A stretch of DNA of 64,000 bases from the IMG/VR virus record IMGVR_UViG_3300046615_000261, positions 32,001 to 96,000 of that record. One strand, written 5' to 3'. Position numbers and translations under genes: made by a program. The notes beneath the pieces were generated by a model. It was given only the letters and a program-made list of their open reading frames with translations. It was not told the origin of the DNA and did not search any database. This document shows positions 1-64,000 of the stretch, one piece after another. The stretch comes from a virus. Lineage: Duplodnaviria > Caudoviricetes. Each line of letters opens with the position of its first letter. Positions within the stretch are counted from its first letter, which is position 1.

Positions 1-14
1 CTATCCCACAAGAG

Positions 15-302
15 ATGTACCAACGTTTCAATGTGCAAGAACCTTCGACCGGTCCAGTGATGATGGCTGGTTACGTTGGTGACACTGACGCGCATTCTGA
101 GACTGTTCTGGTTCTTGGCGTTGACCCAGAAGCAGAAGGTCGGAACACTCTCCGCGTTGGCGTTGACAACCCATGGAGCGGCTCTGTTCAATCGAAGTAT
201 TTCCCAGACACGCGCGAAGGTTACCGTGACGCACTGCGTTACGCGAAGATGCTCCGCACGCTGAACCTGAAGACTGGCGGTCGTCCAGCTGAAGTGAAGT
301 AA
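15..302 (+). CDS. Hypothetical protein (95 aa)
   Basis: ORF with phage-typical codon usage, followed by a terminator hairpin. Confidence 0.7.
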   Translation: MYQRFNVQEPSTGPVMMAGYVGDTDAHSETVLVLGVDPEAEGRNTLRVGVDNPWSGSVQSKYFPDTREGYRDALRYAKMLRTLNLKTGGRPAEVK

Positions 303-317
303 ACGTGAACCTAGTTT

Positions 318-342
318 GAAAGGGCCTTCGGGCCCTTTCTTC
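318..342 (+). terminator. Rho-independent terminator
   Basis: GAAAGGGCC-TTCG-GGCCCTTTC stem with UUCG loop, followed by TTC. Confidence 0.8.
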
Positions 343-350
343 GTTACAAT
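343..350 (+). promoter_or_regulatory. GTTACAAT -10-like element upstream of exonuclease
   Basis: Same octamer at 45206 and 46781, each just upstream of a non-structural (nuclease or sigma factor) gene. Confidence 0.5.
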
Positions 351-360
351 TGAAACTTCT

Positions 361-1035
361 ATGAAATTCAACTACCAAGACTATCAGACGACGAGTGAGC
401 TCGGCCTTCGGTGGTATCACACACCAGATGGCGCGTTCCCCTCGATCACGACAGTCCTTGGTGTGTCTGAACCTCCAGAGAAGAAGGCTTCCCTTGTTGC
501 GTGGCAACAATCTCTCGGTGCTGTAAAGGCTGCTGAAAAATCGAAGGAAGCGACTGATCACGGCACGATGGTTCACCTTTTGGCCGAGCGATTTCTGAAG
601 GGTGAAGAGGTCTTTGCTCCTGTTGACGGGAAGCCAGTCTCTGATGTTAGCAAAGCCGGGTTCAACGGCTTGAAGCTGAAGCTTCGTCAGATCAACGAGG
701 TCTGGGGTCAGGAAGAATCGATCTACTCGCCGACCCTCGAGGTTGCTGGTCGCTTTGACTGCATCGGCCTGTACAAGAACAAGCCATCCGTGATTGACTT
801 CAAGACCGCTGGCCGTCTGAAGTCGCGGAAGGACATTGAAGATTACGAACTGCAGCTCGCGTTCTACGCTGCTGCGCACAATGAATTGTTCGGCACCGAG
901 ATCACTCAAGGTGTCGTGCTGATGAGCTCTGCCGGTGGAATGCCACAGGAGTTCGTTGTTGATGTCGACTCGAAGCTCGAAGAGCTGGTCGGCCGAATCC
1001 AGATCTTCTGGGAAAAGACTCTCTCCAAAGTATGA
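361..1035 (+). CDS. PD-(D/E)XK exonuclease (RecB/Cas4-like, T4-like phage type)
   Basis: AGRFD...IDFKT motif and QLAFYA; ATG at 361 preferred over the TTG at 316. Confidence 0.85.
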   Translation: MKFNYQDYQTTSELGLRWYHTPDGAFPSITTVLGVSEPPEKKASLVAWQQSLGAVKAAEKSKEATDHGTMVHLLAERFLKGEEVFAPVDGKPVSDVSKAGFNGLKLKLRQINEVWGQEESIYSPTLEVAGRFDCIGLYKNKPSVIDFKTAGRLKSRKDIEDYELQLAFYAAAHNELFGTEITQGVVLMSSAGGMPQEFVVDVDSKLEELVGRIQIFWEKTLSKV

Positions 1036-1208
1036 ACACCGCTCCGCTGACCGAAGAAGAGAAGGCCCTAATCATCGCTGGTGGTTGGAAGTTCCTGAGT
1101 GACGATCACATCTACATTCCGGAAGATTACGACGGATGCATGGCGTCCGGAATCGAGCAGATTCGTAAAGTGCTGTTCGCCATAAATAGGTCTCGCAATC
1201 GAGACTGA
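1032..1208 (+). CDS. Small hypothetical protein (58 aa, MNTAPLTEEEK...)
   Basis: Read directly from the sequence, below the ORF-track cutoff; start overlaps the exonuclease stop (ATGA-type coupling) and it fills the gap exactly. Confidence 0.6.
   Translation: MNTAPLTEEEKALIIAGGWKFLSDDHIYIPEDYDGCMASGIEQIRKVLFAINRSRNRD
1183..1188 (+). promoter_or_regulatory. T4-type late promoter box TAAATA
   Basis: 22 nt before ATG 1211. Confidence 0.6.
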
Positions 1209-1210
1209 AC

Positions 1211-1624
1211 ATGCTCCTGAATGAAATCAAACTTGGTACCAAATCTGACCCTGAAGCCCTGAAGGCTTTCATGGCTGACATGCGCGCGAACACTGAAGCG
1301 CATCCATTCGCTCGTGGAATGGTAATTCATAATGACTCCGTCGGGGTTGAGGTATCAATCTTTGACGGCAAGATTCACCTGAGCTCGATCATGAGCTTTG
1401 TTCAGAAGAACGCTGGTGAAGCTTCGAAGACTCTGAAATTCCTGACTGATCTTGCTGACAAGCACCAGGTGATCATGGATCTGGCCGTTTCGCCGATCAA
1501 GAACGCCGGCGCTCGTGAAGGTAAGAGCCTTACGAAGGCGCAGCTCACGGCCTGGTACGGTAGGTACGGTTTCAAGAAGGCACGTGGCGATTACATGGAG
1601 CGCCCACCTGGCGCCGCTGCGTAA
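1211..1624 (+). CDS. GNAT-family acetyltransferase with MLLNEIK leader
   Basis: GEASKTLKFLTDLADKH and LTAWYGRYGF fit GNAT motifs A and B. Confidence 0.7.
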   Translation: MLLNEIKLGTKSDPEALKAFMADMRANTEAHPFARGMVIHNDSVGVEVSIFDGKIHLSSIMSFVQKNAGEASKTLKFLTDLADKHQVIMDLAVSPIKNAGAREGKSLTKAQLTAWYGRYGFKKARGDYMERPPGAAA

Positions 1625-1627
1625 ATA
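1622..1627 (+). promoter_or_regulatory. Late promoter box TAAATA
   Basis: Overlaps the TAA stop; 25 nt before ATG 1653. Confidence 0.6.
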
Positions 1628-1652
1628 GAGCTGCACAATTAGGAAATTTCAA

Positions 1653-2237
1653 ATGCATCCAGTAGTCATCATGGCTTACGAGCCATCCGACGCGATCGAC
1701 GCGGCCGTTGCTGCTCTCGGTGAAGCGGGTCTGACAGCCATCGTCCTGAGCACCGCGAAGGCGAAGCTCGTCGATTTTCTCGGCGCTCTCGCCGCTGACG
1801 AAAAACCGGCAGACGACGAAAATATCGATAATTCCGGCGCCGAAGAAACCGGCGGTGGAGAACCCGCAGCTGATCTGCCTCCTGAGCCAAAGGGCAAGAC
1901 TGACCCAAAGGTCGAAGAATCCGTGATCGTTGACGGCGAGAAGATCGCAGTCAAGATCGTTGAAGGCATGACTGCTGAACTCTTCCCAAGCGGCCTGATG
2001 GTCGGTACGAAGACCGCGTACGCTCTGAACGAATCGCACTTCGCTTTCTGGCCGGCCGGTTCCGAAGGCATGTTCGATCTGACGCATGACATCCAAATCG
2101 AGCGCAATGGCCGTGCTATGTTCACGGCTGCTACGATCAAGGAAGCGGTCGCAGTACCATTCCTGAACCTTGGCATCGAGCTCTGGAAGAAGCTCAATGA
2201 GGTCGAACAAGAAACTGAACTCACAACGGACGTCTAA
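1653..2237 (+). CDS. Hypothetical late protein with acidic linker (194 aa)
   Basis: ORF behind a late box; phage codon usage. Confidence 0.7.
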   Translation: MHPVVIMAYEPSDAIDAAVAALGEAGLTAIVLSTAKAKLVDFLGALAADEKPADDENIDNSGAEETGGGEPAADLPPEPKGKTDPKVEESVIVDGEKIAVKIVEGMTAELFPSGLMVGTKTAYALNESHFAFWPAGSEGMFDLTHDIQIERNGRAMFTAATIKEAVAVPFLNLGIELWKKLNEVEQETELTTDV

Positions 2238-2440
2238 TGCTCGTTCAATATACACAGATCAGTGCTCTCACGCCTGACCAGAAGCAACGTCTGAAGGCGA
2301 CTTTCCGAGGCGCCGTGCTTGAAGGTATGCCGCACGTTCAGTTCGAAGGCCTGACTCTCAGCGTTGCTGAGCTGGCCTCTTTCCAACGCATGTGGGAAGC
2401 TGAACAGCGCCAAGGTGGTCGTCAGACCTTGTTCGGATAA
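2237..2440 (+). CDS. Hypothetical protein (67 aa)
   Basis: TAATG coupling to upstream gene. Confidence 0.6.
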   Translation: MLVQYTQISALTPDQKQRLKATFRGAVLEGMPHVQFEGLTLSVAELASFQRMWEAEQRQGGRQTLFG

Positions 2441-2443
2441 TAA

Positions 2444-3646
2444 ATGACATCTCCAGTCGATACCTCAGTTAAGTATTTCAGCTCGAATATGCCGAACGCT
2501 CCAGTGCTGAGCGGCACTGCCGGCGCGCTGATTGCATTGCTGGACGCTTGTCTCAAGGACGGCTTCAACTCGATTACACCGACATCGATTGTGGTCGCTG
2601 GAGGTATCGCTACTTTGAGCTGGGCCTCTGGTACGTTCGCGGCACTGCCAGACTCGGTAGTGCTGATTGCTGGCGTGACCGACAAGACCGGCCTGAACGG
2701 TGAGCAGAAAGTGCTCACCAAGAGCGCGCTGTCAATCACGTTCGCAACTGCTGAGACTGCTGGCACTGCAACGCTCTCCGCTGCCACGGTGAAGATCGCG
2801 CCGCTTGGATGGCTGAAGCCTCAATCAGGTACCAACCTTGCAGCGTACCAATCAAGTGATTCACTGTCTACCAAGATGCTACTGCGTGTTGATGACACCG
2901 GAACCACGATGGCCCGCGTTGTCGGATACGAGTCCATGACCGATGTGAACACTGGAGTGAACCCATTCCCTTCAGCGGCTCAGATGTCAGGTGGCGGTTA
3001 TTGGTCGAAGAGCGTGAATGCGAGCGCCGCTACCGTGAATTGGTCCTTGCATGGCGATGGAAGAATCTTCTATCTTAACGTTCAGCCAGGATCGTCGAAC
3101 GCTTTGGTGAATCAAATTTGTTCAGGCAAGGTCTTTGGAGACGTGATTCCGACCAAGCCGGGCGGAGACCCTTATGCCTGCTGCCTGAACTACGCCCAGA
3201 CCGCAACGATTGGTAACCAGACCGATGGCGCGTTCGGCGCGTCTGGCGACTTCAAGTTCGCCATGCCTCGCGATTTCACAGGATTGGGGTCTTCAGTGAT
3301 GTACGGCGCGTGGACTTTGACTGGAAATGGCGGAGTTTCAGGTCTAGCGAACGCCCTTGGCTCGTTCCCTTCCCCAATTGACGGCGGCCTTTGGCTGTGC
3401 AAGAAGTTCCTGTACACTTCTATTCTCAGTTCCCCTCGTGCCATTTTCCCAGGCCTCCTGAACGTCGTCCAGTCTGGCGTTTGGAATTCCTTCAAGCAAG
3501 GAGACTCAGTGCCGGGGTCTGGGATTTACGCGGGTAAGAACCTGATGGCGGCAACGACATCTGACAACTCGACGGCGTTCACCACAGCTTCTACTGCAGC
3601 TAACACTGGCATCATCTTTTTCGACGTCACAGGCCCTTGGAGATAA
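2444..3646 (+). CDS. Tail fibre / virion structural protein
   Basis: N-terminus MTSPVDTSVKYF...LSGTAGALIALLDACLKDGF is typical of a proteobacterial phage tail-fibre family; Gly/Ser/Thr-rich. Confidence 0.7.
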   Translation: MTSPVDTSVKYFSSNMPNAPVLSGTAGALIALLDACLKDGFNSITPTSIVVAGGIATLSWASGTFAALPDSVVLIAGVTDKTGLNGEQKVLTKSALSITFATAETAGTATLSAATVKIAPLGWLKPQSGTNLAAYQSSDSLSTKMLLRVDDTGTTMARVVGYESMTDVNTGVNPFPSAAQMSGGGYWSKSVNASAATVNWSLHGDGRIFYLNVQPGSSNALVNQICSGKVFGDVIPTKPGGDPYACCLNYAQTATIGNQTDGAFGASGDFKFAMPRDFTGLGSSVMYGAWTLTGNGGVSGLANALGSFPSPIDGGLWLCKKFLYTSILSSPRAIFPGLLNVVQSGVWNSFKQGDSVPGSGIYAGKNLMAATTSDNSTAFTTASTAANTGIIFFDVTGPWR

Positions 3647-3647
3647 G

Positions 3648-4274
3648 TTGATCCACAGTCCGTTCCATACCGTTGAGAACTTCATCTCTCCACTGCAATG
3701 TGAAATCATTGCAGATCGCCTGAAGCTGAATGTTCCAAGCTACGCTGAAGATGGTCAGCCTCTGAAGTACGAATGCCGTGTTCCCGTTGAACTGGCAGGA
3801 AATATCGCATCAGAGCTGGACGCCCTGTCACCGCTGCTTGAGCGACGTTATGGTGCTCAGATTTCCGCTGAACCAGCGCTGTTGTTCCAGCAGTACTGGG
3901 AGAACGCGAAAGCTCCAGCAGAACAGATCGGCTGCGAGAACTCAAAGTTCTCACGGAAGAAGTGGATCAAGACGAAGGACGTCGATCTGGTCGGATTTAT
4001 CTGGCTGAAGTCGTTCCACAACTCGGTTCCGCTCGATCCTCGCCACGAGGTCTATGGCGGCAAGCTCGAATTTCCTGGGTACAACTTCAGCCTGACGCCG
4101 GTCCGCGGCACGCTGGTAATCTTCCCAGCTACTCCGCACTTCATCACGGCCACGTCGCACGTGATGCTCGGTTCTCTTGAGCAAATCAAGCTGAACATCA
4201 AGCTCAAGGACTGGCAGTACCAGCCTGAGAGTTTTCCAGGCACGTACCAAGAGTGGTTCTTCCCTGAAGAGTAA
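3648..4274 (+). CDS. 2OG-Fe(II) oxygenase-fold protein, catalytic residues apparently lost
   Basis: YGGKLEF and P.RGTLVIFPA scaffold present; HxD, distal His and Arg appear replaced; TTG start. Confidence 0.65.
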   Translation: MIHSPFHTVENFISPLQCEIIADRLKLNVPSYAEDGQPLKYECRVPVELAGNIASELDALSPLLERRYGAQISAEPALLFQQYWENAKAPAEQIGCENSKFSRKKWIKTKDVDLVGFIWLKSFHNSVPLDPRHEVYGGKLEFPGYNFSLTPVRGTLVIFPATPHFITATSHVMLGSLEQIKLNIKLKDWQYQPESFPGTYQEWFFPEE

Positions 4275-4295
4275 TCTGTAACGGCGTTACAGATT
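4273..4295. repeat. Perfect 10-bp inverted repeat (hairpin or operator)
   Basis: AATCTGTAAC-GGC-GTTACAGATT between the oxygenase stop and the island promoter. Confidence 0.8.
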
Positions 4296-4297
4296 CG

Positions 4298-4334
4298 TTT
4301 ACACGCATTCCCAGGATGCTGTACAATTCACCAT
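4298..4334 (+). promoter_or_regulatory. Sigma70-like early island promoter
   Basis: TTTACA-18 nt-TACAAT; CAGGATGCTGTACAATTCACCAT matches 36751-36773 at 22/23 nt. Confidence 0.7.
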
Positions 4335-4347
4335 CGACACTGAAACG

Positions 4348-4674
4348 ATGATGAACATGAAAAATCCCGCCCTCGCAAATCTCACGCCGGTCAGCTCCGA
4401 ATCGCTGAGCTGCTCGATGGCGCGGAAACTGCTCCTGGGCGATATCAGCGATCTGAACGTCCGTCGCTTCGAACACATCTACAACGACCCCCGCCCGCAC
4501 GTCGGTCTTGCTCTGAAGGGCAAGGAAGGGAACGTCACGGTCTGGGCCCTCACGAAGGAACTCCGCGACGAACGCGAGAACGAGCTGATCGGTTGGGAAC
4601 TCACGCCGATTCGCGAAACCATCGAAGCTCAGCCGTCGCTCGCCGGCTGGACCCTCCGTTTGCTGAACGACTAA
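4348..4674 (+). CDS. Hypothetical protein (island 1)
   Basis: ORF directly behind the island promoter. Confidence 0.75.
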   Translation: MMNMKNPALANLTPVSSESLSCSMARKLLLGDISDLNVRRFEHIYNDPRPHVGLALKGKEGNVTVWALTKELRDERENELIGWELTPIRETIEAQPSLAGWTLRLLND

Positions 4675-4686
4675 GAAGGAAAAATC

Positions 4687-4965
4687 ATGGCAAGCTTCAA
4701 CGACTTCCCGGCGAACTGGCGCGAAATCACGCAAGAGGTGTTCGCCAAGAGCCGGCACTTCACGTTCGCGCCGGTGAACATCGAGTTCCGGCAGATGATC
4801 GATCGGAATGATCGCTCCAAGCCGCCGCTGAATGCCAGGCTCGAGTGGCAAGCCGACGGCACCGGGTACTCGATCGTGAACGACTACTGGGCCGGGACCG
4901 TGAAGCTCTTCGCGTTCGGCGAGCGTACGCCCGGTCTGGTCGAAAACTTCGATTCTTCGGACTGA
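4687..4965 (+). CDS. Hypothetical protein (island 1)
   Basis: SD AAGGA, then ATG. Confidence 0.75.
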   Translation: MASFNDFPANWREITQEVFAKSRHFTFAPVNIEFRQMIDRNDRSKPPLNARLEWQADGTGYSIVNDYWAGTVKLFAFGERTPGLVENFDSSD

Positions 4966-4967
4966 TC

Positions 4968-5273
4968 ATGTCGATCTCCATCGTCGCCGGCGGCGACCTG
5001 TACAAGCGGCTCCAGCAGGAGATGCTGATCAACGTTCCGCGCCAGACCACCCTGACCGGGTTTCAAGAGCGGATTGCTGACCGCGGCTTTCGCGGCGCTG
5101 AGCTGATCGAAGGTGCGCATGGTTGGTGCCTTCGGTACGACTCTGGTCTGCAGGGTTTCGACATCATCAAGGTCGACGGTCTTCCGGGCACGTTCTTCAC
5201 GGCATGCAAGAAGGCCACGGCCTGGGTCGCCGAAGACCCACTTCATCGGTACGCTTTTGTGAGGACAGTATGA
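4968..5273 (+). CDS. Hypothetical protein (island 1)
   Basis: Start moved to ATG 4968 (MSISIVAGG), just after the upstream TGA. Confidence 0.7.
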   Translation: MSISIVAGGDLYKRLQQEMLINVPRQTTLTGFQERIADRGFRGAELIEGAHGWCLRYDSGLQGFDIIKVDGLPGTFFTACKKATAWVAEDPLHRYAFVRTV

Positions 5274-5584
5274 GAGCACATCTCTGTTTCATCGGTGGCG
5301 GCGATCGCATCGAACGGTACTGCCCGGGCTGCATCGACGAAAGGCGAGCCATGAAAATGAACATCGTGTACTGCCATGTCGGGTACGACCAAGCGTCGGC
5401 CCACTCCAGAATCAAGCCGAACATGCCTGACAACATGAGGCTCACGTTCAATGACGCTGGCGTGCTGATCCGCGCCGATGTCCTGTCGCCGATCGAGCGG
5501 CGGGTGAAAGCCATGCGCGCGGCCGATGTGGAACAATCCGATCGCGAATACATTCTGTCTACTCAACGTAAGGGGAAAATCTGA
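5270..5584 (+). CDS. Hypothetical protein (island 1)
   Basis: SD GAGGA and ATGA overlap at 5270 (MRAHLCF...). Confidence 0.65.
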   Translation: MRAHLCFIGGGDRIERYCPGCIDERRAMKMNIVYCHVGYDQASAHSRIKPNMPDNMRLTFNDAGVLIRADVLSPIERRVKAMRAADVEQSDREYILSTQRKGKI

Positions 5585-5823
5585 TGTGGGAAAACCGTCG
5601 CAATGCTGGCTCGGCGAGCTGGACCGGAGTTGACAAGAAGAAGGTCGACGCGGCCAAGAAGAAGGAATGGCTCCAGAAGCTGAACCAAGGCAAGCGCGGC
5701 CAGAAGGGGTTCACGCTGATCGAGCTCATGATCGTGCTCGCGATGGTCACGATCGTTCTCGCCATGGTCGGCCCCGGCATGTGGGGTTACCTTGGTGAAC
5801 TTTTCGCGGTCGTGTCGAAATGA
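5584..5823 (+). CDS. Truncated type IV prepilin-like peptide
   Basis: QKG|FTLIELMIVLAMVTIVLAMVGP class III signal with E5, P22 and Y27; stop after 37 mature residues. Confidence 0.75.
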   Translation: MWENRRNAGSASWTGVDKKKVDAAKKKEWLQKLNQGKRGQKGFTLIELMIVLAMVTIVLAMVGPGMWGYLGELFAVVSK

Positions 5824-6071
5824 GCGACGCAATGAATGAGCTGTTCGCAGCGACTGAAAAGCGGCGCGCTGAAATCCAACTCGAGCACATCGAGAAGATG
5901 ATCGAGATGTCAAATCAGATCGCCAAAGATCTGCTGAACGGAATCGGCTTTGAGGAGCGGCCGAAGCTCAGCGATCATAAGATGCAGCTCATCTTGCTGA
6001 ACAACATGGCGAACAAGCTTCAGCGCCGTGTGATCATGATGCTGGCTGCGGCCGGTCAAGACGGCACGTAA
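5820..6071 (+). CDS. Hypothetical helical protein (island 1)
   Basis: ATGA coupling to the pilin-like gene. Confidence 0.7.
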   Translation: MSDAMNELFAATEKRRAEIQLEHIEKMIEMSNQIAKDLLNGIGFEERPKLSDHKMQLILLNNMANKLQRRVIMMLAAAGQDGT

Positions 6072-8470
6072 TCCTGCCAAGACCCGATGTTCTGACTTGG
6101 TCCTACCCAGTGGTAGACCTTGTTCAGAACGCCTAGATCGCCAGTGTCGAGCTCGGCGTAATTCATGTGAATCAAGACTCGCTTCGGTCCAGTGTTCAGG
6201 ACTGCAGGCGAGATTGGCAGGCCATCGCCTCCCGTGAGAGTCATTGGCTCGAACGCTGACAGAAGCTTCTCGTCTCCCTTGTCGTCTTGCGAGTCCTCGT
6301 TCTTTTTGGACGAGGACGGTCCGCTTCCGGAATCCCCACCAGCACTTGTTCCAACAATCGCGCCTGGAGTACCTTCAGGTCGATCTGGCATGTACACCCA
6401 CGTGTCGCCATTCAGGGAGGCCCGGAGCTCTCCAATGTCCCAGCCTGTTGTACTACTTGTACTGCCAGAGCCGGTGTCTCCGGTGTCGCCTGAAGAGCCC
6501 GAGTCGCCTCCTGCCGAGGTGTCTCCACCAGCAGAAGTATCTTCTGGCGTGATCGTCTTCAGGACGAGATCGTATGTGCGAACCCGAGGGCGAATGTACA
6601 GGACCCCGTTCGTCGGCCACACGACGGACCCGAGCTTGAACGAGACTGCAGGGTTGCTGAACAATTTGCCTGGGGTGACAGTTCCGAGATCCTTCACAAG
6701 GGTCCCGACGTCGTCGGCTATTTGCCAACTAATGCCGTATAAACTCGCCCCTAACGAGCCATTCGGCGCCTTTTGAATTCTGATCTCTTGGTCCCAGTCG
6801 AGTTTCAAGCTAAGCAGATCAATGTCGGGGATCGACATATTCTGCACGCTCAATGACTCGTCTGGAGCGAGAGCTGTGTGCTGGATTACGCAGAGACCTT
6901 CACTGAGATCGTCGTTCTCGACGACACTGATCCTAATCAAATTGGCTGCTTGACCACGTTCAACTGATCTAAAATAGGTACCACCTGCCCACAGTCGCGC
7001 GCGGGTGCTTGATGACGTCTTCAGGAACACTGGCCCCTGCATCGTCGGCTTGAACTCGCCCTTAACCGGCGCTTGTTGCGCAGCAATCTTAACGACATCC
7101 AGTGTCGCGGGTCTGCCAGTGATCTTGAACGTGCCAGCCGTCGCCCGTACAATCGGAGCAATCTTAGCGGTCGATGGGTAACCAGTGACAGTGAACGCGC
7201 CTGTTCCAAGGAACATTGGCCGATCAATGAGCCGCCAGACCGTGAAGTTCGCGCCATTGCTGCCGATCGTGAACGCACCAATACTTGGTGAGAGCTTGTA
7301 CGAGAGCTTGCTCTCAATCGACGTGCTGCCGATAATGAAGTTCGCCGTTCCAGCATTGATCTTCCGCTGGAACAGGTACTTGGTGTCGCGACCCTGAACG
7401 GCGTACGCACCTGTCGCTCCAGCTGGAACGTGGTTGTACACCCAGCGCATGCTTGGCGCACTGATTGTGAACGTACCCGCCAAGAACCCAGCGCCAGTAG
7501 ACGAAATTAGCGCTGTAGATCCGTCAATCGAGAATGCGCCAACGGCTGGCGACCACTGATGTCCGCGCCAGATCTTTGCCGAGCGGGTCCCAATGCTGAA
7601 CGAACCTGTTCCTGCTCGAATCGCGCGACCAAGCGATGTCGTGGAAAGAACACCGGTGATGTTGAACGCAGCGGGATCAACTCGCCAGGCGGTGTTGTTC
7701 TTCGTGAACGCAGCTGGAGGCGTATCAATCGTGAATGCCTGCGGAACAGGCACGTTGATACGACGGGATCTAATGTAAGACGCCGCTGGGTAATCAATCG
7801 TGAACGTGCTGGTCGATGTGAACCACTTACGTCCAGTGAACTTGAACAGGACATCGCGACCAGTGATCGTGTACGCACCAGTCGTCTCACCCCATGCTCG
7901 CGTTCTTGCAATTCGGCCATTTGATCCAACGACCGTGAATGACGATGGTGGCAGGAACCACTCAAGATCTGCGCGTTGGAAGAACGCCAGATAGCTGTTG
8001 TCGATCGTAAAGACGCCTGGCTGCGTTCTAAGCTTGTGCGCTACCGACGGCTGAACAGTTGCCCCAGTGTACGTGAATACGCCAGGTGATACAGGGAACT
8101 TATGGGCGAACGTGATTTTGGCTGGGAAGCCAACTACGTTGAACGCGCCAGTCGGCGCTGGCATTGTGCGCGTGAGCGATTGCCGTGCCGAATTTCCAGA
8201 GTAATTGAACGTGCCTGGTGCTAGCGACCAGAACACCGATGTCGAAATCGCCGCCGACGACGGCGTGATCGAGAACGCCCCTGGCGTTGCATCGAAGGAA
8301 TATGAGTTCGCGGTTCCAACAGAACCGAATAGCAGGGTAACCGAGGACGCCCCTGCAGTAGGAACGCCCGCGAACGTCAGGTGGGCCGCAGACGACATCG
8401 GCGTCAACGACCCAGAGACGGTACTTACGGCGAAAGAGCTAGGTGTACAACTGAGGAGATAGTCAGCCAC
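6056..8470 (-). CDS. Repetitive fibre-like virion protein (804 aa)
   Basis: About 19 G-x-F-x-I-x-G-type repeats; GTG start; in a late operon. Confidence 0.65.
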   Translation of the reverse strand: MADYLLSCTPSSFAVSTVSGSLTPMSSAAHLTFAGVPTAGASSVTLLFGSVGTANSYSFDATPGAFSITPSSAAISTSVFWSLAPGTFNYSGNSARQSLTRTMPAPTGAFNVVGFPAKITFAHKFPVSPGVFTYTGATVQPSVAHKLRTQPGVFTIDNSYLAFFQRADLEWFLPPSSFTVVGSNGRIARTRAWGETTGAYTITGRDVLFKFTGRKWFTSTSTFTIDYPAASYIRSRRINVPVPQAFTIDTPPAAFTKNNTAWRVDPAAFNITGVLSTTSLGRAIRAGTGSFSIGTRSAKIWRGHQWSPAVGAFSIDGSTALISSTGAGFLAGTFTISAPSMRWVYNHVPAGATGAYAVQGRDTKYLFQRKINAGTANFIIGSTSIESKLSYKLSPSIGAFTIGSNGANFTVWRLIDRPMFLGTGAFTVTGYPSTAKIAPIVRATAGTFKITGRPATLDVVKIAAQQAPVKGEFKPTMQGPVFLKTSSSTRARLWAGGTYFRSVERGQAANLIRISVVENDDLSEGLCVIQHTALAPDESLSVQNMSIPDIDLLSLKLDWDQEIRIQKAPNGSLGASLYGISWQIADDVGTLVKDLGTVTPGKLFSNPAVSFKLGSVVWPTNGVLYIRPRVRTYDLVLKTITPEDTSAGGDTSAGGDSGSSGDTGDTGSGSTSSTTGWDIGELRASLNGDTWVYMPDRPEGTPGAIVGTSAGGDSGSGPSSSKKNEDSQDDKGDEKLLSAFEPMTLTGGDGLPISPAVLNTGPKRVLIHMNYAELDTGDLGVLNKVYHWVGPSQNIGSWQDYVPS

Positions 8471-8491
8471 GTAACGGCACCGTTAGGCCGA

Positions 8492-8935
8492 TTACGTCAG
8501 CGTCAGAATCGTACCTGGCGTAGCCGAGTTGAACTGAATCGTGACCGTTTCCGTATCGCCCAGCGTAATGCTGGTACCGTAGTCGTACCAGCCAACAACA
8601 GCGTCGGCTGGCGACGTTGCGGTGTCATTGTACAGGACAGCGTACCGGAATGGACCGATCGAACCACCAGTTGCGGTGAACACAACCTGCGTACCGAGCA
8701 CCGAGGTAACGCCCGAAGAGACGCTCAGTGTGATCGTTGTTGCCGAACCACCAGTTGGGTAACCGACGGCCGAAGTTGGCGGCGCGTGTGCGCTGACCAG
8801 GTCAAGCGTTGTTTGCGAAGCAATAGGCGCAACGTTCGTCAGGCAGACCTTGTAAACGTCGGTAGCAAAGTGATGCACACCCTTGATGACCTGCTGCGAG
8901 AAGTCATTGAACTTGTTGAATGCTGAAACAGCCAT
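8492..8935 (-). CDS. Virion structural protein (fibre-associated)
   Basis: D.YKVCL and TLSVSSG..VVFTATGGSIGPFRYAVLY pattern of small fibre-associated proteins; late box upstream. Confidence 0.65.
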   Translation of the reverse strand: MAVSAFNKFNDFSQQVIKGVHHFATDVYKVCLTNVAPIASQTTLDLVSAHAPPTSAVGYPTGGSATTITLSVSSGVTSVLGTQVVFTATGGSIGPFRYAVLYNDTATSPADAVVGWYDYGTSITLGDTETVTIQFNSATPGTILTLT

Positions 8936-8967
8936 GATTATCCTTAAGAGGGACTGGAGATACCGGC

Positions 8968-8973
8968 TATTTA
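8968..8973 (-). promoter_or_regulatory. Late promoter box TAAATA
   Basis: 32 nt before ATG 8935. Confidence 0.6.
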
Positions 8974-8997
8974 CACGCTATCTACGCGGTCCAAAAA

Positions 8998-9294
8998 TCA
9001 CTCTTCGATTGAAACGTCAGGTGAGCCCTGGATCGCGACACCATCGTGCCAGCGCTTTCCACAGATGTGGAGCATGATCCGCGTCTTGTTCTTCAGAGCG
9101 ACAGGCTGCTTGTTCACAAAGACCGTGTTCGAAAAGTTCGAAATGAACACGGACGGTGGGAAGCAGTAATGTCCAGTCGTCATTCGCTGACCCATGTGCG
9201 TGATCGGCATTCCGTTCGCGAACACGTTATCAGATCCCTGAGCACTGAAGTCACCACAGGAAACGCCATCACCGATCCGGACTACGTTCCCCAT
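8998..9294 (-). CDS. PAAR-like spike tip protein
   Basis: RIGD..SCG...AQGSDNVFANG.P and terminal GSPDV with Cys/His metal ligands. Confidence 0.85.
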   Translation of the reverse strand: MGNVVRIGDGVSCGDFSAQGSDNVFANGMPITHMGQRMTTGHYCFPPSVFISNFSNTVFVNKQPVALKNKTRIMLHICGKRWHDGVAIQGSPDVSIEE

Positions 9295-10901
9295 TATGTC
9301 AGGCTCTGCACGTACGACATCGACTTCGAAGCACGATCAAGCCAACCGTTCTGATACTTCGGATTTCCGATGTTCTTGATGAACTGTACTCGAGCAGCGT
9401 TCAGCTTCCGGCAATCTTCAAGTGCCTTATCGGCCGAGTCACTTGTCGCGCTTGTGATCCCGGCATTCGCGTAGATCGTCCGAGCATTACCACAGCCATG
9501 GTGATAATTGATGTCGAACAACATCACCCCAACCTTCTTTGCCTTGTTCGCACAGGACGAAGAGCTGATCTTCCAGTAGTTGTTGAACCCCATCTGCTTC
9601 GCAGCAGCGTAGTCCATTGTCGTGACCTTCACGCTAGGATTCGGCTTCTGAGCAATCCCGAACTTCGTTTCTCCACCTGGGAAATTCTGCGTGTTCACGT
9701 ACCCGACCTTGTAGCGTTGCTGCTTCGTCTCAATCAGACCAGCATCGAGCTCAGAGTCGCCTGGAGAGAATTGCGGAGACGTCATCCAGTGTGGACCGAC
9801 CTCGCTTTGCATCGTGAACTTCCAAGCCTTTTCGAATGGATCGTCTGACTCTGGCGTAGGGTCTGTCGTCTCTGGAGGATCTGCAGCCGGGTATGTTGGG
9901 CCGTACGGCTCGCAGCTGTTCTGCTTTGCTTCGGCTTCCTTCTCGGACATCGAAGCATTCGAATTCTTGGTGCTCAGTGACGATTGATCTGCGTCACCAT
10001 TCGGCAGAGTCTTATCTGCAACAGTGAGCGAACCATTGATCAGCGGTTCTGGATCGACGAACTTGCCGTCAGGGAGCTTCACTTCAAAGTGCAAGTGATT
10101 GCCAGTGCTGGAACCAGTCGTACCTTCAAGCGCGATCTTTTGGCCAGCCATAACCTTCTGGCCTTGAGTGACGTAGATCTTGTTCAAGTGATTGTACGTG
10201 GTCGTACAAAGGTGCTTACCAGACGAAGTGGTGTGCTTCACCCAGACACGAATGCCGTACCCAGTGCTTGGATTACCGCCGCACATTTGAACTTCACCGT
10301 CAGCTGCAGCAACGACGTCCTTCACTGAACGATCAGAGTACTTCATGTCGATCCCAGTGTGCATCTTCTGCACCTTCTGGATTGGGTGCATCCGCAGTCC
10401 GAACTTAGAGTTCACGATTGCGCCAGGCAGTGGAGAGATCAAACGAATCTCGTCACTCTCACCGCCCTTTGTAGGAGCGATCACGAATGCACGATTGTCA
10501 ATTGTGCCGTCTGGATCAGAGGCTTCAACTTGGACGTTGTACGTCTTACCGATTGCTTCATCACTGAACGTGCCAGAGAGCAGACCTTCAGTCGTCATTG
10601 TCAGACCTGGAGGAGTCTCAGAGATCGTCCATGACGTTGCTGTCCGATCAGAGCCAGCAGTAAGCTTGAACTGAGTGTTCGTGCTCACTGCACTGGAAGA
10701 ACGAGTAAGAGGAACAGAGTTGTTCTCGATCTTGTTCTTCACGTTATCAGTTGCGTCATCATGCTTGCCAGAGGTGTTCCCACCACGCGCCATGTAGCAC
10801 TCGATACTTTCGCCTGGACGAATATCGGATTCAGCACCGTTCGCTTCATTGAAAGCTCCGCCGACTGATACCGCAGCCGGAGCGCCTGGGCAGCATGACA
10901 T
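9294..10901 (-). CDS. Multidomain peptidoglycan hydrolase: Ig-like + M23 peptidase + GH108-type lysozyme
   Basis: PPGL...GLLSGT (Ig-like); HTGID, YNHL, STGNHLHFEV (M23); GGETKFGI and GWLDR (GH108/PG-binding). Confidence 0.8.
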   Translation of the reverse strand: MSCCPGAPAAVSVGGAFNEANGAESDIRPGESIECYMARGGNTSGKHDDATDNVKNKIENNSVPLTRSSSAVSTNTQFKLTAGSDRTATSWTISETPPGLTMTTEGLLSGTFSDEAIGKTYNVQVEASDPDGTIDNRAFVIAPTKGGESDEIRLISPLPGAIVNSKFGLRMHPIQKVQKMHTGIDMKYSDRSVKDVVAAADGEVQMCGGNPSTGYGIRVWVKHTTSSGKHLCTTTYNHLNKIYVTQGQKVMAGQKIALEGTTGSSTGNHLHFEVKLPDGKFVDPEPLINGSLTVADKTLPNGDADQSSLSTKNSNASMSEKEAEAKQNSCEPYGPTYPAADPPETTDPTPESDDPFEKAWKFTMQSEVGPHWMTSPQFSPGDSELDAGLIETKQQRYKVGYVNTQNFPGGETKFGIAQKPNPSVKVTTMDYAAAKQMGFNNYWKISSSSCANKAKKVGVMLFDINYHHGCGNARTIYANAGITSATSDSADKALEDCRKLNAARVQFIKNIGNPKYQNGWLDRASKSMSYVQSLT

Positions 10902-11191
10902 TACTTCTTCTCTTCCTTAGTGACTGGTTGCTCGTAGAACGAGATCAACTCTTTGATCAGCGACTCGAGGTCCATCTGACGCTTCTCATTCGCGATGATC
11001 CACTGAGCGAGCTCAAGCTGATTTGCCGTTTGAACGTCAATCGGAGCTGGGTAAACGGGGATCTGCTTCTGAGCAGCCGAGGCAGTACGGACGACGTACT
11101 TCGTTTCAGTCACGACGTCTCGCTTTGTCTCGAACGTGCCAAAGCAGCCAGTCAACATCAGCGCTGCGATAATTGCAACAAGGTATTTCAT
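10901..11191 (-). CDS. Outer-membrane spanin (lipoprotein)
   Basis: Signal peptide with lipobox LTGC; directly after the i-spanin. Confidence 0.75.
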   Translation of the reverse strand: MKYLVAIIAALMLTGCFGTFETKRDVVTETKYVVRTASAAQKQIPVYPAPIDVQTANQLELAQWIIANEKRQMDLESLIKELISFYEQPVTKEEKK

Positions 11192-11595
11192 TTCACGACC
11201 TTTGGAGTGCGTTGAGCCTGAATCCGAGCGATAACTTCCTGCAGAACAGGGCTGAGCTTCACTTGATTCTCTGGGTTCGAGGCTTGGTTCTTGATCACAT
11301 CACCGAGAGCGGTGATCACCTTTGCATCACGTTGACGAGCAGCTTCCAGATTTGCGAGAGACACTTCAATGTCTTTCTTTTCTTTCTTCATCGCGTCAAT
11401 CGTCTCGGTGCTGGTCTTGTTCGCAGTGATTGCCGTATCAAGAGCGCGTTCAGCAGATTCCTTGGCAGCAACTGCCTCGACCCGAGCCGTGTTCGCTCTT
11501 TGGAGCTTCACGTACTGTAGTCCGCCCCAAGCACCAACGCTTGCGATCGCGATCGCTGCGAAAATCGCAATGATCTTAGTTGAGATACCGAACAT
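11188..11595 (-). CDS. Inner-membrane spanin
   Basis: N-terminal TM helix followed by a long Ala/Glu/Lys coiled coil. Confidence 0.7.
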   Translation of the reverse strand: MFGISTKIIAIFAAIAIASVGAWGGLQYVKLQRANTARVEAVAAKESAERALDTAITANKTSTETIDAMKKEKKDIEVSLANLEAARQRDAKVITALGDVIKNQASNPENQVKLSPVLQEVIARIQAQRTPKVVK

Positions 11596-11615
11596 GGGAG
11601 TTATCCTCTAGTATG

Positions 11616-13277
11616 TTAAACACCCATGACCACAACTTTGCAGGCGATCGAGGCGTTGAAGGTTACAGTCAATTGGTTCGCGCTATCGAACTTGATCGAC
11701 TGTGGAATGACTACTTCGTCAATGCTGTCGACGACCGTCACGTTGCAGTACTTCTGTCCGAGATTATGTGTCACGGTGTGGGTCGTTCCTGCTGTGCTGC
11801 CGTTGTACAGGAAGTAGATCTTCTTGTTCACGAAGTTCGTGCCATTGAACACGAACAGATCACCTGCAGTAGGCGCAGTTACCGAGACGTCTGACAGAGA
11901 GTCAGCGTTCTTCGCCACTGCAGAAACGCTTCCGGCAGTGACTGAGAAATCAGATGAGTTGAATGAAGCAATACCCTTCACGACTGTCGTAGCATCGACA
12001 CCGCTGAAGGTTACGCTAGATCCAGTAGCCTGAACAGTGAGACCATTCAGTGCTTCAAAATTTAGATTGCCGCCAAGACCAAGTGACCAAGTCTGAGCGC
12101 CAGAGTTCGAACGGATATTGACTGCACCGCTTGAAGCCAGCATCGTATTCGTAATACCACCAGCTTTGACGCGAAGAATATCAGAGGAAATCTCAATCGA
12201 TGAGCTATCCACGTTCACGTTCAGCACCAAACCGGCGTAAGACAGACCCAAGCCCGCTTGCGCTGGTTGAACACCGGCGAACTGCACCCAGGTGATTACG
12301 TCTGAACCAACCGTTACTACTTCAGCAGTCTGTGTCCAACCAGTATCAGCGTTCACTGATCCTTCGCGAACGAACACCGAAGCACTTGCGAATTCATCTG
12401 CAGAATCTAGATCCTCAGCCCGCGTAAGCGTGCCGCTGTTCAGAACGTAAACGCCGTTCTGTGATGCTGTAGTCTGGTTCTTTACAAGAACACGATCACC
12501 GCTGAGCAGAATAACACCGTCAATTACGGTGACTGAACTGAAGCTCGCAAGATTGACGATCGTCGCTGCGCGAACCGATGCCTTCCAGGCAAGACCATTC
12601 AGCGCAGCATCGAACTGAGCTTTGTTGATCGCATCAGTTCCCGCCGTACCTGGCAACAGACCTGTAAGCTTGTGCGAACCAAGTGAAATGTTCGCAGTAA
12701 CTGAAGAGGTACCATCGGTCTTGATGTAATCAGTACCGATCGACCCGAGGCCGAGAGCAGCTCGCGCTGCACTTGCATCAACAGTATTCAGCAGCGTTCG
12801 TGCATAGCTCGTGAGCGGTGTCGTTTGAACAGTCGTTGGGCTTGTGAAGTACGGGAACGTGTCCGCTGAAGGTGTTAGGGCTGCGATCGCAGTGAGCTTC
12901 ACATTCAGCGGGACGATCGCTGAATTGATCTGCTGCAGGACATTCGTCAGACTTGTAGGAGCCGTGACGTTCGCCCAACCAGTGAACGTACCCGGTACGA
13001 ATACGCCAAGTGAACTGACGGCTGCGCCAATGGAGGTTTCAAGAGCATCCAGTTCAGCCTGATCAGCACCACCGCTTCCACCACCGCCAGTGCCGCCTTG
13101 AATCGTTGTCCAGCCAGAGCTAGCACCGACGTAGATCAAATCTTCAGTGGTGTTCCAAAGGAGACGGCCAAGATCAGGCGTTCCGAATGTAGGCAGTGAC
13201 GCCACCTTTTCAATCCGAAGGTTCTTTGCCTCAGATGAACTGGAAGTGTCAAAAATCAGACTGCCCTTGATTCTCAT
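11616..13277 (-). CDS. Virion structural / fibre protein (553 aa)
   Basis: DRVLVKNQ..NGVY module and C-terminal HNLG..V.V.D module typical of large-phage tail proteins. Confidence 0.7.
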   Translation of the reverse strand: MRIKGSLIFDTSSSSEAKNLRIEKVASLPTFGTPDLGRLLWNTTEDLIYVGASSGWTTIQGGTGGGGSGGADQAELDALETSIGAAVSSLGVFVPGTFTGWANVTAPTSLTNVLQQINSAIVPLNVKLTAIAALTPSADTFPYFTSPTTVQTTPLTSYARTLLNTVDASAARAALGLGSIGTDYIKTDGTSSVTANISLGSHKLTGLLPGTAGTDAINKAQFDAALNGLAWKASVRAATIVNLASFSSVTVIDGVILLSGDRVLVKNQTTASQNGVYVLNSGTLTRAEDLDSADEFASASVFVREGSVNADTGWTQTAEVVTVGSDVITWVQFAGVQPAQAGLGLSYAGLVLNVNVDSSSIEISSDILRVKAGGITNTMLASSGAVNIRSNSGAQTWSLGLGGNLNFEALNGLTVQATGSSVTFSGVDATTVVKGIASFNSSDFSVTAGSVSAVAKNADSLSDVSVTAPTAGDLFVFNGTNFVNKKIYFLYNGSTAGTTHTVTHNLGQKYCNVTVVDSIDEVVIPQSIKFDSANQLTVTFNASIACKVVVMGV

Positions 13278-13286
13278 GACAAGCCT

Positions 13287-13514
13287 TTAGAGGATGCGCT
13301 TTGTTGCCGTGGTCAGGGCCTTGATCGCGTTATTCAGAGCGACTGGTTCGACCAACGATTGGCCGAGATTGAATTCGGTTAGAACTGACGCATCCACTTC
13401 AACGAAGCAGAAGATGCCCCGCTTACCGTCTTTCTCGATGCGATCGAGTCGAAACCCCTTGACCTTAAGGGTCGCAGCGAGCACGATGTCGCTGGTATTT
13501 GTCGTCTGGTTCAT
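13287..13514 (-). CDS. Small late protein, DUF5659-like
   Basis: TSDIVLAATL..KGF.L...RGIFCF pattern; late box upstream. Confidence 0.55.
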   Translation of the reverse strand: MNQTTNTSDIVLAATLKVKGFRLDRIEKDGKRGIFCFVEVDASVLTEFNLGQSLVEPVALNNAIKALTTATKRIL

Positions 13515-13540
13515 TTTGCACTACTTAACTTGGGACAGTG

Positions 13541-13546
13541 TATTTA
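13541..13546 (-). promoter_or_regulatory. Late promoter box TAAATA
   Basis: 26 nt before ATG 13514. Confidence 0.6.
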
Positions 13547-13600
13547 GTGCAGGATGGTCGCGTTGGGGCACAACCTTTATCGGCAGTGCCCCACGAAACA

Positions 13601-14239
13601 TTAGGTCACGGTGATCGTGAGCGTGTAAACCACGGTCAGTTCACGATTGCCAGTGTGCTCGATTGGCGAGAAGATCAGGTGCGAGAGCATCAGTTCATCG
13701 GTTTCGTTCAGCAGATCTGGAGCGCCAGTACCGTGCGTGAACAGGCCGAGTTCGTCAAAGAAGTACAGACCTTCGGTTGGAGTCGTGTCAACGCCGTCCA
13801 GACCACCACCTTCGTCTGTTTCACCGTCAGCACCGTCAGTAGGACGATTCACGGCTTCATTCGCTGCGACAACGCAGGTAACGATCACGCGAGTGCTCGT
13901 CGAAGAAGGAATGTTCGTGTACGTCACGCTGTTACCAACGCCAACGACTGAGTCGCTGTCATCCACAACTTCAACGTACGTTGGGTTGTACAAGTCAGCG
14001 GTCACACCAGTGGTGTTCGGCGGACGGAACACGATCTGCTGCGACGAGTCAACGTACGTGCCTTGGTTGCCGAGCTTGAGCTTGAAGATCTGGAAGTTGT
14101 TCCCGTTCGACAGACCACGAGCAATCGCTGTTGCCATATTGCCTGGGTGAATCGCGTTCTTCTTCTCCATGAGCACGTTCCCGAGGCTGTCCTTAACCTG
14201 GACGGTGCCTACGATGTGAGTGTTCAGAGTTGCTTTCAT
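13601..14239 (-). CDS. Baseplate/tail-collar-type structural protein
   Basis: FDELGLF...LSHLIFSPIEH...TVVYTLTI pattern of fibre-attachment proteins. Confidence 0.65.
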   Translation of the reverse strand: MKATLNTHIVGTVQVKDSLGNVLMEKKNAIHPGNMATAIARGLSNGNNFQIFKLKLGNQGTYVDSSQQIVFRPPNTTGVTADLYNPTYVEVVDDSDSVVGVGNSVTYTNIPSSTSTRVIVTCVVAANEAVNRPTDGADGETDEGGGLDGVDTTPTEGLYFFDELGLFTHGTGAPDLLNETDELMLSHLIFSPIEHTGNRELTVVYTLTITVT

Positions 14240-14269
14240 TTCTTTTCCTATTGGAAGGGTTGTACCCGG

Positions 14270-14275
14270 TATTTA
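14270..14275 (-). promoter_or_regulatory. Late promoter box TAAATA
   Basis: Overlaps the TAA stop of the 1601-aa gene; 30 nt before ATG 14239. Confidence 0.6.
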
Positions 14276-17200
14276 GATAACGATCAGTTTGAGTTCCGAG
14301 GCTTGCGCCTGACGGAACCTGAATACGCGATTGTTCACGCGTTCAACGACTGGAACTTGTTGTGGTGCTGCATCAGTTGGACGCCACAGGTAGATGGTCG
14401 GGATCACAGCAGTCGGTTGGCTGAACGAGATTTCGATCAGCTGCGAACCTGGAGCATCAATGACCATTGGAGTGACGAAGTCAGCGTACAGCACGCCACC
14501 ACCTGGCAATGCGCCGAACGGTCCAGTACCAACCGGGTACATCATCGTGACGGTGTCTGGAGGAGTGTCCAGGCCGTCAGCATCGTACCCGTACATGCTG
14601 TACCCGTTAGTGTCTACTGCTCGAGCCGTGAACGCCTCAACGATTGCCGTAGCAGCCGAGGCTGTTGGCTCATCCTTCACGCTGATACCCAAGCCAATTG
14701 CTGGAATACCGAAGCCGAACCCGGTCGGCGTGTAATTGATTGCATCATCGTCAGAGAGACGCTGAACGAATTCTTCCAGCGTCGTTCCGGTGATGTCGCC
14801 GTCTGTCAGGTAAGGATTAACCAAACTCGACAGATCGAGCATCGTGGCTTGCTCTTGCGGAGTCAGATCCACTGGATCCTTCAGCGCGAGCATCTTCGCG
14901 GTGATGAAGTGATCAGTCAGAGCTTGGCCAGCATCGTAGTAGCCGTCTACACCGTCTTCACCATCGTACGGCATGTTGTCGTAACCTGGCAAGAATCCGG
15001 TGAATGGGCCGTCGCTCATCACGACGTCCATGACGTTCGAGTAGTTCGCCTTGATGTAGAACTTGTACGAATCAGTGACCGAGACATGCAGCACGTCTTG
15101 GTACATCGAGTCTTCATCCAGACCACCGCCACTGATCATGAACGCGATACCTTCGGTCATGTTCACGTGGATGTTCTCGTTCATGCCATTGCCGTACGTG
15201 ACGATCGTGGCTTCTGCGTTCAGCGGCAGGTACTTCGACGCGAACACCGAGTCCCAGCTGAAGATCACAGGTTCGTTCAGCGACGTGCCGATCGAGCGAA
15301 CAGTACCGACCAACTCACCTGTAGTAGCGGCTCGGACCACGACGTGCGTCGCAGGGTCACTGAACTCGGCCTGTGTAGTACCATCAAGCTTAGTGATCAG
15401 CGTTGGAATCCAGCCTCTCAGGACCCCTGTCTCAGGGCTCGTGTTCACCAATGGAACGCCAGAACCTGTGGTGTGATCGACGACGCGGAGGTCAGTCGTC
15501 TGCAGACCGAGCGGAGCGAACGACGCGAGCTGAACGGGGTCACGGGAATTGATCGAGATTCGGATGTCGTCTGAGCGAGTCCGGGAGAACAGAACGAAGT
15601 CTTCGTTCGTTGGAGCACGACCTGCAGAGGTGCGAACGATCGCAAGATCATGCCCCATCGCCAGGTTGTAGTCATCGGAAACGAGATCGACAACGAACGT
15701 CTTACCAGCCTCAGCGATTGGCAGACCGAACTGAACGAACTTGTCAGAGACGGAGAATTCTCCACCACCAACAACCGCACCGTTCCGGTACAGCGTCCAC
15801 CAATTGTCGTTCAGCGCCTTGATCGTGTACACGCACGAAGTCGTGTCATCACGGAGACGCTGGAGCGTGATCAGACCGATGCTCGATGTCCATGGAGAAC
15901 CTGCGCCGAGGAGCAGACCATCTTCGAACACGGCCACTTCTGGCGTGACGAACTTGAAACCAATCTTGCCGTTCCAGTACCACTCGTTGATCGATGCTGG
16001 CTTGTTCCAGCCAGAGACCGAACCGTGCACCAAGAACATTGGACGCTTTTCGTACGTCTCGAACAGGAACGCATCAGGAGCGAGCAATCCGGACATGCCT
16101 TCATGGATCGTCCAGTGGATGTTCAGCTCAGTGTTGTAGTACGAGCGACCGTCTGTCGCCATGTTCACGGTGATCGGGGTGCTCAGAACAGGAGAACCGT
16201 TGTGAACGCCAGTCGTGTGAACACCTTGAATGGAGTACGTACGTGGACCAATCATTTGAACTGTCCACTTTGCAGGAACAGTTTCAAAGAAGTTATCAGC
16301 GCGTGGAACCAGGCGTGGAACGCGGTGCGAGACGATGCCAGCTGGAGTCGTTTGAACTGGTGGCTGATTCAGAACAGTCCAGCCAATCACGTCACCGCCG
16401 TCAGTCACGTCAGTCATGACTTCACCAGCTTCACCGAGGAGCTGAACGTCTGCGTACGATGTCGGGCACGTTGGGTTCCCCGAGTCAACATTGATGTTCA
16501 GCCAACTGATAGTCGCTGGCGGATGATCGCCTGTGAACGCTGTTTCTTCGAATACTCCGTTGCTCAGGCGAGTCAAACGAACTGTCGTGTTCCCTGCACC
16601 CGCAGCCAGCGTGAACATGGCTTCGTACCATTCACCATCGACGAGAGTGTCGGTCGAGATGAATTTTGATTCGGTGCCAATGTATGCTACTGGGCGGCGA
16701 GCAGAGTCGAATGCTGCTTCACGGCGTGGATTGATCGCGATCGTGTCGCCATCAGTCAGGAATTCGAACACCGCAGCATCGTCAAGAAGGGCTTCATCGA
16801 CCTTGAATTTGATCTTGATCGTCTCAGCGAAGAACGGATCATCGAGCTCCTTTACGAGAACGGCGTGGATTTCATTGTCTTGTGAATCAACGTTCACACC
16901 CTGGCCGTATGGAGTGCTCACGAACGTGAACAGATCTGGTCCAGATTCGCGAGTCCAAGAAGTGAAGTCCTCAGTGTACAGTGCAGTCGCTGTCTCGCTC
17001 CAAGTTGAGCGAGCACGGGCTGCAATGAATGGCTTACCAGCTTCTACGAGCTTGAACGAGATACCTTCCTCTTCATTCGAGTACGAATCGCCTACATTGA
17101 TCGTGTCAACGAGCATCCAAGACGTTTCGTCTTCCGAGTAGAACTCGAGAGCGAATGAGCTCGAGTACCAAAGTTCCAAGTCAGCGTTCACATCGGTCGA

Positions 17201-19078
17201 TGACTCGTCCATGTGGAACTTCGTAGCGGCATCTGGATTCGTTGGATCCAGCGAAGCAATCAAGTTCACCTTGTTCGTTGGCGTGCTGTTCTGGAGCAGG
17301 AGTGGACGCGATTCATCAGCGATCGCACGGAGACGCCATTGACGACCGTCAACCGCAGATTGCGTGATCTGCAGACCGAATTCGTACAGATCGTACGCAG
17401 TGAACCGCGAGTCGTATCCGAAATCCAGCGTTGTGAGGTAATCCTGAACTGCGTCATTCACGGTGTTGTACACCCACTCAGCACCATCGTACGGATCCAT
17501 GTCAAAGCCGTACGACAGATCCAGATCCTTTGCCGTTGGTTCTTCGTTCAGAACATCGATGTAGAATCGATCACCTGGCTCGAATGTGTACGATGTACCT
17601 TGGCGAATGCTGAAGATAAGGCGTCCATCATTGAACGTCGTATTCACTTCCGCAACTTCTTGGTAGAACGGTTCAGCAGTGTTCGTGACCGAGAATGTTG
17701 TCGCGGTCAAGGCAGTCAGAACGATCGTGCTCGTTGGGAACGTCAGATCCACGATGTTGATCATGTTCACGACGCCAGCATCGTCTTGTACGTACCCGTA
17801 CCGAGTCGACGTCAGCACTGGGCGTGAGTACGCCATTGGGTTCACTTTGATGATCGACCAGGTCTCACTCGAGGAGTCCTTGTGGATCGTGACCTTTGCT
17901 TGAGGCGTAAGCTGAATCTCGGTGCCAACAACCATTGGTGATGTGCCAGCCGAGAGGGTGAATCGAATTTGCGGCGCGTTGAAAACGCCTGGCATTGAAG
18001 CAACACCGATCACACCAGAACTCGAACCAGTTACAAAGAACGTGTTCGAAGTCGCTGCACGGAGAGTCCACTCTTCGTACTCAGGGCGATTAATGTTCGG
18101 AATGATGTTCGTGACCTTGATGTCATCACGATCGAGCTCAGTGATAGAGCTGTAGTACAGCATACCGGTTTCACGGCCAATACCCGAACCGTCTGAACGT
18201 GGTGTCAGATCGTTGTACGAGTTCCGGAACATCGAGGTTGTGCACGCCCCAAGTGCCTTGTGCACCTCAGCCCACGTAAAATAACCACCAGACGGAATCA
18301 CTGGTACATCAGCTGCAGCGAGTGCGTTCGTGAGAGCTTCGTACGTGTGCGGCAGATCGCCGTCATTAACGATCAGTTGAGTAGCATCAAGAGCTGCCTG
18401 TGAATCCGTGTCAGGAGTAATTGCAAGTTGAGCAGCGATCTGCGTCAGGATAAGCTGAACGCGGCTGATAGCTGAACTTGGATTCGTCTTGTCCAGAGCC
18501 TGGGCTTGAACAACCGCCGTAGCATGAGCGAGAACACCTTCAGTGCGGCGCTCAGCGAACAACGGCAAGTACTGACCTTCCATCGTCTGCGCTTGCTTCA
18601 CTTGGAAGACGTACGCACCGTGCGACAGGAAGACGTCATGACCCTCAAGCAATGGCTCAGAGGTAGCGCCATCACCCTTGCGCTGCAGGAAAGCATCAGC
18701 AAGACCGATACCTTCGAGAGCCGTTGGATCGTATGCGAATGGAACGAGAGGCAGATCGGTATTCTCATCGCGACCGACCTTGAATGCGCCACGATTCTCA
18801 GCGATCACGCTGTTCTTCGTGAACCCGCGGAAGAGCGGAGACACTACGCGGTGAATTGGCGTTTGCGGAGCAGGAGTCGAAACACCGTTCGCAAAATGGC
18901 TGTACATCCAGGCGCCCTTGGCCGTGACATTCGTGAACAGACGTTCCTTGATGTCTACAGTCATGTCATCGCTGAAGCGATACTCCTCGATGATTTCAGT
19001 CAGCTTGGAGTGATAGGGCTTGGTATCATTCAGGAACGATACCAGCGAGCCTACATATGTGGAATTTTTGTTCGCCAT
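14273..19078 (-). CDS. Large baseplate/virion protein (1601 aa)
   Basis: N-terminal FLNDTKPYHSKL motif; beta-rich; follows the 2960-aa baseplate gene. Confidence 0.7.
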   Translation of the reverse strand: MANKNSTYVGSLVSFLNDTKPYHSKLTEIIEEYRFSDDMTVDIKERLFTNVTAKGAWMYSHFANGVSTPAPQTPIHRVVSPLFRGFTKNSVIAENRGAFKVGRDENTDLPLVPFAYDPTALEGIGLADAFLQRKGDGATSEPLLEGHDVFLSHGAYVFQVKQAQTMEGQYLPLFAERRTEGVLAHATAVVQAQALDKTNPSSAISRVQLILTQIAAQLAITPDTDSQAALDATQLIVNDGDLPHTYEALTNALAAADVPVIPSGGYFTWAEVHKALGACTTSMFRNSYNDLTPRSDGSGIGRETGMLYYSSITELDRDDIKVTNIIPNINRPEYEEWTLRAATSNTFFVTGSSSGVIGVASMPGVFNAPQIRFTLSAGTSPMVVGTEIQLTPQAKVTIHKDSSSETWSIIKVNPMAYSRPVLTSTRYGYVQDDAGVVNMINIVDLTFPTSTIVLTALTATTFSVTNTAEPFYQEVAEVNTTFNDGRLIFSIRQGTSYTFEPGDRFYIDVLNEEPTAKDLDLSYGFDMDPYDGAEWVYNTVNDAVQDYLTTLDFGYDSRFTAYDLYEFGLQITQSAVDGRQWRLRAIADESRPLLLQNSTPTNKVNLIASLDPTNPDAATKFHMDESSTDVNADLELWYSSSFALEFYSEDETSWMLVDTINVGDSYSNEEEGISFKLVEAGKPFIAARARSTWSETATALYTEDFTSWTRESGPDLFTFVSTPYGQGVNVDSQDNEIHAVLVKELDDPFFAETIKIKFKVDEALLDDAAVFEFLTDGDTIAINPRREAAFDSARRPVAYIGTESKFISTDTLVDGEWYEAMFTLAAGAGNTTVRLTRLSNGVFEETAFTGDHPPATISWLNINVDSGNPTCPTSYADVQLLGEAGEVMTDVTDGGDVIGWTVLNQPPVQTTPAGIVSHRVPRLVPRADNFFETVPAKWTVQMIGPRTYSIQGVHTTGVHNGSPVLSTPITVNMATDGRSYYNTELNIHWTIHEGMSGLLAPDAFLFETYEKRPMFLVHGSVSGWNKPASINEWYWNGKIGFKFVTPEVAVFEDGLLLGAGSPWTSSIGLITLQRLRDDTTSCVYTIKALNDNWWTLYRNGAVVGGGEFSVSDKFVQFGLPIAEAGKTFVVDLVSDDYNLAMGHDLAIVRTSAGRAPTNEDFVLFSRTRSDDIRISINSRDPVQLASFAPLGLQTTDLRVVDHTTGSGVPLVNTSPETGVLRGWIPTLITKLDGTTQAEFSDPATHVVVRAATTGELVGTVRSIGTSLNEPVIFSWDSVFASKYLPLNAEATIVTYGNGMNENIHVNMTEGIAFMISGGGLDEDSMYQDVLHVSVTDSYKFYIKANYSNVMDVVMSDGPFTGFLPGYDNMPYDGEDGVDGYYDAGQALTDHFITAKMLALKDPVDLTPQEQATMLDLSSLVNPYLTDGDITGTTLEEFVQRLSDDDAINYTPTGFGFGIPAIGLGISVKDEPTASAATAIVEAFTARAVDTNGYSMYGYDADGLDTPPDTVTMMYPVGTGPFGALPGGGVLYADFVTPMVIDAPGSQLIEISFSQPTAVIPTIYLWRPTDAAPQQVPVVERVNNRVFRFRQAQASELKLIVI

Positions 19079-19096
19079 TACTTATTCGATCAAAGC

Positions 19097-22000
19097 TTAT
19101 TCGTACGCTGGCGCAATTGGGCTAGGGCGAACAACCTTGATCGAGTAAGCACTCAATCTAGACGTCTTGAAAACATCAGTCATCTCGTAGTTTGCTGCGC
19201 AAATGTCTTCCAACACCGCGAAGAACAACTCATTGATCTGACTGACCTTGCCTTCGTTCCAAATACGTGTCAACGTACCACGTGTGCTTTCAACCGTCTC
19301 GAACCATGTGTCGCTTCCATTGAAATCAAGGAAGTTCATGTAGTCAGGGATCGGAATCTGCCCACTGTCATCAACTAGTTTCGTATTTAGGATCGTGAAC
19401 AAGAGTGTCCCGCGCACCATTTCCGTCGGAGCAAGAACCTGATCCGAGCCGAAGCCGAACTGGGTCCGAGTGCCGTTCCGTTCATCATATGAAACGCGGC
19501 GAGCTGACGGGATCGTCGAACCAGCACTGTCCTTGCCACATGCCGTATTCACCATCTTCTGCCACAGAACTTCAGGCACCTTCGTGCGCTGACCTGGGCG
19601 AATGAGCGACCATTCGACGTGCGTGTTCTTCAGATCGAGCTGGTTCGGATCATCACGGAGAGTGAAGTTCCGAGTGAAGCGGAGCTTGAACGCGTCGTCC
19701 TTCGTGACGATGTACGACAGGCCAGAGATCGTGATCGCGTCGTAGAAGAACGGAGCCGAGTTGCTGATGTGTTGGAACGTCAGATAGTTCGACGGACCAT
19801 TGATCAGGAGCTGCGAAACTGCCTTCACCGAGAGGTTCTTGCCGTGCGCAGCCGTCGAGCGGTTCTTCACCCAGAAGTAGTACTTCGTGGTGCTGATCTG
19901 GCCGTTCTCGTTCCGGATCGGAACTGCAACGTACTGGTAGTCCAGCTTGTACTGGCGCTGAATCAGGAGATTGTCAGCGATTGCTGGATCGAATGCGAGG
20001 TCAGCAGCCGATGGGTTCACCGCGCGAACAATCAGAACGACTTCAGAGCCGCTCTGGACCGACAGAACTGTCAGAGTTCTACCAACAAGCTTGTACGTAC
20101 CGCTCAGCTGCGAAACACCATTCACGTACACAGAGACGCGATCGTTCGTCACACCTGCTGGAAGTGTGAATACCATTTGACCAGTAGATGTCGCGACCTC
20201 GTGAGTCATCGTGCTCTTCAGCTCGGACCATGCAGCCCAAGTCGTCTTGTACCGATCGATCTGTGTGCCGTCGTTCAACATGTACGGAGTCGTGCTTGCA
20301 GCATCCTGAACGATGTTCACTGGAGCCGATGGGAACGCGTACCATGGACCGACGTATGGGAACCACGAACTGTTCGGTACACGGGCGTCAGCATCAAGCT
20401 GAGCCTGAGTTGGAACAGCCCAAGCACGCCAGCCAACACCGTTATTCAGCGTGTACAGAGGATCTGTTGGGTCGTTCGACAGAGTCGAGCCATCCATGAC
20501 AAGATCGTTCTCAACCATTGGAACAACCAGTTCGACCTTTGCAGCATCATTCAGCTTCACGGAACCGGCAAGCGCTTCAGCGATCAGACGAACCAGCAAG
20601 TCAGAAGGGAATGTGCCGGAGTTCAGAACCTTCACGGTGATTTGCAGACCGAACGAAGGGACTTCGAACGTGTACTGCTCACCCGCAACTGCGTCGAATG
20701 TAGCAAAGTGCAGTGGAGAGTCGGCGTTGCTTGGATCAACACCGCGATCCTTGCGAATCAGGATGTGATCTGTTTGGCCGCTGTCGACTTCCATGACACG
20801 GAGGTACGTCGAAACATCCCAGTCAGAACCGGTCGAGCCAGTCAGAACAATAGCGTGACCATCAGTGTTCGAGCTGAACGTGACAATCACGGTGTTCAGA
20901 TCCACGACAGTGATCTCATCAGGCAGAACGACTTGGTTCATGCCGTCATAGAGCGACACTTGAACTGCAGTCGAACCCATGTCGTGCACGATAGTCCATG
21001 TGCTAGCTGGAACAGCCTGCAAATGGGTGTAAACGGTCTGTGCGCCATTCGATGCTGGCACGAGGCTTTCAACGACTGGCTCAGCGGTGAACAGGAGTTC
21101 GCCGACAGCTTCAGTGTGTTCAAGCACGGACAGATCAACGACAGCCTGGAGCGTATCCAGGCTGTGCACCACTGGAGTGAACAGATCACCTTCGTACGAG
21201 ACGAACTTCGTGAACTCACCGATCACGTTGTACTCAGACAGAGGACGCAGAACAGTTTCGTCTTCTTGCCATGCGCCAACTCGCATACCACCAGTAATAC
21301 CGTACTGAGCGAACGTACCGGACTCGAGCATGATCAAGCCGTCGTTCGTGAACGTCAGATTCGACTGGAAGCTCGAGTTGAACGATGGGTGCGCTGCTTC
21401 GATTGCAACACCAGCCTTCGACCAAGCGATCGCACGGGTGTTCCAGACACGTTCACGGGAATATGTCTTTGCACCGTACACTTGACCGTCCGCCTTCGTG
21501 CGAACATCAAGATCCGCGTTACCAGCATCGATCAGAGCTTGAGCGTTGTACTCAGCAGGTGGAACATTCGACTCAACCCATTCCACGACATCCATCGTGG
21601 CAAAGTCAGTCATTGTGCCCCAACGGCTCAGGCGTTCGTCAACAGTCTGGAAGATCATCGTGTCGTAGTACGGCACGTAGTCCAGATTCGTCGTATCCCA
21701 CCAGACACGGCCAACTTCCTTCGCACCCCACATGTGCAGCGGGTCGTAGTTGTTATTTCCAACAACCTGCGTCGACACATTGTATCGAGCTGGATCCAGA
21801 GTCGAGATGATGTTCACGCTTTCCAGAGCAACTGGGGTGTGCTGATCGTACGCTGGGTGCCAGACTGGAATTTCTTCGATCAGCTCGGCAGCAACATAGT
21901 TGAACAGCTTAACAGGATTGAACTTCGGAGTAGCTGGACCGTAACCTGTCACGGTGATTTCACCGTCTTCAGATGCAATCAACGTCGTCATGTTCACACG

Positions 22001-25000
22001 ATCAGCAGCAATACCAGCAGTCGTGAGCTCATCCGCAATGAACGGCAGCTTGATCAGATCACCAGCTTGAACGACCTTCGTGAACGTGCCGACGACCTGC
22101 GCATTGAAGTGCACATCGGTGTTCAAGTCGTCAATGCTGAACCAACGGTTTTCATCAGTCGAGTCGATCACGGTGAACGCATTGAAGTCTGTTGGGATCG
22201 ACACTGGGTCGAAAATCAGCTTCGTGAACTGCGTCAGAGTGTCATCAACCGAGAGGCGGAGCTCTGGGAAGATCTTCGAACGGCTGTCACCGTACTCAGC
22301 AACCTTGTACGCCCAGTACTCGTCGAGCTTGGCGTCTTGGAAGCGATCATTGTTCAGGAATGCGTCGATCGATGCGTTCGTACCCTTCATCTGGATCAGA
22401 CCACGCCAGAAGTTGAACTGCGAACGATCAGTCAGATCGAGATCGGCCATGTACTGCTTTGGCGTGAAGCCGAGAAGCGCGAGCGCGTGACGTGTCGACA
22501 GTTCATCTTCGAACGCATGATCTGGATCGTAGTACTGAGCGATCTTGTCAGCGCTGGACTGCAGATTGCGCTTCACTTCGTTACCAACGAGGTAGTGACC
22601 GCCGAATTCTGGACGCAGCGAGTTCGATCCTTGACGACGGCCGTTCAGCTTGATCGTCACGATGCGAGCACCAGAGAACGGATCGTAAATCAGGCCTTCA
22701 CCAGTGGATGGCGACATCAGATTGCTGAACACGAACAGGTGCTCGTACTCATCAACTTGTGCGTGCACCGAGAACATCGGAACCTTTGCGCTGATCATCG
22801 ACTTACCACGTGAACGCAGGATCGTCAGATCATCGGTGTTCATCTTCGCGCCAAGCACGTCGAACACGCCTGGATTTGCACGGACGTCGAACAGAGCGGT
22901 GTCAAAGTACTGGCTGAGCAGACCGACGTCTTGCTCGACCCAGAGCTTGTCCATGAATGGAACAAGCACGTGACCTTGGTTCAGCTGAATACCCGTGTAA
23001 ACGGCGTCGACGAACTTTTCAATTTCGAGCTGCCAATTGCGGATACGGCCAGTCGCCTTATCGGTGTTACCACCTTCTTCGTCTTGGAAGCGCCAGCCAT
23101 CAGCCTCGAGCTTCTGCGAGTAACCGAACAGGAAGTCAACGACGTTCTGCAGACCAGTGATCGTCAGTGGAAGCTGAGTGCTTGTCGTTCCAGCGATCTT
23201 TGTTGGCTGTGTCCAAGTACGATCGGTGTGCGCCGAGCTCAAGGCCTTGAACGTGACTTCGTCGCCAGAAGTGAACGTGAAGTACTCGATGCCGAGGAAG
23301 CGTGGGTTGTATCCTTCAACGCGGAAGATCCAGTCTTGACCAGCGTTCGATGGGACACGACCAGCAGGTGTCGTGTTCTCTGGGAGAGCCGAGCCGAGCT
23401 GAACAACCGTGATACGCAGACCTTGGACCCAGATGTCGCGAGCGAATGGCGAGCGCTTGAAGCGGAGCTCATAAGCCGACTCTGGGATTGCGTCTACGTC
23501 AGTGAACACGCGCAGATCGTCTGTCGAAACAAGACCACCAGCGCGGTAACCGAGATTCACATCCCAGCCGCGGTAAGCTTGGATCGCGTAACCTTGAGCG
23601 GTGTCAACAGATGAACCACGCAGAGCTTGCGTGAAGATCTGACCGAACCCGTGGAACTGCGCGTACGAAGCTTGATCGAACGTGACCAGCAGACCAGAGC
23701 CATCGGCATTCGCCGTGATGTTGAACGTGTCACCGATCCGGAAAGGCTTGCCTTCGTCTTCAATCAGAACGTCGTTCAGCGTGTATCCAGCACCAGTGAT
23801 AGTACCAAGTTCGCCTTCATTCACGTACCCAATCACGGTGCCGTCCTTAGCACGGACCGTGAACGAGAACTTACGACCTTCAGCGTATCCAGAGTGCTTG
23901 ATCGTCAGATCAATTGCCTTTGGACCAGACAGCGAAGACATCGTGAACGGTGTCTTGCGAGCGACTGAGCGGATCGCATCACCTTGCAGGCGGAAACGTG
24001 GGTGTCCTGGAACAGCGATGTCAAAACCATCGTACAGGATACCATCAACTTCAACCCACTCAAAGCCCCAGCAGTGACCAAGCCATGCCATTGGATCTTT
24101 GCGGAACAGAGCACGAGTCAGGGCGTACCGGAACTCGATCGAGCGGAGCCAGACCGTTTCAACTGGAGAACCTTCGCCGAACAGGTATGGATCGGCTGGG
24201 CTGAGCGGCAGACTGTTCGTCAGAGCGTTCGCCGCTTGTGGCGAGGAAGCATTCACGTACGGCGACAGGAGCGCGTCGTTCACAGTGTTCACTGAGAGCT
24301 TCAGACCTGGACGAGCTGCCTTGATGTCGTTCCACATCGAGAGCTTCCACGAGCGGACCTGTTCGAACAGAACATCTTCGAACGGCGAGTTCACGTCCTG
24401 CATCAGGACCCACTGTGTACCGCTGAATTGCTGACCAGTACCGATCGTGACGACCGTCTTGGCGACCAGCGGAGTCGCAGCACGGCTCCAGGCACCAGAG
24501 GAAACGATCCACAGACCATTGTTCGAAGCAGCAGCTTCGGAGGCAAGCAGAAGAACATCACCGTTCAAGAGGTTCTTGCCATCAACCGTTGGCAGACCAT
24601 TCAGTGGCGTGCCAGTTGGAGCTTCGGACCAGAGGACTGCCTTTGCGGTCACACCGATGTAACCAAGCGAAGGGTTCTGAACCATTGCCTGAGTGACGTT
24701 CGCCTTGTACAGAGTGTTCCAGTCCGTTGGCTTCACTGCGAAACCAAGGAGCTTCCATGGCTCGAGATTCGGACGGGAAGTAGGAATCACACCAGCGATC
24801 GAAGCTTGGTGCGCCTTCAGTGCGTCGAACCAGCGAGCTGGCATACCGAGCGAGCTGTAGTTCCACGTGAACGCGTCAGTGGAAACGTAGTTCGGTGCTG
24901 TTGGATCGTACTTGTTCGCAGCTGCCCATGAAGCGAGCTCACGCTGGAGCTCATCCTTCAGAGGACCAGTCAGGGCCGTTTGAACTTCTTGTTCATTGAA

Positions 25001-27979
25001 GTACGTTCTGTGCTGAGCATTGATCCCAGTGTACAGACGGTTCTCAACTTCAAGGAGAACGCCGTTCAGCAGGATCGCTGGATCGAGAGCGACCCATGGT
25101 GCAAGCAGATTCGACTCTGGCTGCCACAGAGCGCCGTCCCAGACGTTCAGCTCGTTCGTTGCACGATTGTACCAGTGTTGACCAACTGCCGAAGCAACTG
25201 GAGCGATCATACCGTCGCTCAGAACGTTGAACGCACGGAGCTCATTGCCGTTCGCTGCTGGGTAAATCCAGAGCTCACCACGGTGCGGTGCCGTTGGAGG
25301 AACAGTCGTGAATGAACCAACGGCTGGAGTGAACGTGCCATCTGCGCGTTTGATCAGCATTCCTGGCGACAGCATACGGTCACGGAATTCTTGCGTGAAT
25401 CGGTAGATCGGCGACAGGTGACCGTCATGGTGACGGAAGAGTTCAGTGCCGAGCTCGTTGTCGAACACGACGCCTGGCTTGACCAGTGGAGTCACGCCAA
25501 GCATTGGGAGCGTAGCTGGGAAACCGATCACTGGTGATGTGCTGTCGAACAGAACAGTGCGGACATCATTGTCCTTTGCACGAACGGAGAGCAGGTAGTC
25601 AGCGAGCTTTGAAGGCGAAGTCAGAACACCTTCATTACCGAAGAACTGCACGAGCTCCTTCAGGTAAAGATCAACAACCGAGTTCAGAGCCGATTCGTAC
25701 TTGCGCTGAGCGAAGTCAACGATCGACAGTGGTGTGTTGTCACGCTGCATCAGCAGAGCGGCAAGCAGATTTTGTTGCTCGGACCAGAGCTTGATCGAAC
25801 CACCGAACGCGTTGTCCTGGGTCTGACCGATCTGATTCACGAGGATACCACGGAAGTGGCTGTACAGCGTACCTTCTGGGATTGCATCGCCATTATCCGC
25901 AGCGACGTTGTTGTACAACATCCGCGGAATCTGCCATGCACCAATGCCTGCTGCGTCACCATTCGCACCTTCGAACAGGTCATAGATCTGTTCGTCAGTA
26001 TCACGGTAAACGTACCGAGCGCTCTCGAAATTACCAACCGCAAATTGGAACTTGTCGCCAGTCTTGAATGGAATCGAACCAGACAGGATCATCGCGGAGA
26101 ACAGACCATTGCTGTACGGTGTGTTCACGCCGATCGTAGAAAGATTGTCAGGCAAGCTCTTCATCTTCGAGCCAGTCACAGAGAACGTGGTCGCGCTCGT
26201 TGCTTCGAGCGTCCAGATCTGCTGCGCGCTGAATGGATCAATCACTTGAACATCGAACAGACCATTCCCGTCGCCAGTGAATGACTGAGAAGTGATCTCG
26301 GCGGACGAGTGGCCTGGATGCCAGATCGAGTGCAGTGCACCGTCGATCGTCTTGTAGAACAGGAGATTGTTTCCTTCTTCGATCAGACCGTGTCCGAACA
26401 AGAAGTCAGAGGATGCGTTCGAGGCATGAGCGACGCGGCGCTGCAGAGCAGGATCGATATCAGCCGTTGGGTCTTCCATGTAGAAGAAGATTGGCGACAC
26501 GAGCGATGCATGCGAACCATCGTACCGGTACAAGTCGAACTGTGGAGCCTGATTGAAATCAGTCTTCTGTTGTTCGTACTCAGTGCCACCGACATCAGTT
26601 GGCGTACCCACTGCTTCAGCGTGCGGCTGAGTTGGAGCGGCCATGCGACCAACGATACCCGAGTTCTCAATGAAGAACCGAGTGTTCAGCTTCAGGTTCG
26701 AGTTGTACTCAATGATCGGACGCGTAGCTTGGATGATCTTCGACAGATCGAGACCAGCGGCAGTCGCTTCATCACGGTGCATCCAGAAGTTCGACTCTTG
26801 CCAGTCGTTCGTGTTCGACACAGAGGTCGAGCCGTCAGCGACCCAGATGCCGGATGCTTGCGCAACGTACAGAGTTTCACGATTACGATCAAAAACGCGC
26901 GCACCATCAGTTGTGCTTGGGTAATCAGCAGCGCGAACGAACGCACCTGGTTTCACAACATAAATGCCGTTATCGACAGAGGCGCCTTGGTTCTTTACAA
27001 GGATACGATCGTTCTCTTTGATCTGAACGCCATCAATCACTTGGTACAGATCGAGCGAGTCGACTGCATTGATCTTGCCCTTCACACCCGGGCCGACGTT
27101 CGGCGTCACACCGTACGTGCTCGACAGGAATGGGGCTGCGATCGTGAAGCTATCGCCAGCAGCGAAGCTTTCGTTACCGATCCAAACACCGTCACCGTCA
27201 TAGATTGGATCGCGAATGATCTTGAACGTCAGGAGAGCTTCACCAGCGCCAGACGCCATGAAGTTCACGGTGTACGTCGAGGATTGCTCAGCTACGATCG
27301 TTGGGAGAGTGTATGACTGAACGATTTCGTCTGGAGCCAGGCCAGCACCCGAAGCCGTCACAGTGAAGTGTGTGCTGTCAGAGAAAGCGACGACCCACGA
27401 CTGTGCGTAGAAACCAGTGCCAGTCAGAACGATCGCGCGTGTCGTTCCTGCAACAACGTTCAGCTTGTCGAGATCGGTCGCCTTTGGGGCCGAGATCGTG
27501 TAGTATTCTGGCGCGAGCGATGGATTCCATGCGAGCGCTGGCGTATTAGGCAGCGACTTCGCGACCCAGTAGTAGTTGAAGAAGTTCGTGAACCGATCGA
27601 AGTTGATCGGTGGCGCGTAGTTGTTCCCTTGGGAGTACAACCACGAGGACTGATCTTCCGAGATCCCAAGGACTTCAGCCTTGCGGATCAGATCCTGTGC
27701 AGTGAACGAGTACGTCTCATTTCCGACCTTGAACGAGAACACAGGCACAAGGGCGTTCACGTCACGCTCTGGATTCGACTGCGGAACCTTTGGGGTACGG
27801 TCGTCTGGGGCCGATGGCTTGCGACCAACGTAACCGTACAGAGGTACCGCTTCATCCTTCGTCAGGAAGCGATTGAACAGATTATCAATCAGCGACGTGA
27901 TCATCGGGTTCCGAAGGTTCTTCGGAACGAGATTCGTCATATCCTGGAAGGGGAGGGAGTAGTCTTTCATGAGCTTCAT
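19097..27979 (-). CDS. Giant baseplate wedge-type virion protein (2960 aa)
   Basis: Uninterrupted ORF in the baseplate cluster with a late box; wedge-like motifs (NFDRFTNFFNYYW, QFNFWRGLIQMKGT, YYFWVKN). Confidence 0.75.
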   Translation of the reverse strand: MKLMKDYSLPFQDMTNLVPKNLRNPMITSLIDNLFNRFLTKDEAVPLYGYVGRKPSAPDDRTPKVPQSNPERDVNALVPVFSFKVGNETYSFTAQDLIRKAEVLGISEDQSSWLYSQGNNYAPPINFDRFTNFFNYYWVAKSLPNTPALAWNPSLAPEYYTISAPKATDLDKLNVVAGTTRAIVLTGTGFYAQSWVVAFSDSTHFTVTASGAGLAPDEIVQSYTLPTIVAEQSSTYTVNFMASGAGEALLTFKIIRDPIYDGDGVWIGNESFAAGDSFTIAAPFLSSTYGVTPNVGPGVKGKINAVDSLDLYQVIDGVQIKENDRILVKNQGASVDNGIYVVKPGAFVRAADYPSTTDGARVFDRNRETLYVAQASGIWVADGSTSVSNTNDWQESNFWMHRDEATAAGLDLSKIIQATRPIIEYNSNLKLNTRFFIENSGIVGRMAAPTQPHAEAVGTPTDVGGTEYEQQKTDFNQAPQFDLYRYDGSHASLVSPIFFYMEDPTADIDPALQRRVAHASNASSDFLFGHGLIEEGNNLLFYKTIDGALHSIWHPGHSSAEITSQSFTGDGNGLFDVQVIDPFSAQQIWTLEATSATTFSVTGSKMKSLPDNLSTIGVNTPYSNGLFSAMILSGSIPFKTGDKFQFAVGNFESARYVYRDTDEQIYDLFEGANGDAAGIGAWQIPRMLYNNVAADNGDAIPEGTLYSHFRGILVNQIGQTQDNAFGGSIKLWSEQQNLLAALLMQRDNTPLSIVDFAQRKYESALNSVVDLYLKELVQFFGNEGVLTSPSKLADYLLSVRAKDNDVRTVLFDSTSPVIGFPATLPMLGVTPLVKPGVVFDNELGTELFRHHDGHLSPIYRFTQEFRDRMLSPGMLIKRADGTFTPAVGSFTTVPPTAPHRGELWIYPAANGNELRAFNVLSDGMIAPVASAVGQHWYNRATNELNVWDGALWQPESNLLAPWVALDPAILLNGVLLEVENRLYTGINAQHRTYFNEQEVQTALTGPLKDELQRELASWAAANKYDPTAPNYVSTDAFTWNYSSLGMPARWFDALKAHQASIAGVIPTSRPNLEPWKLLGFAVKPTDWNTLYKANVTQAMVQNPSLGYIGVTAKAVLWSEAPTGTPLNGLPTVDGKNLLNGDVLLLASEAAASNNGLWIVSSGAWSRAATPLVAKTVVTIGTGQQFSGTQWVLMQDVNSPFEDVLFEQVRSWKLSMWNDIKAARPGLKLSVNTVNDALLSPYVNASSPQAANALTNSLPLSPADPYLFGEGSPVETVWLRSIEFRYALTRALFRKDPMAWLGHCWGFEWVEVDGILYDGFDIAVPGHPRFRLQGDAIRSVARKTPFTMSSLSGPKAIDLTIKHSGYAEGRKFSFTVRAKDGTVIGYVNEGELGTITGAGYTLNDVLIEDEGKPFRIGDTFNITANADGSGLLVTFDQASYAQFHGFGQIFTQALRGSSVDTAQGYAIQAYRGWDVNLGYRAGGLVSTDDLRVFTDVDAIPESAYELRFKRSPFARDIWVQGLRITVVQLGSALPENTTPAGRVPSNAGQDWIFRVEGYNPRFLGIEYFTFTSGDEVTFKALSSAHTDRTWTQPTKIAGTTSTQLPLTITGLQNVVDFLFGYSQKLEADGWRFQDEEGGNTDKATGRIRNWQLEIEKFVDAVYTGIQLNQGHVLVPFMDKLWVEQDVGLLSQYFDTALFDVRANPGVFDVLGAKMNTDDLTILRSRGKSMISAKVPMFSVHAQVDEYEHLFVFSNLMSPSTGEGLIYDPFSGARIVTIKLNGRRQGSNSLRPEFGGHYLVGNEVKRNLQSSADKIAQYYDPDHAFEDELSTRHALALLGFTPKQYMADLDLTDRSQFNFWRGLIQMKGTNASIDAFLNNDRFQDAKLDEYWAYKVAEYGDSRSKIFPELRLSVDDTLTQFTKLIFDPVSIPTDFNAFTVIDSTDENRWFSIDDLNTDVHFNAQVVGTFTKVVQAGDLIKLPFIADELTTAGIAADRVNMTTLIASEDGEITVTGYGPATPKFNPVKLFNYVAAELIEEIPVWHPAYDQHTPVALESVNIISTLDPARYNVSTQVVGNNNYDPLHMWGAKEVGRVWWDTTNLDYVPYYDTMIFQTVDERLSRWGTMTDFATMDVVEWVESNVPPAEYNAQALIDAGNADLDVRTKADGQVYGAKTYSRERVWNTRAIAWSKAGVAIEAAHPSFNSSFQSNLTFTNDGLIMLESGTFAQYGITGGMRVGAWQEDETVLRPLSEYNVIGEFTKFVSYEGDLFTPVVHSLDTLQAVVDLSVLEHTEAVGELLFTAEPVVESLVPASNGAQTVYTHLQAVPASTWTIVHDMGSTAVQVSLYDGMNQVVLPDEITVVDLNTVIVTFSSNTDGHAIVLTGSTGSDWDVSTYLRVMEVDSGQTDHILIRKDRGVDPSNADSPLHFATFDAVAGEQYTFEVPSFGLQITVKVLNSGTFPSDLLVRLIAEALAGSVKLNDAAKVELVVPMVENDLVMDGSTLSNDPTDPLYTLNNGVGWRAWAVPTQAQLDADARVPNSSWFPYVGPWYAFPSAPVNIVQDAASTTPYMLNDGTQIDRYKTTWAAWSELKSTMTHEVATSTGQMVFTLPAGVTNDRVSVYVNGVSQLSGTYKLVGRTLTVLSVQSGSEVVLIVRAVNPSAADLAFDPAIADNLLIQRQYKLDYQYVAVPIRNENGQISTTKYYFWVKNRSTAAHGKNLSVKAVSQLLINGPSNYLTFQHISNSAPFFYDAITISGLSYIVTKDDAFKLRFTRNFTLRDDPNQLDLKNTHVEWSLIRPGQRTKVPEVLWQKMVNTACGKDSAGSTIPSARRVSYDERNGTRTQFGFGSDQVLAPTEMVRGTLLFTILNTKLVDDSGQIPIPDYMNFLDFNGSDTWFETVESTRGTLTRIWNEGKVSQINELFFAVLEDICAANYEMTDVFKTSRLSAYSIKVVRPSPIAPAYE

Positions 27980-28000
27980 GCGCGTGTAATCACAGTTCGG

Positions 28001-28006
28001 TATTTA
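28001..28006 (-). promoter_or_regulatory. Late promoter box TAAATA
   Basis: 21 nt before ATG 27979. Confidence 0.65.
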
Positions 28007-28039
28007 GACCCGTGGCAAAAGTGTAAAAATTCACATCCC

Positions 28040-28079
28040 GTTACAGATTGGAGTTCGGGATGTAGTACAATTCATCCAT
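28040..28079 (+). promoter_or_regulatory. Early island promoter (island 2)
   Basis: GGATGTAGTACAATTCATCCAT resembles 4312 and 36751; GTTACAGATT at 28040 is identical to 4286-4295. Confidence 0.6.
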
Positions 28080-28094
28080 ACCACGGAGCTGAAC

Positions 28095-28421
28095 ATGCAA
28101 ATAACCAAGGAATTCCAAGTTCGATACACAACCCCGCGTGGTTCGAGCTGCTCTTGGCGAGACCTGCCGCTGCCGGCCCGGGACACCGATGACCTCGCTG
28201 CCAAGGTGAAGAGCGGCGAAGCAACCGAGATCATGCGCAGCCTGGTCGAAACGGAAATCTCCGGCACCACGGCCCTCGCAATCCGAACGCTGAGCTACGA
28301 GTTCGTGTCGTATGACGTCGGCATCCTGAAGGTCAAGATCGAGTACCTGCTCTGGGACATCCAGATGGACCGACCGCACGGCTGCATCGATCAATCCGCA
28401 ACTTTCAGCTTCATGGACTAA
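28095..28421 (+). CDS. Hypothetical protein (island 2)
   Basis: SD GGAG; first gene behind the island promoter. Confidence 0.7.
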   Translation: MQITKEFQVRYTTPRGSSCSWRDLPLPARDTDDLAAKVKSGEATEIMRSLVETEISGTTALAIRTLSYEFVSYDVGILKVKIEYLLWDIQMDRPHGCIDQSATFSFMD

Positions 28422-28430
28422 GGAGAAGAA

Positions 28431-28676
28431 ATGGCAACTGAATTCATCCGCTACGGCACCGGCTCCAAAGGTGGCGCGCACTTCGTGACAGTCGTCTTCC
28501 GTGAAGACGGTAAGGAAATCACGCGCAGACTGACGGGTTCCACCGGCGACGCTATGGAATTCGACAATCCAACGACGGCTGCCTGCGTCGCCACCCATCT
28601 GACATGGGCTCGCGAAGCCGAACGAAAAGAAGTGCAGAACCAGTTTCGCCGAGCGCTCGGCATCGTGGATCTGTGA
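28431..28676 (+). CDS. Hypothetical protein (island 2)
   Basis: SD AAGGAG. Confidence 0.75.
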   Translation: MATEFIRYGTGSKGGAHFVTVVFREDGKEITRRLTGSTGDAMEFDNPTTAACVATHLTWAREAERKEVQNQFRRALGIVDL

Positions 28677-28699
28677 CATCAAAACAAGAGGAGAACATC

Positions 28700-29074
28700 A
28701 TGAACGACAAACGTGAAGTGACGGAGTTCGATCTCCGTGCCGAAGAGTTCAAGCACCCGCAAGTGAAGCCGGAAGACTTCGAGTTCCGCGGCGATGGCAA
28801 GATCGTCCGCAAGGATCGCTGGGAGGTAGGCATCCGCACGATCGCTGGCCTGTTCGGCTGCTCTCGCGAGTTCGAGATCGATGACCTCGTCGAGAAGGTC
28901 GAGCGGCTCACGAACCTCGATCTGGAGGAGCTGCACGAGAAGCTGGCCGAAACCCAGCGCGTGTTGATGGACCAAGGCCTAACTGAAGCCGGCATCAAGC
29001 ACGCGACCGATAATCTGGACGAAAGCATTCAGGCCGTGTGGGTCGCCCGCGGCATCGTCGACGTGGCAGACTGA
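28700..29074 (+). CDS. Hypothetical protein (island 2)
   Basis: SD GAGGAG, ATG 28700 (MNDKREVTEF...). Confidence 0.75.
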   Translation: MNDKREVTEFDLRAEEFKHPQVKPEDFEFRGDGKIVRKDRWEVGIRTIAGLFGCSREFEIDDLVEKVERLTNLDLEELHEKLAETQRVLMDQGLTEAGIKHATDNLDESIQAVWVARGIVDVAD

Positions 29075-29271
29075 TGGCACTCCCGACCAAGACAGCGAAG
29101 GAGCTGTCGAATCTGATCAATCAGATGCTGTGCGGGATGGATGCACTCGCGCGAGCCGAGGCCCGGGACCCGCAGGTTCCAGGCGACATTCGGTACTGGT
29201 ACGAGTACCGACTGAAGGCCGAGCGCGATCTTCAAGCGCTCGGAATCCATCTGGCTGCCCCACTGGAGTAA
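29074..29271 (+). CDS. Hypothetical protein (island 2)
   Basis: TGATG coupling, MALPTKTAKEL... Confidence 0.7.
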   Translation: MALPTKTAKELSNLINQMLCGMDALARAEARDPQVPGDIRYWYEYRLKAERDLQALGIHLAAPLE

Positions 29272-29274
29272 ATA
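29269..29274 (+). promoter_or_regulatory. Late promoter box TAAATA
   Basis: Overlaps the TAA stop; 21 nt before ATG 29296. Confidence 0.65.
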
Positions 29275-29295
29275 GAGAATTCAACAAGGATTCTC

Positions 29296-29754
29296 ATGTC
29301 AGCACTTCTCCAGTCCGTCGTTCAAGACCTGATCAATGATCGCTCTGAACAAGCTCTCGCAACCATTCACCAGTATTTCGTCGAAAAGGTGCAAGAATCC
29401 ATGATCACCGAAGCCGAAGCTCCGTCTGTACATGATGCGGTCATGAAGGCCATCGAAGTTGCCATGGGTGTTCGCCACTCGCAACTAGCTGATCTCGACG
29501 TCGGCGCGAATTACGTCAGCTTCGCTGGCGTGTACGAGTTCCCAGAGCACCGCACAGGTCTCGTCGCTGAAGCGCGCAAGCACGTGAAGAGCATTGGCAC
29601 GATCAAGGGTTCGAACTCCACGCACTACAATGAGTTCGTGACTTCGTTCGAGATCGAATTCAAGGACAGCGTGCCTGACCTGACCCATGAAGAGGGCGAG
29701 AAGCTCGAAGCTGCGATCAAGGCAAGGTTCAAGGCGCAGCTCCAGCAGCGCTGA
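29296..29754 (+). CDS. Late protein with prohead-core (gp67-like) helical N-terminus
   Basis: LLQSVVQDLINDRSEQALATIHQYF then VQES and ITEA motifs; SD AAGGA. Confidence 0.5.
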   Translation: MSALLQSVVQDLINDRSEQALATIHQYFVEKVQESMITEAEAPSVHDAVMKAIEVAMGVRHSQLADLDVGANYVSFAGVYEFPEHRTGLVAEARKHVKSIGTIKGSNSTHYNEFVTSFEIEFKDSVPDLTHEEGEKLEAAIKARFKAQLQQR

Positions 29755-29820
29755 GCGACACCGAATCTGATCGGTGTTTAGCTAAACAAAAGAGGGACCC
29801 TAGGGTCCCTCGGCTGTTTC
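29751..29820. terminator. About 70-bp repeated element with bidirectional terminator
   Basis: Perfect 20-bp palindrome GAGGGACCCTAGGGTCCCTC (29792-29811) between convergent genes; inverted near-copy at 57743-57821. Confidence 0.8.
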
Positions 29821-29833
29821 TGGTGTCGCCGTC

Positions 29834-31129
29834 CTACTTCCGAACGTACTTGAAGATTGCGTGCCTTCCGTTCTTCTCGACCTCGCCAGACTTGTAGTCG
29901 TCACCCAGAATCTGATCGGCGATCCGCTTGTAGATTCGAGCACGTGAGTTCTTCGTGTCAAGCTTCGCCAGAAAGCTGATGATCTTTGGCTTGCGCTCAC
30001 GAACGAATTGTTCGAACGCCTTCTTGACCATCGCACCGACTTCGAACTCATTCCCAGATCCGGTCTTGCTGGTTGTTTCCCAAGTACCGTTGTCTTCGAC
30101 GAACTCAACGTCCCACTCAGAGAGCGAGTAATCCAGAGCTGCGGCCTTGAAAATGATTGAGCGATCGCCAATCTTAGCTCTCGCTCGGAAAACGTTCTCT
30201 GCGTCTGTGACGACTTTGAAATCAACCGCAGTATCAAGAGCCTCGTTCATCTTCCGAACGTACCTGTACACATGGTGCGTGCTAACTTCCTCTTTTTGTT
30301 CAGTGTACTTGTCGCCAAGGACTCGCTTCGCCATCCGCTGGTAGATCTTTGTGCGAGCGTTCTTCTGATCGAGCTTCGCTGAGAACTCAACCGCTTCTGG
30401 CTTACGGGTCTGAATGAACTCGGTGAATGCTTTCTTGATCAGCGAACCGACTTCAAGCTCCCCACCTGAACCAGTCGCTTCAGTGCTCCACTCACCGTCT
30501 TCCGTGACTTCATAGAAGTCCGTGTTCCAGAGCTGTGGCTTTGCTGCAGGCATCTCGCATTCAGCGGCAAAGATCACACGGCGACCGCCGATCTCGGCTT
30601 CAACAACGAACAGATAAGGCTTGTCAGTCGTGACCTTGTAGTTCACCTCAGTGTCGAGCAGTTCAGCGATCTTCTTTGGCTTGTCCTTCGTGACCGTGAA
30701 TACGACAGCATCATCCGGCACCCATCCACCAGAGTCGCTATTGCCGTTATCGTCGTTCATGATCGAGTACGTGTACCCTGGTGGCGTGAATCGCTTCACC
30801 ATCCGCGTGTAAGTAGCAACACGGCCTCGATCAGAGTGCTTCGCTGTGAACTCAATGTACTTCACGTTCCGCGACTTCACGAACGCCAGGGCAATCTCTT
30901 TGATCGTGCCCATCACTTCGAATTCACCACCAGAGCCGGTCATCTTTGTAGTCGCGCCCTTCTTTCCCTGCTCAATGAAATCAGCGTTCCAGTAGCCAAC
31001 TGTGCCACCTTCACCTGCTGAAAATCTAATGTCACGACCATTGCTGGAGAACACGGCCTCGAACTCGTCTGTCTCGTCAACAGTGATTTCGTAATTCTGA
31101 GTCTTGTTGAATAGTTCAAGCAGCTTCAT
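29834..31129 (-). CDS. Triple-repeat GNAT-like protein, MKLLELF leader
   Basis: Three copies of W..DF..TGSG(G/N)E.EV...F.A...R..Y.R; linkers KKIAELLD and RKMNEALD. Confidence 0.7.
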   Translation of the reverse strand: MKLLELFNKTQNYEITVDETDEFEAVFSSNGRDIRFSAGEGGTVGYWNADFIEQGKKGATTKMTGSGGEFEVMGTIKEIALAFVKSRNVKYIEFTAKHSDRGRVATYTRMVKRFTPPGYTYSIMNDDNGNSDSGGWVPDDAVVFTVTKDKPKKIAELLDTEVNYKVTTDKPYLFVVEAEIGGRRVIFAAECEMPAAKPQLWNTDFYEVTEDGEWSTEATGSGGELEVGSLIKKAFTEFIQTRKPEAVEFSAKLDQKNARTKIYQRMAKRVLGDKYTEQKEEVSTHHVYRYVRKMNEALDTAVDFKVVTDAENVFRARAKIGDRSIIFKAAALDYSLSEWDVEFVEDNGTWETTSKTGSGNEFEVGAMVKKAFEQFVRERKPKIISFLAKLDTKNSRARIYKRIADQILGDDYKSGEVEKNGRHAIFKYVRK

Positions 31130-31611
31130 ACTTCAAGGCCCTTCTTCACGAATGCAAAGTCAGTTGAGAAAACGTAATCGCCGCCGTTCGCATATTTCTT
31201 AGGACCTTCGAAAGCGTCGTACTCAGTGAATAGTTTCTTAGCAAGCTTGCGGTACACTGAGGCACGATTGTCTTTCTTGTTCTCGTCCTTATCAGCCGCG
31301 AATCTGACCACATCTGGGTCGTATTTCTCAAGGAACTTCTTGGTCATGCTAGCGACAAAAGAAAGAACCTGCATCTCGCCGCCCTTGCCTGTCTTGTCGT
31401 AATACCGGTCATGCTCATCTTCTTCAGAGAATGTGAGAACCCAGTACGGACCGCCTGGGCCGATCTTGTGATGATTGTACAAACCTAACTTGTATTCAGC
31501 AAGGAAATGGAATGCGCGATCATCGATGATAGCTCTGGCTTCAAAGGTCCTTGAATTATTTTCAAGGATTTCGTACTCGACCGAGCGGTCCATCAATTCA
31601 TTCAGTTTCAT
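31126..31611 (-). CDS. GNAT-like paralogue, MKLNELM leader
   Basis: KTGKGGEMQVLSF...RFAAD...NRASVYRKL. Confidence 0.7.
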   Translation of the reverse strand: MKLNELMDRSVEYEILENNSRTFEARAIIDDRAFHFLAEYKLGLYNHHKIGPGGPYWVLTFSEEDEHDRYYDKTGKGGEMQVLSFVASMTKKFLEKYDPDVVRFAADKDENKKDNRASVYRKLAKKLFTEYDAFEGPKKYANGGDYVFSTDFAFVKKGLEV

Positions 31612-32080
31612 TTTTCTTCAGATAGTGTCGGATTTCTGAATTGCTGTACCCGAGAAGTTTGCCAACCTTCGCGTCTGGATGATCCGCCGCGGTGCTGTTC
31701 TGATAGATCTTCGCGAGTTGCCGGCCACGCCATTCCTCTCCAGGCAGCGTAATAAAGTATGTAGAGGTCACGCCGTTCTCAGTAGCGTCTCCCCACTCCT
31801 TGTCGACCTTCTTGACCAGAACAAGCTTACCAGACTGAACGTGCTTCTCGAACGCCGCGTACTCATCATTGTCGAGCACAGCCGCTGGCTTCAAACCACG
31901 GAGCATCAAGTTCAGGTGCTTACCTTCGTGCGGGCCGATCTTGCTGTTATCTGGATCGGCTTTTCGCTTGGTCTCCAGCCAGTCAATGAATTCTGGAGAT
32001 GCATCATCGTCGTACGGAACATCGGTGATCTTGTGCACATCGTGACCAAACTTCGCTTCGAACAGTTCAATTAGCTTCAC
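31598..32080 (-). CDS. Unknown-domain protein, MKLIELFEA leader
   Basis: Leader shared with neighbours but different body (LRGLKPAA, GKLLGY). Confidence 0.7.
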   Translation of the reverse strand: MKLIELFEAKFGHDVHKITDVPYDDDASPEFIDWLETKRKADPDNSKIGPHEGKHLNLMLRGLKPAAVLDNDEYAAFEKHVQSGKLVLVKKVDKEWGDATENGVTSTYFITLPGEEWRGRQLAKIYQNSTAADHPDAKVGKLLGYSNSEIRHYLKKNETE

Positions 32081-32604
32081 AGATCTTTCCTAACCATGTA
32101 CAGAAGTTCGTCCTTCTGATCGTGCTCTTGGCGGCTCTTCATCAATGAAGCGACCTCTGGTGATTTCTTCGCCAGATGCACGCCATCCTCGTACTCACTG
32201 GTGCGAGAGAACTTCTTGATCAGCGATTTGTAGAATGATGTTCGGCTGCTTTCAGTCTTACGTGAGCTGAACGAGATAACAGCTGGACGTTCCTTGGCAG
32301 CGAACTCCTCCATGACCTTGATGACTGTCGAGAAGATCTTCAGCGCGTCGCCACCGTTCGTGATTGCGTACGCTGTTTCACCCGTCTCTTTGTCGACCCG
32401 AGAGAACATCACCTCAGCCACAGAGAACGAGTCGTCGCTCATGTAATCTTGTTCGTCTTCGTCCTCGAGCTTAACGTACGTCATCGCGAACTCTACGTGA
32501 ATCTGGTCACCATCCTCGATCGTGAATCTGGTTTCAGCGCCTTGGCTTCCCCAATAATCAAGCTCGAACTCGTAGCATGAGTTCAGGAGTTCATTCAGCT
32601 TCAT
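32077..32604 (-). CDS. GNAT-like paralogue, MKLNELL leader
   Basis: Start corrected to ATG 32604; TNGGDALKIF...SFSS...SRTSFYKSL. Confidence 0.7.
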   Translation of the reverse strand: MKLNELLNSCYEFELDYWGSQGAETRFTIEDGDQIHVEFAMTYVKLEDEDEQDYMSDDSFSVAEVMFSRVDKETGETAYAITNGGDALKIFSTVIKVMEEFAAKERPAVISFSSRKTESSRTSFYKSLIKKFSRTSEYEDGVHLAKKSPEVASLMKSRQEHDQKDELLYMVRKDL

Positions 32605-33076
32605 TTGAGTCCTTCTTCGTGTACGTGAAGTACGAGTACTCACCATCACTGCTCATGTTCACGGACAACGCGTAATCTTTGAACAGCCGTGTACCAAGCT
32701 TCTTGTACAAGTCGGCACGATTATCTTTGCTTCCTTCTTTTTCTGCACCGAAGCGGATCATGTCTGGATTGAACTTCGCGAGAGTTTTCTTGATCATAGA
32801 CGAGATGAACGAAAGAACCTGCATTTCACCACCGTTTCCGGTCTTGTCATACACACGACGCGGGTAAATCTCGCCATCAGCTCGCGTTGACATCCTCAGT
32901 TCACTGAACTCAATGTACACGTACGGATGGCCACCGCTTTCTTCACCAGCGCTATGGACAGCTGCAGAGAACAGGATCTCTCGATTCTCGATCACGGCCT
33001 TCACCATGAATGTTTTATCGGTGTCGCGTTCAATCGTGTACTTGATCTCACGGTCCATCAATTCTTGAAGCTTCAT
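32591..33076 (-). CDS. GNAT-like paralogue, MKLQELM leader
   Basis: KTGNGGEMQVLSF...RFGAEK...NRADLYKKL. Confidence 0.7.
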   Translation of the reverse strand: MKLQELMDREIKYTIERDTDKTFMVKAVIENREILFSAAVHSAGEESGGHPYVYIEFSELRMSTRADGEIYPRRVYDKTGNGGEMQVLSFISSMIKKTLAKFNPDMIRFGAEKEGSKDNRADLYKKLGTRLFKDYALSVNMSSDGEYSYFTYTKKDSNEAE

Positions 33077-36000
33077 CAGCGCACCTGACGGATGATCGTT
33101 GGGGTCAGAGCTTCGACGATTTCGATGTCAGTCAACTGAGCAGCTGATTGCAGGATTTCATCGAAGCCGCACTCGACCGTGAACATGTCACCGAACGAGT
33201 TCGTGCTGTACAACGGAACGAGAACAACCGAAGCGATCTCAGATGGCAGACGCTGGTGCATCAGAGCGATCAGCTCAGTCACATAGAACGTTTCACCGAA
33301 ATCCCAGTTCGAGATGTCGAAGTACGTGTTCATCGTGTTCAGCAGCTCTTCCTTGATGCGCTCGTTCGTGAGTGTCGCACCTGGAGCACGGACAACCTTG
33401 AACTTCGCGCGGAACTGAGGCTCAGCCAAAGAACCGAACAGCAGACGGAGCTTGCCAGGGTGGAGCACGATCGTGTCAGAGAGCATCTTGTTCTTCAACA
33501 GGTACCCATATGCCGAGCGCAGATCCAGTGGAGTTGGAGCAACTGGAGCTGAAGTCGTCAGACCACGGAGGAAGCTGATCACCGAGTCGTAGTAGCCCTG
33601 TGTCAGGACGTACGCATCATGAATGTTCGTGACCGAAGGATCGATGATGTTCGTGCTTGGTGCAAAGTGCTGCCACATGAAGTCCAGACCGGAGTCAGCT
33701 TGAGCTGCTTCGATCGAAGGCATGCGTTGACGACGGCCGAAGACCATGTCAACATCAACGAACGCCCCAGGCAGGTACGTTGCGTTCTTCGCGTCAGCGT
33801 ACTTCAGCGCATCATCGATTGGATCGAGGAGCGCTGTAGGAATTGCGAGCTCGAAGTACTCGTACGAGTCGTTCGAGAACGTTTCGTACTGGAGCAGACG
33901 GTCAGGAACCAAGTCACCAGACGAGTCTTCTTGAAGCAAATCAGTTGGAACAACTTGAAGCTTGTGGAAGTCAATAAGGCCTTCACCGCTCTTCACAGCG
34001 CCAACAACGTCGTACACTTGGCTCTTGCCGAGTGGAGCACCAGTGCTGTCCAGATTTGAGCGCAAGATCTTGATGTTATCAAATACGCGCTTCTTCGTGT
34101 CTTGGTCAAGGATCTGATCGACCTCATTGAACCAGAACTTCGTGGAAGGCGATTGGATCGTGAGCTTCAGATCGCGGTGATGGACTTCGTAGCCGATCAC
34201 GTTGTTCGTTGGTTGTTGACGAATCTTACGAACGAACACGAGCCAGCTGTGTTGCTTCATGGCAACGCTGTCGTCCATCGTGAACAGCAGTTCGTCACCG
34301 TTGATAACTTGACCGCCAGAGTAATGTGGAAGCTGCGAGTAGCCGAGGATTTCCCACCAACCGTTCAGATTGATCGCACCTGGAGTAGACGACACACCAT
34401 TGTTCCGGTAAGCGCCGCCATGCGAGGATGTCGAGCGTCCAACTGGCGCGCCAGAGACACCAGTGTCGAGAACGAATGCGTCACCTGGTTCGAACAGAAT
34501 CGAGCTCTGCGTAATCAGGAAGAACGGCACTGGAGTCTGATAACCAGTTGGAGTGATGTCGTACGTCGTACCGACCGAGCCCGTTGGGAACGTGCCGCGC
34601 AGATTCGAACGAACATTCAGCGTCTGACCGTCAGCAGCAACTTCAATCGTCCAGACTTCACCTTGCACAGCGCCCTGTGGGCGGTTCAAGATCGTGATTG
34701 TACCCGAACCGATACCCGTCACATAACGATTGTACCGAAGCGCGAAGTAATCCTGCTCAGCGATTGGCTGCAGACCGGAACCGATGTCGCCTGGTGGGAA
34801 CTTGTTCACGCCGTCGATCGTGCGTGGCACAGCCGCAGCGTAGATACGCGAGTCGTCCTTCGGGAACAGATCTGGATCAGGGATGCGAGCGTAAATCTGC
34901 GAGTTCTGACCTTCAACGTACTCGAGTGGTTCACCGTACCAGTGACGGTCAATCAGACCCTGCATCGCTGTCTTTTCTTTCAGCGAGCCGTCAGCAGTGG
35001 AACCATCAAGAAGCTTCACATAGCCGCCAGTAGGCGCCTTGTAAAGACCAGCACGATTGTCCTCAATGAACGAGCGACGTGGCGAGGACACAACACCTTG
35101 CGTTGCAGGATCCGTAGCCGAGATGTGCAGCATTGCGTTGATCACGCCATTCGACTCGAGCAGAGGCTCGATCACGGAGTCAATCAGCGCTTGGCCAGAC
35201 AGGGACGTCGTCAAAGAGTTCAGACCCAGTTCGTACCGCATCACGAGGTCATCACCGAAGATGTTCACGTTCTCGTACGAGCCGGAAGCGTCGTTCCAGT
35301 CGATGTACTTTGGCTGACCAGCGAACGTGCGATTAACCGCCTTCAGGCGAAGGATCGAAGGATCCTTGAGCATGAATGTGTTCGCATCTTGACCGTTCAC
35401 AATACGGTTCTGAGCGTAGTACGTGCTTGGAGCGGACTGACGAACGTGCTCGATCGATTCCGATGCAGCACCGTTCTGGAGAGTGGTTGTCAGGCTGAAC
35501 GTGACCGAGCAGGACTGGGTGTTCCCAGTGTTCGACACGTACGTGAACGTCATTGGCTCGTTCACGATCTTGTTCTTCTGGATCACGATCGCGCGGTTAG
35601 CGGACGAGCGCATCCAGAAGCGGAACAGACCTTGCGGAGCGTTCACGAAGTCGCCGTCGCCGAACACGATCGCAATTTGATCGTTCTCCATCGTGTCGAC
35701 TTCGTACTTCGAGCGTGTAGAACGATCATCGTTGAAGATCAGGTTCTGCTCGTTCACGGTCGAAACTTGCTTCCAGCGTTCCGAGATGTTCTGCTGTTCG
35801 TCGAGCTTCTGAACCCAGACGTCAGTGTGATTCACGTTGTTCGGCAGGAACTCAACGCGACGATTTGGGAGCTTGTCGGCCAGGGTGTAGTCAATGCGAG
35901 CAAGCATACCCTGCTTCACGTACATCAGGAAGCCGGTGTAGTCAGAGCCGTCGCCAATACCGTCGTTCGCGTACAGCAGCGACAGAGGAGCGGACATGTC

Positions 36001-36675
36001 TGGCTCGCGTTCCAGTGGACCATTCTCATCGACGTCAGCAGGAACAACTTCCATTGGGTAGCTGTCAAGGCCGGTCGAAGCGGTGAATGCGTGCACACCG
36101 TTCGTGAACGACGAGGACTCAGCGTTCAGCGCGTACAGATCCATTACAACGTCACCGACTTGGTACGTCTTCTGTGGTTGGCCGAAACGAGTGCTCAGGA
36201 CGCGATTCGCGACGAGGAAGAATTGTTCCTTCCAGTTCGCGTTGTTCGGGTCATTCCAAACGATTGTCAGACCGGACAGGTCAACACCGCGGGAGTCGAT
36301 CACTCGTTCCGAAGTCTTGATCGAGGTCATCTTCACGAGGCCACGGACTGGGATGTTCCGAGTTGCCTTGTACGAAATGAGCTTCGCGAGACGCAGGATC
36401 GATTGCTTACGCTGCGCGGTCGTGATGAAGTTCTCATGGCTGACCATGTCGACACGGTACGCGAGCTGTTCAGCAACGTACGCGAACATCTCGAGCATGG
36501 CGATCAGTTCAGAGGACTGGATCAGGTCATTGAATACTTCTGCGTAATAGATCCGCAGATAGTCAACGAGCGATTGCTTGATCGTGTTCGCGTCGAACGA
36601 GGTGAAGTTCACCTGTGCGAAAGCTTCGTAGATCTTTTCCCAGCTCTCGGCTGAGTTTGTATTGCGAAATGCCAT
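33076..36675 (-). CDS. gp6: Baseplate wedge subunit, T4 gp6-like
   Basis: FTSFDANTIKQSL.DYL, ENFITTAQRKQSILRLAKLISY, GAASESIEHVR..AP..Y..QNR.V. Confidence 0.85.
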   Translation of the reverse strand: MAFRNTNSAESWEKIYEAFAQVNFTSFDANTIKQSLVDYLRIYYAEVFNDLIQSSELIAMLEMFAYVAEQLAYRVDMVSHENFITTAQRKQSILRLAKLISYKATRNIPVRGLVKMTSIKTSERVIDSRGVDLSGLTIVWNDPNNANWKEQFFLVANRVLSTRFGQPQKTYQVGDVVMDLYALNAESSSFTNGVHAFTASTGLDSYPMEVVPADVDENGPLEREPDMSAPLSLLYANDGIGDGSDYTGFLMYVKQGMLARIDYTLADKLPNRRVEFLPNNVNHTDVWVQKLDEQQNISERWKQVSTVNEQNLIFNDDRSTRSKYEVDTMENDQIAIVFGDGDFVNAPQGLFRFWMRSSANRAIVIQKNKIVNEPMTFTYVSNTGNTQSCSVTFSLTTTLQNGAASESIEHVRQSAPSTYYAQNRIVNGQDANTFMLKDPSILRLKAVNRTFAGQPKYIDWNDASGSYENVNIFGDDLVMRYELGLNSLTTSLSGQALIDSVIEPLLESNGVINAMLHISATDPATQGVVSSPRRSFIEDNRAGLYKAPTGGYVKLLDGSTADGSLKEKTAMQGLIDRHWYGEPLEYVEGQNSQIYARIPDPDLFPKDDSRIYAAAVPRTIDGVNKFPPGDIGSGLQPIAEQDYFALRYNRYVTGIGSGTITILNRPQGAVQGEVWTIEVAADGQTLNVRSNLRGTFPTGSVGTTYDITPTGYQTPVPFFLITQSSILFEPGDAFVLDTGVSGAPVGRSTSSHGGAYRNNGVSSTPGAINLNGWWEILGYSQLPHYSGGQVINGDELLFTMDDSVAMKQHSWLVFVRKIRQQPTNNVIGYEVHHRDLKLTIQSPSTKFWFNEVDQILDQDTKKRVFDNIKILRSNLDSTGAPLGKSQVYDVVGAVKSGEGLIDFHKLQVVPTDLLQEDSSGDLVPDRLLQYETFSNDSYEYFELAIPTALLDPIDDALKYADAKNATYLPGAFVDVDMVFGRRQRMPSIEAAQADSGLDFMWQHFAPSTNIIDPSVTNIHDAYVLTQGYYDSVISFLRGLTTSAPVAPTPLDLRSAYGYLLKNKMLSDTIVLHPGKLRLLFGSLAEPQFRAKFKVVRAPGATLTNERIKEELLNTMNTYFDISNWDFGETFYVTELIALMHQRLPSEIASVVLVPLYSTNSFGDMFTVECGFDEILQSAAQLTDIEIVEALTPTIIRQVR

Positions 36676-36699
36676 GGTTTGTCCGGAACTGAAGTAAGC

Positions 36700-36705
36700 T
36701 ATTTA
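36700..36705 (-). promoter_or_regulatory. Late promoter box TAAATA
   Basis: 24 nt before ATG 36675. Confidence 0.65.
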
Positions 36706-36750
36706 CGTTCTGCTCGGAATGGGTGAATGTAACAGTTTTCCTGGTTCGCG

Positions 36751-36773
36751 CAGGATGCTGTATAATTCACCAT
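36751..36773 (+). promoter_or_regulatory. Early island promoter (island 3)
   Basis: CAGGATGCTGTATAATTCACCAT with consensus TATAAT; 22/23 identical to 4312-4334. Confidence 0.7.
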
Positions 36774-36972
36774 GCACGCAAAACCTGATCTTGACGACTT
36801 CGTTTGGTACGGCCAGCTCGCCCACTGCGCCGGGATCAAGAACACCGAAGCAGACTACTCGGAAGAACGCGCGTCTGTTCACCGTGGGCAAACGGTCCAG
36901 ATGAACGCGCAGTTCGTGGAAGGCGTTATCGCCGACCCCCGGATGGATCTGGACCTGATTAAGGACTTCTGA
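36772..36972 (+). CDS. Hypothetical protein (island 3)
   Basis: ATG 5 nt after the -10 box, possibly leaderless; start uncertain. Confidence 0.55.
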   Translation: MHAKPDLDDFVWYGQLAHCAGIKNTEADYSEERASVHRGQTVQMNAQFVEGVIADPRMDLDLIKDF

Positions 36973-36974
36973 TC

Positions 36975-37217
36975 ATGAGCCGCTTCTTCCTGTTTAAGAT
37001 GAAGGACCTGGAAATCCCGCCGTTCTTCACGGTAGTGACCACCTCTGGTTGCCTGGAACCGCCGCCGATCGACGCGGATGGCGAGGTCGTTCAGGTCGAG
37101 TGCGACGAGAACTCCCTCGCGTTCTGGCTGCTCGGCATCGGCAAAGTCTGGATGTCCGAGAACCCGGAAGAAGGCTGGTACGCGGTCGAGCTCACCCCAA
37201 CCCCCATGGCGAACTAA
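36975..37217 (+). CDS. Hypothetical protein, tandem paralogue A
   Basis: MSRFFLFKMKDLEIPPFFTV... Confidence 0.75.
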   Translation: MSRFFLFKMKDLEIPPFFTVVTTSGCLEPPPIDADGEVVQVECDENSLAFWLLGIGKVWMSENPEEGWYAVELTPTPMAN

Positions 37218-37225
37218 GGATACCT

Positions 37226-37453
37226 ATGAGCCGCTTCTTCCTGTTCAAGACGAAGGACCTGGAGATCCCGCCGTTCTTCACGGTGCTCGATGGTACGCTC
37301 GATCTGGAACCGCCGATCGCCGCGAAGGGCGATATCGTTCACATCGAGTGTGACGAGAGCGCCCTTACGTTCTGGCTGCGCGGTATGCTCTGTAAAGGCA
37401 TCTGGATGGCCGAGAACACTGAAGATGGTTGGTACATCGAGTTGCCAAACTAG
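37226..37453 (+). CDS. Hypothetical protein, tandem paralogue B
   Basis: SD AAGGA, ATG 37226, MSRFFLFKTKDLEIPPFFTV... Confidence 0.75.
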   Translation: MSRFFLFKTKDLEIPPFFTVLDGTLDLEPPIAAKGDIVHIECDESALTFWLRGMLCKGIWMAENTEDGWYIELPN

Positions 37454-38154
37454 ACCAGTCCGAGCTCGCGCTTGAAGCGGAACTGCACGATCGCCCAGTA
37501 GTTCTGCAGGTCTTTGCTGACCTCGCCCTTGACCTTTTCCCATGCAGCTTCTGCATCGGCAAGGGTCTTCCCGGCTTTCTGAGCCGTGTTCGCGAGCATC
37601 TTCTTGTGCGGTGAAAGATCGCTCCGGAACTTGGCATCCTTCTGGACTGGGTAATCCTGCTCGCCGCTGATGTACGGATCCGAGCGCTTCATTGCGCCTT
37701 CGTCCACGGTCACGCGTCGATTCAGCTCGAACAGGATGTACTTCTCGGCACGACCCAGGCCTGTTTCGAACTCACGAACGAGGTATGCATCGGCGAATCG
37801 CTTGACCATTCGTCTGTACAACTTCACGCGCGACTCTTCGGACTTCTTAGCCGAGAATTCCATTCGCTTCGGATTGTGTTCCTTGATCAGTGAACGGAAG
37901 CAATTCAGAACGAACTGGAAAACCTCGACTTCATTGCCGCTTCCAGTAAGATCGGTCTTTACTTTCTGCTCACCATCGGCCCAGACATCATCAGTCAATT
38001 CAGAGAATAGAACTTCCCAAGTGATTCTGTCTTGGTGCGCGACAAATCGAATGACGCGATCGCCGATCTTCTTTTCAATCTCAAACATTCCATGATTGCG
38101 GTCACGAACGGTACCACCGTGATCAGCAGCTTTAAAAAGTTCATTCAGCTTCAT
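37450..38154 (-). CDS. GNAT-like paralogue with extra C-terminal helical domain, MKLNELF leader
   Basis: Start corrected to 38154; TGSGNEVEVF...SRVKLYRRM; then VDEG|AMKR and a second domain. Confidence 0.7.
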   Translation of the reverse strand: MKLNELFKAADHGGTVRDRNHGMFEIEKKIGDRVIRFVAHQDRITWEVLFSELTDDVWADGEQKVKTDLTGSGNEVEVFQFVLNCFRSLIKEHNPKRMEFSAKKSEESRVKLYRRMVKRFADAYLVREFETGLGRAEKYILFELNRRVTVDEGAMKRSDPYISGEQDYPVQKDAKFRSDLSPHKKMLANTAQKAGKTLADAEAAWEKVKGEVSKDLQNYWAIVQFRFKRELGLV

Positions 38155-38615
38155 TTGTCTTTCCTTGTCAGGAGGAATACCGTGGATTCGTACCCAACGC
38201 GGCCTTGCCATGCCTTTTCGACTTCCTGAGTGTCGAAATCATTTGCGAATCGCTTGATCATCCGTTTGTAAAGCTGAACACGTGATTGCTCGGTTTTAAA
38301 CGCACTAAATTCCATGGCCTTTGGATTGAACTTTTGAATGAACTCTCGCATGCACGCCATCACGAACGACATCACTTCAATTTCATTTCCACTACCAGTC
38401 AAGCCGTGATTTGATTTCTCGCCAGACTCGGTTTGCTCAGAGTCTTCGCTGAACGAGATCACGTATCTCACACCCAAATCTTTTTCAACGGTGAACGTGA
38501 TTTCACGGCCGCCAATCTGCTTCGTGACTTCAAAGACAGGGTCATATCCGTTCTTACGATCTACGGCAACTTTACCGCCGTGATCTTCTTTATCAAACAG
38601 CTCATTCAGCTTCAT
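38151..38615 (-). CDS. GNAT-like paralogue, MKLNELF leader
   Basis: TGSGNEIEVMSF...SRVQLYKRM. Confidence 0.7.
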   Translation of the reverse strand: MKLNELFDKEDHGGKVAVDRKNGYDPVFEVTKQIGGREITFTVEKDLGVRYVISFSEDSEQTESGEKSNHGLTGSGNEIEVMSFVMACMREFIQKFNPKAMEFSAFKTEQSRVQLYKRMIKRFANDFDTQEVEKAWQGRVGYESTVFLLTRKDK

Positions 38616-39028
38616 TTGTCTTTCCTTGTCAGCGCGAACAGGTCAAGGCCATGTTCACCATCATCTGGAGACAATTCGTAGTCGCCACCGAATCGCTTCA
38701 CCAAATGGTGGTACACCGTTGATCGCGACTTGTCGCTGAATTCCGACCCAAAGACAATTCGCTCTGGGTTTCGCCGCTTAATGAAGTCGCGCATGCACGC
38801 CACCACGAATGACATCACCTGGATTTCATTCCCGCTACCTGTCATATCGACAGATACCTTATCACCACGCCATTCAGCGAATGAAACTTCCCAATCGTCT
38901 CTGTCGCTACGGTCTGCAGAGAAGGAAATCAGTCGATCACCAATCATCTTCTTCACGTTGAAGTGGTGCTCTGAGTTCTCAACTTCGGCGCCGTGATCAG
39001 CAGATCCAAAAAGCTCATTCAGTTTCAT
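38612..39028 (-). CDS. GNAT-like paralogue, MKLNELF leader
   Basis: TGSGNEIQVMSF...SRSTVYHHL. Confidence 0.7.
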   Translation of the reverse strand: MKLNELFGSADHGAEVENSEHHFNVKKMIGDRLISFSADRSDRDDWEVSFAEWRGDKVSVDMTGSGNEIQVMSFVVACMRDFIKRRNPERIVFGSEFSDKSRSTVYHHLVKRFGGDYELSPDDGEHGLDLFALTRKDK

Positions 39029-39030
39029 GA

Positions 39031-39417
39031 TCAGCCTACGTTGAATTCTAGACGGAGGGTTTCTTTCACATCGAGCTCGACGAACAACAGATCCACGAAC
39101 GCAGCGATTGCATTCAGATCTGGCAGCGCGTTGATCGACATGTCAATCAGACGGACGCGTGGATCATAATCAATGACCTTCGTGAGGTCTTCACGGACGA
39201 TGTCAAGTGTCTTCTGATCGAGCGGTTCGAATGCAAGCAAAGGAATGCGCGTGCCGAAGTTTGGCTGATGCACGCGCTCGCCTGGAATCGTGTACAAGTG
39301 GTTCCACAGATCCTGCTTTACGAGATCCACGCCAGTCAGGCTGAAGCCACGCTTCTTGTTCGACAGGTACGAAGCGGTGCTGAACCCTCGGTACAGTGGT
39401 AGTTTGCTAGCCATCAA
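39031..39417 (-). CDS. gp25: Baseplate wedge subunit gp25-like
   Basis: LWNHLYTIPGERVHQPNFGTRIPLLAFEP. Confidence 0.9.
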   Translation of the reverse strand: MMASKLPLYRGFSTASYLSNKKRGFSLTGVDLVKQDLWNHLYTIPGERVHQPNFGTRIPLLAFEPLDQKTLDIVREDLTKVIDYDPRVRLIDMSINALPDLNAIAAFVDLLFVELDVKETLRLEFNVG

Positions 39418-40532
39418 GCTTTCCAGTTCTTATTCCGCTTGCCCTTCGTGCCAGGGCGAGTCCAAGGTTCATGATTCGGTACAACTGTCGGAGCCGTTGG
39501 ACATTCAGCTGCTGCAGCACCAGGGCCGTTCAAGTGAATGTTCGAAGCAGTCTGAAGCAGATCACCTGAAGCAAGGATGTTGAACGCTGCACCGGAGTCC
39601 AGATTGATCCCTTTACCCGAGATGTTCGTTGCACCACAAGCCGCAAGAAGCATCGCTCCGCCAGCCTGGATATTTACAGCACCACCAACACCGACGTTGA
39701 AGTTCCCTGTTGCGGTGAAGTTGAAGTCTCCACCAGTGCTCATGCTGACCGAGTCGGCCGCGTACATGTGGATCCGACCGTCTTGGTCCATTTCGAAGTA
39801 CGACTTCCCGCGAGCTGTGGAAACGTAGATCCGTTCGTTCGCGTCGTCCAGAATGATCTGATGGCCGGCCGAAGTCTTCACTCGAACTCGGCCTGTCTCC
39901 GGATTGTCCTGGAAGATCAACGAGTGACGCCCAGGTGTTGTCAGAACGTAAGTCTGAGGATCATATTGAGCCGCGCCTTCTTTGTCACTCGGCGTCACCA
40001 GGTCCTTTTGGTACCCTTCAGTTCCATCCTTGTCGGTCTTGTCCTGAGCGACAGCACGTTCGTACACGCCACGGGTCTTGGCTTCGCTGGCATCGAGCTT
40101 ACCGTCGAACTGCGCAGCAAGATTCGATGACTGTGGCTCGACCGGCTCGAACGTGTCCGAGAGCGGCATCTTGTTGATGTCGGCTCGATTGCGGCCCTGC
40201 GGCAGGGAACGATTCCCGTGATCACGGAAGTACGAACCCATGTACATCCGACGATTCGGGTCATTGTACAGGAAGCCGACGATCGCTTGAGCACCAGTCT
40301 TTGGCACAGCCCAGAAACCGTACGACATGAGGCCGGACGTTGTCGTACCTCCAGGCCCTGCTGGATAATCACGAGTCTGACCTGCCATTGGAGAGACGTA
40401 CGTCGCCCACGGCAGATCATCAATGTTGTACATGTCGCCGTCAACTGCTGGAACCCAGATCTTGACACGCCCCATTTGCTGAGGATCGTTCGTGTCAACG
40501 ACGACACCTTCCATGAGCGATGAGAGAATCAT
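39414..40532 (-). CDS. gp5: Baseplate central spike gp5/VgrG-like (OB-fold + beta-helix, no lysozyme domain)
   Basis: GVVVDTNDPQQMGRVKIWVP, VPKTGAQAIVGFL, C-terminal beta-helix repeats. Confidence 0.85.
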   Translation of the reverse strand: MILSSLMEGVVVDTNDPQQMGRVKIWVPAVDGDMYNIDDLPWATYVSPMAGQTRDYPAGPGGTTTSGLMSYGFWAVPKTGAQAIVGFLYNDPNRRMYMGSYFRDHGNRSLPQGRNRADINKMPLSDTFEPVEPQSSNLAAQFDGKLDASEAKTRGVYERAVAQDKTDKDGTEGYQKDLVTPSDKEGAAQYDPQTYVLTTPGRHSLIFQDNPETGRVRVKTSAGHQIILDDANERIYVSTARGKSYFEMDQDGRIHMYAADSVSMSTGGDFNFTATGNFNVGVGGAVNIQAGGAMLLAACGATNISGKGINLDSGAAFNILASGDLLQTASNIHLNGPGAAAAECPTAPTVVPNHEPWTRPGTKGKRNKNWKA

Positions 40533-42604
40533 TTCAGTGTCGCTCCGTTCTGTGTTGCAGGTGCTGCATTACTCTTTGACGAGGCGCCGAACACGCTGAA
40601 CTTATTCAGCTCAAGTTCCTGTGTGAAGTGCGCACCTTCAATCTTTGTCTTGATCATGCCGCACCAGTAGAAGTTATCCGTCAGGAGCTGCTTCGTGAAG
40701 TTCTCGTTCGAGTCGATTGGATCGAGTGTCATGAAGTCGACGTTCGGGCCGTACACGTTCACCTTCACGAACATCGGTGATTGCGCAATTGACGTACCAT
40801 CGATCTGCTTCGAGAGACGGTCCATCAGATCGGTCCGCCACTTCTCTTTCACGCCTTCATTCGTTTCACTGTTCGCCTTCGCTGATGTGATCGTGACAGC
40901 CGAGACGTGCTGTGGAATGAAACCGAATGTGCAACGAGCGAGCAGATCGGGATTACCGCGAACTGTCATCTTCGCTTGACCGCTCAGATTGTAGAAGTCA
41001 GACAGATTCTGCGTGTACTGTTGCGACACTTGCTGAGGAGTCGCTTCACCGTCAGACTTCGCATTCGCGCCGAGATTGCTGAAGTTCGATCTTTCCTGCT
41101 CAGTGAGCATCCGCAGTGGGATTGGATCATTCCGTGAACGACCGAGAATCGACGTCGTGTCCTTTGCAGCCGTTGAACCGTCTTCTGGCTTCTTAGCTGC
41201 AGTGTCACCGCCCGTAAAGAGCTCACCTTGACCAAGCTTCACACCCTGCATCAGGAGCAGATTGAAGTTCTCGATCTTCAGGTCCAACGTCAGAACGTCC
41301 ATGTTCCGGCCAGAGAAAATGTAGTCGTACTCGAGGTACGATTTAGGCAGGCGCTTGTTCCCAGTGGTCTCGTACAGTGCGTCTTCCGAGGACACGGCGG
41401 TTGAGGTCATGCCCTTCTGCGCATTTGGCACCGTGAACTCAACAACGTCAACGTGCACCGTGAACGAGTCATCGTCCGAGGTGATCGTGATCAGGTGCTT
41501 GTAGAACTTGATTGAGTCAGCCGACTTACCATTCGGCCCGAAGTTCGACAGCTTCTGAATCTGAACGACCTGCTTGAATACGACATCAAGAACTTCAGTG
41601 ATTGTCAGGTAAGGATCGACTGCAATGTACGAGCTCTTTGCTGTAGCAGCCGAGTTCGCTTGCGCCTTCTTCTGCGCTTCAACTGCCGAGTCGTTCTGCT
41701 TCTTCGCGTTCGATGCTTTACGATCAGCTTCCTGCTTCAGGAGCTCAGCGAAATTGATCTCAGTTGCGGCACCTTGAGCTGGTCCGGAGAATGTAAATGC
41801 TTCCCATTCCTTTGGGATCGTGATCATGTACTGCACTGGACGGCCGAGGCGCTGCGCCTTGTCCTTGCTGTCAGCATCGACACCGTTCACGGTCTTGTAC
41901 CGCGTCAAAGACTCATCGTTCAGCCGACCTTCGAACGACTTCACGAGAGCACCCAGGGTGTTCCCCGATCCGCCCGTATAGTAGTTAGATGCCGTTCCGA
42001 TCGATGTCCACGACGTGTTCACTCGTGCATTCGAGGTCATACCGATCAGTGGGAAGCAAGAGCAAGCGTACACGCCCTTCACGTCGTTCAGATCGACCTG
42101 GATCGTGCTGAAGATTGCAGGGATGCCAATCGACTGAACGATCTTCGTGTCGCCTTCGGCCGTGTGTCCAACGAAGATCACACGGATCAGGAGCGACATC
42201 CCATCAAAGCTGACTTGGAGTTTCTCGGCCATCAAGTACTGCAGGAAGTTCGCGAACGAAATGCCTGTGTTGTCGACAATGCTGAAGTCCATCTTCAGGC
42301 CGACGGAATTCGGTGAGTTCGAGCCAGGCACTGACATCCCAGCGATCATTGTATCAATCGAAAAGTTTTCGATCGTGAACTGAGAGAAACGGCGCGTATC
42401 AATCATCAGGAAAGCTGACTCAGCCTTTCCGTCCATTGAGATTGATCCACCAAGTTTCTTGCACGAGTCAATCGCTTTCAGCGAGGCCGAAAGCTTGTTC
42501 TCATCGCTGAAGTCTCTGAGCGCGTCAGTCGACTTCGCAGCAAGCACCACATAGTGGATCGTGTGCGATTGGAACTGATCTAGTTTGTTTGTGACGTTGA
42601 TCAT
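40529..42604 (-). CDS. Baseplate hub protein (gp27/P2 D-like)
   Basis: Position between LysM-like and spike genes; MTVRGNP and KIEGAHFTQEL motifs. Confidence 0.6.
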   Translation of the reverse strand: MINVTNKLDQFQSHTIHYVVLAAKSTDALRDFSDENKLSASLKAIDSCKKLGGSISMDGKAESAFLMIDTRRFSQFTIENFSIDTMIAGMSVPGSNSPNSVGLKMDFSIVDNTGISFANFLQYLMAEKLQVSFDGMSLLIRVIFVGHTAEGDTKIVQSIGIPAIFSTIQVDLNDVKGVYACSCFPLIGMTSNARVNTSWTSIGTASNYYTGGSGNTLGALVKSFEGRLNDESLTRYKTVNGVDADSKDKAQRLGRPVQYMITIPKEWEAFTFSGPAQGAATEINFAELLKQEADRKASNAKKQNDSAVEAQKKAQANSAATAKSSYIAVDPYLTITEVLDVVFKQVVQIQKLSNFGPNGKSADSIKFYKHLITITSDDDSFTVHVDVVEFTVPNAQKGMTSTAVSSEDALYETTGNKRLPKSYLEYDYIFSGRNMDVLTLDLKIENFNLLLMQGVKLGQGELFTGGDTAAKKPEDGSTAAKDTTSILGRSRNDPIPLRMLTEQERSNFSNLGANAKSDGEATPQQVSQQYTQNLSDFYNLSGQAKMTVRGNPDLLARCTFGFIPQHVSAVTITSAKANSETNEGVKEKWRTDLMDRLSKQIDGTSIAQSPMFVKVNVYGPNVDFMTLDPIDSNENFTKQLLTDNFYWCGMIKTKIEGAHFTQELELNKFSVFGASSKSNAAPATQNGATLK

Positions 42605-42976
42605 TTATACGATCGGAGTGATGTTCGAAAGTGGAATTGTCCGGGCGCTCTTGAATCCGCCGACTCGACCGTTCATGAGCATTCCAGCCCGATCCTTCGA
42701 TGGGATACGGAGAACGCGGCCGATCGTGATCTCAGAGAATGGATCAAGGATCGCGTTGTACTGCGCGATCAACCACCAGAGATGAGAGTCGCCAAGGAAT
42801 GCGGCAGCAATCAGATCAAGACGACCTTCAGTCTTGATGTCGACCGTGTACCGCATGTCGCTAGGATCTACTTCGAATTGAATGCGTTCCCACCATTCAA
42901 GGCGAGTGCTGTTCACTTCGGTCTCGCCGCCAGAGACGTACCGAGAGTTCTGAACGTTTACAGAGTTTTTATCCAT
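42605..42976 (-). CDS. LysM-like baseplate protein (gp53/P2 X-like)
   Basis: RLDLIAAAFLGDSHLWWLIAQYN.ILDPF...G..LRIP. Confidence 0.8.
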   Translation of the reverse strand: MDKNSVNVQNSRYVSGGETEVNSTRLEWWERIQFEVDPSDMRYTVDIKTEGRLDLIAAAFLGDSHLWWLIAQYNAILDPFSEITIGRVLRIPSKDRAGMLMNGRVGGFKSARTIPLSNITPIV

Positions 42977-44415
42977 TATGCGCTCTTCAATTGATCAATC
43001 TTTGCCTGGGCCGCCGATGCCTGGGTGTTCAGGAACTCCTTCTGCGAGGTCCACTTTGCACGATCTGCATCTGTCGCCGCCGCGGCGAGTGCCTTATCGG
43101 CCGATTCCATACGGGAACCTTGAAGCTCACTGATGTACTTCTCAAGGCGAGCAATCTCAGTTTCGTTCGAAGGAGCAGCAGGAGCGGGGGCCGGTGCTGG
43201 AGCAGCTGCTGGCTCTGGGGTGTCCTTGGTCATGATCGGCGTGCCTGACGCCAGCAGCGAATCGGCCGTGAAACCAGGGTCCGTTGAGGTGTCAGAAGCT
43301 TCAGTTGGATAGTTAGACTCGAACGGCTCGCTCGCTGTCGAGGTTGGGTAATCCGATTCGAACGAAGTAGCTTGCACGCCACTCTCTTGCTTAGCGTCAG
43401 ACTCAAGTTCGCCAGACGGTTCAGAGCGATTAACCTTACGATCACCACCGTATGCTTCGATCATGTCGCCGTTGCTGAACGCCAGCAGGTCAAATGCGTT
43501 GAACTGCACTGCAGAGAACGACTCAACCAGATTGATTTGAACATTAATCACGGATGGGAATGGCTTCGACTCGACTGCATCGTCAATTGGAATCCAGTCA
43601 CAGTCACGCGGCCATTGCCAGTTCAGTGAAGTCAGAACGACCGGAACCTTGCCAACGATACCACGCCAGCCGCTGAATGCCAGCACTGGAGGTGGAGCGC
43701 CTAGCATCTTTCCACGTTGGTTCTCACCGAAGTACGGCATCACCCATGAGCGAAGACGATTGATGAACTCGTAATTCTGACGAGCTTGTTCACGAGTACT
43801 TGCCGTGAACATCGCGTTCACGTTCCACTGGGTAGCCTTCGTGCCCTTGTACTTCTGGAATTCGCCAGGCATCTGGGTAGCAGAGAGTGCTTCGTACTCA
43901 GCGTTCCGTTGCTCACCAACTTCAGGCATGATCACGAACTTCACGAGCGTGTCATCAACCATCGAGACGAGTTGAACGATGTGATCGTCATTCCCGGAAC
44001 TCGTGCCACCGCCAGCAGCATTGATCTGCGAAGCAGAGACTGAACTGCTTTTGACGGCTGAAGTACCTTCAAGTCCAGTGCCATCGAACATGTTCATCGC
44101 ATCGAACTTAGCGATCAGCGAATCGAATTCTGCTTGATCGGCGCCGAATCGATCAGTGACCGCGCCGACAGCCTCATCGAGCAGTTTAGTGCTTCCAGCT
44201 GACGAGTAATCGATCGAGTCATCACGGACCATGATCGGTGTTCGGCTTGCCCAAACAGCGTCAACATCAAAGCCGCCGTCATTCAGATCGGCAGAGTCGA
44301 GGGTACCGAGACCGGCTGGGCTCGAGGTGTACAGATCCTCCGAGTAATCAGGCAGAGTAAGGTTCTCTGGCTCATTCACCTTCGGCAGGCTGAATACGGA
44401 ATCAAGCAGTCCCAT
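42976..44415 (-). CDS. Tail-tube initiator-type baseplate protein (gp48/gp54-like) with acidic extensions
   Basis: GAPPPVLAFSGWRG..VPVVLTSLNWQWP core; start at 44415 (MGLLDSVF) with SD AGGTGG. Confidence 0.65.
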   Translation of the reverse strand: MGLLDSVFSLPKVNEPENLTLPDYSEDLYTSSPAGLGTLDSADLNDGGFDVDAVWASRTPIMVRDDSIDYSSAGSTKLLDEAVGAVTDRFGADQAEFDSLIAKFDAMNMFDGTGLEGTSAVKSSSVSASQINAAGGGTSSGNDDHIVQLVSMVDDTLVKFVIMPEVGEQRNAEYEALSATQMPGEFQKYKGTKATQWNVNAMFTASTREQARQNYEFINRLRSWVMPYFGENQRGKMLGAPPPVLAFSGWRGIVGKVPVVLTSLNWQWPRDCDWIPIDDAVESKPFPSVINVQINLVESFSAVQFNAFDLLAFSNGDMIEAYGGDRKVNRSEPSGELESDAKQESGVQATSFESDYPTSTASEPFESNYPTEASDTSTDPGFTADSLLASGTPIMTKDTPEPAAAPAPAPAPAAPSNETEIARLEKYISELQGSRMESADKALAAAATDADRAKWTSQKEFLNTQASAAQAKIDQLKSA

Positions 44416-45076
44416 CTGTACCACCTGCATTCTTGATCTTGTTGAACATCATCTTTGCCAGCTTCACATTGTCTTTCAGTCCGACTAGGATCGCGAACTT
44501 CTCGAATTCATTCTGTTTCACTGCGAGACGTGCCAGCGATCCGCTGACCATGCTCACAGGAATCGTCTCGTCCACGTACTTCAGGATGTCGGCATTCGCT
44601 GCGTTCTTGTCGAACTTGCTCTGCTTATCATCCGCGTTATCCGAGACGGTCTCGTCTCGGTCAAGAGTGATCGCGACGTGCTTGATCGTCTTACCGTCTT
44701 CACTCTTCTCGAAGTACTTGTCCAGCATCTCGAGGTACTTCGAAGCACGATCAGAGCCTGCAGCGATCGCAACCGGTTCGTATCCTTCTTCACGGACCTT
44801 CTCGAACGCGTCGTATGCAGAGCCGGCGATCAGAAATTTCACACCATCGGCCTTGCCGGAACCCGTCATGAATCGGACTCGTTCGTCTCCGGAGAGCGGG
44901 TTCTTTACCTTGTCTTTGCTGGTCTCTTTACCAGCGATGATCACGACGATCGGCATGGCATCGAGAAGCAGGTTCTGATTGTCGATCACGTACTTCTTGA
45001 CCATGTCGATCACGGCGTAATGCCCCAGCGTCGGTGGCTGGAATCTCCCAATAACGACTGCGGCACGCTTAAGCAT
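44402..45076 (-). CDS. Cytidylyltransferase-like (HIGH-motif) nucleotidyltransferase
   Basis: GRFQPPTLGH and AGSDR; start at ATG 45076 behind a late box. Confidence 0.8.
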   Translation of the reverse strand: MLKRAAVVIGRFQPPTLGHYAVIDMVKKYVIDNQNLLLDAMPIVVIIAGKETSKDKVKNPLSGDERVRFMTGSGKADGVKFLIAGSAYDAFEKVREEGYEPVAIAAGSDRASKYLEMLDKYFEKSEDGKTIKHVAITLDRDETVSDNADDKQSKFDKNAANADILKYVDETIPVSMVSGSLARLAVKQNEFEKFAILVGLKDNVKLAKMMFNKIKNAGGTDGTA

Positions 45077-45099
45077 TCTGGAACCCTGTGAACATCTTC

Positions 45100-45105
45100 T
45101 ATTTA
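45100..45105 (-). promoter_or_regulatory. Late promoter box TAAATA
   Basis: 23 nt before ATG 45076. Confidence 0.65.
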
Positions 45106-45205
45106 GACCTTGATGAAAAGCGCTCGACGGGTCAACCGCGAGCGTACAATAGTGGTGGAGCGATTCGGTTATCCCGGGTGACCCGCGCGCGGGTGCAGGA
45201 GGAAC

Positions 45206-45244
45206 GTTACAATACACACATGCCGTCACATTACTTAGACGGCA
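45206..45244 (+). promoter_or_regulatory. GTTACAAT element plus leader hairpin upstream of gp55
   Basis: GTTACAAT 45206-45213; TGCCGTC-10 nt-GACGGCA ends 1 nt before ATG. Confidence 0.55.
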
Positions 45245-45245
45245 A

Positions 45246-45734
45246 ATGACCGAAACAACAACCAAGCCCAAGACAGTTAAGCCAGCCAAGAAAGAGCGTT
45301 CAAAGACCACCCAAGGTCATTACGTAAAGAACGCCGAGCTGCTCGCTGAATTCCATATCTGCAAAGCCAAGGGCGAGCTTTCCCCCCTGATGGCGAAGTA
45401 CCTGATGATGATCGCTGAACGGTACTCGTACCATCAGTGGTTCGCAGGATACTCTTTCCGTGAAGACATGGTTTGCACCGCTGTGGTGAATCTGTGTGCG
45501 AACTGGCATAAGTTCAATCCCGAGAAGTCCGATAATCCGTTCGCTTACTACACGACGGCCTGTTATCGCTCTTTCCTATCGTACCTTGACGCTGAAAAGA
45601 AAGAGCGTACGATTCGTGATGAACTCCTGATTGAAGCTGGCGCGAACCCGTCGTTCAACTATCAGGCTCGGCACGGTACTTCGGGTAAGACTTCTGATGA
45701 TACCGCATTCTCTGGCGGTGGTGGAGACGATTGA
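45246..45734 (+). CDS. gp55: Late-transcription sigma factor, T4 gp55-like
   Basis: HYVKNAELL, IAERYS..FAGYSFREDMV, FNPEKSDNPFAYYTTACY.SF. Confidence 0.9.
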   Translation: MTETTTKPKTVKPAKKERSKTTQGHYVKNAELLAEFHICKAKGELSPLMAKYLMMIAERYSYHQWFAGYSFREDMVCTAVVNLCANWHKFNPEKSDNPFAYYTTACYRSFLSYLDAEKKERTIRDELLIEAGANPSFNYQARHGTSGKTSDDTAFSGGGGDD

Positions 45735-45940
45735 TGATTCTCAAATACGGTTCATTTGACGATTACTGGAACGGAGACGGCGTTTACGTGTCTCTGCTCT
45801 GGAAGCGCGGTCACTTCCTGATCGGCGTTCGAAAGTGTCTGTTCGTTCTGCGAGCACTGAAGCCGCCAGGCAAGCCTGGTTATGCTCGCCTGTACATCGG
45901 GCCGTTCGAGTTTGAGGTAGCGCATGTCCACAAAGATTGA
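45731..45940 (+). CDS. Hypothetical protein (69 aa)
   Basis: Overlaps the gp55 stop. Confidence 0.55.
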   Translation: MMILKYGSFDDYWNGDGVYVSLLWKRGHFLIGVRKCLFVLRALKPPGKPGYARLYIGPFEFEVAHVHKD

Positions 45941-46742
45941 CGGGAACGGTTACTTCTCGCCAGGAATTGCGTACGGTCAGTGCAGACTTGTTTATACGAG
46001 TTCTAGCGCGATCACTCTGTTCCCGTACCTAGGGAACAAGCTCAGCATCGGCCCGAACGCCGACATTTACACGGTTCCTGATGCAGGTGTTACGTTGGCA
46101 CCTACTGGTCTAACGGCCGGTAGCACGTACAACATTTACGCGTACGCATCTGGCGCGAACATCGTGCTCGAAGCGTCATTGACTGCACGTGCGAAAGACA
46201 CCACGACCGGCATTGCGATCAAGACCGGCGATAACACTCGCACTCTGGTCGGTAAGGCGTACTGCCAAGCTGGTGTTACTTGGGACACGACGGTAGGTGC
46301 AAAGCTTGTGATCAGCTGGTTCAATCGTCGTCCAGTTATGGCGACGCAAAATCTGGCATCGAACGTAACGTTGACCTCTACCACACCGGTCGAGTTGAGC
46401 ACCCAGAACCGTTCGTACGGTCTGTGCTGGGGTGAAGACATCGTTGAAGCTCGCATGAGCGCAGTACTGAGTGGCGGAACACTGAACGTCGTGTACTATG
46501 GGAACGCCACTCTGCACGCGTCCGCTGGCGACACAGCTGGGAATAACTCGTATTTTCAGACAGCATTTGCTGGTCAGTACGGTTCGATGTACAGCACTGT
46601 GGTCGCTCAACCTGCCGAAACTCTTGGCCCGACGAACAATCTGGTCTGGTCGACGCAAATGTCGTGGCTGAACGCTGCTGGGACGTCAACGTTCTACTCG
46701 GGTGCAACGAACACGACGAGCACACTGATCATTCAGGGTTAA
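45924..46742 (+). CDS. Tail-fibre-domain-like protein
   Basis: GQCRL, YNIYAY, IKTGDNTRTLVG pattern seen in phage fibre domains; Thr/Ser/Ala-rich. Confidence 0.55.
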   Translation: MSTKIDGNGYFSPGIAYGQCRLVYTSSSAITLFPYLGNKLSIGPNADIYTVPDAGVTLAPTGLTAGSTYNIYAYASGANIVLEASLTARAKDTTTGIAIKTGDNTRTLVGKAYCQAGVTWDTTVGAKLVISWFNRRPVMATQNLASNVTLTSTTPVELSTQNRSYGLCWGEDIVEARMSAVLSGGTLNVVYYGNATLHASAGDTAGNNSYFQTAFAGQYGSMYSTVVAQPAETLGPTNNLVWSTQMSWLNAAGTSTFYSGATNTTSTLIIQG

Positions 46743-46763
46743 CCCGACCCTGATCTGAACAGG

Positions 46764-46819
46764 AATTGTAACGGCAGGGAGTTACAATTTGAACTGAGCT
46801 GTCTAATCCAAGCGACAGC
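46764..46819 (+). promoter_or_regulatory. Inverted repeat containing GTTACAAT plus leader hairpin upstream of gp47
   Basis: AATTGTAAC-8 nt-GTTACAATT; GCTGTC-10 nt-GACAGC ends 2 nt before ATG. Confidence 0.55.
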
Positions 46820-46821
46820 AC

Positions 46822-47874
46822 ATGACTTTGAAAACCCCTATGCGCCTCATGATGTTCACGGACATCCATTGGGGCGCACGTACAAACTCCGATCAGCATC
46901 TGCAGGACTGCCTCGATTACATCGACTGGTTCTGCAAGCTCGCGATCGAACAGGAAGCGACGCACATCGCATTCCTCGGTGACTGGTTCGAGAATCGGAA
47001 TCAGATCAACGTTCGTACCCTGAAGTACTCGCAAGAGGGCGCGCGTCGTCTGAACGCTCTCGGTCTGCCGATCTTCTTCATCGTCGGCAATCACGATCTG
47101 TACCATCGCTCGAATCGCTCGATCTACTCGACCGATCAGTTCGGTGACCTGAAGAACTTCATCATGGTGAATGAACCGGTCGAGATCAGTGACGAGATGT
47201 TCATGTCTCCGTTCCTGTTCAAGGACGAGTACCCTGCTCTAGCTGAGCAGATCAACTCACACAAGTACGTTCTCGGGCACTTCGAGTTCCGGAACTTCGT
47301 CGTTACCGGGAATGACCGAGTGCTCGATCACGGTCCTGACGCGTCGCTGTTCACTGGCCCGAAGTACCTCCTGTCTGGTCACTTCCACAAGCGCCAAGCA
47401 AGCAAGAACATCATCTACATCGGGAACACTTTCCCAACATCGTTCGGCGATGCTGGCGACAACGAACGTGGTGCCGCTCTGCTCGTGACCGACACTGAAG
47501 AACTGTCGTTCTTCAATTACGACGCGGCTCCTCTGTTCTTCAAATGCCGTCTCTCGAACGTTCTGGCCGGTGACGTGCAATTCACGCCCCGCGCTCGGGT
47601 ACGTTGTCTGCTCGATGCTGACGTACAGTACTCAGACGTACAAGCGTTGCGTGAAGAGATGATGACGGCGTTCGAACTCCGTGAGTTCTCCGTTGAAGAG
47701 GATCTGCAATCAAAGAAAGACTCGATCGCCTCGGGTCTCGAGATCGAGGGTGAACTCGATCTGTCATCGCTGGACGGCACGGTCCGCCAGCTGATCAATG
47801 AAGGCGTAACGCCAACCGCAACAATCGATCCGAGCATTCTGGTCGAACTGTACGAAGAACTTAAACTTGATTAA
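46822..47874 (+). CDS. gp47: Recombination nuclease subunit, T4 gp47/Mre11-like
   Basis: DIHWG, LGDWFE, VGNHD, GHFE, SGHFH metallophosphoesterase motifs. Confidence 0.92.
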   Translation: MTLKTPMRLMMFTDIHWGARTNSDQHLQDCLDYIDWFCKLAIEQEATHIAFLGDWFENRNQINVRTLKYSQEGARRLNALGLPIFFIVGNHDLYHRSNRSIYSTDQFGDLKNFIMVNEPVEISDEMFMSPFLFKDEYPALAEQINSHKYVLGHFEFRNFVVTGNDRVLDHGPDASLFTGPKYLLSGHFHKRQASKNIIYIGNTFPTSFGDAGDNERGAALLVTDTEELSFFNYDAAPLFFKCRLSNVLAGDVQFTPRARVRCLLDADVQYSDVQALREEMMTAFELREFSVEEDLQSKKDSIASGLEIEGELDLSSLDGTVRQLINEGVTPTATIDPSILVELYEELKLD

Positions 47875-47883
47875 GGAAGCAAA

Positions 47884-48423
47884 ATGACTTGCATCGTTGG
47901 TATTGAATTCAATGACAAGGTTCTGATGGGTGGCGACATCCAAGGGACCGGGTACAACAACAAGGTTGTGCACACGCAACCGAAGGTGTTCAACAAGAAG
48001 GGCGTTCTGTTCGGCTTCACGACCAGCTATCGCTTTGGCCAGCTCCTCGAGCACGGTCTTGCCGATCCAGTCGTTCCAGAAGACGACAATGAGATCTACC
48101 GTTGGCTGATCACTGTCCTGATTCCGGACATCAAGAAAGCGCTGAAGACCGGCGACTACGAAAAGGGTGGCACGTGTCTGATCGGCGTGAAGGGTCAGCT
48201 CTGGGAACTGCAAGACGACTTCAGTGTCTTGCGCTCTGTGAAGGGTTACACCGCTTGCGGCTCTGGCTATGAGTACGCAATGGGCTCGATGTTCACCACT
48301 GCAGGTCAACGCCCAAGCCTTAGCACCCAGCAAGAGTACACGAACGCAGTGAAAGCTGCGATCCTCACGGCCGGTACATTCAGCCCGTCCGTTGGTACCG
48401 ACTCCGTCGTCATTTCGAACTAA
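47884..48423 (+). CDS. HslV-like Ntn (threonine) peptidase
   Basis: N-terminal (M)TCIVG...MGGD and ACGSG. Confidence 0.75.
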   Translation: MTCIVGIEFNDKVLMGGDIQGTGYNNKVVHTQPKVFNKKGVLFGFTTSYRFGQLLEHGLADPVVPEDDNEIYRWLITVLIPDIKKALKTGDYEKGGTCLIGVKGQLWELQDDFSVLRSVKGYTACGSGYEYAMGSMFTTAGQRPSLSTQQEYTNAVKAAILTAGTFSPSVGTDSVVISN

Positions 48424-48426
48424 ACA

Positions 48427-50166
48427 ATGAGCTCCTCCCTTTATTTCCGCGAACTGTCGATTCGGAACTTCCTCTCGTTCGGCCAGAATGAAACGATCAT
48501 CGATCTGTCTGAGGCCGGTACGATTGAAGTCATTGGACAGAACTTGGACAAGGGCGGCTCGAACGGTTCAGGCAAGACGACGATCATCAACGCGATCTGC
48601 TACGCGTTGTACAACAAGCCGTTCGACAACATCTCGCTTCAGCGGCTGATCAACAGCACGAACGCGACGAAGAACACCTTGATGGAAGTGAAGCTTTCGT
48701 TCGAACGTGCTGGTGACGAGTACGAGATCACTCGTGTTCGTGGTGAGCATTACACGATCCGTCTGACGAAGAACGGTGAAGACATCACGCCAGGTAAGGG
48801 TGTTGCCGAGTGCGATGCCTTGATCGAGAGCGTGATCGGTATCAGCTACGAGTTGTTCACGAAGACGATCATCTTCTCGGGGAACGCGCAAGCTTTCCTC
48901 GAGCTGCCAGTCGCTCAGCAACGTCTGCAGATCGAAGAGCTGTTCAACATCACGTTGCTCTCTGAGAAGGCGAAGGTCCTTCGTGAGAACATCAAGGTCA
49001 CTGAAGGCGACATCAAGGTCCAGAAGGCCGTCGTGAAGCAGCAAGAAGTTGCTGTCGAGCTGTACAAGAAGCACATCACCGAAGCCGAGCAGCGAATCAC
49101 TAAGTGGGATCAGACTCGTCAGAAGGACATCGCCGAGATTGAGAACACTCTGGCAGTGGTCGGTACTGTTGACTTCGAACTGGAGCAGCTCTTGCACGAC
49201 GAGCGCTCGACGCTCGTTCAAGAAGGCGCGTACCTGGCTGCGAAGCTTGCTCCTGCCCGCAAGGATAATCAACAGCTTACTGCGGCTGTTGAGAAGCTTC
49301 TCGGCGAACAGGCTCATCTGGCTGACGCGACCTGCCCGTACTGTGCACAGAGTTTCGCCGATGCTCCAGCACGACTGGCAAAGATCGAAGACGAAATTGA
49401 TGTGAAGGGTAAGCTCCTGATCCAGGTCGAGGCTGATGTTCAATCACTGACCGAGAAGGCACGTGAACAGCAAGCGCGTCTGAAGGAAGTCGAAGCCGGT
49501 ATTCAGCACTCGAATCTGAACGAGCTCCTGTCTGCCCGTGAGAATGCATCTGTCCTTCGCACGAAGATGAACGATCTGAAGAACGCCGTGAATCCTCACG
49601 TCGAAGCTCTGGAACGCCTGCTTGCCGAAGACTGCAAGGAAGCCGATCATGCAAAGGTCGATGCCCTGCACAAGCGGCTCGAGCACATGCAGTTCCTGAT
49701 GAAGCTCTTGACGAACAAGGACTCGTTCCTCCGTCGCCGAATCATCAACAAGACGATTCCGTTCCTGAACGATCGAATCAACGGGTACACCGCTCAACTC
49801 GGGCTGCCACACATCGTTCGATTCGATGCTGACATGAGCTGCACGGTCTCTGAGTTCGGCCGTGAGCTGGACTTCGGTAATCTTTCAGCTGGTGAAAAGA
49901 AGCGAGTGAACGTCGGGCTGGCTCTTGCCTTCCGAGACGTGCTGCATCACATGCACGCGAAGTCGAATCTGATGCTGGTCGATGAACTCGACGGTCAGCT
50001 CGATGGTGGCGGTATTGATGCGGTGATTCGAATCATCAAGGACAAAGCCCGAGACGAAGAGATGTCCGTGTTCATTATCTCGCACCACCCGAACGTGTCT
50101 GGCCGACTGGATCGAACGCTTATCGTTTCGAAACAACATGGCTTCAGTACGATCAGCGACGGCTAA
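48427..50166 (+). CDS. gp46: Recombination ATPase subunit, T4 gp46/Rad50-like
   Basis: Walker A GSNGSGKTT, zinc hook CPYC, signature LSAGEK, Walker B LMLVDE. Confidence 0.93.
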   Translation: MSSSLYFRELSIRNFLSFGQNETIIDLSEAGTIEVIGQNLDKGGSNGSGKTTIINAICYALYNKPFDNISLQRLINSTNATKNTLMEVKLSFERAGDEYEITRVRGEHYTIRLTKNGEDITPGKGVAECDALIESVIGISYELFTKTIIFSGNAQAFLELPVAQQRLQIEELFNITLLSEKAKVLRENIKVTEGDIKVQKAVVKQQEVAVELYKKHITEAEQRITKWDQTRQKDIAEIENTLAVVGTVDFELEQLLHDERSTLVQEGAYLAAKLAPARKDNQQLTAAVEKLLGEQAHLADATCPYCAQSFADAPARLAKIEDEIDVKGKLLIQVEADVQSLTEKAREQQARLKEVEAGIQHSNLNELLSARENASVLRTKMNDLKNAVNPHVEALERLLAEDCKEADHAKVDALHKRLEHMQFLMKLLTNKDSFLRRRIINKTIPFLNDRINGYTAQLGLPHIVRFDADMSCTVSEFGRELDFGNLSAGEKKRVNVGLALAFRDVLHHMHAKSNLMLVDELDGQLDGGGIDAVIRIIKDKARDEEMSVFIISHHPNVSGRLDRTLIVSKQHGFSTISDG

Positions 50167-50169
50167 ATA
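50164..50169 (+). promoter_or_regulatory. Late promoter box TAAATA
   Basis: Overlaps the gp46 TAA; 22 nt before ATG 50192. Confidence 0.65.
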
Positions 50170-50191
50170 GCCGTTATACAATGGACTGATC

Positions 50192-51019
50192 ATGAAACTC
50201 TCCGAAATCAAAGCCCCAAAGAAGGACGAAGTCGTTCGCGACTCACAAGGTCGACCACTGCGTGGTCTCGCCAAGGAACGTGCTCTGCAGCAGCGGAAAC
50301 TCGACAAGAACTTCAAGGACTACGATATCAAGGATCATCGGATCGGGGTCGCAAAGGTCGTGAAGGAAGCAGCAATCAAGGAACTGGACAAAATTGCTGC
50401 CGAGCGCTTCGGCAGCTTTGGGTTCGCTGATCTAGAAGAAGACCAGGCAGCGCGACTGATCTACATCGAACGCGCGAACAAAATCGCTGAAAAGGAGTTT
50501 GGTGAGTTCGGTCTTATGTCATGCAACGCCACTGAAATTGCGCAGATCATTAACGCCAATCCTGCGCTGATTAAGAAGGTGAACGAAGAAGAGCTCGAAT
50601 CAAAGACTGCAGAGGACCTGTGGTCGGAGAACTCGAGCTCTGCCTCGAAGTACATCAGCACGGCGACTTATCAGGTCCGTCCAATCAAGGACAGCAAGCC
50701 AGTGAAGTACGAAGCTTTCTCTGTGATCAGCACGACGCGGAAGCCGTACGGCACGTTCACAGCTGACGAGCTGAACGCAGCCCTGAAGCCGATCCGTCCG
50801 AATCAGACTCCTGACGCTGAAGGATTCACGACGTACATCGACCCTGTGAAGGTCGACGCGTTCCAGTACTCTGGTGACCCAGTGAAGGTTGATCTCGGCA
50901 AGGGTGATATTCAGACAGCCGACGATAGCGACTACATTGTTCGCACTGTTGACGGGAACAACTTCGTGTACCGCATTGAAGAAGCCGGTGACTTTGAAGC
51001 TGGACTGAAGAAAGCCTGA
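50192..51019 (+). CDS. Unknown late protein, MKLSEIK leader
   Basis: Leader; internal duplication KIAAERFGSFG / KIAEKEFGEFG; VKEA and VNEE motifs. Confidence 0.7.
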   Translation: MKLSEIKAPKKDEVVRDSQGRPLRGLAKERALQQRKLDKNFKDYDIKDHRIGVAKVVKEAAIKELDKIAAERFGSFGFADLEEDQAARLIYIERANKIAEKEFGEFGLMSCNATEIAQIINANPALIKKVNEEELESKTAEDLWSENSSSASKYISTATYQVRPIKDSKPVKYEAFSVISTTRKPYGTFTADELNAALKPIRPNQTPDAEGFTTYIDPVKVDAFQYSGDPVKVDLGKGDIQTADDSDYIVRTVDGNNFVYRIEEAGDFEAGLKKA

Positions 51020-51021
51020 TC

Positions 51022-51798
51022 ATGAAACTTGCCGATCTATTCGAGGCAGTCGTCTCCGATTCTGCCCAAGCACTCAAACTTCTTGGTCTCGCATCCGATG
51101 CGTCCATGACCGACGTGAAGGCTTCATACCGCAAGCTTGCGCAAAAGCTTCATCCTGACAAGAATGACGGCAGCGCTGAAGCTACCGAGAAGATGAAGAT
51201 GGTCAATGCGGCGAATGACTTCCTACTGAAGCATGGGTTGTCAAAGGCGACAGCTTCAGCCCAGCCTCCTGCAGAGGATGTGAAGTTCACCAAGGAAGGC
51301 ATCAAAGAGGTCGACGATAAGCTAGAAGTGATTCTTAAGAATCCGGCATGGTTCGACAAGAAGGGCCGCTCAAAGTACATTGGACCAGTTCTTTTTGCAC
51401 GTGAGCGCCTCAAGGTTGCCGAACAGCTGATCGAAATTCTCCCAGCGTACGAAGCTGTCATGAAGAAGATCGTTGCCTCTTGGAAGAATCGTTTCGAGAA
51501 GCCAGAACCTTTCAAGGCTGCAGCGAAGGAATTTGAAGAGTTCTTCAAAGAACATAAGCCAAATGATCTTCAAGCCCTTCTTAATCGCATTGCAAAGAGA
51601 CAGCGCACAGCAGGGTGCACCTACCTTAAGGTGGAAACCCCACTTCGTAACAAGGTCAGCGACGAGCTCAGCGAGATCCTGAGTTCTCGTGAGAAGATCA
51701 AGGAAGCGGTAGTTGCAGTGGACAGAACTCCTGAGCAACGTGAACGTGCTGCGAAGGCTTCTGCTCGAATGAAAGCTCAGTGGGGTTCGACTTTTTAA
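51022..51798 (+). CDS. J-domain (DnaJ-like) protein, MKLADLFEA leader
   Basis: LLGL...DVKASYRKLAQKLHPDKN with intact HPD. Confidence 0.85.
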   Translation: MKLADLFEAVVSDSAQALKLLGLASDASMTDVKASYRKLAQKLHPDKNDGSAEATEKMKMVNAANDFLLKHGLSKATASAQPPAEDVKFTKEGIKEVDDKLEVILKNPAWFDKKGRSKYIGPVLFARERLKVAEQLIEILPAYEAVMKKIVASWKNRFEKPEPFKAAAKEFEEFFKEHKPNDLQALLNRIAKRQRTAGCTYLKVETPLRNKVSDELSEILSSREKIKEAVVAVDRTPEQRERAAKASARMKAQWGSTF

Positions 51799-52673
51799 TG
51801 AAGCTCTCTGAAATCAAACTCTTTGAGGCGCCACTCGCTGACGTCTCGTACCACAAAGCTGCAACGACTGGATCGTTCTCCGCGAGCGACTTGAAGCTGA
51901 TCAAGAAGTACATGGAGAGCGGTCACTACAAGGACAAGCTCAAGGGCCTGCCTTTTGATCTGTACTTGTACATCGTAGACAACGGTGACGAGGGTGCAGC
52001 AGCGGCAGACAGCTATCCTGAGGGTGAAGTCATTCCGTCGATCTGGAAAGATCAGACGCGCAAGCTTTATCACAAGACCGACAGAGAGCGGATTGAGGGT
52101 GGCTATGAGCCTGATCCTGACGGTCTGGACTTCAGCGTTCAGCCATTCCCAGCGATTTTCGCGGCTGTTCGTGAACGAATTCAGAAGAATCCGAACAGCG
52201 TGCACTTCTTGCTTGGCGACAACTACTCAGATGAGCACCAGATGGGTGTGACACCGTGGATCGTCGCGCACAGACTCTGCCATTGCTATTCTGTTGGTGG
52301 CGGTGTGAGCGTCCCGCCTGAGTTGATCGCAGCGTACAAGAAGAAGAAGGGCATTCCAGCAGGCGAAGCGTTCACTGCAGGCTGGAAGGCTCTGCAAGCT
52401 TCACTGACATTCAAGAGCGCAAAGTCGAACAAGCTTATTGAGTCTGAAACCTCCGTCGAAATGAACGCGCAGTTCCTTGTCACTGGAGATATTCCACTTG
52501 ATCTTCCTGCGTACAGCGCGAAACTGAAGGAGCTCAGCGACGTCAGTGGTTTCACTCTGACCGATGATGAAATCGTTCAGCAGACTGAGATCTGGAACAA
52601 TGAAGTTAGCGAGTTCAAGGATCGCTGCAAGAAGGCCGCTGAACGTATTCGCGGCAAAGTGTTCTACGTGTAA
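51798..52673 (+). CDS. Unknown late protein, MKLSEIKLFEA leader
   Basis: TAATG coupling, start 51798; TPWIVAHRLCH motif. Confidence 0.7.
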   Translation: MKLSEIKLFEAPLADVSYHKAATTGSFSASDLKLIKKYMESGHYKDKLKGLPFDLYLYIVDNGDEGAAAADSYPEGEVIPSIWKDQTRKLYHKTDRERIEGGYEPDPDGLDFSVQPFPAIFAAVRERIQKNPNSVHFLLGDNYSDEHQMGVTPWIVAHRLCHCYSVGGGVSVPPELIAAYKKKKGIPAGEAFTAGWKALQASLTFKSAKSNKLIESETSVEMNAQFLVTGDIPLDLPAYSAKLKELSDVSGFTLTDDEIVQQTEIWNNEVSEFKDRCKKAAERIRGKVFYV

Positions 52674-52687
52674 GCTCCGGGGGCTGA

Positions 52688-52693
52688 TAAATA
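52688..52693 (+). promoter_or_regulatory. Late promoter box TAAATA
   Basis: Only 4 nt before ATG 52698, possibly leaderless. Confidence 0.5.
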
Positions 52694-52697
52694 CAGG

Positions 52698-53099
52698 ATG
52701 CAAAGTCCTGTATCCCCGAAGCTCAAATCCAAAGACGTGAAGAAGACACGCCTTGCACTCCTCGAGTCGCAAGGTTTCAAGTGTGCTATCTGTCAACTCC
52801 CATGTGATGAAGAGCAAGCCGTTCTAGATCACTGCCACAAAGGCGGTTGGATCAGAGCGGTCCTGCACCGTGCCTGCAACGCAGCCGAAGGTAAAGTGAT
52901 GAACTCCCTTCGTCGGTACGGTATCAAGGATCCACAGAACTTCTTGCGTGAATTGATGAAGTACCATGAGGTTCATGCTACTAATCAGACCGGGTTGATA
53001 CACCCGCTGCACTTCACTCCTGAAGAGAAGCTCGAGCGCTCGAAGGCGAAAGCCAAGAAAGCTCGGGCGAAAGCCAAAGCTGCTAAGTCAGCACAATAA
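52698..53099 (+). CDS. gp49: Recombination endonuclease VII (Holliday junction resolvase, gp49-like)
   Basis: CAIC...LDHCH...IRAVLHRACNAAEGK. Confidence 0.88.
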   Translation: MQSPVSPKLKSKDVKKTRLALLESQGFKCAICQLPCDEEQAVLDHCHKGGWIRAVLHRACNAAEGKVMNSLRRYGIKDPQNFLRELMKYHEVHATNQTGLIHPLHFTPEEKLERSKAKAKKARAKAKAAKSAQ

Positions 53100-53114
53100 C
53101 TGAAAAGAGACTCT

Positions 53115-53708
53115 ATGACAGAACTTCCGCGCTGGACAGTGCGGCTTAATGCGACACGTCCAACTCCTGACTACCATGACCTGATCGCAATTGTTGCTCA
53201 GCACTATCACACGTACGTGTCTGCTGAGAACTTCCTTGCTCCGTACAACGCACGGGAACGATCGAAGTCTTTTTATACTCCGCCCGATCGTGAAACCCTG
53301 AAGCAGGTCGTGAAACAAGGTGGCATGAATAACGCCTCGTACTTCGCTCTCCTGAACGGCCTGATCAAGTTCTGCGAGACCACAAAAGGCATGCGCGCTC
53401 TTGCTGCTCCCCACCCAAGCACGATCCATTCGATTCAGGTTCCCCAACCTGCGTTTGAGTTGGTCGAGACGGCTCAAGACTGTACAATGGGAACTCATCA
53501 GCTCACTGTGCCAGGTGCTGAACCGATCTATCTGAAAGGCGTCCGCAATCCGGAGTCGATCAGGTTCGTGATCGTTCGCCCGAAGCTCAGTCAGTTGGGT
53601 ACTCCATCAGCCAAGGAGTGGGAAGCATTGCTGTTCAATCAGAACTACGGATACGTTCCGAACTGGGTGGACAGCACGTTGAACACTCGCTGGGCTGGCA
53701 AGTTTTAA
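53115..53708 (+). CDS. Hypothetical protein, possibly TnpB N-lobe-like without RuvC
   Basis: Architecture resembles TnpB WED/REC; weak, by eye. Confidence 0.4.
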   Translation: MTELPRWTVRLNATRPTPDYHDLIAIVAQHYHTYVSAENFLAPYNARERSKSFYTPPDRETLKQVVKQGGMNNASYFALLNGLIKFCETTKGMRALAAPHPSTIHSIQVPQPAFELVETAQDCTMGTHQLTVPGAEPIYLKGVRNPESIRFVIVRPKLSQLGTPSAKEWEALLFNQNYGYVPNWVDSTLNTRWAGKF

Positions 53709-53723
53709 CCTGAAGAACTGACA

Positions 53724-53936
53724 ATGAACGCAAAGATCGCAAAGCAACTCCGTCGTATCGCCCGTGGCATGGTTGTTGCCGCTGAAGCTGAAGCCGCACC
53801 GAAGGGTCCGGAAGCAACTGGCAAACCTCTCTCGATCAAGAAGGTCGCTTACCAGCAGAACCAAAAGGGCACGATCAGCGTGGCGAAGAACACGTACAAG
53901 GGTGCGTACAAGGCGCTGAAGGCCGGCACTCTGTAA
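53724..53936 (+). CDS. Small basic hypothetical protein
   Basis: MNAKIAKQLRRIAR...; Lys-rich. Confidence 0.7.
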   Translation: MNAKIAKQLRRIARGMVVAAEAEAAPKGPEATGKPLSIKKVAYQQNQKGTISVAKNTYKGAYKALKAGTL

Positions 53937-53939
53937 CTC

Positions 53940-54410
53940 ATGGGCAAGATCAAGAATAATTCGATTCCGGTCGGATATCAGATCCAAGTTCAATCGTGGG
54001 AAGGTGACGCAGATCGCTACCACACGTGTACCCTGAGCGGGCTGACCTCTCACGAGGTCGACTTTATCGCGTTCATCGTTCGACACTTTCGATCGGTGAA
54101 CGCGATGACCAAGCCTGGCCTTGGGAACATGTACGTTCATGGTTGGCAGTTGAAGCAACTGATCGACGAAGCGACCGTGAAGTTCGGCGTGCCGCAATCG
54201 CAGAGCATGCAGTACTTCGTGTTCGACGAAGAAGATGAGTACAAGGAAGATCACGCGTACAGCATGATCAGCACGCTGCTCGGCGAGGTCCAGTACACTG
54301 GCGACTACTCCGGGTATGCGCCCGATAAGCACTTCTGCCGCGTGTTTGATCTATTTGTGGTGTACGAGTACGAAGCTCCGGTCAAGGACGTTACGAAGCG
54401 ATTCACCTGA
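53940..54410 (+). CDS. Hypothetical protein (156 aa)
   Basis: Contiguous ORF. Confidence 0.7.
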   Translation: MGKIKNNSIPVGYQIQVQSWEGDADRYHTCTLSGLTSHEVDFIAFIVRHFRSVNAMTKPGLGNMYVHGWQLKQLIDEATVKFGVPQSQSMQYFVFDEEDEYKEDHAYSMISTLLGEVQYTGDYSGYAPDKHFCRVFDLFVVYEYEAPVKDVTKRFT

Positions 54411-54430
54411 TCCGCCTCCGGGTGTATAAT
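54402..54430 (+). promoter_or_regulatory. Sigma70-like promoter
   Basis: TTCACC-17 nt-TATAAT. Confidence 0.55.
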
Positions 54431-54452
54431 GCCACATCACCTGGAGGTTTCT

Positions 54453-54965
54453 ATGGACATGCGTGATTCGAGTTGGTACCGTGGGTGCACCAAAGCACGG
54501 CGTGGTTTTGGTGCACGTCGCTTGGAGCTGATCGAAAAGCTCTGGGAAGAGCAGAACCTGCTCACGCACCTGATCATTCAGGGTCAGGCTTCTGGCCGCA
54601 CGCCAGCAGAGCTGGAGCTGGTCAAGAAAGGCATCGACGCGCTCAGGGTCGAGCTCGATGAGATCACGCTTCCGAAGGACGTGCGCTCGAAGCGCGAGAT
54701 CTGGATCGAGGAAACTCAGCTCCAGCGGAACGTCGCGAACCTTCCGAAAATCTCTGACGCTGCTCTCGGCGCAGAGTACGATCGTGATCTCGAAGAGCGG
54801 GTCTGGGCGAAGAAGATCCGCAAAGAGCGAAAGACCGATCACCCGGGCGGCGAGCTCGGGCTGATCGCAGATGGCATCCTCGGAGATCGCAAAGTACGTG
54901 AAGTGCTCCTTGGCGATATTCCGTTCGGCGTTCACCGTGACAAGACCGTACAAACTAAGCGCTAG
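54453..54965 (+). CDS. Hypothetical helical protein upstream of the polymerase-like gene
   Basis: SD GGAGG, ATG 54453 (MDMRDSSWY); the ATG at 54429 lies inside the -10 box. Confidence 0.7.
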   Translation: MDMRDSSWYRGCTKARRGFGARRLELIEKLWEEQNLLTHLIIQGQASGRTPAELELVKKGIDALRVELDEITLPKDVRSKREIWIEETQLQRNVANLPKISDAALGAEYDRDLEERVWAKKIRKERKTDHPGGELGLIADGILGDRKVREVLLGDIPFGVHRDKTVQTKR

Positions 54966-56190
54966 AACGCTCCTTCACCCTCAGCACCCGCTGCACTGGA
55001 CTCGGTTCTGGCCGGACCTGCAGCGGTTGCATCGGACGCGCGTCGAAGCTCGCCAAGACCTTGTGCTCTGGCTGGCGAATCTGTACCACGGCGCGATCCA
55101 CTGCGGGAAACCGCTCGGCTTCTGCTCGATCCAAGTTCGCTTGATGGACCTCCGCGAGTGGGTCCGCGACTACAAACCCGCGCTCGATCATTTCTTCGAA
55201 GTGAAGCAGCTCGGTTTCCATTTCGACGAAGACAACACCGAGCTCACGACCCTCGTTCCGAGGAAGCTCCCGCCTGAGGAGCTGAACATCGTGGGCGAGA
55301 CGGCCGAGTCCCTGAGGTACGAGCCTCCGGTGGTGCCGGTGCACTCCGTTATTTCGAAGGTGTACCTATCACCGGGGCTGGACCATAAGAGCCTGGTGGC
55401 CCGGGTGTTGGTCCATGGCCGCCCTGAGCTCGTACCCCAGTTGAACTGGCTCCTGAAGCAGGGGCAGACCGAGCTGAACTTCCATTTCCAGCCGAGCGGG
55501 AAGCTAAAGCAGCGGGACACGAGTGTCTGGCCGATCGCTGCAATCGAGACGTGGCCGTCCTGGCTGCGTGAAGAGCTGTTCGGCCCCGGGATCGATCTCG
55601 ACTCGGCGTACGTGCAGTTCCTGATGCACCACCTGAAGGTCGTGTTCAAGGGTCGAGACACGCTGATGCAGACCCTGTTCCCAGACTTGATTCGACTGCT
55701 GGAAGACAAGGAAAATTTCCGCAAGGAATTATGCACACAAGTTCTCCAGCGGCCGTACAACGAGAAGTACCGATCGCTGATCAAGCAGGTCGTGATGAGT
55801 CTGGCGAACGGTTCGAAGATCAGCCCGGCCCTGCTCACGAACGGAGGCGGGTTCAGCCTGACTGCTGAACTGATCGTCGATGCTGCTCCGGACGCGACGA
55901 TCTCGGACTTGACAGCAATTGGAGAACGACTGAAACGGATCGCAGATCAGTTCGCTTCGGCTCGACGGTACGCATGCATGGATCTGCTGAAAAAATCGCC
56001 AACGCGGAAAAACGTGAAGCAGGTTTTTAGCGGGTATTTTTCGTGGGAAAGAAAAGCGCGGTACGCGTTATGGGAAGAAGTCGGGCGGCACGGGATCATG
56101 GTTCATGACGGGCTGGACGGGGTCCCGAAGGATCAGCTCGCCCGTCTTCCGGAGTTGATCAAGAGCCTGGATCTGAAGCTGACCGCGTAG
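54871..56190 (+). CDS. Small superfamily-A / T7-RNAP-like nucleotide polymerase
   Basis: Motif A GIDLDSAYVQF, motif B RSLIKQVVMSLANGSK, motif C MVHDG; start codon uncertain. Confidence 0.65.
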   Translation: MASSEIAKYVKCSLAIFRSAFTVTRPYKLSARTLLHPQHPLHWTRFWPDLQRLHRTRVEARQDLVLWLANLYHGAIHCGKPLGFCSIQVRLMDLREWVRDYKPALDHFFEVKQLGFHFDEDNTELTTLVPRKLPPEELNIVGETAESLRYEPPVVPVHSVISKVYLSPGLDHKSLVARVLVHGRPELVPQLNWLLKQGQTELNFHFQPSGKLKQRDTSVWPIAAIETWPSWLREELFGPGIDLDSAYVQFLMHHLKVVFKGRDTLMQTLFPDLIRLLEDKENFRKELCTQVLQRPYNEKYRSLIKQVVMSLANGSKISPALLTNGGGFSLTAELIVDAAPDATISDLTAIGERLKRIADQFASARRYACMDLLKKSPTRKNVKQVFSGYFSWERKARYALWEEVGRHGIMVHDGLDGVPKDQLARLPELIKSLDLKLTA

Positions 56191-56234
56191 GCGCGAATTT
56201 AGAGGCATTAGGTGGCAGATAGCGGCCGGTTCCG

Positions 56235-56240
56235 TAAATA
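56235..56240 (+). promoter_or_regulatory. Late promoter box TAAATA
   Basis: 35 nt before ATG 56276. Confidence 0.65.
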
Positions 56241-56275
56241 CGGCTGCTATCCTCACAACATTACCGGACACCACA

Positions 56276-57712
56276 ATGGATAAATTCAATTTCGGCAAGC
56301 TGCGCGCGCTGGCTTCCGGCCAAAAGCTCGACGAAGCCAAAACCAAGTACCGCGCCGTAGAAGACTACGAGAAGAACGACGGCACTTGGCATGTCCTTGA
56401 CGACAAGGACAATCAAGACTCCCGCGGTATGCCAGAGTTCGAAGCGAAAGAACGTGCTGAATACCTGAACACCGGTATCCGCAAAGAGCGTCCAGTCTCT
56501 GCGCCTGTAAAGCGCGTAAAGCCAGGCGTCGTCAAGGAAGGCGTTTCGGACGCTGAGGACGTGTTCAATCGTCTCGAAGGCATCGCCAAGAATGGTATTG
56601 ACGCACGAGATGCAGAGAATATCAAGAAAGACATCGCCACCAAGCTCAAGCAAGGTTGGACTGCAACCGAAATCGTTTCGTACGTCCGTTGGACCGAAGA
56701 AATCAATCCTGACATCGAAGAAGATGAAGCGCTTGCAAAGATGAAGCGCGTCAAGACGGTCGTCCAAGATCGCCTCGGCAAGAAGGTTGACGAAGCGAAG
56801 GCCGACGAGCCAGAGAAGAAGATGTCGTGCCCAGGTTGCACCAAGAACGGTAAGAAGCTGTTCAGCAAGTTCACCGTGAACGCTGGTGCATGGTCCTGCG
56901 CTGATTGCGGCTGGGTGAAGGAAATGACCAAGACCGAAAAGAAGTCGCTCAAGGAATCAGCCTTGAACGAAGCCACGCACGAGACGAGCCTTGCAGATGA
57001 CGACACGACTGGCAAGTCCCCCGAGCAGACCGCTCAGTGGTTGGCCAAGAAGTTCAAAGTGCAAGTGAAGCTCATTGACGCTAACCCAAAGCACTCTGGC
57101 GGCTGGCCAATCTACGCGTTCACCGGTTCGGACGAAGCTATCAAGAAGCTCACGACGTACATCGGTGAACAAGACCTGAATGAATCAACCAAGGAAACTA
57201 AAATGAACGAAAGCATCAACAAGGCCCGCGCCCTCGCAGGTCTCCCACCAATGAAGCTCGTCGAAGCTGCTCCAGTCATGGAAGCAGGCGATGCAGCGAT
57301 CCTCGCGAAGGTCAAGGAAATCGGCAATGGCGGTTACATGGACCAGATCATTGTTCGCGCAGTGAAGCAACGCCTGGAATCCGGCAAGGAATCCGGCTTT
57401 GAGCACCCAGCGATTGTTCAAGCTGACAAGGTCATCAAGGCCCTCGGCCTGAAGGTCAAGGTCGCTGAAGCTGTCGTGACTGAAGGTACCGCTGGTCACT
57501 TCATGGAGCCAAGCGTTGGCCAAACCGGATCGATGCTTGTTCTTGACGACAACGCAGTCGTGAAGAAGCTTGCTAAGGTTCTCGGCCTTGATAGCGACTG
57601 GGTCCTGAAGGACATCGGCTCCGGTCTGTTCGCTGCGTACAACAGTGGCGATCGTCTCTCGATCTTCACGAACAAGAGCGACTACGTTGACGATCACCCA
57701 GACGCTGAGTAA
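56276..57712 (+). CDS. Probable internal head polyprotein (478 aa)
   Basis: 11 (L/V/M)xE(A/S/G) motifs, two RALA(S/G) motifs, CPGC..CADC zinc ribbon. Confidence 0.6.
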   Translation: MDKFNFGKLRALASGQKLDEAKTKYRAVEDYEKNDGTWHVLDDKDNQDSRGMPEFEAKERAEYLNTGIRKERPVSAPVKRVKPGVVKEGVSDAEDVFNRLEGIAKNGIDARDAENIKKDIATKLKQGWTATEIVSYVRWTEEINPDIEEDEALAKMKRVKTVVQDRLGKKVDEAKADEPEKKMSCPGCTKNGKKLFSKFTVNAGAWSCADCGWVKEMTKTEKKSLKESALNEATHETSLADDDTTGKSPEQTAQWLAKKFKVQVKLIDANPKHSGGWPIYAFTGSDEAIKKLTTYIGEQDLNESTKETKMNESINKARALAGLPPMKLVEAAPVMEAGDAAILAKVKEIGNGGYMDQIIVRAVKQRLESGKESGFEHPAIVQADKVIKALGLKVKVAEAVVTEGTAGHFMEPSVGQTGSMLVLDDNAVVKKLAKVLGLDSDWVLKDIGSGLFAAYNSGDRLSIFTNKSDYVDDHPDAE

Positions 57713-57742
57713 GCGCTAGGTACGGCACTTACCGTGCCACCA

Positions 57743-57821
57743 GAAACGACTGAGGGACCCTAGGGTCCCTCTTTTGTTAGCTAAACACCGATCAGAACCG
57801 GTGTCTCTGAGTGTCGCTCAG
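57743..57821. terminator. Second (inverted) copy of the 70-bp terminator element
   Basis: GAGGGACCCTAGGGTCCCTC at 57752-57771 followed by TTTT; between convergent genes. Confidence 0.8.
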
Positions 57822-58120
57822 AACTTGAACGTGACGATCGAGCTTGGTCGCGCGTACGTGTCTGATGTCCAGTCGTACGTGCCCTTGTAATCGGTCGCGT
57901 TCATCACGATCCCGTTCGGGCTCTTCTTCACGAAGTCAGCCAGGTCATCGGCCAATTCACCGTCGTTGTCGAGCTCGATGTAGTACACACCGCCATTCGA
58001 GCTGAACCGCAGATCGCCGAGATTGCACTTCCCTTTCATGCTCTTCACGTAAGCAGTGACCTTACGCTGAATTGCTTCGAAGTCCTTCTCGTTCCGGGCT
58101 TTGACATCAACCAATTTCAT
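57818..58120 (-). CDS. Hypothetical protein (100 aa)
   Basis: SD AGGAG; extended -10 TGATACAAT on the minus strand at 58144-58152. Confidence 0.75.
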   Translation of the reverse strand: MKLVDVKARNEKDFEAIQRKVTAYVKSMKGKCNLGDLRFSSNGGVYYIELDNDGELADDLADFVKKSPNGIVMNATDYKGTYDWTSDTYARPSSIVTFKF

Positions 58121-58149
58121 GTGTTCTCCTAGTCGGGATCAGGATTGTA

Positions 58150-58380
58150 TCACAACCCGAGACCGCCGAACGGGCTCTTCGATGCTGCCTCAATCCGCTT
58201 GTTGATACTTTCGATCACCAGGTCACGTTCGAACGCAGACATGTTCAAGGCCGTCTCGTACGGCACGCCACCACGGGTGTACGTAGCGATGTCGATCGCG
58301 GCCTGAATCAGGCCCTTGATTTCAATCTGCATTCGATCGATCATCTGAACGATTCTGGTGTGATCGCCAGTCAGAATCAT
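58150..58380 (-). CDS. Baseplate hub assembly protein, gp51-like
   Basis: PYETALNMSAFERDLVIESINKR; follows the gp26-like gene. Confidence 0.6.
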   Translation of the reverse strand: MILTGDHTRIVQMIDRMQIEIKGLIQAAIDIATYTRGGVPYETALNMSAFERDLVIESINKRIEAASKSPFGGLGL

Positions 58381-59165
58381 TCGGAGAAAAAAGATACAGG
58401 ATTGAGCGGGAGCTCAACCTTCATCTCACCACCACAGTCCTTGCACTTCAGCGGCACGGTCTGCTCTGGTCCCCAACCGTTCAACTCAGCCGCAGCTTCG
58501 TTGATTCGATTCACCATTGGCGATGTGAGCTTCCGGATCCATTCTTCGATGAACTTCGGATCAGTGACATCGTCAACCTTCTCGACCATCGATACGAGAT
58601 TGATCACGGCCATTTCCTTCACGTCTTCAGCCGTGAATTCCTTCTTGTTCGCTGAACGATGGAACAGCTCGATCACGTCCTTGAACTTCATCGGACGAGT
58701 GTACACCTTCTGACCGGTCACGAGCTCAACGACACGCTTCTCTTCGATCTGAGTTGGGTCTAGCAGAACCATCTTCTGCGCGAGCGCTTCGAGATCAACG
58801 ACGTACGAGTGCTGCTTAGCTTCAGCACAGTCGTGCTTCACTTCGATTCGGTACTCCGAACCGTACGTCACGAGGCGTAGGAAGAACAGGAGCGCGTCGA
58901 TGTCGCGGCCAAAGAGCTCAAGCGGCTTCTTGATCGATGGGACGCAGTCCGCCATCACGGCCTCGAGCGCCTTCCCGTTGAACAGCAGGTCGGGATTCTT
59001 CAAATTGATTTCAGCCAGTGCAGTCATTGGGTGCACATGGATTTCGCCGTTCTTGGTAGACGAATCAAGCTCGCCGTTCACGTACAGCGCTGCTCGGGAT
59101 GGGAGCTGGAACGTTCTGCCTGGCAGTTTGATCTTTGCCAGGAGTGGATTTGTGGTGTCGGACAT
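58377..59165 (-). CDS. Baseplate hub subunit, T4 gp26-like
   Basis: LPSR..Y, HPMTALAEI.LK, DIDALLFFLRLVTYG, CKDCG. Confidence 0.8.
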   Translation of the reverse strand: MSDTTNPLLAKIKLPGRTFQLPSRAALYVNGELDSSTKNGEIHVHPMTALAEINLKNPDLLFNGKALEAVMADCVPSIKKPLELFGRDIDALLFFLRLVTYGSEYRIEVKHDCAEAKQHSYVVDLEALAQKMVLLDPTQIEEKRVVELVTGQKVYTRPMKFKDVIELFHRSANKKEFTAEDVKEMAVINLVSMVEKVDDVTDPKFIEEWIRKLTSPMVNRINEAAAELNGWGPEQTVPLKCKDCGGEMKVELPLNPVSFFSE

Positions 59166-59182
59166 CAGTGTCGCCTTCGATC

Positions 59183-59188
59183 TAAATA
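59183..59188 (+). promoter_or_regulatory. Late promoter box TAAATA (tape measure)
   Basis: 51 nt before ATG 59240. Confidence 0.55.
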
Positions 59189-59199
59189 TGGAACCTACC

Positions 59200-59205
59200 T
59201 ATTTA
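59200..59205 (-). promoter_or_regulatory. Late promoter box TAAATA (gp26-like)
   Basis: 34 nt before ATG 59165. Confidence 0.6.
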
Positions 59206-59239
59206 CGGGCTTTAGAAAAGCCCCTCTCGGGACCACTGG

Positions 59240-62098
59240 ATGGCAATCGACAACGACATTCTTAAAACACTGCAGAGCATTGAGAAGCTTCTCAAGAGCA
59301 CGTCGTCTGCTGCTTCCGGTAAGTCAACGTTCTCTCAGAAATTCGACAAGATCCGCGGGAAGAAACAAGACGATAACTCTGGCGACGGTAAGACCTTCCA
59401 AGCTTTCACGAAGAGCATGGATAAGGCTGATGACGCTCTGCTTGGACTGTCAAGCAATCTGTCTGGCTTGAACAAGGAAGTCGGCAGAACGACGTCTGGA
59501 TTCAGCGCTCTGAATGCGCAGATGTCGAAGTTCATGTCGGCTCTGCAAGTCACGCCACCAGGTGTGACACAAGCTGCAGGCGCTCCGAGAACTCGTATCC
59601 CTGGTAAGAACGGGCTTGGTGGTGTCGCACCAGGTATCACGATTCCTGCTCCAGCGGCAGGTGTAGGCGCTGCCTCACCAATGAAGCAAGTCATGGGGCG
59701 AATGCTTCAGAACTTCGGCCAAGCATCCGTTGGTTCTGGCGGCCTTGCACTCGCATTCGGCGCACTGATTGACGCAACAAAGCGTGTCACTGGCGAGTAC
59801 TTTAATTTGGCTGAAATGGGCATGGGCTCAGTCAGCAATCTGGCGACACTCTCTAAGAACGCGCTGATGTCGGGCATGGCTCTGAAAGAGTACACGGCCC
59901 TGATCGGTTCGAGCATTAATGTCGCTTCCCGCGCCGGCAATCTCGAGAACTTCCAGAAGATCATCTCGGCGCAGGATGCCCAGCTCGCAGCAATTGGCGT
60001 GTTCGGTGCAGAAGCCCGCGCAATGCAGGCTTCGCTGGCCCAGAGTTCGGCGCAGCTTGGTGTTCCGATCGGTGATCTGACGAAGGCAACTTCATCGCAG
60101 ATCGACATCTTTGATAAGCTCCGCAAGTCGTCGAACATGACGGCTTCTGAGTTCGCAAGCATGACTCGTTCTGTTGCGAACAGTGAAGAAGCTCAGAAGG
60201 AACTGCTTGGACTTGCGCCATCAGAACGTATCGCTCGCATGAATCAGCTCGTGCAGCTGAACAGCATCGGTACGAAGATGGGTATGGCTGCTGACGCTTC
60301 CGCGAAGCTCGGCCAGGCTCTGATGGCGGCACGTCAATCGACCGTCAAGGAACGTATCGACACTTCCGGCCTGATGTTGCAGATGGGTGCGTTCACTGGG
60401 AACGGCGCCGCTGGCCAACGTGGCATGGAACTTCAAATGAAGGGCCGCCGCCGCACAGAGGCTGAAGACGAAGAACTGCTGCAGATCTCGCAGACCTTTG
60501 AGCGTTCTGCTCAGACGATGTACCAGCAGGGTTCGCTTGGCGTTCAGAATGTTCTTGATCAGTTCGAAGAACAATCCTCAAAGGGTGCGTACGGCCAGAT
60601 GGTCAAGGCTGGCCGAGGAAAGTCGCTCGCTGAAGATACTGGCACGGTAAATCAAGTTGCGTTCGGACAGCACGTTGGTGAATTCGGCCAGGCAGTTGGT
60701 AAGCTCACTTCACTGTTCAACGGTTTCGAACAGAGTGTTCTCGGCCCACTCGTCGCAGGTCTTGGTGGTGGTCTGCTCACGATGTTCCGCGGTCCAATCG
60801 TGAACATCCTGTCTAAGGCACTTGGATTCGGTGGTGGAGCAGCAAAGGCTGCAGGCGCAGTTGCTTCGGCCGCTGGAGGTGGTGGAGCTTCAGCTGCGTA
60901 CGGCGCTGGCCAGGCAGTCGGTAAGACGATGTCTTATTTGTCAAATGCATTCTCGACAGGTAAGAGCGCAATTGCTGGATACATCCAGAACGTAAGACTC
61001 TCGAGCGCAATCATCAAGGATGCTGGCGGCACGACAATGGAAGTCGTCGGTCAGGTCTTCAAGGATGGTATTACCGCAGTGAAGGGTAGCGGCACGATGA
61101 TGGCGGACGGCATGAAGTCATTCACCTCAGTCCTGAAGGCATCCGCACCTGAAATGAAGGCAGCGTTCGTGGGTGGTCTTGATGTGCTCAAAGGTGGCGC
61201 GGGAATGCTCTGGACCGGTTTGAAGGGTATCACGAAGATCTTCGGCCCACTGAGCGGTCTGATTGATGCTGCGATCGAAATGTTCACTGGCGATATGTCG
61301 GATGCGCTGAACCCAAGTGGCGGCGTATTCAACCGCATGGGCGGGATGATCACGGCATTCTTCACAGCAATTCCGAACATGCTCATTGACGCGCTTGCGT
61401 TCGTGTTCGGTGATGAGAACATCCAGCCTCTGAAGCGCGGTTTTGACCTGATCGTCGGGTACATGAACTTCGCGATCAAGGACTTCCTCGCTCGTCTCGC
61501 AGGTGGTGCTGCTGACTTGATGGAATCGCTGCCATTCGTTGGCAAAGACTCTCGCATGGTCAAGATGCTGCGCGGTTGGCAGGATGGTCTGGTTGACTCG
61601 GCGACTGAGAACGTCGCGATGGTCGAGAAGCTTTGGGACAACAACAGCGCGACGATGGCCTCGATCTCGAAGGAGAACAAGGCAGTCGCTGACAAGCAAT
61701 CAGCTACCTCAGAGCAAGCTGCCACGAAGGTCGTCGCTTCTCAGAGCAAGTTCAACAACGTGATGGAGGCCGGTGCAGTGACGGCCGCTTCTGTCTATGC
61801 CGACGCTGCAGCACTTGCTGCACCACAGGTTCAGGTTGCAAAACAGGTCAGCACGGCCCCTGTAAATACTGCTGATCAGCAGACCGCTCAGGCACAGGCC
61901 GCGGCTGCAACCCAACAACAGCAAGCTGCAACAGTGACGTCCGATCTGGCGTCGGTGATGCAGTCCATTCTACAAGTTCTACGTGAGAATCTGCCTCGTC
62001 AAACTGACAGCTCTGAAGCGCTGGTCAAGCTCGTTAAACCGCAGACCTCTTTCCAATCAGCAGAAGACGCCGCAAATCAACTCTTGCGCCGCAGGTAA
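59240..62098 (+). CDS. Tape measure protein (952 aa)
   Basis: Long Ala/Gly/Gln-rich helical protein with hydrophobic central segments, next to hub genes. Confidence 0.75.
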   Translation: MAIDNDILKTLQSIEKLLKSTSSAASGKSTFSQKFDKIRGKKQDDNSGDGKTFQAFTKSMDKADDALLGLSSNLSGLNKEVGRTTSGFSALNAQMSKFMSALQVTPPGVTQAAGAPRTRIPGKNGLGGVAPGITIPAPAAGVGAASPMKQVMGRMLQNFGQASVGSGGLALAFGALIDATKRVTGEYFNLAEMGMGSVSNLATLSKNALMSGMALKEYTALIGSSINVASRAGNLENFQKIISAQDAQLAAIGVFGAEARAMQASLAQSSAQLGVPIGDLTKATSSQIDIFDKLRKSSNMTASEFASMTRSVANSEEAQKELLGLAPSERIARMNQLVQLNSIGTKMGMAADASAKLGQALMAARQSTVKERIDTSGLMLQMGAFTGNGAAGQRGMELQMKGRRRTEAEDEELLQISQTFERSAQTMYQQGSLGVQNVLDQFEEQSSKGAYGQMVKAGRGKSLAEDTGTVNQVAFGQHVGEFGQAVGKLTSLFNGFEQSVLGPLVAGLGGGLLTMFRGPIVNILSKALGFGGGAAKAAGAVASAAGGGGASAAYGAGQAVGKTMSYLSNAFSTGKSAIAGYIQNVRLSSAIIKDAGGTTMEVVGQVFKDGITAVKGSGTMMADGMKSFTSVLKASAPEMKAAFVGGLDVLKGGAGMLWTGLKGITKIFGPLSGLIDAAIEMFTGDMSDALNPSGGVFNRMGGMITAFFTAIPNMLIDALAFVFGDENIQPLKRGFDLIVGYMNFAIKDFLARLAGGAADLMESLPFVGKDSRMVKMLRGWQDGLVDSATENVAMVEKLWDNNSATMASISKENKAVADKQSATSEQAATKVVASQSKFNNVMEAGAVTAASVYADAAALAAPQVQVAKQVSTAPVNTADQQTAQAQAAAATQQQQAATVTSDLASVMQSILQVLRENLPRQTDSSEALVKLVKPQTSFQSAEDAANQLLRRR

Positions 62099-62107
62099 GG
62101 ATATTTC

Positions 62108-63826
62108 ATGTCTCAAATGACTTCGTTCTGGCGCATCGTTGCTCCTAAGACACGTAAGCAACTGTACACAACGCTCAGCACGGATGCGTACGATCCACGC
62201 TCGACAGATATGTCGTCCATGGCTGCAGTTACTTGGTACTCGCAGATCATGCGCGGGCCAGGTACTCGGATGGCTTCGTACAAGCAGTACGACACAATGG
62301 ATACCGACATCGACATCTCGCGTTCCCTCGACATTATCGCCGAAGAAATGTCCGGCAAGGATGACAAGACTGATCTGCCGTTCGTGATCAAGTGGCAGAA
62401 GGAAGACAACCAAGACGTGTCTGACACGACAGTTGTGACAGTTCGTGCTGCTCTTCGTCAGTGGGCGCAGATGCAGGATCTGAAGAAGCGCGTGTTCAGC
62501 ACGGCTCGAACGATGATCAAGTACGGTGATTGCTTCTTCCGCAAGGGTTCTGACACGCGTAAGTGGACGTACGTCGATCCATCGCTCGTGATTGGTATCG
62601 AGGTTGACGAGCTCGGCACGAAGGTCGCTTATCATGTGAAGCGTCCAGCTCAACAGCAACAGCAATCGCAGATGTACACGACCCAGCGTATGGATGACGT
62701 TGACGTCGTTCCAGCGGCTGCGATGATTCACTTCTCGATGTGTGACGACATGGGCGACTCTGCTCCGTTCGGTCACTCAGTGCTGAAGCCAATCTTCCGT
62801 GTCTACCGTCAACTTTCGATGCTTGAAGATGCGGTGATCATTTACCGTATCGTTCGTGCTCCAGAACGCCGTGTGTTCTACATCGACGTCGGGAACATGA
62901 ACCAACAACAGGTCAAGCGTTACCTCGAGTCGGTCAAGAACGAAATCCGTCAGAAGCGCGCGCCAGGAACGACTGCTGGCGGCAAGGCTGAAGTTGACGG
63001 CCAATTCGATCCTACGTCGCTCCAAGAAGATTACTTCTTCCCAGTCACGGCCGCAGGTAAGGGTTCACGTGTTGAGACTCTGCCAGGCGGCACTGAAGAC
63101 TTCGGTACGAATCTGCTCCGCTCGTTTGCTGAGAAGATCTTCCGTGGTCTGCGTATTCCGACCTCGTACCTTGGCGGTCAAGAGGGTGCTGGCGCTCAGA
63201 CGAACGACGGCAAGGTCGGTATCGCGTACATCGAAGAACTTCGGTTCGCGAACTTCATCACGCGTCTGCAAGACCGGATGAACGAAATCTATGACCAAGA
63301 ATTCAAGATCTACTTGAAGGTCTGTGGTCTCCGCATTGACGATGAAGTGTTCCAGGTCCGTCTGCCAGATCCAGCGAACTTCGCGCTGTACCGTCAGGCT
63401 GCGCTCGATGCCGATCTGATTGCATCGTTCCAGAACATTCAGGAAGTTAAGTTCCTGTCGCGTCGCTTCATCTTGAAGCGTTACCTCGGTCTGACGGATG
63501 ACGAAATCCAGATGAACGAAGTGATGATCAAGGAAGAGAAGAACATGTCTGACAACGCGATTGTGCCGATCATGCAGCAGATGTATGACGATGCAGTGTA
63601 CGCGAATCGTGCCGAGATCACGGTTGACGGTGAGAACGTTGATCAAGGTGGCGGTGGTACTGACGAAGCTGGCGATCCAGGAGCAGGTCTCTTGGATAAC
63701 GACTTCGAAGACAAGCCATTCGCATCAGCGCCTGATGAGTCTCCAGAGGCAGCTCCACCTGAAGGTGCTGATGAAACTGGTGCAGAACCACCAGCGGCAG
63801 GTGAAGAACCGCCAGCAGCCGGCTAA
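62108..63826 (+). CDS. gp20: Portal vertex protein, T4 gp20-like
   Basis: QLSMLEDAVIIYRIVRAPERRVFYIDVGNM, EDYFFP, SRVETLPGG, EELRF. Confidence 0.95.
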   Translation: MSQMTSFWRIVAPKTRKQLYTTLSTDAYDPRSTDMSSMAAVTWYSQIMRGPGTRMASYKQYDTMDTDIDISRSLDIIAEEMSGKDDKTDLPFVIKWQKEDNQDVSDTTVVTVRAALRQWAQMQDLKKRVFSTARTMIKYGDCFFRKGSDTRKWTYVDPSLVIGIEVDELGTKVAYHVKRPAQQQQQSQMYTTQRMDDVDVVPAAAMIHFSMCDDMGDSAPFGHSVLKPIFRVYRQLSMLEDAVIIYRIVRAPERRVFYIDVGNMNQQQVKRYLESVKNEIRQKRAPGTTAGGKAEVDGQFDPTSLQEDYFFPVTAAGKGSRVETLPGGTEDFGTNLLRSFAEKIFRGLRIPTSYLGGQEGAGAQTNDGKVGIAYIEELRFANFITRLQDRMNEIYDQEFKIYLKVCGLRIDDEVFQVRLPDPANFALYRQAALDADLIASFQNIQEVKFLSRRFILKRYLGLTDDEIQMNEVMIKEEKNMSDNAIVPIMQQMYDDAVYANRAEITVDGENVDQGGGGTDEAGDPGAGLLDNDFEDKPFASAPDESPEAAPPEGADETGAEPPAAGEEPPAAG

Positions 63827-63829
63827 ATA
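63824..63829 (+). promoter_or_regulatory. Late promoter box TAAATA
   Basis: Overlaps the portal TAA; 26 nt before ATG 63856. Confidence 0.65.
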
Positions 63830-63855
63830 CAGGACTATTAGGCTAAGGAGCACTC

Positions 63856-64000
63856 ATGCAGCTGTTGAAAGAATACCTCGATCCAAGCACCACCAATCTG
63901 ACCGAAATGAAGAAGGTTGGCGGCGATCTCTACCTGTCTGGCATCATGATGCAAGCAGCACTGAAGAACGGCAATGGCCGCGTCTATCCAGTGAATGAAA
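63856..64000 (+). CDS. gp21: Prohead protease, T4 gp21-like (5' part, runs off the window)
   Basis: Read directly: MQLLKEYL...LYLSGIMMQAALKNGNGRVYP; SD AAGGAG. Confidence 0.9.
   Translation, partial: MQLLKEYLDPSTTNLTEMKKVGGDLYLSGIMMQAALKNGNGRVYPVNE

Follow-up and report, generated by a model that had tools for sequence, protein, structure and literature searches.

Tagged genes of the window

The window is the whole stretch of 64,000 nt analysed here, positions 32,001 to 96,000 of the IMG/VR virus record IMGVR_UViG_3300046615_000261. It comes from a phage of the RsoM2USA/XacN1/PA5oct branch; when 11 kb of the sequence were compared with cultured phages by megablast, nothing matched. An earlier note made from the DNA alone had listed 12 genes whose products begin with a common leader, M-(K/L)-L-x-(E/D)-(L/I), and all 12 were found where it had placed them. 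These genes, with the promoter boxes and head and regulatory genes considered below, are as follows.

1211..1624, + strand: orphan, 137 aa, MLLNEIK; TAAATA box 28 nt upstream
29834..31129, - strand: family-A protein, 431 aa, MKLLELF; three repeats, the internal ones starting KIAELLD and KMNEALD
31126..31611, - strand: family-A gene, 161 aa, MKLNELM
31598..32080, - strand: orphan, 160 aa, GTG start, MKLIELFEA; unrelated to family A
32077..32604, - strand: family-A gene, 175 aa, MKLNELL; 32.4 bits to Pfam DUF6934
32591..33076, - strand: family-A gene, 161 aa, MKLQELM; first after the gp6-like baseplate wedge gene in the late operon
36700..36705, - strand: TAAATA late-promoter box preceding the gp6-like gene and the five tagged genes behind it
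37450..38154, - strand: family-A gene, 234 aa, MKLNELF; C-terminal extension
38151..38615, - strand: family-A gene, 154 aa, MKLNELFDK; the structure-modelled member, GNAT-fold core
38612..39028, - strand: family-A gene, 138 aa, MKLNELF
45100..45105, - strand: TAAATA late-promoter box at the head of the baseplate operon whose last three genes are tagged family-A genes
45246..45734, + strand: gp55-like late sigma factor (phrog_234, E 6.7e-31)
50164..50169, + strand: TAAATA late-promoter box, promoter of the 50192-52673 operon
50192..51019, + strand: orphan, 275 aa, MKLSEIK; heads the three-gene late operon, TAAATA 28 nt upstream
51022..51798, + strand: J-domain protein, 258 aa, MKLADLFEA; PF00226, HPD motif
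51798..52673, + strand: orphan, 291 aa, MKLSEIKLFEA
62108..63826, + strand: T4 gp20-type portal protein (PF07230, E 1.3e-84)
63856..64000, + strand, continuing to 64464 past the window end: T4 gp21-type prohead protease (Peptidase_S77; PF03420, 93.5 bits)

The 12 tagged genes represent six body types, and seven of them form one paralogous family, here called family A. The earlier description of the leader as sitting on unrelated bodies is therefore only partly right in the window, where there are six body types and not 12 independent cases. It fares better genome-wide, where at least 12 families carrying the tag are unrelated by BLAST. The proposed J-domain was confirmed: the protein encoded at 51022 matches PF00226 (E 1.7e-13, 50.9 bits) and contains KLHPDKN. 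Of two suggested GNAT types, one is family A, for which this fold is predicted; for the other, the product of the gene at 1211, we found no Pfam match, and a PDB sequence search gave nothing meaningful. With the protein encoded at 51798, a scan of IMG/VR gave no relative and the ESM Atlas no usable match. The family-A arrays sit inside baseplate operons, away from the head genes.

The leader across the genome

A six-frame scan of the whole 234.5-kb contig gave 19 matches to M[KL]Lx[ED][LIM], 18 of them at the starts of ORFs, which are 88-431 aa long. The number of N-terminal matches expected by chance, estimated roughly from residue frequencies, is below one. Every tag has LxE or IxE at residues 3-5 or 4-6, and several also have LFE-8 or LAE-10. 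When the first 12 residues were trimmed before BLAST, the leader proved to be the sole similarity among at least 12 otherwise unrelated protein families. With paralogues collapsed, the combination of K/R/Q at position 2, L/I at 3, E/D at 5, and L/I/M/F at 6 occurs in 11 of 95 late genes and in none of 229 non-late genes. Inside other proteins of the genome the extended motif shows only chance-like scatter outside family A.

The codons of the leader are not conserved as such. Synonymous codons vary freely (AAA/AAG, CTG/CTC/CTT/CTA, GAA/GAG), and 161 codon identities were observed at shared residues against 177 expected from codon usage. This agreement with expectation points to selection on the level of the peptide, and on the same comparison we rejected conservation at the nucleotide level through recombination or an RNA signal.

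Late genes were defined by promoter and operon inference as those in units headed by TAAATA, a box which in 38 of its 58 copies lies 27-43 nt upstream of a start. The claim that the tagged genes stand behind such boxes or inside late operons holds throughout the genome: all 18 genes with the strict tag (Fisher p = 2e-10) and all 10 with relaxed tags are in late units, which contain 102 of the 331 genes overall. The comparison of late and early genes that had been proposed as a check thus gave 18 of 18 strict tags late and none among the 229 non-late genes.

Fold and repeats of family A

Relatives of family A were found by exhaustive profile search, while a word-based protein search with one member returned only that member itself. 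Against PF22028 (DUF6934), the member at 32077..32604 scored 32.4 bits with a cut-off of 27, and the others 12-19 bits. In the modelled member (38151..38615) the core has pLDDT 85-92, residues 1-20 are of low confidence, and residues 1-6 fall below 50. Most of the top Foldseek matches of this model were GNAT proteins (E 3e-4, TM 0.45-0.50), and the top 50 of VIA-align were all GNAT, with Z of 7.5-8.9, which is borderline in height. Family A is accordingly predicted to be a GNAT acetyltransferase-fold domain, the model having the core topology of this fold. The family also conserves the motifs TGSGxE and R...Y.

The DUF6934/GNAT-fold family comprises more than 5,000 representative clusters; in many of them there are 2-6 repeats, within proteins that reach about 1,950 aa. 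Among metagenomic homologues 179 of 180 internal repeats are headed by the motif, with E5 and the hydrophobic position 3 kept. Because the motif heads internal repeats as well, in family A it may belong to the domain itself and not be a leader. E5 is invariant despite the pLDDT below 50 over residues 1-6. Sequence comparison indicates that the motif on the seven family-A genes of the window is inherited and was not independently acquired. Homologues of the family start either with MKLNELLDK or with MITFKQFLAE, and in the alignment LAE of the second start matches LNE of the first.

Comparison with the leaders of phage T4

Besides the portal protein and the protease, the phage encodes a gp23 capsid protein (PF07068). 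Tag-like starts occur on the capsid protein (MQLNE), on the protease (MQLLKEYL, with LKE ending at residue 6), and on the gene after the protease (MKLLQE). The T4 genome (NC_000866) offers leaders for comparison in Alt (MELITELFDE), gp24 (MAKINELLRE), and IPII/IPIII (MKTYQEFIAE), while gp68 begins MLLIPETHE and gp22 MLKEQLIAE. In T4 Alt six residues are removed at ITE-6 (PMC5694885). The T4 targeting sequence has its targeting function in residues 4 and 7, while its processing is directed by residues 8 and 10 (PMC9026906).

The earlier note had taken IPIII as the precedent, but Alt and gp24 are closer. As in these two, the leader is very short and N-terminal, has a hydrophobic-x-Glu site followed by LFD or LL, and stands on late proteins of a phage with a gp21-type protease; MKLNE|LFDK here mirrors MELITE|LFDE of Alt. 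Alt is moreover a head-packaged, ejected ADP-ribosyltransferase, and two of the tagged genes here are ADP-ribosyltransferase-like. The differences are that the leader is found on about 20-28 genes here, against one or two in T4, and that its cleavage here is predicted. The predicted propeptide would have five residues; the six of Alt are the shortest T4 case that we found.

The IPIII-type sequence exists in this genome as well, on three enzymes outside the window. Their starts, of the form xxxFxxFLAE, are MISFKQFLAE, MLSFIDFLAE, and MEKFEQFLAE (genome positions 118060, 122668, and 139307), and they keep F4, F7, L8, and E10 of the T4 IPII/IPIII sequence. This form is absent from all 12 tagged genes of the window. 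The two ADP-ribosyltransferase-like paralogues score 21.1 and 25.0 bits against PF18760 (ART-PolyVal), below its cut-off of 31.2, and a PDB sequence search with one of them gave nothing meaningful. In a related 376-kb phage contig the amidoligase orthologue is without the 12-residue leader, and the gp14/gp15 slot holds different genes with an IPIII-type leader. Such a variable cassette slot between conserved neck genes is like the T-even ip loci. Among T4 IPI-III and the hyperplastic T-even ip loci the leader is the only likeness between unrelated late proteins (PMC12373910; PMC3012670), and the same holds here.

The bodies of these proteins and the places of their genes are another matter. 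In T4 the internal proteins are small and basic and inhibit restriction of the GmrSD type, whereas the candidate cargo here consists of enzymes and enzyme-like domains of 117-528 aa, whose genes lie dispersed among the late operons of a distant jumbo phage, those for baseplate and neck included.

Relatives of the phage

The virion proteome of phage PA5oct was obtained by ESI-MS/MS, which does not give location within the virion; the accessible part of the paper does not remark on a shared leader (PMC7318152). PA5oct protein EST35_0349, whose unprocessed N-terminal peptide would be MHLFELFDQIEK, is a family-A homologue starting MHLFELFDQ and is annotated as detected by virion MS. Ten annotated PA5oct genes start with [M/V][KRHQ][LI]x[ED][LIVMF], a pattern widened after two further examples had been seen, and 8 of the 10 are MS-positive, the overall proportion being 93 of 461 (p = 7e-5). 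With the narrower pattern, 4 of 5 were positive (p = 0.007). The eight MS-positive tagged proteins (EST35_0150, 0175, 0205, 0230, 0238, 0349, 0380, and 0381) are thus virion-associated proteins of unknown function with an N-terminus of the same kind as here, in a phage with far fewer copies of the tag.

A single DNA pattern, applied to three genomes, has 12 copies in our phage and seven in RsoM2USA but is absent from XacN1, which shows that the tag is not a general trait of the clade. The proteomics of RsoM2USA covers 10 gel bands only.

Possible role of the leader

It is fairly likely that the leader is a T4-type capsid-targeting propeptide of the short kind seen in Alt and gp24. The tagged proteins would be made late, together with the head genes, and the N-terminal leader would give them affinity for the assembling prohead core. 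A gp21-type protease may then cut after Glu of the hydrophobic-x-Glu triad (MKLNE|LFDK, FLAE|), and the mature proteins would remain in the head and exit with the DNA at infection. For this phage we infer both the binding to the prohead core with the location inside the head and the sequence of packaging, cleavage, and injection. Candidate cargo includes the GNAT-fold family-A domains, the J-domain protein, the two ADP-ribosyltransferase-like proteins, several orphans, an amidoligase, an AAA ATPase, and an HD-kinase. The phage, an uncultivated jumbo relative of T4, bears the tag on about 30 late proteins, and the protein load of its capsid is thus probably unusually large. The earlier idea of a portable tag cut after Glu agrees with the presence of the S77 protease, the T4-type portal, and the gp23 capsid gene, with the L/I-x-E site, the restriction to late genes, the conservation at the peptide level, and the tagged proteins in the PA5oct virion proteome; it needs correction in its closest precedent, which is not IPIII, and in that seven of the bodies belong to one family with an inherited motif.

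The tag might also direct proteins to the prohead or virion that are not injected effectors, being either core or scaffold accessories that are degraded, as T4 gp67 and gp68 are, or components of tail and baseplate. N-termini of a similar kind are found on the degraded T4 core proteins gp68 and gp22; here, tag-like starts occur on the protease and on the gene that follows, the family-A arrays lie in baseplate operons, and the virion MS of PA5oct assigns no place within the particle. We regard this as unlikely, since the bodies are folded and enzyme-like (GNAT fold, J-domain, amidoligase, AAA ATPase, HD-kinase, ADP-ribosyltransferase-like) and Alt of T4, as the nearest precedent, is an enzyme that is ejected (PMC5694885).

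Alternatively, the motif could have no role in targeting: in family A it would be an inherited structural element, as the paralogy of seven window genes and the retention of E5 and hydrophobic position 3 in internal repeats suggest, and elsewhere a common helix-starting N-terminus produced by chance or weak convergence. MK- starts are indeed common in bacteria and phages. This explanation is improbable given at least 11 other unrelated families, all late, with none of 229 non-late genes tagged; moreover, the leader segment is not confidently packed on the modelled fold, a T4 IPIII-like leader can take its place on homologous domains, one orthologue is without it, and tagged proteins are enriched in PA5oct virions. 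Still less credible is a feature of mRNA or translation initiation, a favourable 5′ coding sequence for late genes without a Shine-Dalgarno site. Many tagged genes do start right at the preceding stop codon with no obvious ribosome-binding site, and a Lys codon AAA or AAG in second place is a known favourable context; however, the freely varying synonymous codons, with identity no higher than codon usage predicts, speak against it, and it leaves unexplained the conserved Leu3, Glu5, and Leu6 as well as the motif in internal repeats.

Implications of a possible capsid-targeting leader

Head-carried proteins delivered with the DNA act before any phage gene expression, and in T4 such proteins counteract restriction systems and also modify the RNA polymerase. 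If the leader is a capsid-targeting propeptide, the T4 packaging tag is not confined to a few small T-even inhibitors. It would serve distant jumbo phages too as a portable address label of general use, and here about 30 proteins carry it, among them some with acyltransferase-like, ADP-ribosyltransferase-like, amidoligase, ATPase, kinase, and chaperone domains. The rule of a late gene with a hydrophobic-x-Glu leader could then be used to predict which proteins metagenomic phages inject; DUF6934, whose members number in the thousands, would gain its first functional context, and the leaders could serve as packaging tags for jumbo-phage engineering.

A wider proposal is tentative. About 30 proteins, the products of nearly a third of the late genes, might be loaded into the capsid by means of two T4-like leaders that can replace each other; the DUF6934/GNAT-fold family might be a large unrecognised class of head cargo, whose repeats the prohead protease would cut at the invariant hydrophobic-x-Glu sites into single domains inside the head.

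Many head-internal proteins cut after Glu by a gp21-related protease, as predicted here, are known from the ejection and inner-body proteins of the phiKZ-like giant phages SPN3US and 201phi2-1. The phiKZ-like propeptides, however, are mostly longer than 100 residues with A/S/G-x-E sites, while the leaders described here are short and T4-like.

Occurrence of the N-terminal tag

The tag is real and recurs far beyond chance. All 12 N-termini listed in the earlier note lie where it placed them, and when all six frames of the full contig were scanned with the strict form M[KL]L.[ED][LIM], 19 matches appeared; 18 of them open ORFs of 88-431 aa and stand at most a few codons behind a stop. The nineteenth candidate (MKLNELV, 88 aa, genome 232128-232394) overlaps an ORF in another frame that the gene caller preferred. 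Our gene calling, with 331 genes on the contig, added three more groups of tag-like starts. Some are shifted by one residue (MKLLQEML, MKLIQEIQ, MKMLQELL, MNLLKEFS), a form to which the prohead protease's own N-terminus, MQLLKEYL, belongs. A few are near-variants (MRLDEL, MILQEI, MILSEL, MNLTEI). The last group, the FLAE trio, consists of three enzymes outside the window, at genome 118060, 122668 and 139307, with the starts MISFKQFLAE, MLSFIDFLAE and MEKFEQFLAE. Altogether, about 30 genes carry a strict, shifted, near-variant or FLAE start.

Bearers were grouped by BLAST after their first 12 residues had been trimmed. This gave family A (GNAT-fold, DUF6934-like paralogues; seven window genes, one a triple repeat), one related pair (genome 126640 and 127133) and ten singletons. 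For the window, the earlier note's description of the bodies as unrelated is correct only in part, since there are six body types and seven of the genes belong to family A; genome-wide, the tag is found on at least 12 unrelated families.

Synonymous codons vary freely in the leaders. At residues common to two leaders from different families, the codon was identical 161 times, against 177 predicted by genomic codon usage. Because codon identity does not exceed this prediction, what is conserved is the peptide and not the nucleotide sequence, and the motif is unlikely to stem from a signal in promoter, RNA or recombination.

Phage identity and head genes

The window spans positions 32001-96000 of one IMG/VR virus contig (234,547 bp, GC 54%, completeness estimate 66%). 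The contig encodes a T4-type portal, prohead protease, capsid protein and late sigma factor, which places it as a jumbo phage in the T4 superfamily.

Structural and late genes in and next to the window
33076-36675, minus strand, gp6-like baseplate wedge, 44% identity to Ralstonia jumbo phage RsoM2USA
45246-45734, gp55-like late sigma factor (phrog_234, E 6.7e-31)
62108-63826, T4-type portal (PF07230, E 1.3e-84)
63856-64464, gp21-type prohead protease (PF03420, 93.5 bits)
just beyond the window end, gp23 capsid protein (PF07068)

The wedge also matches phages XacN1 and PA5oct and Rak2-like phages. The capsid protein begins with MQLNE and has LLE at 16 and 39; its Gp23 domain begins at residue 51. 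On the minus strand, TAAATA boxes precede two giant late genes that encode 1,601 and 2,960 aa (window 14273-19078 and 19097-27979), and in RsoM2USA the baseplate wedge has a neighbouring gene for some 2,540 aa (7,623 nt).

Predicted late expression

TAAATA occurs 58 times on the two strands of the contig. Of these, 38 precede a gene start on the same strand by 60 nt or less, most often by 27-43 nt and in the context (C/G)TAAATA. This sharp signal matches the T4-like pattern of late promoters. If a gene is counted as late when it has its own TAAATA box or follows a late gene on the same strand by no more than 40 nt, then 102 of the 331 genes are late, among them 18/18 strict and 10/10 relaxed tags (Fisher p = 2e-10). 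With paralogues collapsed, all four tag features occur in 11/95 late and 0/229 other genes. The earlier note had named equal frequency in early genes as contrary to its cargo proposal, and the motif is not equally common there. In many late genes no obvious Shine-Dalgarno site precedes the start, and the start itself coincides with or adjoins the preceding stop codon.

Comparison with T4 leaders and virion data

The capsid-targeting sequence is described in published work as bringing all T4 internal head proteins into the core. The leader is the sole feature that T-even internal proteins have in common (PMC12373910; PMC3012670). In IPIII, residues 4 and 7 serve targeting, and residues 8 and 10 processing (PMC9026906).

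The T4 N-termini (from NC_000866) are MELITELFDE in Alt, MAKINELLRE in gp24, MLLIPETHE in gp68, MLKEQLIAE in gp22 and MKTYQEFIAE in IPII/IPIII. Alt (MELITE/LFDE) and the tag found here (MKLNE/LFDK) share the hydrophobic-x-Glu triad followed by LFD. At the key IPIII positions the FLAE trio keeps F4, F7, L8 and E10.

The PA5oct record gives 93 products from virion ESI-MS/MS, of 461 coding regions (PMC7318152). Its family-A homologue, EST35_0349 (141 aa, MHLFELFDQ), has a late-type box upstream and is MS-positive. When start codons were scanned with [M/V/L][KRHQ][LI]x[ED][LIVMF], ten matches fell on annotated gene starts; eight are MS-positive (0150, 0175, 0205, 0230, 0238, 0349, 0380 and 0381; hypergeometric p = 7e-5, with a pattern widened after 0205 and 0380 had been seen; the narrower first pattern gave 4/5, p = 0.007) and two, 0075 and 0382, lack MS detection. 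Such MS reports presence in virions, neither compartment nor processing. A single DNA pattern for the tag has 12 copies here and 7 in RsoM2USA (control 1), and none was found in XacN1, so the tag is lineage-specific.

We consider it probable that this uncultivated jumbo phage has extended a T4-type capsid-targeting propeptide system like that of Alt and gp24, along with a leader of the IPIII type, to about 30 late genes. By T4 precedent, the tag-bearing proteins would bind the core, be cleaved and be injected. The main rival, in which the tag directs proteins to the prohead or virion and injection does not follow, seems to us rather unlikely.

Modularity in a related phage

A metagenomic contig of 376,608 bp with a family-A homologue encodes gp13-, gp14- and gp15-like neck proteins 47-65% identical to those of our phage. 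Between gp14 and gp15 of that contig (18660-19957) lie two genes that begin MITFKQFLLE and MKTFKQFISE. The same slot here (genome 115936-117281, past the window end) holds two unrelated genes with the starts MKLLDLFESA and MILQEILDS, so that the slot resembles the variable ip loci found in T-even phages, with different leader-bearing genes per phage. The amidoligase here (genome 118060-119646) begins with MISFKQFLAEKA, a 12-residue IPIII-like leader. In the related contig the amidoligase after gp15 (20782-21131) is without the MISFKQFLAEKA extension: its residue 1 aligns to residue 13 of our protein and it lies 19 nt from the preceding gene. The leaderless orthologue and the swapped genes in the slot mark the leader as an add-on, gained or lost.

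Candidate cargo proteins and family A

The FLAE trio consists of an amidoligase, an AAA ATPase and an HD plus AAA_33 kinase. The other bearers include a J-domain protein (PF00226, HPD present), two paralogues that both match ART-PolyVal below its cut-off, and several orphans. Family-A arrays lie in two baseplate operons; RsoM2USA lacks such genes there. Matches of family A to Pfam DUF6934 are weak, one member being above the cut-off. The core of an AlphaFold model made from 35 homologues is confident (pLDDT 85-92), and nearly every structural match of the model is a GNAT acetyltransferase (Foldseek E 3e-4, TM 0.45-0.50; VIA-align Z 7.5-8.9, top 50 all GNAT). Confidence falls at the N-terminus, with pLDDT <50 for residues 1-6 and a mean of about 50 for residues 1-20, even though E5 is invariant; in the model, the leader thus acts like a flexible linear motif.

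The family-A motif is old and the family is large: when 1.84 billion representative proteins were searched with a profile, 5,294 matched at E <=0.001, many with 2-6 repeats and lengths up to about 1,950 aa. Among the best 150 of these, N-terminal copies read M-[KLIR]-[LI]-x-E-[LI]-[LF]-[DN]-K, with E in 64/65, and in the internal repeats [LIV]-x-E-[LAV]-[FL]-[DN] is retained, E being present in 179/180 and L/I/V two residues ahead of it in 172/180. The segment heading each repeat may belong to the domain itself; alternatively, it may be a protease site at which polyproteins are cut to single domains in the prohead. Some homologues start with MITFKQFLAE in place of the usual leader, and LAE aligns on LNE, so the two leader types are interchangeable on this domain. 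In Vibrio phage ValKK3 the family-A domain is C-terminal and preceded by NLTE/AFDRP. A possible role of the large DUF6934 family as protease-processed head cargo is the most novel part of the finding.

Upstream of the ValKK3 homologue, ORF275 (383-976) has a TAAATA box ahead of it and the start MIEFLTEMDK, in which LTE stands at residue 7. This gives a further candidate leader, from a Schizotequatrovirus.

Other late and small genes

Three paralogous genes of about 400 aa (window 2444-3646; genome 16788-18011 and 20278-21483) start MTSPVDTSVK, and the next gene after each of the two copies outside the window is a large one that begins MA(A/T)HRYWR. The pair looks like a duplicated late cassette, perhaps of fibre or receptor-binding modules. 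Between two minus-strand baseplate operons, two tandem small genes on the plus strand (window 36975-37217 and 37226-37453) have the near-identical starts MSRFFLFKMKDLEI and MSRFFLFKTKDLEI.

What the first reader, a model, noticed from the sequence alone, without database searches (positions are those of the whole stretch)
5584..5823. Phage-encoded headless type IV pilin mimic in an early island
Seen: a basic 42-aa leader ending QKG, then FTLIELMIVLAMVTIVLAMVGPGMWGY. This has the G-1/F+1 cleavage site, E5, P22 and Y27 of type IVa pilins, but stops after 37 mature residues with no globular head. Known: prepilin peptidase (PilD) cleaves and methylates such sequences for T4P/T2SS assembly, and many phages use T4P as receptor. 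Inference: a dominant-negative decoy that poisons pilus assembly or titrates PilD, giving superinfection exclusion or shutting off twitching or secretion.
Basis: partly seen in the sequence, partly recalled or inferred. Interest (0 to 1): 0.82.

Follow-up and report, generated by a model that had tools for sequence, protein, structure and literature searches.

The report
Headless mini-prepilin of a jumbo phage
A giant soil phage carries a real 79-codon gene that encodes only the signal and membrane stalk of a bacterial pilus subunit, behind an unusually long basic leader; it probably jams or fools the host's pilus or secretion machinery, an idea already in print for similar phage "pilin stubs" and still untested.

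Summary
ORF 5584-5823 (+) encodes a 42-aa basic leader ending QKG, then 37 residues with F1, E5, P22 and Y27 and no head. It passes Pfam N_methyl (37.1 bits, cut-off 21.2) and TIGR02532 (31.3, cut-off 16.3). Its codon usage is among the best of the phage's small genes.

The window is part of a 234.5-kb jumbo-phage contig from rhizosphere metagenomes. The gene is fifth of six tightly coupled small ORFan genes. They follow a sigma-70-like promoter that recurs at least 10 times in the contig, elsewhere ahead of DNA-ligase, RNA-ligase and kinase-like genes. Two relatives keep the flanking genes but lack the island. "Early accessory island" is therefore supported by inference.

The function is untested, and the protein has no full-length homologue among 1.84 billion representatives. 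Headless pilin stubs are not new: Delftia phage PhiW-14 gp120 and Aeromonas phage PX29 gp038 are examples. Sztanko et al. (Cell Rep 2026) proposed that truncated phage PilA blocks or alters pili. This scan also noted such stubs in other phages. New here are the 42-aa leader and the very short stalk. The helix is no closer to type IVa pilins than to GspG/ComGC pseudopilins. Verdict: real gene, a new variant of a known but uncharacterised kind.

The parts
4273..4295 (+). Perfect 10-bp inverted repeat (AATCTGTAAC-GGC-GTTACAGATT) whose 5' arm overlaps the last two bases of the TAA stop (4272-4274) of the 208-aa gene. It marks the left boundary of the island, and its 3' arm is the upstream GTTACAGATT element of the promoter family.
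   Evidence: Sequence. RNA fold -12.1 kcal/mol, z -2.6.
4298..4327 (+). Sigma-70-like promoter TTTACA-18 nt-TACAAT. It is a member of a conserved ~60-nt promoter family with at least 10 copies in the contig, all on the + strand. It is probably an early promoter.
   Evidence: The core GGATGnnGTACAATTCAYC occurs 3 times in the window against 0 expected by chance. Other copies precede PNK-like, DNA-ligase and RNA-ligase genes.
4348..4674 (+). Island gene 1 (108 aa, ORFan). Its start lies about 20 nt after the -10 element, as in the other promoter copies.
   Evidence: No Pfam or PHROG hit.
4687..4965 (+). Island gene 2 (92 aa, ORFan).
   Evidence: No family hit.
4968..5273 (+). Island gene 3 (101 aa, ORFan).
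5270..5584 (+). Island gene 4 (104 aa by the public gene call; 77 aa from 5351 by my caller). Its stop overlaps the start of the mini-prepilin gene (TGATG).
5584..5709 (+). Leader of the mini-prepilin: 42 aa, hydrophilic, net charge +8. A helix is predicted at residues 18-38. It ends in G42, the predicted prepilin-peptidase cleavage site.
   Evidence: In-frame coding score +23.3 bits.
5710..5823 (+). Mature stalk plus stop codon: 37 aa (F1..K37). It has E5, a hydrophobic membrane helix at residues 1-20, a G21-P22-G23 kink and a W25-G26-Y27 aromatic cluster. There is no head domain.
5820..6071 (+). Island gene 6 (83 aa, predicted helical hairpin, no signal peptide). Its start overlaps the mini-prepilin stop (ATGA). 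Its 3' end overlaps the convergent 804-aa gene by 16 nt.
2444..3646 (+). Context: 400-aa homologue of distal tail-tip 'tail assembly' proteins (AXL1 gp46, Sano gp45, DLP4) of phages that bind type IV pili. Like the island, it is absent from the two relatives.
   Evidence: PMC9206674.

Best explanation
This is a real accessory gene of a virulent-type jumbo phage from the rhizosphere. It is probably transcribed early by host RNA polymerase.

[quoted passage not shown] The host prepilin peptidase (PilD/GspO) recognises the G42|F43 site. This leaves a 37-residue stub that is essentially the alpha1-N helix of a pilin or pseudopilin, with F1, E5 and P22 but no globular head. The stub behaves as a pilin mimic inside the membrane. 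It docks where real subunits dock: on the assembly platform (PilC or GspF with its partners) or at the base of the nascent filament through E5. With no head it cannot build a normal fibre, so extension of the type IV pilus, or of the T2SS pseudopilus, is blocked or corrupted. For the phage, the gain would be fast exclusion of pilus-dependent competitors and siblings from a cell it already owns.

Shown here: the gene, its motif, its coding signal, its island and its promoter context.

Inferred: the early timing, PilD cleavage, the target machine and the benefit to the phage.

My split within this reading: platform or filament blockade about 0.3; the remaining 0.2 of the 0.5 is interference with an unresolved target.
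For: - The motif is well above the curated cut-offs and is unique in the contig.
- Strong in-frame codon bias over both leader and stalk, plus translational coupling on both sides.
- The island sits behind a conserved sigma-70-like promoter that elsewhere heads PNK-like, DNA-ligase and RNA-ligase genes.
- The island is absent from two syntenic relatives. One of them carries a different small gene in the same slot behind a degenerate copy of the promoter. This is typical of host-takeover or exclusion cargo.
- No phage PilD or T2SS-E ATPase in the 234.5 kb held, so the motif only makes sense with host machinery.
- No integrase in the same 234.5 kb.
- Stubs recur in large virulent phages, often in early regions: PhiW-14 gp120 (mature 38 aa), PX29 gp038 (mature 26 aa, between nrdB and nrdD), Vibrio phage 1.081.O gene 058 beside thymidylate synthase, and a 37-aa ORF in the 359-kb contig of L033 that shares flanking genes with this phage.
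- Precedents: P-FimU is incorporated into pili and blocks phages, and truncated P-PilA were proposed to incorporate or inhibit (PMC12952977). The 30-aa inner-membrane protein PfsE blocks T4P by binding PilC through a YAWGW cluster (PMC8764522); the stub has MWGY at the equivalent membrane edge.
- The phage carries a homologue of a tail-tip protein shared by T4P-binding phages.
Against: - There are no functional data and the host is unknown.
- The protein is an ORFan. Only itself was found among 5.8 billion clusters and 1.84 billion representatives, and all eight contigs carrying it are the same phage at 99.99-100% DNA identity. There is therefore no evolutionary evidence of selection.
- A 42-aa leader is longer than that of any pilin-like ORF I examined. 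The others have 5-14 aa, or an internal Met that gives a short leader. It might prevent PilD cleavage.
- The post-P22 segment is hydrophobic, unlike a pilin alpha1-C.
- Many stub-bearing phages (T4-like phages of Aeromonas, Vibrio and cyanobacteria) are not known to me to use pili, so self-exclusion through T4P cannot be general.
- The tail-protein link is loose. Only 2 of 10 records with homologues carry any pilin gene, and the AXL1 authors' candidate receptor binder is gp44, not gp46.
Confidence: 0.5

Rival explanations
1. Pilin-pool signal mimic. The stub does not touch the assembly machine. Instead it imitates the inner-membrane reservoir of mature pilin that host sensor kinases read (PilS in Pseudomonas-type systems, PleC in Caulobacter). 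This switches off pilin transcription or triggers pilus loss and other downstream programmes.
For: In Caulobacter, PilA truncated to 17, 25 or 37 mature residues still signals through PleC. A synthetic 17-aa peptide lowers susceptibility to the pilus phage PhiCbK by 77% (PMC7196804). [quoted passage not shown] The stub keeps the conserved alpha1-N with E5 and P22.
Against: A transcriptional route is slow for a lytic phage that probably shuts down host transcription anyway. The stub's helix is only 36-55% identical to any natural pilin helix found. The host and its sensors are unknown. The Kilmury paper itself was not held.
Confidence: 0.12
2. Prepilin-peptidase sink. The long, highly basic leader makes the protein a tight-binding but slowly cleaved or uncleavable substrate that occupies PilD/GspO. 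All host pilins and pseudopilins (T4P, T2SS, competence) then stay unprocessed.
For: It explains the one feature that sets this protein apart, the 42-aa, net +8 leader with no alternative start. The G-1/F+1/E+5 recognition elements are intact. PilD is an enzyme, so it is easier to titrate than the abundant major pilin (inference).
Against: No evidence that leader length slows cleavage. By my recollection of Strom and Lory's mutagenesis, PilD mainly needs G-1 and tolerates other changes in the leader. Other phage stubs have ordinary 5-6-aa leaders, so this cannot be the general mode of the class.
Confidence: 0.1
3. A small inner-membrane protein whose job is unrelated to type IV filaments. Examples would be a block to DNA injection by superinfecting phages (T4 Imm-like), a lysis-timing factor, or a partner of other island proteins. 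The pilin-type signal would serve only as a membrane-insertion and maturation device, or be left over from the captured gene.
For: The protein is essentially a single-pass N-in membrane helix with a basic cytoplasmic tail. Its neighbours are ORFans with no link to pili. Stubs occur in phages not known to use pili.
Against: A generic anchor has no need to keep G-1, F1, E5 and P22 well enough to score 16 bits above the Pfam cut-off. The charged E5 inside a membrane helix is costly unless it is used. No lysis genes are adjacent; the nearby M23/GH108 protein is part of the baseplate-spike block with a PAAR-like gene.
Confidence: 0.2
4. A non-functional or decaying fragment: a captured 5' piece of a host pilin or pseudopilin gene, or an ORF that is not expressed.
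For: It is an ORFan with no conservation data. No RNA data were available.
Against: Codon usage matches the phage's own genes better than most small genes do, in one frame only and over the leader too. It has a good Shine-Dalgarno sequence and start/stop overlaps on both sides. The downstream gene is in another frame and shows no pilin similarity, so this is not a frameshifted full-length pilin.
Confidence: 0.08

Closest known systems
Truncated phage PilA-like proteins (P-PilA, N-terminal ~60 residues) in six virulent Pseudomonas phages (Sztanko et al., Cell Rep 2026, PMC12952977)
   Same: They are encoded by non-temperate phages and consist only of the conserved N-terminal pilin helix with no head. 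They were proposed to incorporate into T4P or inhibit assembly and so exclude superinfecting phages. They are also untested.
   Different: The mature part here is 37 residues, not about 60. The leader is 42 aa. The host is unknown and the phage is a rhizosphere jumbo phage. My tblastn of the phage collection listed no Pseudomonas phage record at E<=1. I could not obtain those six sequences to compare them directly.
Delftia phage PhiW-14 gp120 (44 aa) and Aeromonas phage PX29 gp038 (31 aa)
   Same: These are cultured large myoviruses with headless stubs. PhiW-14 gp120 has a 38-aa mature part that starts with the identical FTLIELMIVLA. The PX29 gene is annotated 'similar to N-terminal part of fimbrial protein' and lies among early nucleotide-metabolism genes.
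   Different: Their leaders are 5-6 aa. Identity to the stub is 38-45% over the helix only. They carry no function beyond GenBank notes.
P-FimU of F10-like Pseudomonas prophages (same paper)
   Same: A phage-encoded mimic of a type IV pilus subunit that uses the host assembly pathway to protect the cell against pilus-binding phages. This was shown experimentally.
   Different: P-FimU is a full-length minor pilin that replaces FimU without harming pilus function, and it is expressed from prophages. The present protein has no head and cannot present a surface.
PfsE (PA0721) of filamentous phage Pf4 (PMC8764522)
   Same: A tiny (30 aa) N-in inner-membrane helix that transiently blocks T4P and excludes pilus phages. 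Its function depends on an aromatic YAWGW cluster; the stub has MWGY after its GPG kink.
   Different: PfsE has no prepilin signal and binds PilC. No homology to the stub is shown; the resemblance is at the level of architecture only.
Pilin alpha1-N as an intramembrane signal: the Caulobacter PilA 'CIP' peptide sensed by PleC (PMC7196804) and Pseudomonas PilA sensed by PilS (cited in PMC6058289)
   Same: They show that a headless pilin helix of 17-37 residues is biologically active on its own and can lower susceptibility to a pilus phage.
   Different: These are host pilins acting on the host's own sensors. No phage-encoded example is described in the papers I read.
Naturally truncated major pilins of Geobacter/Desulfuromonadales (PMC5174107; the title and abstract start were seen, and the 61-aa mature length of PilA-N is from my own knowledge)
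   Same: They are short pilins made mostly of the N-terminal helix that are still processed.
   Different: They are cellular and longer, and they work with a separate PilA-C partner. The downstream 83-aa protein here has no signal peptide and no pilin similarity.

Membership tests
Prepilin-type N-terminal cleavage/methylation domain (class III signal; Pfam PF07963, TIGR02532) | HMM score above the curated cut-off | tested here: met
   PF07963 gives 37.1 bits against 21.2. TIGR02532 gives 31.3 bits against 16.3.
Prepilin-type N-terminal cleavage/methylation domain (class III signal; Pfam PF07963, TIGR02532) | G at -1, hydrophobic residue (F) at +1, E at +5, followed by a hydrophobic helix of about 20 residues | tested here: met
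   QKG|FTLIELMIVLAMVTIVLAMV.
Prepilin-type N-terminal cleavage/methylation domain (class III signal; Pfam PF07963, TIGR02532) | Cleavage and N-methylation by a prepilin peptidase | not testable with these tools
   This needs expression in pilD+ and pilD- hosts. The phage contig has no Peptidase_A24 gene.
Type IVa major pilin (PilA) | Short leader (about 5-7 aa, by my recollection of the T4a class) | tested here: not met
   The leader is 42 aa with no alternative ATG, GTG or TTG start.
Type IVa major pilin (PilA) | Globular alpha-beta head after alpha1-C | tested here: not met
   The mature part ends at residue 37. AlphaFold2 predicts helices only. The specific PilA model NF041775 gives 20.5 bits against a cut-off of 400.
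T2SS major pseudopilin GspG (TIGR01710) | Equivalog score above the cut-off; the best natural look-alikes are GspG | tested here: not met
   19.6 bits against 88.85. The top non-self hits P0004, P0006, P0011 and P0038 match the GspG model best, but the likeness covers the helix only.
Phage truncated pilin stubs (P-PilA-type; PhiW-14 gp120, PX29 gp038) | Encoded by a tailed, non-temperate phage | tested here: met
   The contig is a jumbo-phage record with virion genes. No integrase lies in the 234.5 kb held. The contig is only 66% complete, so 'non-temperate' is provisional.
Phage truncated pilin stubs (P-PilA-type; PhiW-14 gp120, PX29 gp038) | Prepilin signal plus N-terminal helix only, too short for a head | tested here: met
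   The mature length is 37 aa, against 38 for PhiW-14 gp120 and 26 for PX29 gp038.
Phage truncated pilin stubs (P-PilA-type; PhiW-14 gp120, PX29 gp038) | Common descent with other stubs (sequence similarity beyond the universal pilin helix) | tested here: not met
   No full-length homologue was found. The PHROG hits (phrog_27437, 11263, 3433 'pilin', 13280, 10597) cover only residues ~35-68. The class looks polyphyletic.
PfsE-like T4P inhibitors | Binding to PilC and inhibition of twitching | not testable with these tools
   There is only an architectural likeness: a small N-in helix and an aromatic cluster.

The most novel reading that the evidence does not exclude
The protein may be a two-part pro-protein armed by the host's own prepilin peptidase. 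In one version, cleavage at G42 releases a 42-aa, net +8 helical peptide into the cytoplasm as a second effector, while the N-methylated 37-aa stub stays in the membrane as a pilin mimic. In the other version, the long leader turns the prepilin into a PilD inhibitor that shuts down every type IV filament system of the cell at once. Either would be a mode of phage-host interference not described for any pilin-like protein.
Probability: 0.1. Interest if true: 0.75.

Novelty: new variant of a known kind. Interest (0 to 1): 0.45.

Why it matters
Type IV pili and type II secretion are major phage receptors and colonisation and virulence machines, including in plant-associated bacteria. Phage-made subunit mimics have just been shown to work for a full-length minor pilin (P-FimU). 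Headless stubs are the minimal form of that idea. If active, they would show which part of a pilin is enough to engage PilD, the platform or the pilin sensors. They would also be a natural template for peptide inhibitors of piliation.

This example is useful as a test case for three reasons. It is extreme (37-aa stalk, 42-aa leader). It sits behind a recognisable early-type promoter. And it lies in a clearly accessory slot. On its own it adds a candidate and a variant, not a new principle.

Tried and rejected
- Megablast of 4500-7000 against 50,697 phage records gave no match.
- The search for homologous proteins and the exhaustive phmmer search found only the protein itself plus helix-only hits.
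- I first read the 804, 702 and 565-aa gene calls downstream as a length-variable fibre gene. I retracted this: the four fetched loci (L003-L006), of the eight contigs on record, are 99.99-100% identical DNA, and the differences are gene-calling or contig ends.
- The T4 late-promoter motif TATAAATA is absent from the contig.
- A search of IMG/VR for relatives of the 804-aa neighbour found none.
- The idea that the p400 tail-tip family travels with pilin genes is weak. Pilin genes occur in 2 of 5 IMG/VR records but in 0 of 5 cultured phages (ACF1, AXL1, Sano, DLP4, RS138).
- No donor pilin class could be identified; identities are 36-55% to all classes.
- ESM Atlas look-ups of the leader and of the two flanking small proteins gave only generic helices.
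- Complex prediction of the mini-prepilin with the downstream 83-aa protein gave no verdict.
- No RNA holder was listed for the island in public runs.
- Kilmury and Burrows 2016 and the supplementary table of Sztanko et al. were not held.
- Alternative start: only a CTG at codon 33, with a poorly spaced Shine-Dalgarno sequence. I rejected it as unlikely, also because the leader shows in-frame coding bias.
- Frameshifted full-length pilin: rejected, because the next ORF has no pilin similarity and scores well as a gene of its own.

Full report
**1. The observation**

ORF 5584-5823 on the + strand encodes 79 residues. They form a 42-residue leader ending KRGQKG, followed by FTLIELMIVLAMVTIVLAMVGPGMWGYLGELFAVVSK.

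The match to the prepilin cleavage/methylation domain is well above the curated thresholds. Pfam PF07963 gives 37.1 bits against 21.2. TIGR02532 gives 31.3 bits against 16.3. It is the only such match in a six-frame search of the whole contig. No specific pilin family model is met: PilA NF041775 gives 20.5 bits against 400, and GspG TIGR01710 gives 19.6 against 88.85.

**2. Is it a gene?**

I trained a codon-usage log-odds model on the 61 longest ORFs of the contig.
- The ORF scores +41.9 bits (0.53 per codon); only 5 of the 146 small genes score higher.
- The overlapping antisense ORFs score negative.
- The leader (+23.3) and the stalk (+18.7) are each positive only in frame 0.
- The ATG follows AAGGGG by 8 nt and overlaps the TGA of the upstream gene. 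The stop overlaps the ATG of the next gene.
- Between codon 1 and the cleavage site there is no other ATG, GTG or TTG, only a CTG at codon 33.

The unusually long leader is therefore real if the gene is translated at all. The other long "leaders" in my survey of viral contigs all contain an internal Met that gives a normal 5-13-residue leader. The leader has 12 K/R and 4 D/E, net +8, and no hydrophobic stretch. The stalk is 70% hydrophobic. AlphaFold2 without an alignment (pLDDT 72) gives a leader helix at 18-38, a loop over the cleavage site, and helices at 45-61 and 63-77 with a kink at the GPG.

**3. Where it sits**

The window is bases 32001-96000 of a 234,547-bp IMG/VR virus record estimated 66% complete. 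Its structural proteins resemble those of jumbo phages of Ralstonia, Xanthomonas, Stenotrophomonas and enterobacteria. The DNA occurs in rhizosphere metagenomes. No integrase, prepilin peptidase or T2SS-E-type ATPase is present in the part held.

The gene is fifth in a run of six small + strand genes (108, 92, 101, 104, 79 and 83 aa). They have overlapping or near-abutting boundaries and no family hits or paralogues. The run converges on the - strand block that holds an 804-aa protein, a PAAR-like protein and an M23/GH108 protein.

The run begins just after a perfect 10-bp hairpin (4273-4295) and a promoter, TTTACA-18-TACAAT (4298-4327). That promoter belongs to a strikingly conserved ~60-nt family. 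I found nine copies by TACAAT and a tenth with TATAAT at 36753. All are on the + strand, with 0 core matches expected by chance. Each is followed about 20-30 nt later by the start of a cluster of mostly small genes. Larger genes in those clusters include an AAA_33+HD kinase-like protein, an ATP-dependent DNA ligase and an RNA ligase. In T4, by my knowledge, the counterparts of these are early genes. A -35/-10 architecture fits host RNA polymerase.

"Early" is thus a reasonable inference, not a measurement. No RNA run was available (see Tried and rejected).

**4. Is it an island?**

Two more distant relatives keep the order p535-p98-p804 facing p208-p194-p224. They are L053 at 59-65% protein identity and L054 at about 45%. 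Both lack all six island genes, the 400-aa gene upstream and the 147-aa gene. In L053 the same slot holds a degenerate copy of the promoter and one unrelated ~90-aa ORF.

The eight contigs that carry the exact protein are the same phage. The four loci fetched from them (L003-L006) are 99.99-100% identical to the window. There is therefore no population variation to test for selection, and I withdrew an early idea that the neighbouring fibre-like gene varies in length.

**5. Relatives of the protein**

There are none beyond the pilin helix. Word-seeded search of 5.8 billion clusters and exhaustive phmmer against 1.84 billion representatives returned only the protein itself plus helix-only hits at E 8e-8 or weaker.

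The best of these hits match the GspG model best. They share G21-P22 and Y27-L28-G29-E30 with the stub. However, identity over 33 residues is 36-55% for GspG-like, ComGC-like and PilA-like helices alike. The stub cannot be assigned to type IVa pili rather than to type II secretion or competence pseudopili.

**6. Is the kind known?**

Yes, but it is uncharacterised.
- PHROGs holds short families that hit only the helix, and a "pilin" family filed under host takeover.
- Delftia phage PhiW-14 gp120 is 44 aa (mature 38, starting with the identical FTLIELMIVLA).
- Aeromonas phage PX29 gp038 is 31 aa. It is annotated as similar to the N-terminal part of a pilin and lies between nrdB and nrdD.
- Vibrio phage 1.081.O gene 058 is 82 aa and sits beside thymidylate synthase.
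- Acinetobacter phage Acibel004 gp97 is 107 aa.
- In IMG/VR, 13 of the 30 readable loci from a pattern scan encode pilin-like ORFs of 37-117 aa. Several lie on large contigs that share core genes with this phage, including a 37-aa ORF in a 359-kb contig between homologues of two genes of this genome's early-type cluster. That scan is biased by its QKGFTLIE seed.
They show that prophage FimU mimics are built into the pilus and block tip-binding phages. They also report truncated PilA of about 60 residues in six virulent Pseudomonas phages. They propose that these either incorporate without offering a phage-binding site or inhibit assembly, giving superinfection exclusion.

**7. Mechanism**

The features that are hard to explain without the type IV filament pathway are:
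- retention of G-1, F1, E5 and P22 at a score 16 bits above the Pfam cut-off;
- a charged E5 inside a membrane helix;
- the lack of any phage peptidase.

My preferred reading (0.5 overall) is a PilD-processed membrane stub that engages the assembly platform or the filament base as a subunit would. With no head, it blocks or corrupts extension.

PfsE gives a direct precedent for a tiny N-in membrane helix that blocks pili through PilC and needs an aromatic YAWGW cluster. The stub has MWGY at the periplasmic end of its helix, which is a lead and not homology.

Two alternatives have real precedent. The first is mimicry of the pilin pool read by PleC or PilS. Caulobacter PilA truncated to 17-37 residues still signals, and a 17-aa peptide cuts PhiCbK susceptibility by 77%. 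The second is titration of PilD, which would give the long basic leader a purpose.

A pili-unrelated membrane role (0.2) and a non-functional fragment (0.08) cannot be excluded.

The 400-aa gene 2 kb upstream is circumstantial support that this phage deals with pili. It is a homologue of AXL1 gp46, Sano gp45 and the DLP4 "tail assembly protein". These are distal tail-tip proteins of phages shown or reported to bind type IV pili. In one viral contig, two paralogues of it are followed directly by a full-length pilin. The link is loose, however: only 2 of 10 records with homologues have any pilin gene, and the AXL1 authors favour gp44 as the receptor binder.

**8. Verdict**

The finding is a new variant of a known but uncharacterised kind. 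It is distinguished by a 42-aa basic leader and a 37-aa stalk. It is a good candidate for the simple expression tests listed, but not a new principle.

Noticed in passing
window 4314-4332, 28058-28076, 36753-36771 (+); further copies at window-relative -15946, 104532, 134731, 140643, 145363, 181361, 198471: A conserved ~60-nt promoter family: GTTACA, about 20 nt, GGATGnnGTACAAT, TCAYC-ATCGACA..GAAACG, then a start codon. The three window copies each head a small + strand gene island embedded in the - strand structural block. It is likely the phage's early promoter class.
   Followed up: partly
window 345, 45208, 46783; also 70803 and other window-relative sites beyond the window's end at 64000: A second recurrent motif, CGTTACAATTGA, without an obvious -35 element lies upstream of many + strand genes (for example the PD-(D/E)XK-like gene at 361). 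It may be a second temporal promoter class. The T4 late motif TATAAATA is absent from the contig.
   Followed up: no
L043:4780-7569 (IMGVR_UViG_3300035180_000489): Two tandem paralogues (389 and 395 aa) of the 400-aa tail-tip protein are followed 10 nt later by a full-length 139-aa type IV pilin gene. This looks like a phage-encoded PilA next to candidate pilus-binding tail proteins, parallel to the P-PilA and P-FimU cases in print.
   Followed up: partly
L053:13393-13900 (IMGVR_UViG_3300046710_000146): A relative's equivalent slot between the 208-aa and 804-aa homologues holds a degenerate copy of the promoter and one unrelated ~90-aa ORF instead of the six-gene island. This is an exchangeable cargo slot.
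   Followed up: partly
window 2444-3646 and 8492-8935: The 400-aa tail-tip homologue (phrog_9998/9600) and the 147-aa gene (phrog_644) are also missing from both relatives. The whole region around the fibre-like 804-aa gene is a hotspot of accessory insertions.
   Followed up: partly
L033:5995-6108 (359-kb contig IMGVR_UViG_3300015606_001334): A 37-aa headless prepilin (leader 5, mature 32) lies between membrane-protein genes that are homologues (37% and 44% identity) of two genes in an early-type cluster of this genome. It is a different locus and a different sequence from the stub studied here.
   Followed up: partly
window 6056-6071: The last island gene (+) and the convergent 804-aa gene (-) overlap by 16 nt at their 3' ends, and no terminator-like site was found between them.
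   Followed up: no
L021, L025, L031, L035 (93-aa ORFs at about 5989-6270 of L021, L025 and L035, and 1379-1660 of L031): A conserved 93-aa pilin-like protein (leader 7, 86 mature residues, with Cys residues) recurs on four viral contigs. The two that were compared with this phage (L021, L025) share several core genes with it at about 26-39% identity. It appears to be a mini-pilin family with a very small head.
   Followed up: no

Follow-up and report, generated by a model that had tools for sequence, protein, structure and literature searches.

Phage proteins that are packed and injected are known for very few phages, yet they are the first actors in host take-over and counter-defence. [quoted passage not shown] The prohead protease gp21 cleaves at L/I-X-E (PMC9026906) and removes six residues from T4 Alt at ITE-6 (PMC5694885; GenBank X15811 note). 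Alt, an enzyme that is packaged and injected, carries an ADP-ribosyltransferase domain at residues 374-614, and T4 also has a stand-alone duplicate of the N-terminal part of Alt (alt.-1/alt.-2). Genes of the T4 alt type adjoin baseplate genes, which PMC5512222 reads as late synthesis and head packaging. The same paper (Iyer et al. 2017) describes MuF-domain fusions and polyvalent proteins, the carrier modules of injected phage effectors.

Here, we analyzed a stretch of 64,000 nucleotides (the window) from an uncultured T4-superfamily jumbo phage, in which a domain of ∼140 aa occurs nine times in seven genes, all on the minus strand. As with IPI, IPII, and IPIII, the products are small and diversified and begin with a short N-terminal peptide ending in L/I-x-E (PMC3012670, PMC9026906). 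As with alt, the genes adjoin baseplate genes. The mature parts of the T4 internal proteins are mutually unrelated, whereas the nine copies have one common fold, and packaging was demonstrated for the T4 proteins while here it is inferred. We propose, with a probability of about 0.55, that the nine domains are packaged, protease-trimmed ejection proteins.

Nine DUF6934 domains in two gene arrays

The original prediction recognized nine copies of one domain in seven genes, and profile searches confirm both the number and the places. Leave-one-out profiles, each built from the other eight copies, recover every copy with E values of 4e-14 to 1e-42. An external profile of 46 proteins, all from other metagenomes, recovers 9/9 copies (E about 7e-21 to 2e-42), and PHROG 16075 matches all seven genes (E 4e-21 to 3e-4). 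Against Pfam DUF6934, the 32077 gene scores 32.4 bits with a cut-off of 27 and the remaining copies fall under the cut-off; 28 of the 55 aligned relatives match this Pfam entry, and related polyproteins reach 162 bits. With the threshold at E<=1e-3, a wider profile search returned 4759 cluster representatives, and two to six copies in one protein were frequent. By these sequence comparisons, the nine domains are one widespread phage family, Pfam DUF6934 (PF22028)/PHROG 16075 and 6387, which was already catalogued with thousands of metagenomic members and without an assigned function.

The pattern first used to describe the copies reflects real homology, but as a literal expression it matches nothing, and the stretch from W.V.F to TG.G varies by 10 to 25 residues. 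The N-terminal, supposedly substrate-side halves had been held to be more divergent than the core, a difference that the mean column identities (0.31 versus 0.34) do not bear out; variation is instead concentrated in a single loop and in the C-terminal tail. Pairwise identity between the nine copies is 14 to 48%, and the duplications are therefore old. Most copies are acidic (pI 4.8-5.9), in contrast to the "related basic proteins" of T-even phages (PMC9026906).

As had also been described, the arrays lie directly downstream of gp6 and gp25 (Table 1), with a 1 nt overlap and a 2 nt gap, respectively, and all eight genes of the two chains abut or overlap. Starts at 32649 and 38211 were replaced by the likely starts 32604 and 38154 (MKLNEL...). 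The ∼85-aa C-terminal extension of the 234-aa gene product returned no family match. The 160-aa gene was rejected as a family member, since what it has in common with the family is the N-terminal tag only.

Table 1. Coordinates of the DUF6934 genes and associated features. Positions are those of the window unless prefixed G000.
Feature	Position	Strand	Remarks
gp25-like baseplate wedge gene	39031..39417	-	PF04965; directly upstream of one array
DUF6934 gene, 138 aa, one domain	38612..39028	-	first after gp25; start MKLNELFG; external profile E 2e-42
DUF6934 gene, 154 aa, one domain	38151..38615	-	4 nt shared with preceding gene
234-aa gene	37450..38154	-	DUF6934 domain 37705-38154 plus C-terminal extension
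gp6-like baseplate wedge gene, 1199 aa	33076..36675	-	phrog_10646, E 1.5e-256; directly upstream of other array
DUF6934 gene, 161 aa, one domain	32591..33076	-	start overlaps gp6 stop
DUF6934 gene, 175 aa	32077..32604	-	most divergent copy; TNGGDA loop
160-aa gene within array, non-member	31598..32080	-	tag VKLIELFE; family profile E 69
DUF6934 gene, 161 aa, one domain	31126..31611	-	profile matches
431-aa protein, three tandem DUF6934 domains	29834..31129	-	domains 30674-31129, 30242-30673, 29837-30241
Tenth, divergent copy	G000:116812-117282 (beyond window)		adjoins gp15 tail gene
Unrelated DnaJ-domain protein	51022..51798	+	starts with tag MKLADLFEA
T4 gp21-type prohead protease (Peptidase_S77), gene start	63922..64000	+	continues beyond window, G000:95922-96332
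Junction repeat	38107..38171; second copy 38568-38632		82% identical
G+C-rich hairpin, 8-bp	29792..29811		T-tracts on both strands; 23 nt beyond last gene of array

A conserved N-terminal tag

The seven genes and the neighboring 160-aa gene all start M/V-K-L-x-E, the form of the tag in the copies being M-K-L-x-E-L-F-D. Of 73 relatives, 70 have L or I at position 3 and 72 have E at position 5. What this adds to the earlier reading is a conserved N-terminal propeptide that by sequence is of the Alt type and points to virion packaging. The phage encodes its own gp21-type prohead protease, whose gene matches Peptidase_S77 with 93.5 bits (cut-off 27). Three ORFs of the genome that are unrelated to the family share the tag: the 160-aa array gene, the DnaJ protein, and a 292-aa ORF. 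The tag has only five residues before the Glu, versus 10 in the T4 IPIII targeting sequence, which also differs from it in sequence.

The motif [LIVM]-x-E recurs in 94/94 internal repeats of relatives, at matching profile positions, and the repeat boundaries of the three-domain protein retain KIAE-LLD and MNE-ALD. The 94/94 count favors the packaging reading, but such retention would also be explained if the tag were simply the structural element with which the domain opens. In the predicted models of the 138-aa and 431-aa proteins, the tag is poorly packed.

Possible relation to the N-terminal domain of T4 Alt

T4 Alt begins MELITE-LFD and the consensus of eleven divergent Alt N-termini is Q-L-N-E-V-F-D, so that Alt and the copies have in common [LI]-x-E followed by [LV]-F-D at the N-terminus, with the cut by gp21 falling after the Glu in Alt. 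The Alt N-domain also resembles DUF6934 in its succession of strands, G-x-G loop, helix, strand, and helix, and the stand-alone copies may be compared with alt.-1/alt.-2. An hhalign comparison of DUF6934 with an Alt N-domain profile gave E 5.5e-4 over 120 collinear columns, with a probability of only 30%. BFVD models of Alt from four phages gave fold matches at E 2e-5 to 9e-5, which name the protein and not the aligned part. The N-terminus of an Alt-like protein of ValKK3 is matched at E 0.003 by the family profile and at E 0.044 by Pfam DUF6934.

The plain DUF6934 profile found nothing in T4, Moon, Stupor, and GomatiRiver_11, nor did a search with the single T4 sequence return a match. The link to T4 Alt is remote because the plain profile fails to reach it, and on these alignments we regard homology between DUF6934 and the Alt N-domain as only moderately supported. 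Two differences stand beside it: the R102/Y106 signature of DUF6934 is not retained in Alt N-domains, and the seven genes have no ADP-ribosyltransferase domain. None of the seven matches PF03496, whereas T4 Alt and its ValKK3 counterpart both do.

Predicted fold and conserved residues

In GNATs, the β4-α3 loop and α4 are the elements that hold CoA. The original prediction of a GNAT-like fold is upheld by Foldseek and VIA-align comparisons of AF2 models, in which GNATs are nearly the sole solved-structure matches. For the 138-aa copy (model pLDDT 80, pTM 0.75), the best 50 VIA-align matches are all GNATs (Z 9.5-8.4), led by EctA (6sll_A, Z 9.5, rmsd 3.2 Å, 115 residues), and minimal GNATs of 121 to 129 aa from the ESM Atlas give TM values of 0.61 to 0.65. 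The model of the 431-aa protein contains three separate folds whose mutual arrangement is not fixed (pTM 0.43; residues 151-156 under pLDDT 50). The predicted order of elements is β-strands, glycine loop, helix, strand, helix, and two strands. Each domain has only two long helices in both models, α1-α2 being absent, and the Foldseek GNAT matches align from about their residue 45 to 60 on, the C-terminal two thirds.

According to these models, the DUF6934 fold is a stripped-down GNAT core, which shares with the superfamily the core fold, the order of elements, a glycine loop leading into the initial long helix, and, following β5, a helix that bears R...Y. The likeness to motifs A and B holds as regards position, with TG.G predicted in the β4-α3 loop and R..LY on α4; where motif A calls for Q/R, three positions ahead of the first Gly, the family has D, K, A, E, or G. 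Immediately before the helix, G64 is found in 49 of the 55 members and G66 in all 55, and T63 and E68 are nearly invariant in the family. Conservation across ∼300 domain copies of all architectures is 93 to 100% for the G-x-G loop together with R102 and Y106 (97-100% for the latter two).

This conservation, the predicted retention of the cofactor-binding core β4-α3-β5-α4, and the near exclusivity of GNATs among the fold matches would suit active acetyl- or acyl-CoA-dependent GNAT transferases, packaged or not, each with its own host target or defence protein; phage GNAT effectors are known, an example being Rac of phiKMV-like phages (cited in PMC7824862). We nevertheless consider it unlikely that the nine domains are such enzymes. 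Even with the threshold relaxed to E<=1, none of the 55 members matches a Pfam Acetyltransf family, and a profile search of PDB sequences with the family found no GNAT. The absent helices α1-α2 are those that shape the acceptor site, and the Q/R of motif A is not kept either. Three related polyproteins contain bona fide GNAT domains separate from, and beside, their DUF6934 repeats, which would be odd if the repeat were itself an acetyltransferase. Up to six copies per polypeptide and a place N-terminal to other enzymes suit a module or carrier better. Of the earlier proposal of acetyltransferase-fold effectors, the fold thus stands and an effector role is plausible, but the identity as acetyltransferases does not follow, and virion-packed proteins are a more likely description than nine proven acetyltransferases.

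Non-catalytic ODC antizymes rank level with or above GNATs, being among the best Foldseek matches in the PDB and the top match among Swiss-Prot models. Like DUF6934, ODC antizyme has a GNAT-derived fold of β-strands and two helices only, and it acts through protein binding, not catalysis. It differs in being eukaryotic, in lacking sequence similarity, and in superposing poorly (TM 0.36, rmsd about 13 Å). G66, R102, and Y106 sit in the model where GNATs hold acyl-CoA, making ligand binding or acyl transfer possible, at about one chance in three. By analogy with antizyme and the Alt N-domain, a role in binding or carriage without catalysis is no less likely, although conservation of R102/Y106 at this level is more to be expected of an active site than of a passive carrier.

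Position behind gp25 and gp6

Translational coupling to gp25 and gp6 would have the DUF6934 proteins produced alongside virion components. Of two uncultured relatives, one has family genes behind both gp25 and gp6 and the second has one behind gp6. This recurring position could instead indicate a role in the tail or baseplate, as accessory proteins or assembly chaperones whose copy number follows baseplate complexity, and both the tenth copy beside the gp15 tail gene and a PA5oct homologue annotated as a virion protein would agree with it. However, the closest cultured relatives share the order gp5-gp25-gp6-giant protein and have nothing at the array positions, and a profile search of RsoM2USA, XacN1, and Vibrio 2.275.O found no copy; the domains are therefore not needed for such a baseplate. 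In PA5oct and ValKK3, the family genes are elsewhere, close to alt, inh, and head genes. The tag equals the site of a head protease, and the toxin and enzyme fusions of relatives are ill-suited to a structural wedge part. We judge a tail or baseplate role improbable.

Still less probable is that the copies are late cytoplasmic proteins outside the virion, for instance decoys or inhibitors that bind a host defence or phage enzyme as antizyme does. The two-helix GNAT topology, the diversified and mostly acidic paralogues, and the arrays as variable insertions compared with cultured relatives are in keeping with this. The PA5oct homologue is annotated as detected in virions, however, the Alt-type propeptide is conserved even in internal repeats, and proteins co-translated with structural genes would be ill-timed for counter-defence unless packaged for the next infection.

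Proposed packaging and a possible carrier module

Packaging as ejection proteins, the reading we prefer, is suggested by the motif together with the single PA5oct homologue YP_010679079 (MHLFELFD...), which is annotated "structural protein, ESI-MS/MS" (PMC7318152). Counting against it, most copies are acidic, as noted above, and the T4-type late promoter TATAAATA does not occur within the 64-kb window. In the course we envisage, the DUF6934 proteins would be directed to the prohead core, where the phage's own gp21-type protease would trim them after the Glu and may split the three-domain protein into units. The trimmed proteins would be retained in the head and leave it with the DNA by ejection. 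[quoted passage not shown]

In relatives, DUF6934 is fused to or alternates with ART, zeta toxin, deaminase, ParB, SprT, amidoligase/GGACT, methyltransferase, and GNAT domains, and phage-encoded fusions span 600 to 1950 aa. They thereby resemble MuF-domain fusions and polyvalent proteins; the nine copies here, stand-alone or in tandem, carry no cargo domain. Term searches of papers on such proteins returned no passage that mentions DUF6934. A tentative extension, which we hold with distinctly less confidence than packaging itself, is that DUF6934 and the Alt N-domain are one ancient capsid-targeting carrier module. Here, [LI]-x-E-[LV]-F-D would be prohead-core address and prohead-protease site at once. 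The 600- to 1950-aa polyproteins would be cut inside the head at every repeat boundary into ready-made effectors injected with the DNA, and stand-alone copies would be GNAT-derived internal proteins with a conserved ligand site of their own.

Packaged proteins of T4-superfamily and jumbo phages could be recognized by a testable rule if DUF6934 carries a near-invariant short tag in common with the T4 Alt N-terminus, for which cleavage has been shown by experiment. The N-terminal third of Alt, so far uncharacterised, would then gain a suggested role, and foreign cargo might be loaded into such heads. If acyl-CoA is bound too, the family would be a minimal GNAT class delivered by the virion, and if the carrier module is real, the proteins that thousands of uncultured phages inject could be predicted from tag and domain.

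Two smaller features mark the arrays themselves. Beyond the last gene lies a hairpin that is likely, from its sequence, a two-way terminator. The junction repeat ends in an identical run (31-mer) spanning the stop/start and the MKLNEL codons, and the bodies of the genes around it are ∼48% identical as protein.

A proposed ejection-protein family in the late gene module

The better-supported reading of the seven array genes, which we propose from sequence comparison and by analogy with phage T4, is that they encode T4-style packaged ejection proteins whose nine domains would be GNAT-derived and similar to the N-domain of Alt, preceded by an Alt-type propeptide. The virus record comprises 234,547 bp with an estimated completeness of 66%; the window covers its bases 32001-96000. 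Its gp6-like protein is nearest to counterparts from Ralstonia phage RsoM2USA (44%), XacN1, Stenotrophomonas, SCTP-2, and PA5oct-like phages, which places this phage among the uncultured jumbo members of the T4 superfamily. When the region was compared by megablast with 50,697 phage records, no match was returned. The T4 late promoter TATAAATA is absent from all 64 kb of the window, and sigma-70 and terminator scans of the window gave chance-level results, apart from one strong hairpin.

Features of the arrays and related loci (unprefixed positions, window; G000, whole virus record; L021, L022, and L023, extracted loci of ValKK3, T4, and the phage record)
Feature	Position	Strand	Remark
691-aa virion protein		(-)	minus-strand module, listed ahead of the gp5-like spike
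gp5-like spike	39414-40532	(-)	
gp25	39031-39417	(-)	followed by three small genes
138-aa DUF6934 gene	38612-39028	(-)	modelled copy
Similar junctions	38107-38171, 38568-38632		gp25-side array
75-aa MSRFFLFK gene	37226-37453	(+)	
80-aa MSRFFLFK gene	36975-37217	(+)	
66-aa ORF	36772-36972	(+)	
gp6	33076-36675	(-)	followed by five further small genes
160-aa array gene	31598-32080		
Strong hairpin	29792-29811		past the five small genes
2960-aa ORF	19097-27979	(-)	downstream of array
1601-aa ORF	14273-19078	(-)	downstream of array
DnaJ (J-domain) protein	51022-51798	(+)	starts MKLADLFEA
292-aa ORF (MKLLDLFE) and tenth DUF6934 copy (MILQEILD), both outside the window and followed by a gp15 tail-sheath stabiliser gene	L023:3937-5282 (G000:115937-117282)		
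249-aa ORF	G000:2525-3274	(-)	outside window; starts MDVLIHELFEN
528-aa Amidoligase_2 protein	L023:6061-7647 (G000:118061-119647)		outside window; starts MISFKQFLAE
T4 alt.-1/alt.-2	L022:8066-8451		just downstream of alt
KVP40-like neighbourhood	L021, ValKK3 97500-104500		

The nine copies of one ∼140-aa domain were confirmed in number and place: the 431-aa gene contains three, and six further genes contain one apiece. Each was recovered by a leave-one-out profile (E 4e-14 to 1e-42), and a profile restricted to proteins from other metagenomes recovered nine of nine (E 7e-21 to 2e-42). The pattern written in the original prediction is schematic and matches nothing when taken literally, and the claimed greater divergence of the N-terminal half relative to the core is not clear-cut (column identity of 0.31 versus 0.34). 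Better start codons exist for two array genes, at 32604 and 38154. By the external family profile the 160-aa gene inside the array is not a family member, while a tenth, divergent copy adjoins gp15 outside the window. Pairwise identity among the copies is 14-48%, and they are therefore old paralogues. Because the array genes overlap or abut one another and gp25 or gp6 by 1-14 nt, they and the baseplate genes make up a single chain coupled in translation. PHROG matches are lacking for the 160-aa array gene, for the C-terminal part that extends the 234-aa gene, and for the tagged 292-aa ORF. For the first and last of these, a Pfam scan gave no significant match either, and an Atlas search with the 160-aa gene returned viral hypothetical clusters only. 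Since the copies are mostly acidic, the idea of a basic protein that condenses DNA was rejected.

Within the gp25-side array, likeness at the DNA level is far greater at the gene junctions than in the gene bodies, which suggests gene conversion or recombination at the junctions. Two of these share 82% DNA identity over 65 nt, ending in an identical 31-mer. Between gp6 and the second array lie three antisense ORFs, a 66-aa ORF and two small paralogues that both start with MSRFFLFK and are 95% identical over their first 59 nt; none has a PHROG match. Two giant ORFs lie downstream of the array, of which the 1601-aa one has no PHROG match, and relatives carry similar giant virion proteins after gp6.

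Predicted fold and the acetyltransferase question

For the 138-aa copy, a model was built with the use of 55 homologues (pLDDT 80, pTM 0.75). Its first twelve residues are poorly defined; the remainder is predicted to run from four to five strands through a loop and a long helix to another strand, a second helix, and a final pair of strands. A Foldseek search of the PDB returned almost only GNATs, plus ornithine decarboxylase (ODC) antizyme, and VIA-align gave Z scores of 9.5-8.4 with GNATs in 50 of the 50 top rows. Matches in the ESM Atlas were to viral hypothetical clusters (TM 0.75-0.78) and to minimal GNATs (TM 0.61-0.65). The GNAT-like fold originally suggested is thus borne out at the level of the model. 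Among the Swiss-Prot AlphaFold models, the top ranks go to antizymes, and the alignment of GNATs is confined to their C-terminal two thirds; together with the GNAT matches, this indicates that the predicted fold is a GNAT core without the alpha1-alpha2 arm. The three-domain 431-aa protein is predicted to consist of three such units in no fixed arrangement (pTM 0.43), with a poorly defined first linker. A sequence-profile search of the PDB found designed repeat proteins only (E 0.018).

Whether the domains are acetyltransferases or acyl-CoA binders is a separate matter. Gly66, Arg102, and Tyr106 are invariant in 55 relatives, where Thr63, Glu68, Val71, and Pro88 are nearly so, and the three are kept in 93-100% of about 300 domain copies. 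These residues would fall in the two elements, a loop and a helix, by which GNATs bind CoA. Their conservation irrespective of architecture favours activity or acyl-CoA binding, which we nevertheless consider possible but less likely than not, given that none of the 55 members matches a Pfam GNAT model, the Q/R of motif A is not conserved, and the acceptor-side helices appear to be missing from the modelled fold. Moreover, antizyme exemplifies the same topology as a pure protein binder, and true GNAT domains stand beside DUF6934 repeats in three polyproteins. The effector role of the original prediction is reasonable.

An Alt-type N-terminal tag

All seven array genes start with M-K-L-x-E-L-[FLM], as do three unrelated ORFs of the genome with the same tag, namely the 160-aa array gene, the DnaJ-domain protein, and the 292-aa ORF, which the family profile does not match. 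Among 73 relatives, position 3 is Leu or Ile in 70 and position 5 is Glu in 72, and the starts of internal repeats show [LIVM]-x-E-x-[FL]-[DN] in 94 of 94 cases. The N-terminus of T4 Alt reads MELITE-LFD, from which the gp21 prohead protease removes the first six residues at ITE-6 (PMC5694885; also annotated in X15811); the gp21 site is L/I-X-E (PMC9026906). The N-terminal consensus of eleven divergent Alt proteins, Q-L-N-E-V-F-D, is essentially the DUF6934 tag. A gp21-type protease is encoded by this phage, and likewise by T4, ValKK3, PA5oct, RsoM2USA, and XacN1. If the tag means packaging, the DnaJ protein would be a virion-delivered co-chaperone.

The 249-aa ORF is a candidate further bearer of the [LI]-x-E-L-F tag. 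The start of the Amidoligase_2 protein ends in L-A-E and resembles the T4 internal-protein targeting sequence MKTYQEFIAE; this phage may thus carry another kind of packaging tag.

Remote similarity to the Alt N-domain

An hhalign comparison of a profile of eleven Alt N-domains with the DUF6934 profile gave E 5.5e-4, with 120 columns aligned collinearly, starting at the tag and reaching the second helix. The collinear match was obtained only with this profile and not with single Alt sequences, for which the ValKK3 protein was weak (E 0.027) and T4 Alt meaningless (E 0.22). Viral Alt models from phiAS5, CF1, Melville, and HY03 match the domain model at E 2e-5 to 9e-5, and the N-terminus of the Alt-like protein of KVP40-like ValKK3 matches the family profile (E 0.003) and Pfam DUF6934 (E 0.044). 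Since the ADP-ribosyltransferase domain of T4 Alt spans residues 374-614, the match concerns the uncharacterised N-terminal part of Alt. The relationship is a distant one: in the four T4-like genomes T4, Moon, Stupor, and GomatiRiver_11 the plain family profile recovers nothing. It also recovers nothing in RsoM2USA, XacN1, SCTP-2, and Vibrio 2.275.O; empty results of this kind carry little weight. A homologue search with the Alt N-domain returned near-identical T4-like proteins only, with the precomputed Pfam family PF26846 on that part. T4 Alt is not among the matches listed from the Swiss-Prot AlphaFold models. In T4 itself, alt.-1/alt.-2 repeats the N-terminal ∼120 residues of Alt in split form, MELITELFD start included, and parallels on a small scale the stand-alone copies of this phage.

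Relatives and domain architectures

PA5oct, for which 93 virion proteins are reported (PMC7318152), has one family member (YP_010679079, start MHLFELFD), annotated in its record as a structural protein detected by ESI-MS/MS. ValKK3 has six copies near alt, a SprT-like gene, inh, and the major head gene; KVP40-like phages place SprT-like, Alc-like, and Alt-like proteins side by side with a 295-aa protein whose N-terminal domain is DUF6934. Cultured carriers of the family include KVP40-like phages (ORF145-147, 203, and 276) and Atu_ph07. Of two uncultured relatives, one carries family genes immediately behind gp25 as well as gp6 and the other carries one behind gp6, whereas gp25, gp6, and the giant protein are directly adjacent in RsoM2USA, XacN1, PA5oct, and Vibrio 2.275.O. 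Hence the conserved late module has two fixed sites at which the arrays are optionally inserted, and this speaks against an essential part for them in the baseplate. In T4-type phages alt, too, adjoins baseplate genes, an arrangement that Iyer et al. read as late synthesis for head packaging (PMC5512222).

The family corresponds to Pfam DUF6934 and PHROGs 16075 and 6387, all annotated as of unknown function; it is already catalogued, so far without explanation. A literature search for DUF6934 returned a single passing mention, and the papers searched contain no description of a link to the Alt propeptide or N-domain. Searched with the profile, 1.8 billion representative proteins yielded 4759 matches at E<=1e-3 (95 at E<=1e-30), and 95 of the best 150 carry two to six domain copies. 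In many proteins of 600-1950 aa, the domain alternates with other regions, with GNAT, methyltransferase, amidoligase plus GGACT, DUF192, and SprT-like peptidase domains as partners; structure matches among viral models add zeta-toxin, deaminase, and ParB fusions. This architecture is like that of the injected polyvalent proteins of Iyer et al. (PMC5512222). In one metagenomic protein, P0085, DUF6934 is fused directly to a SprT-like peptidase.
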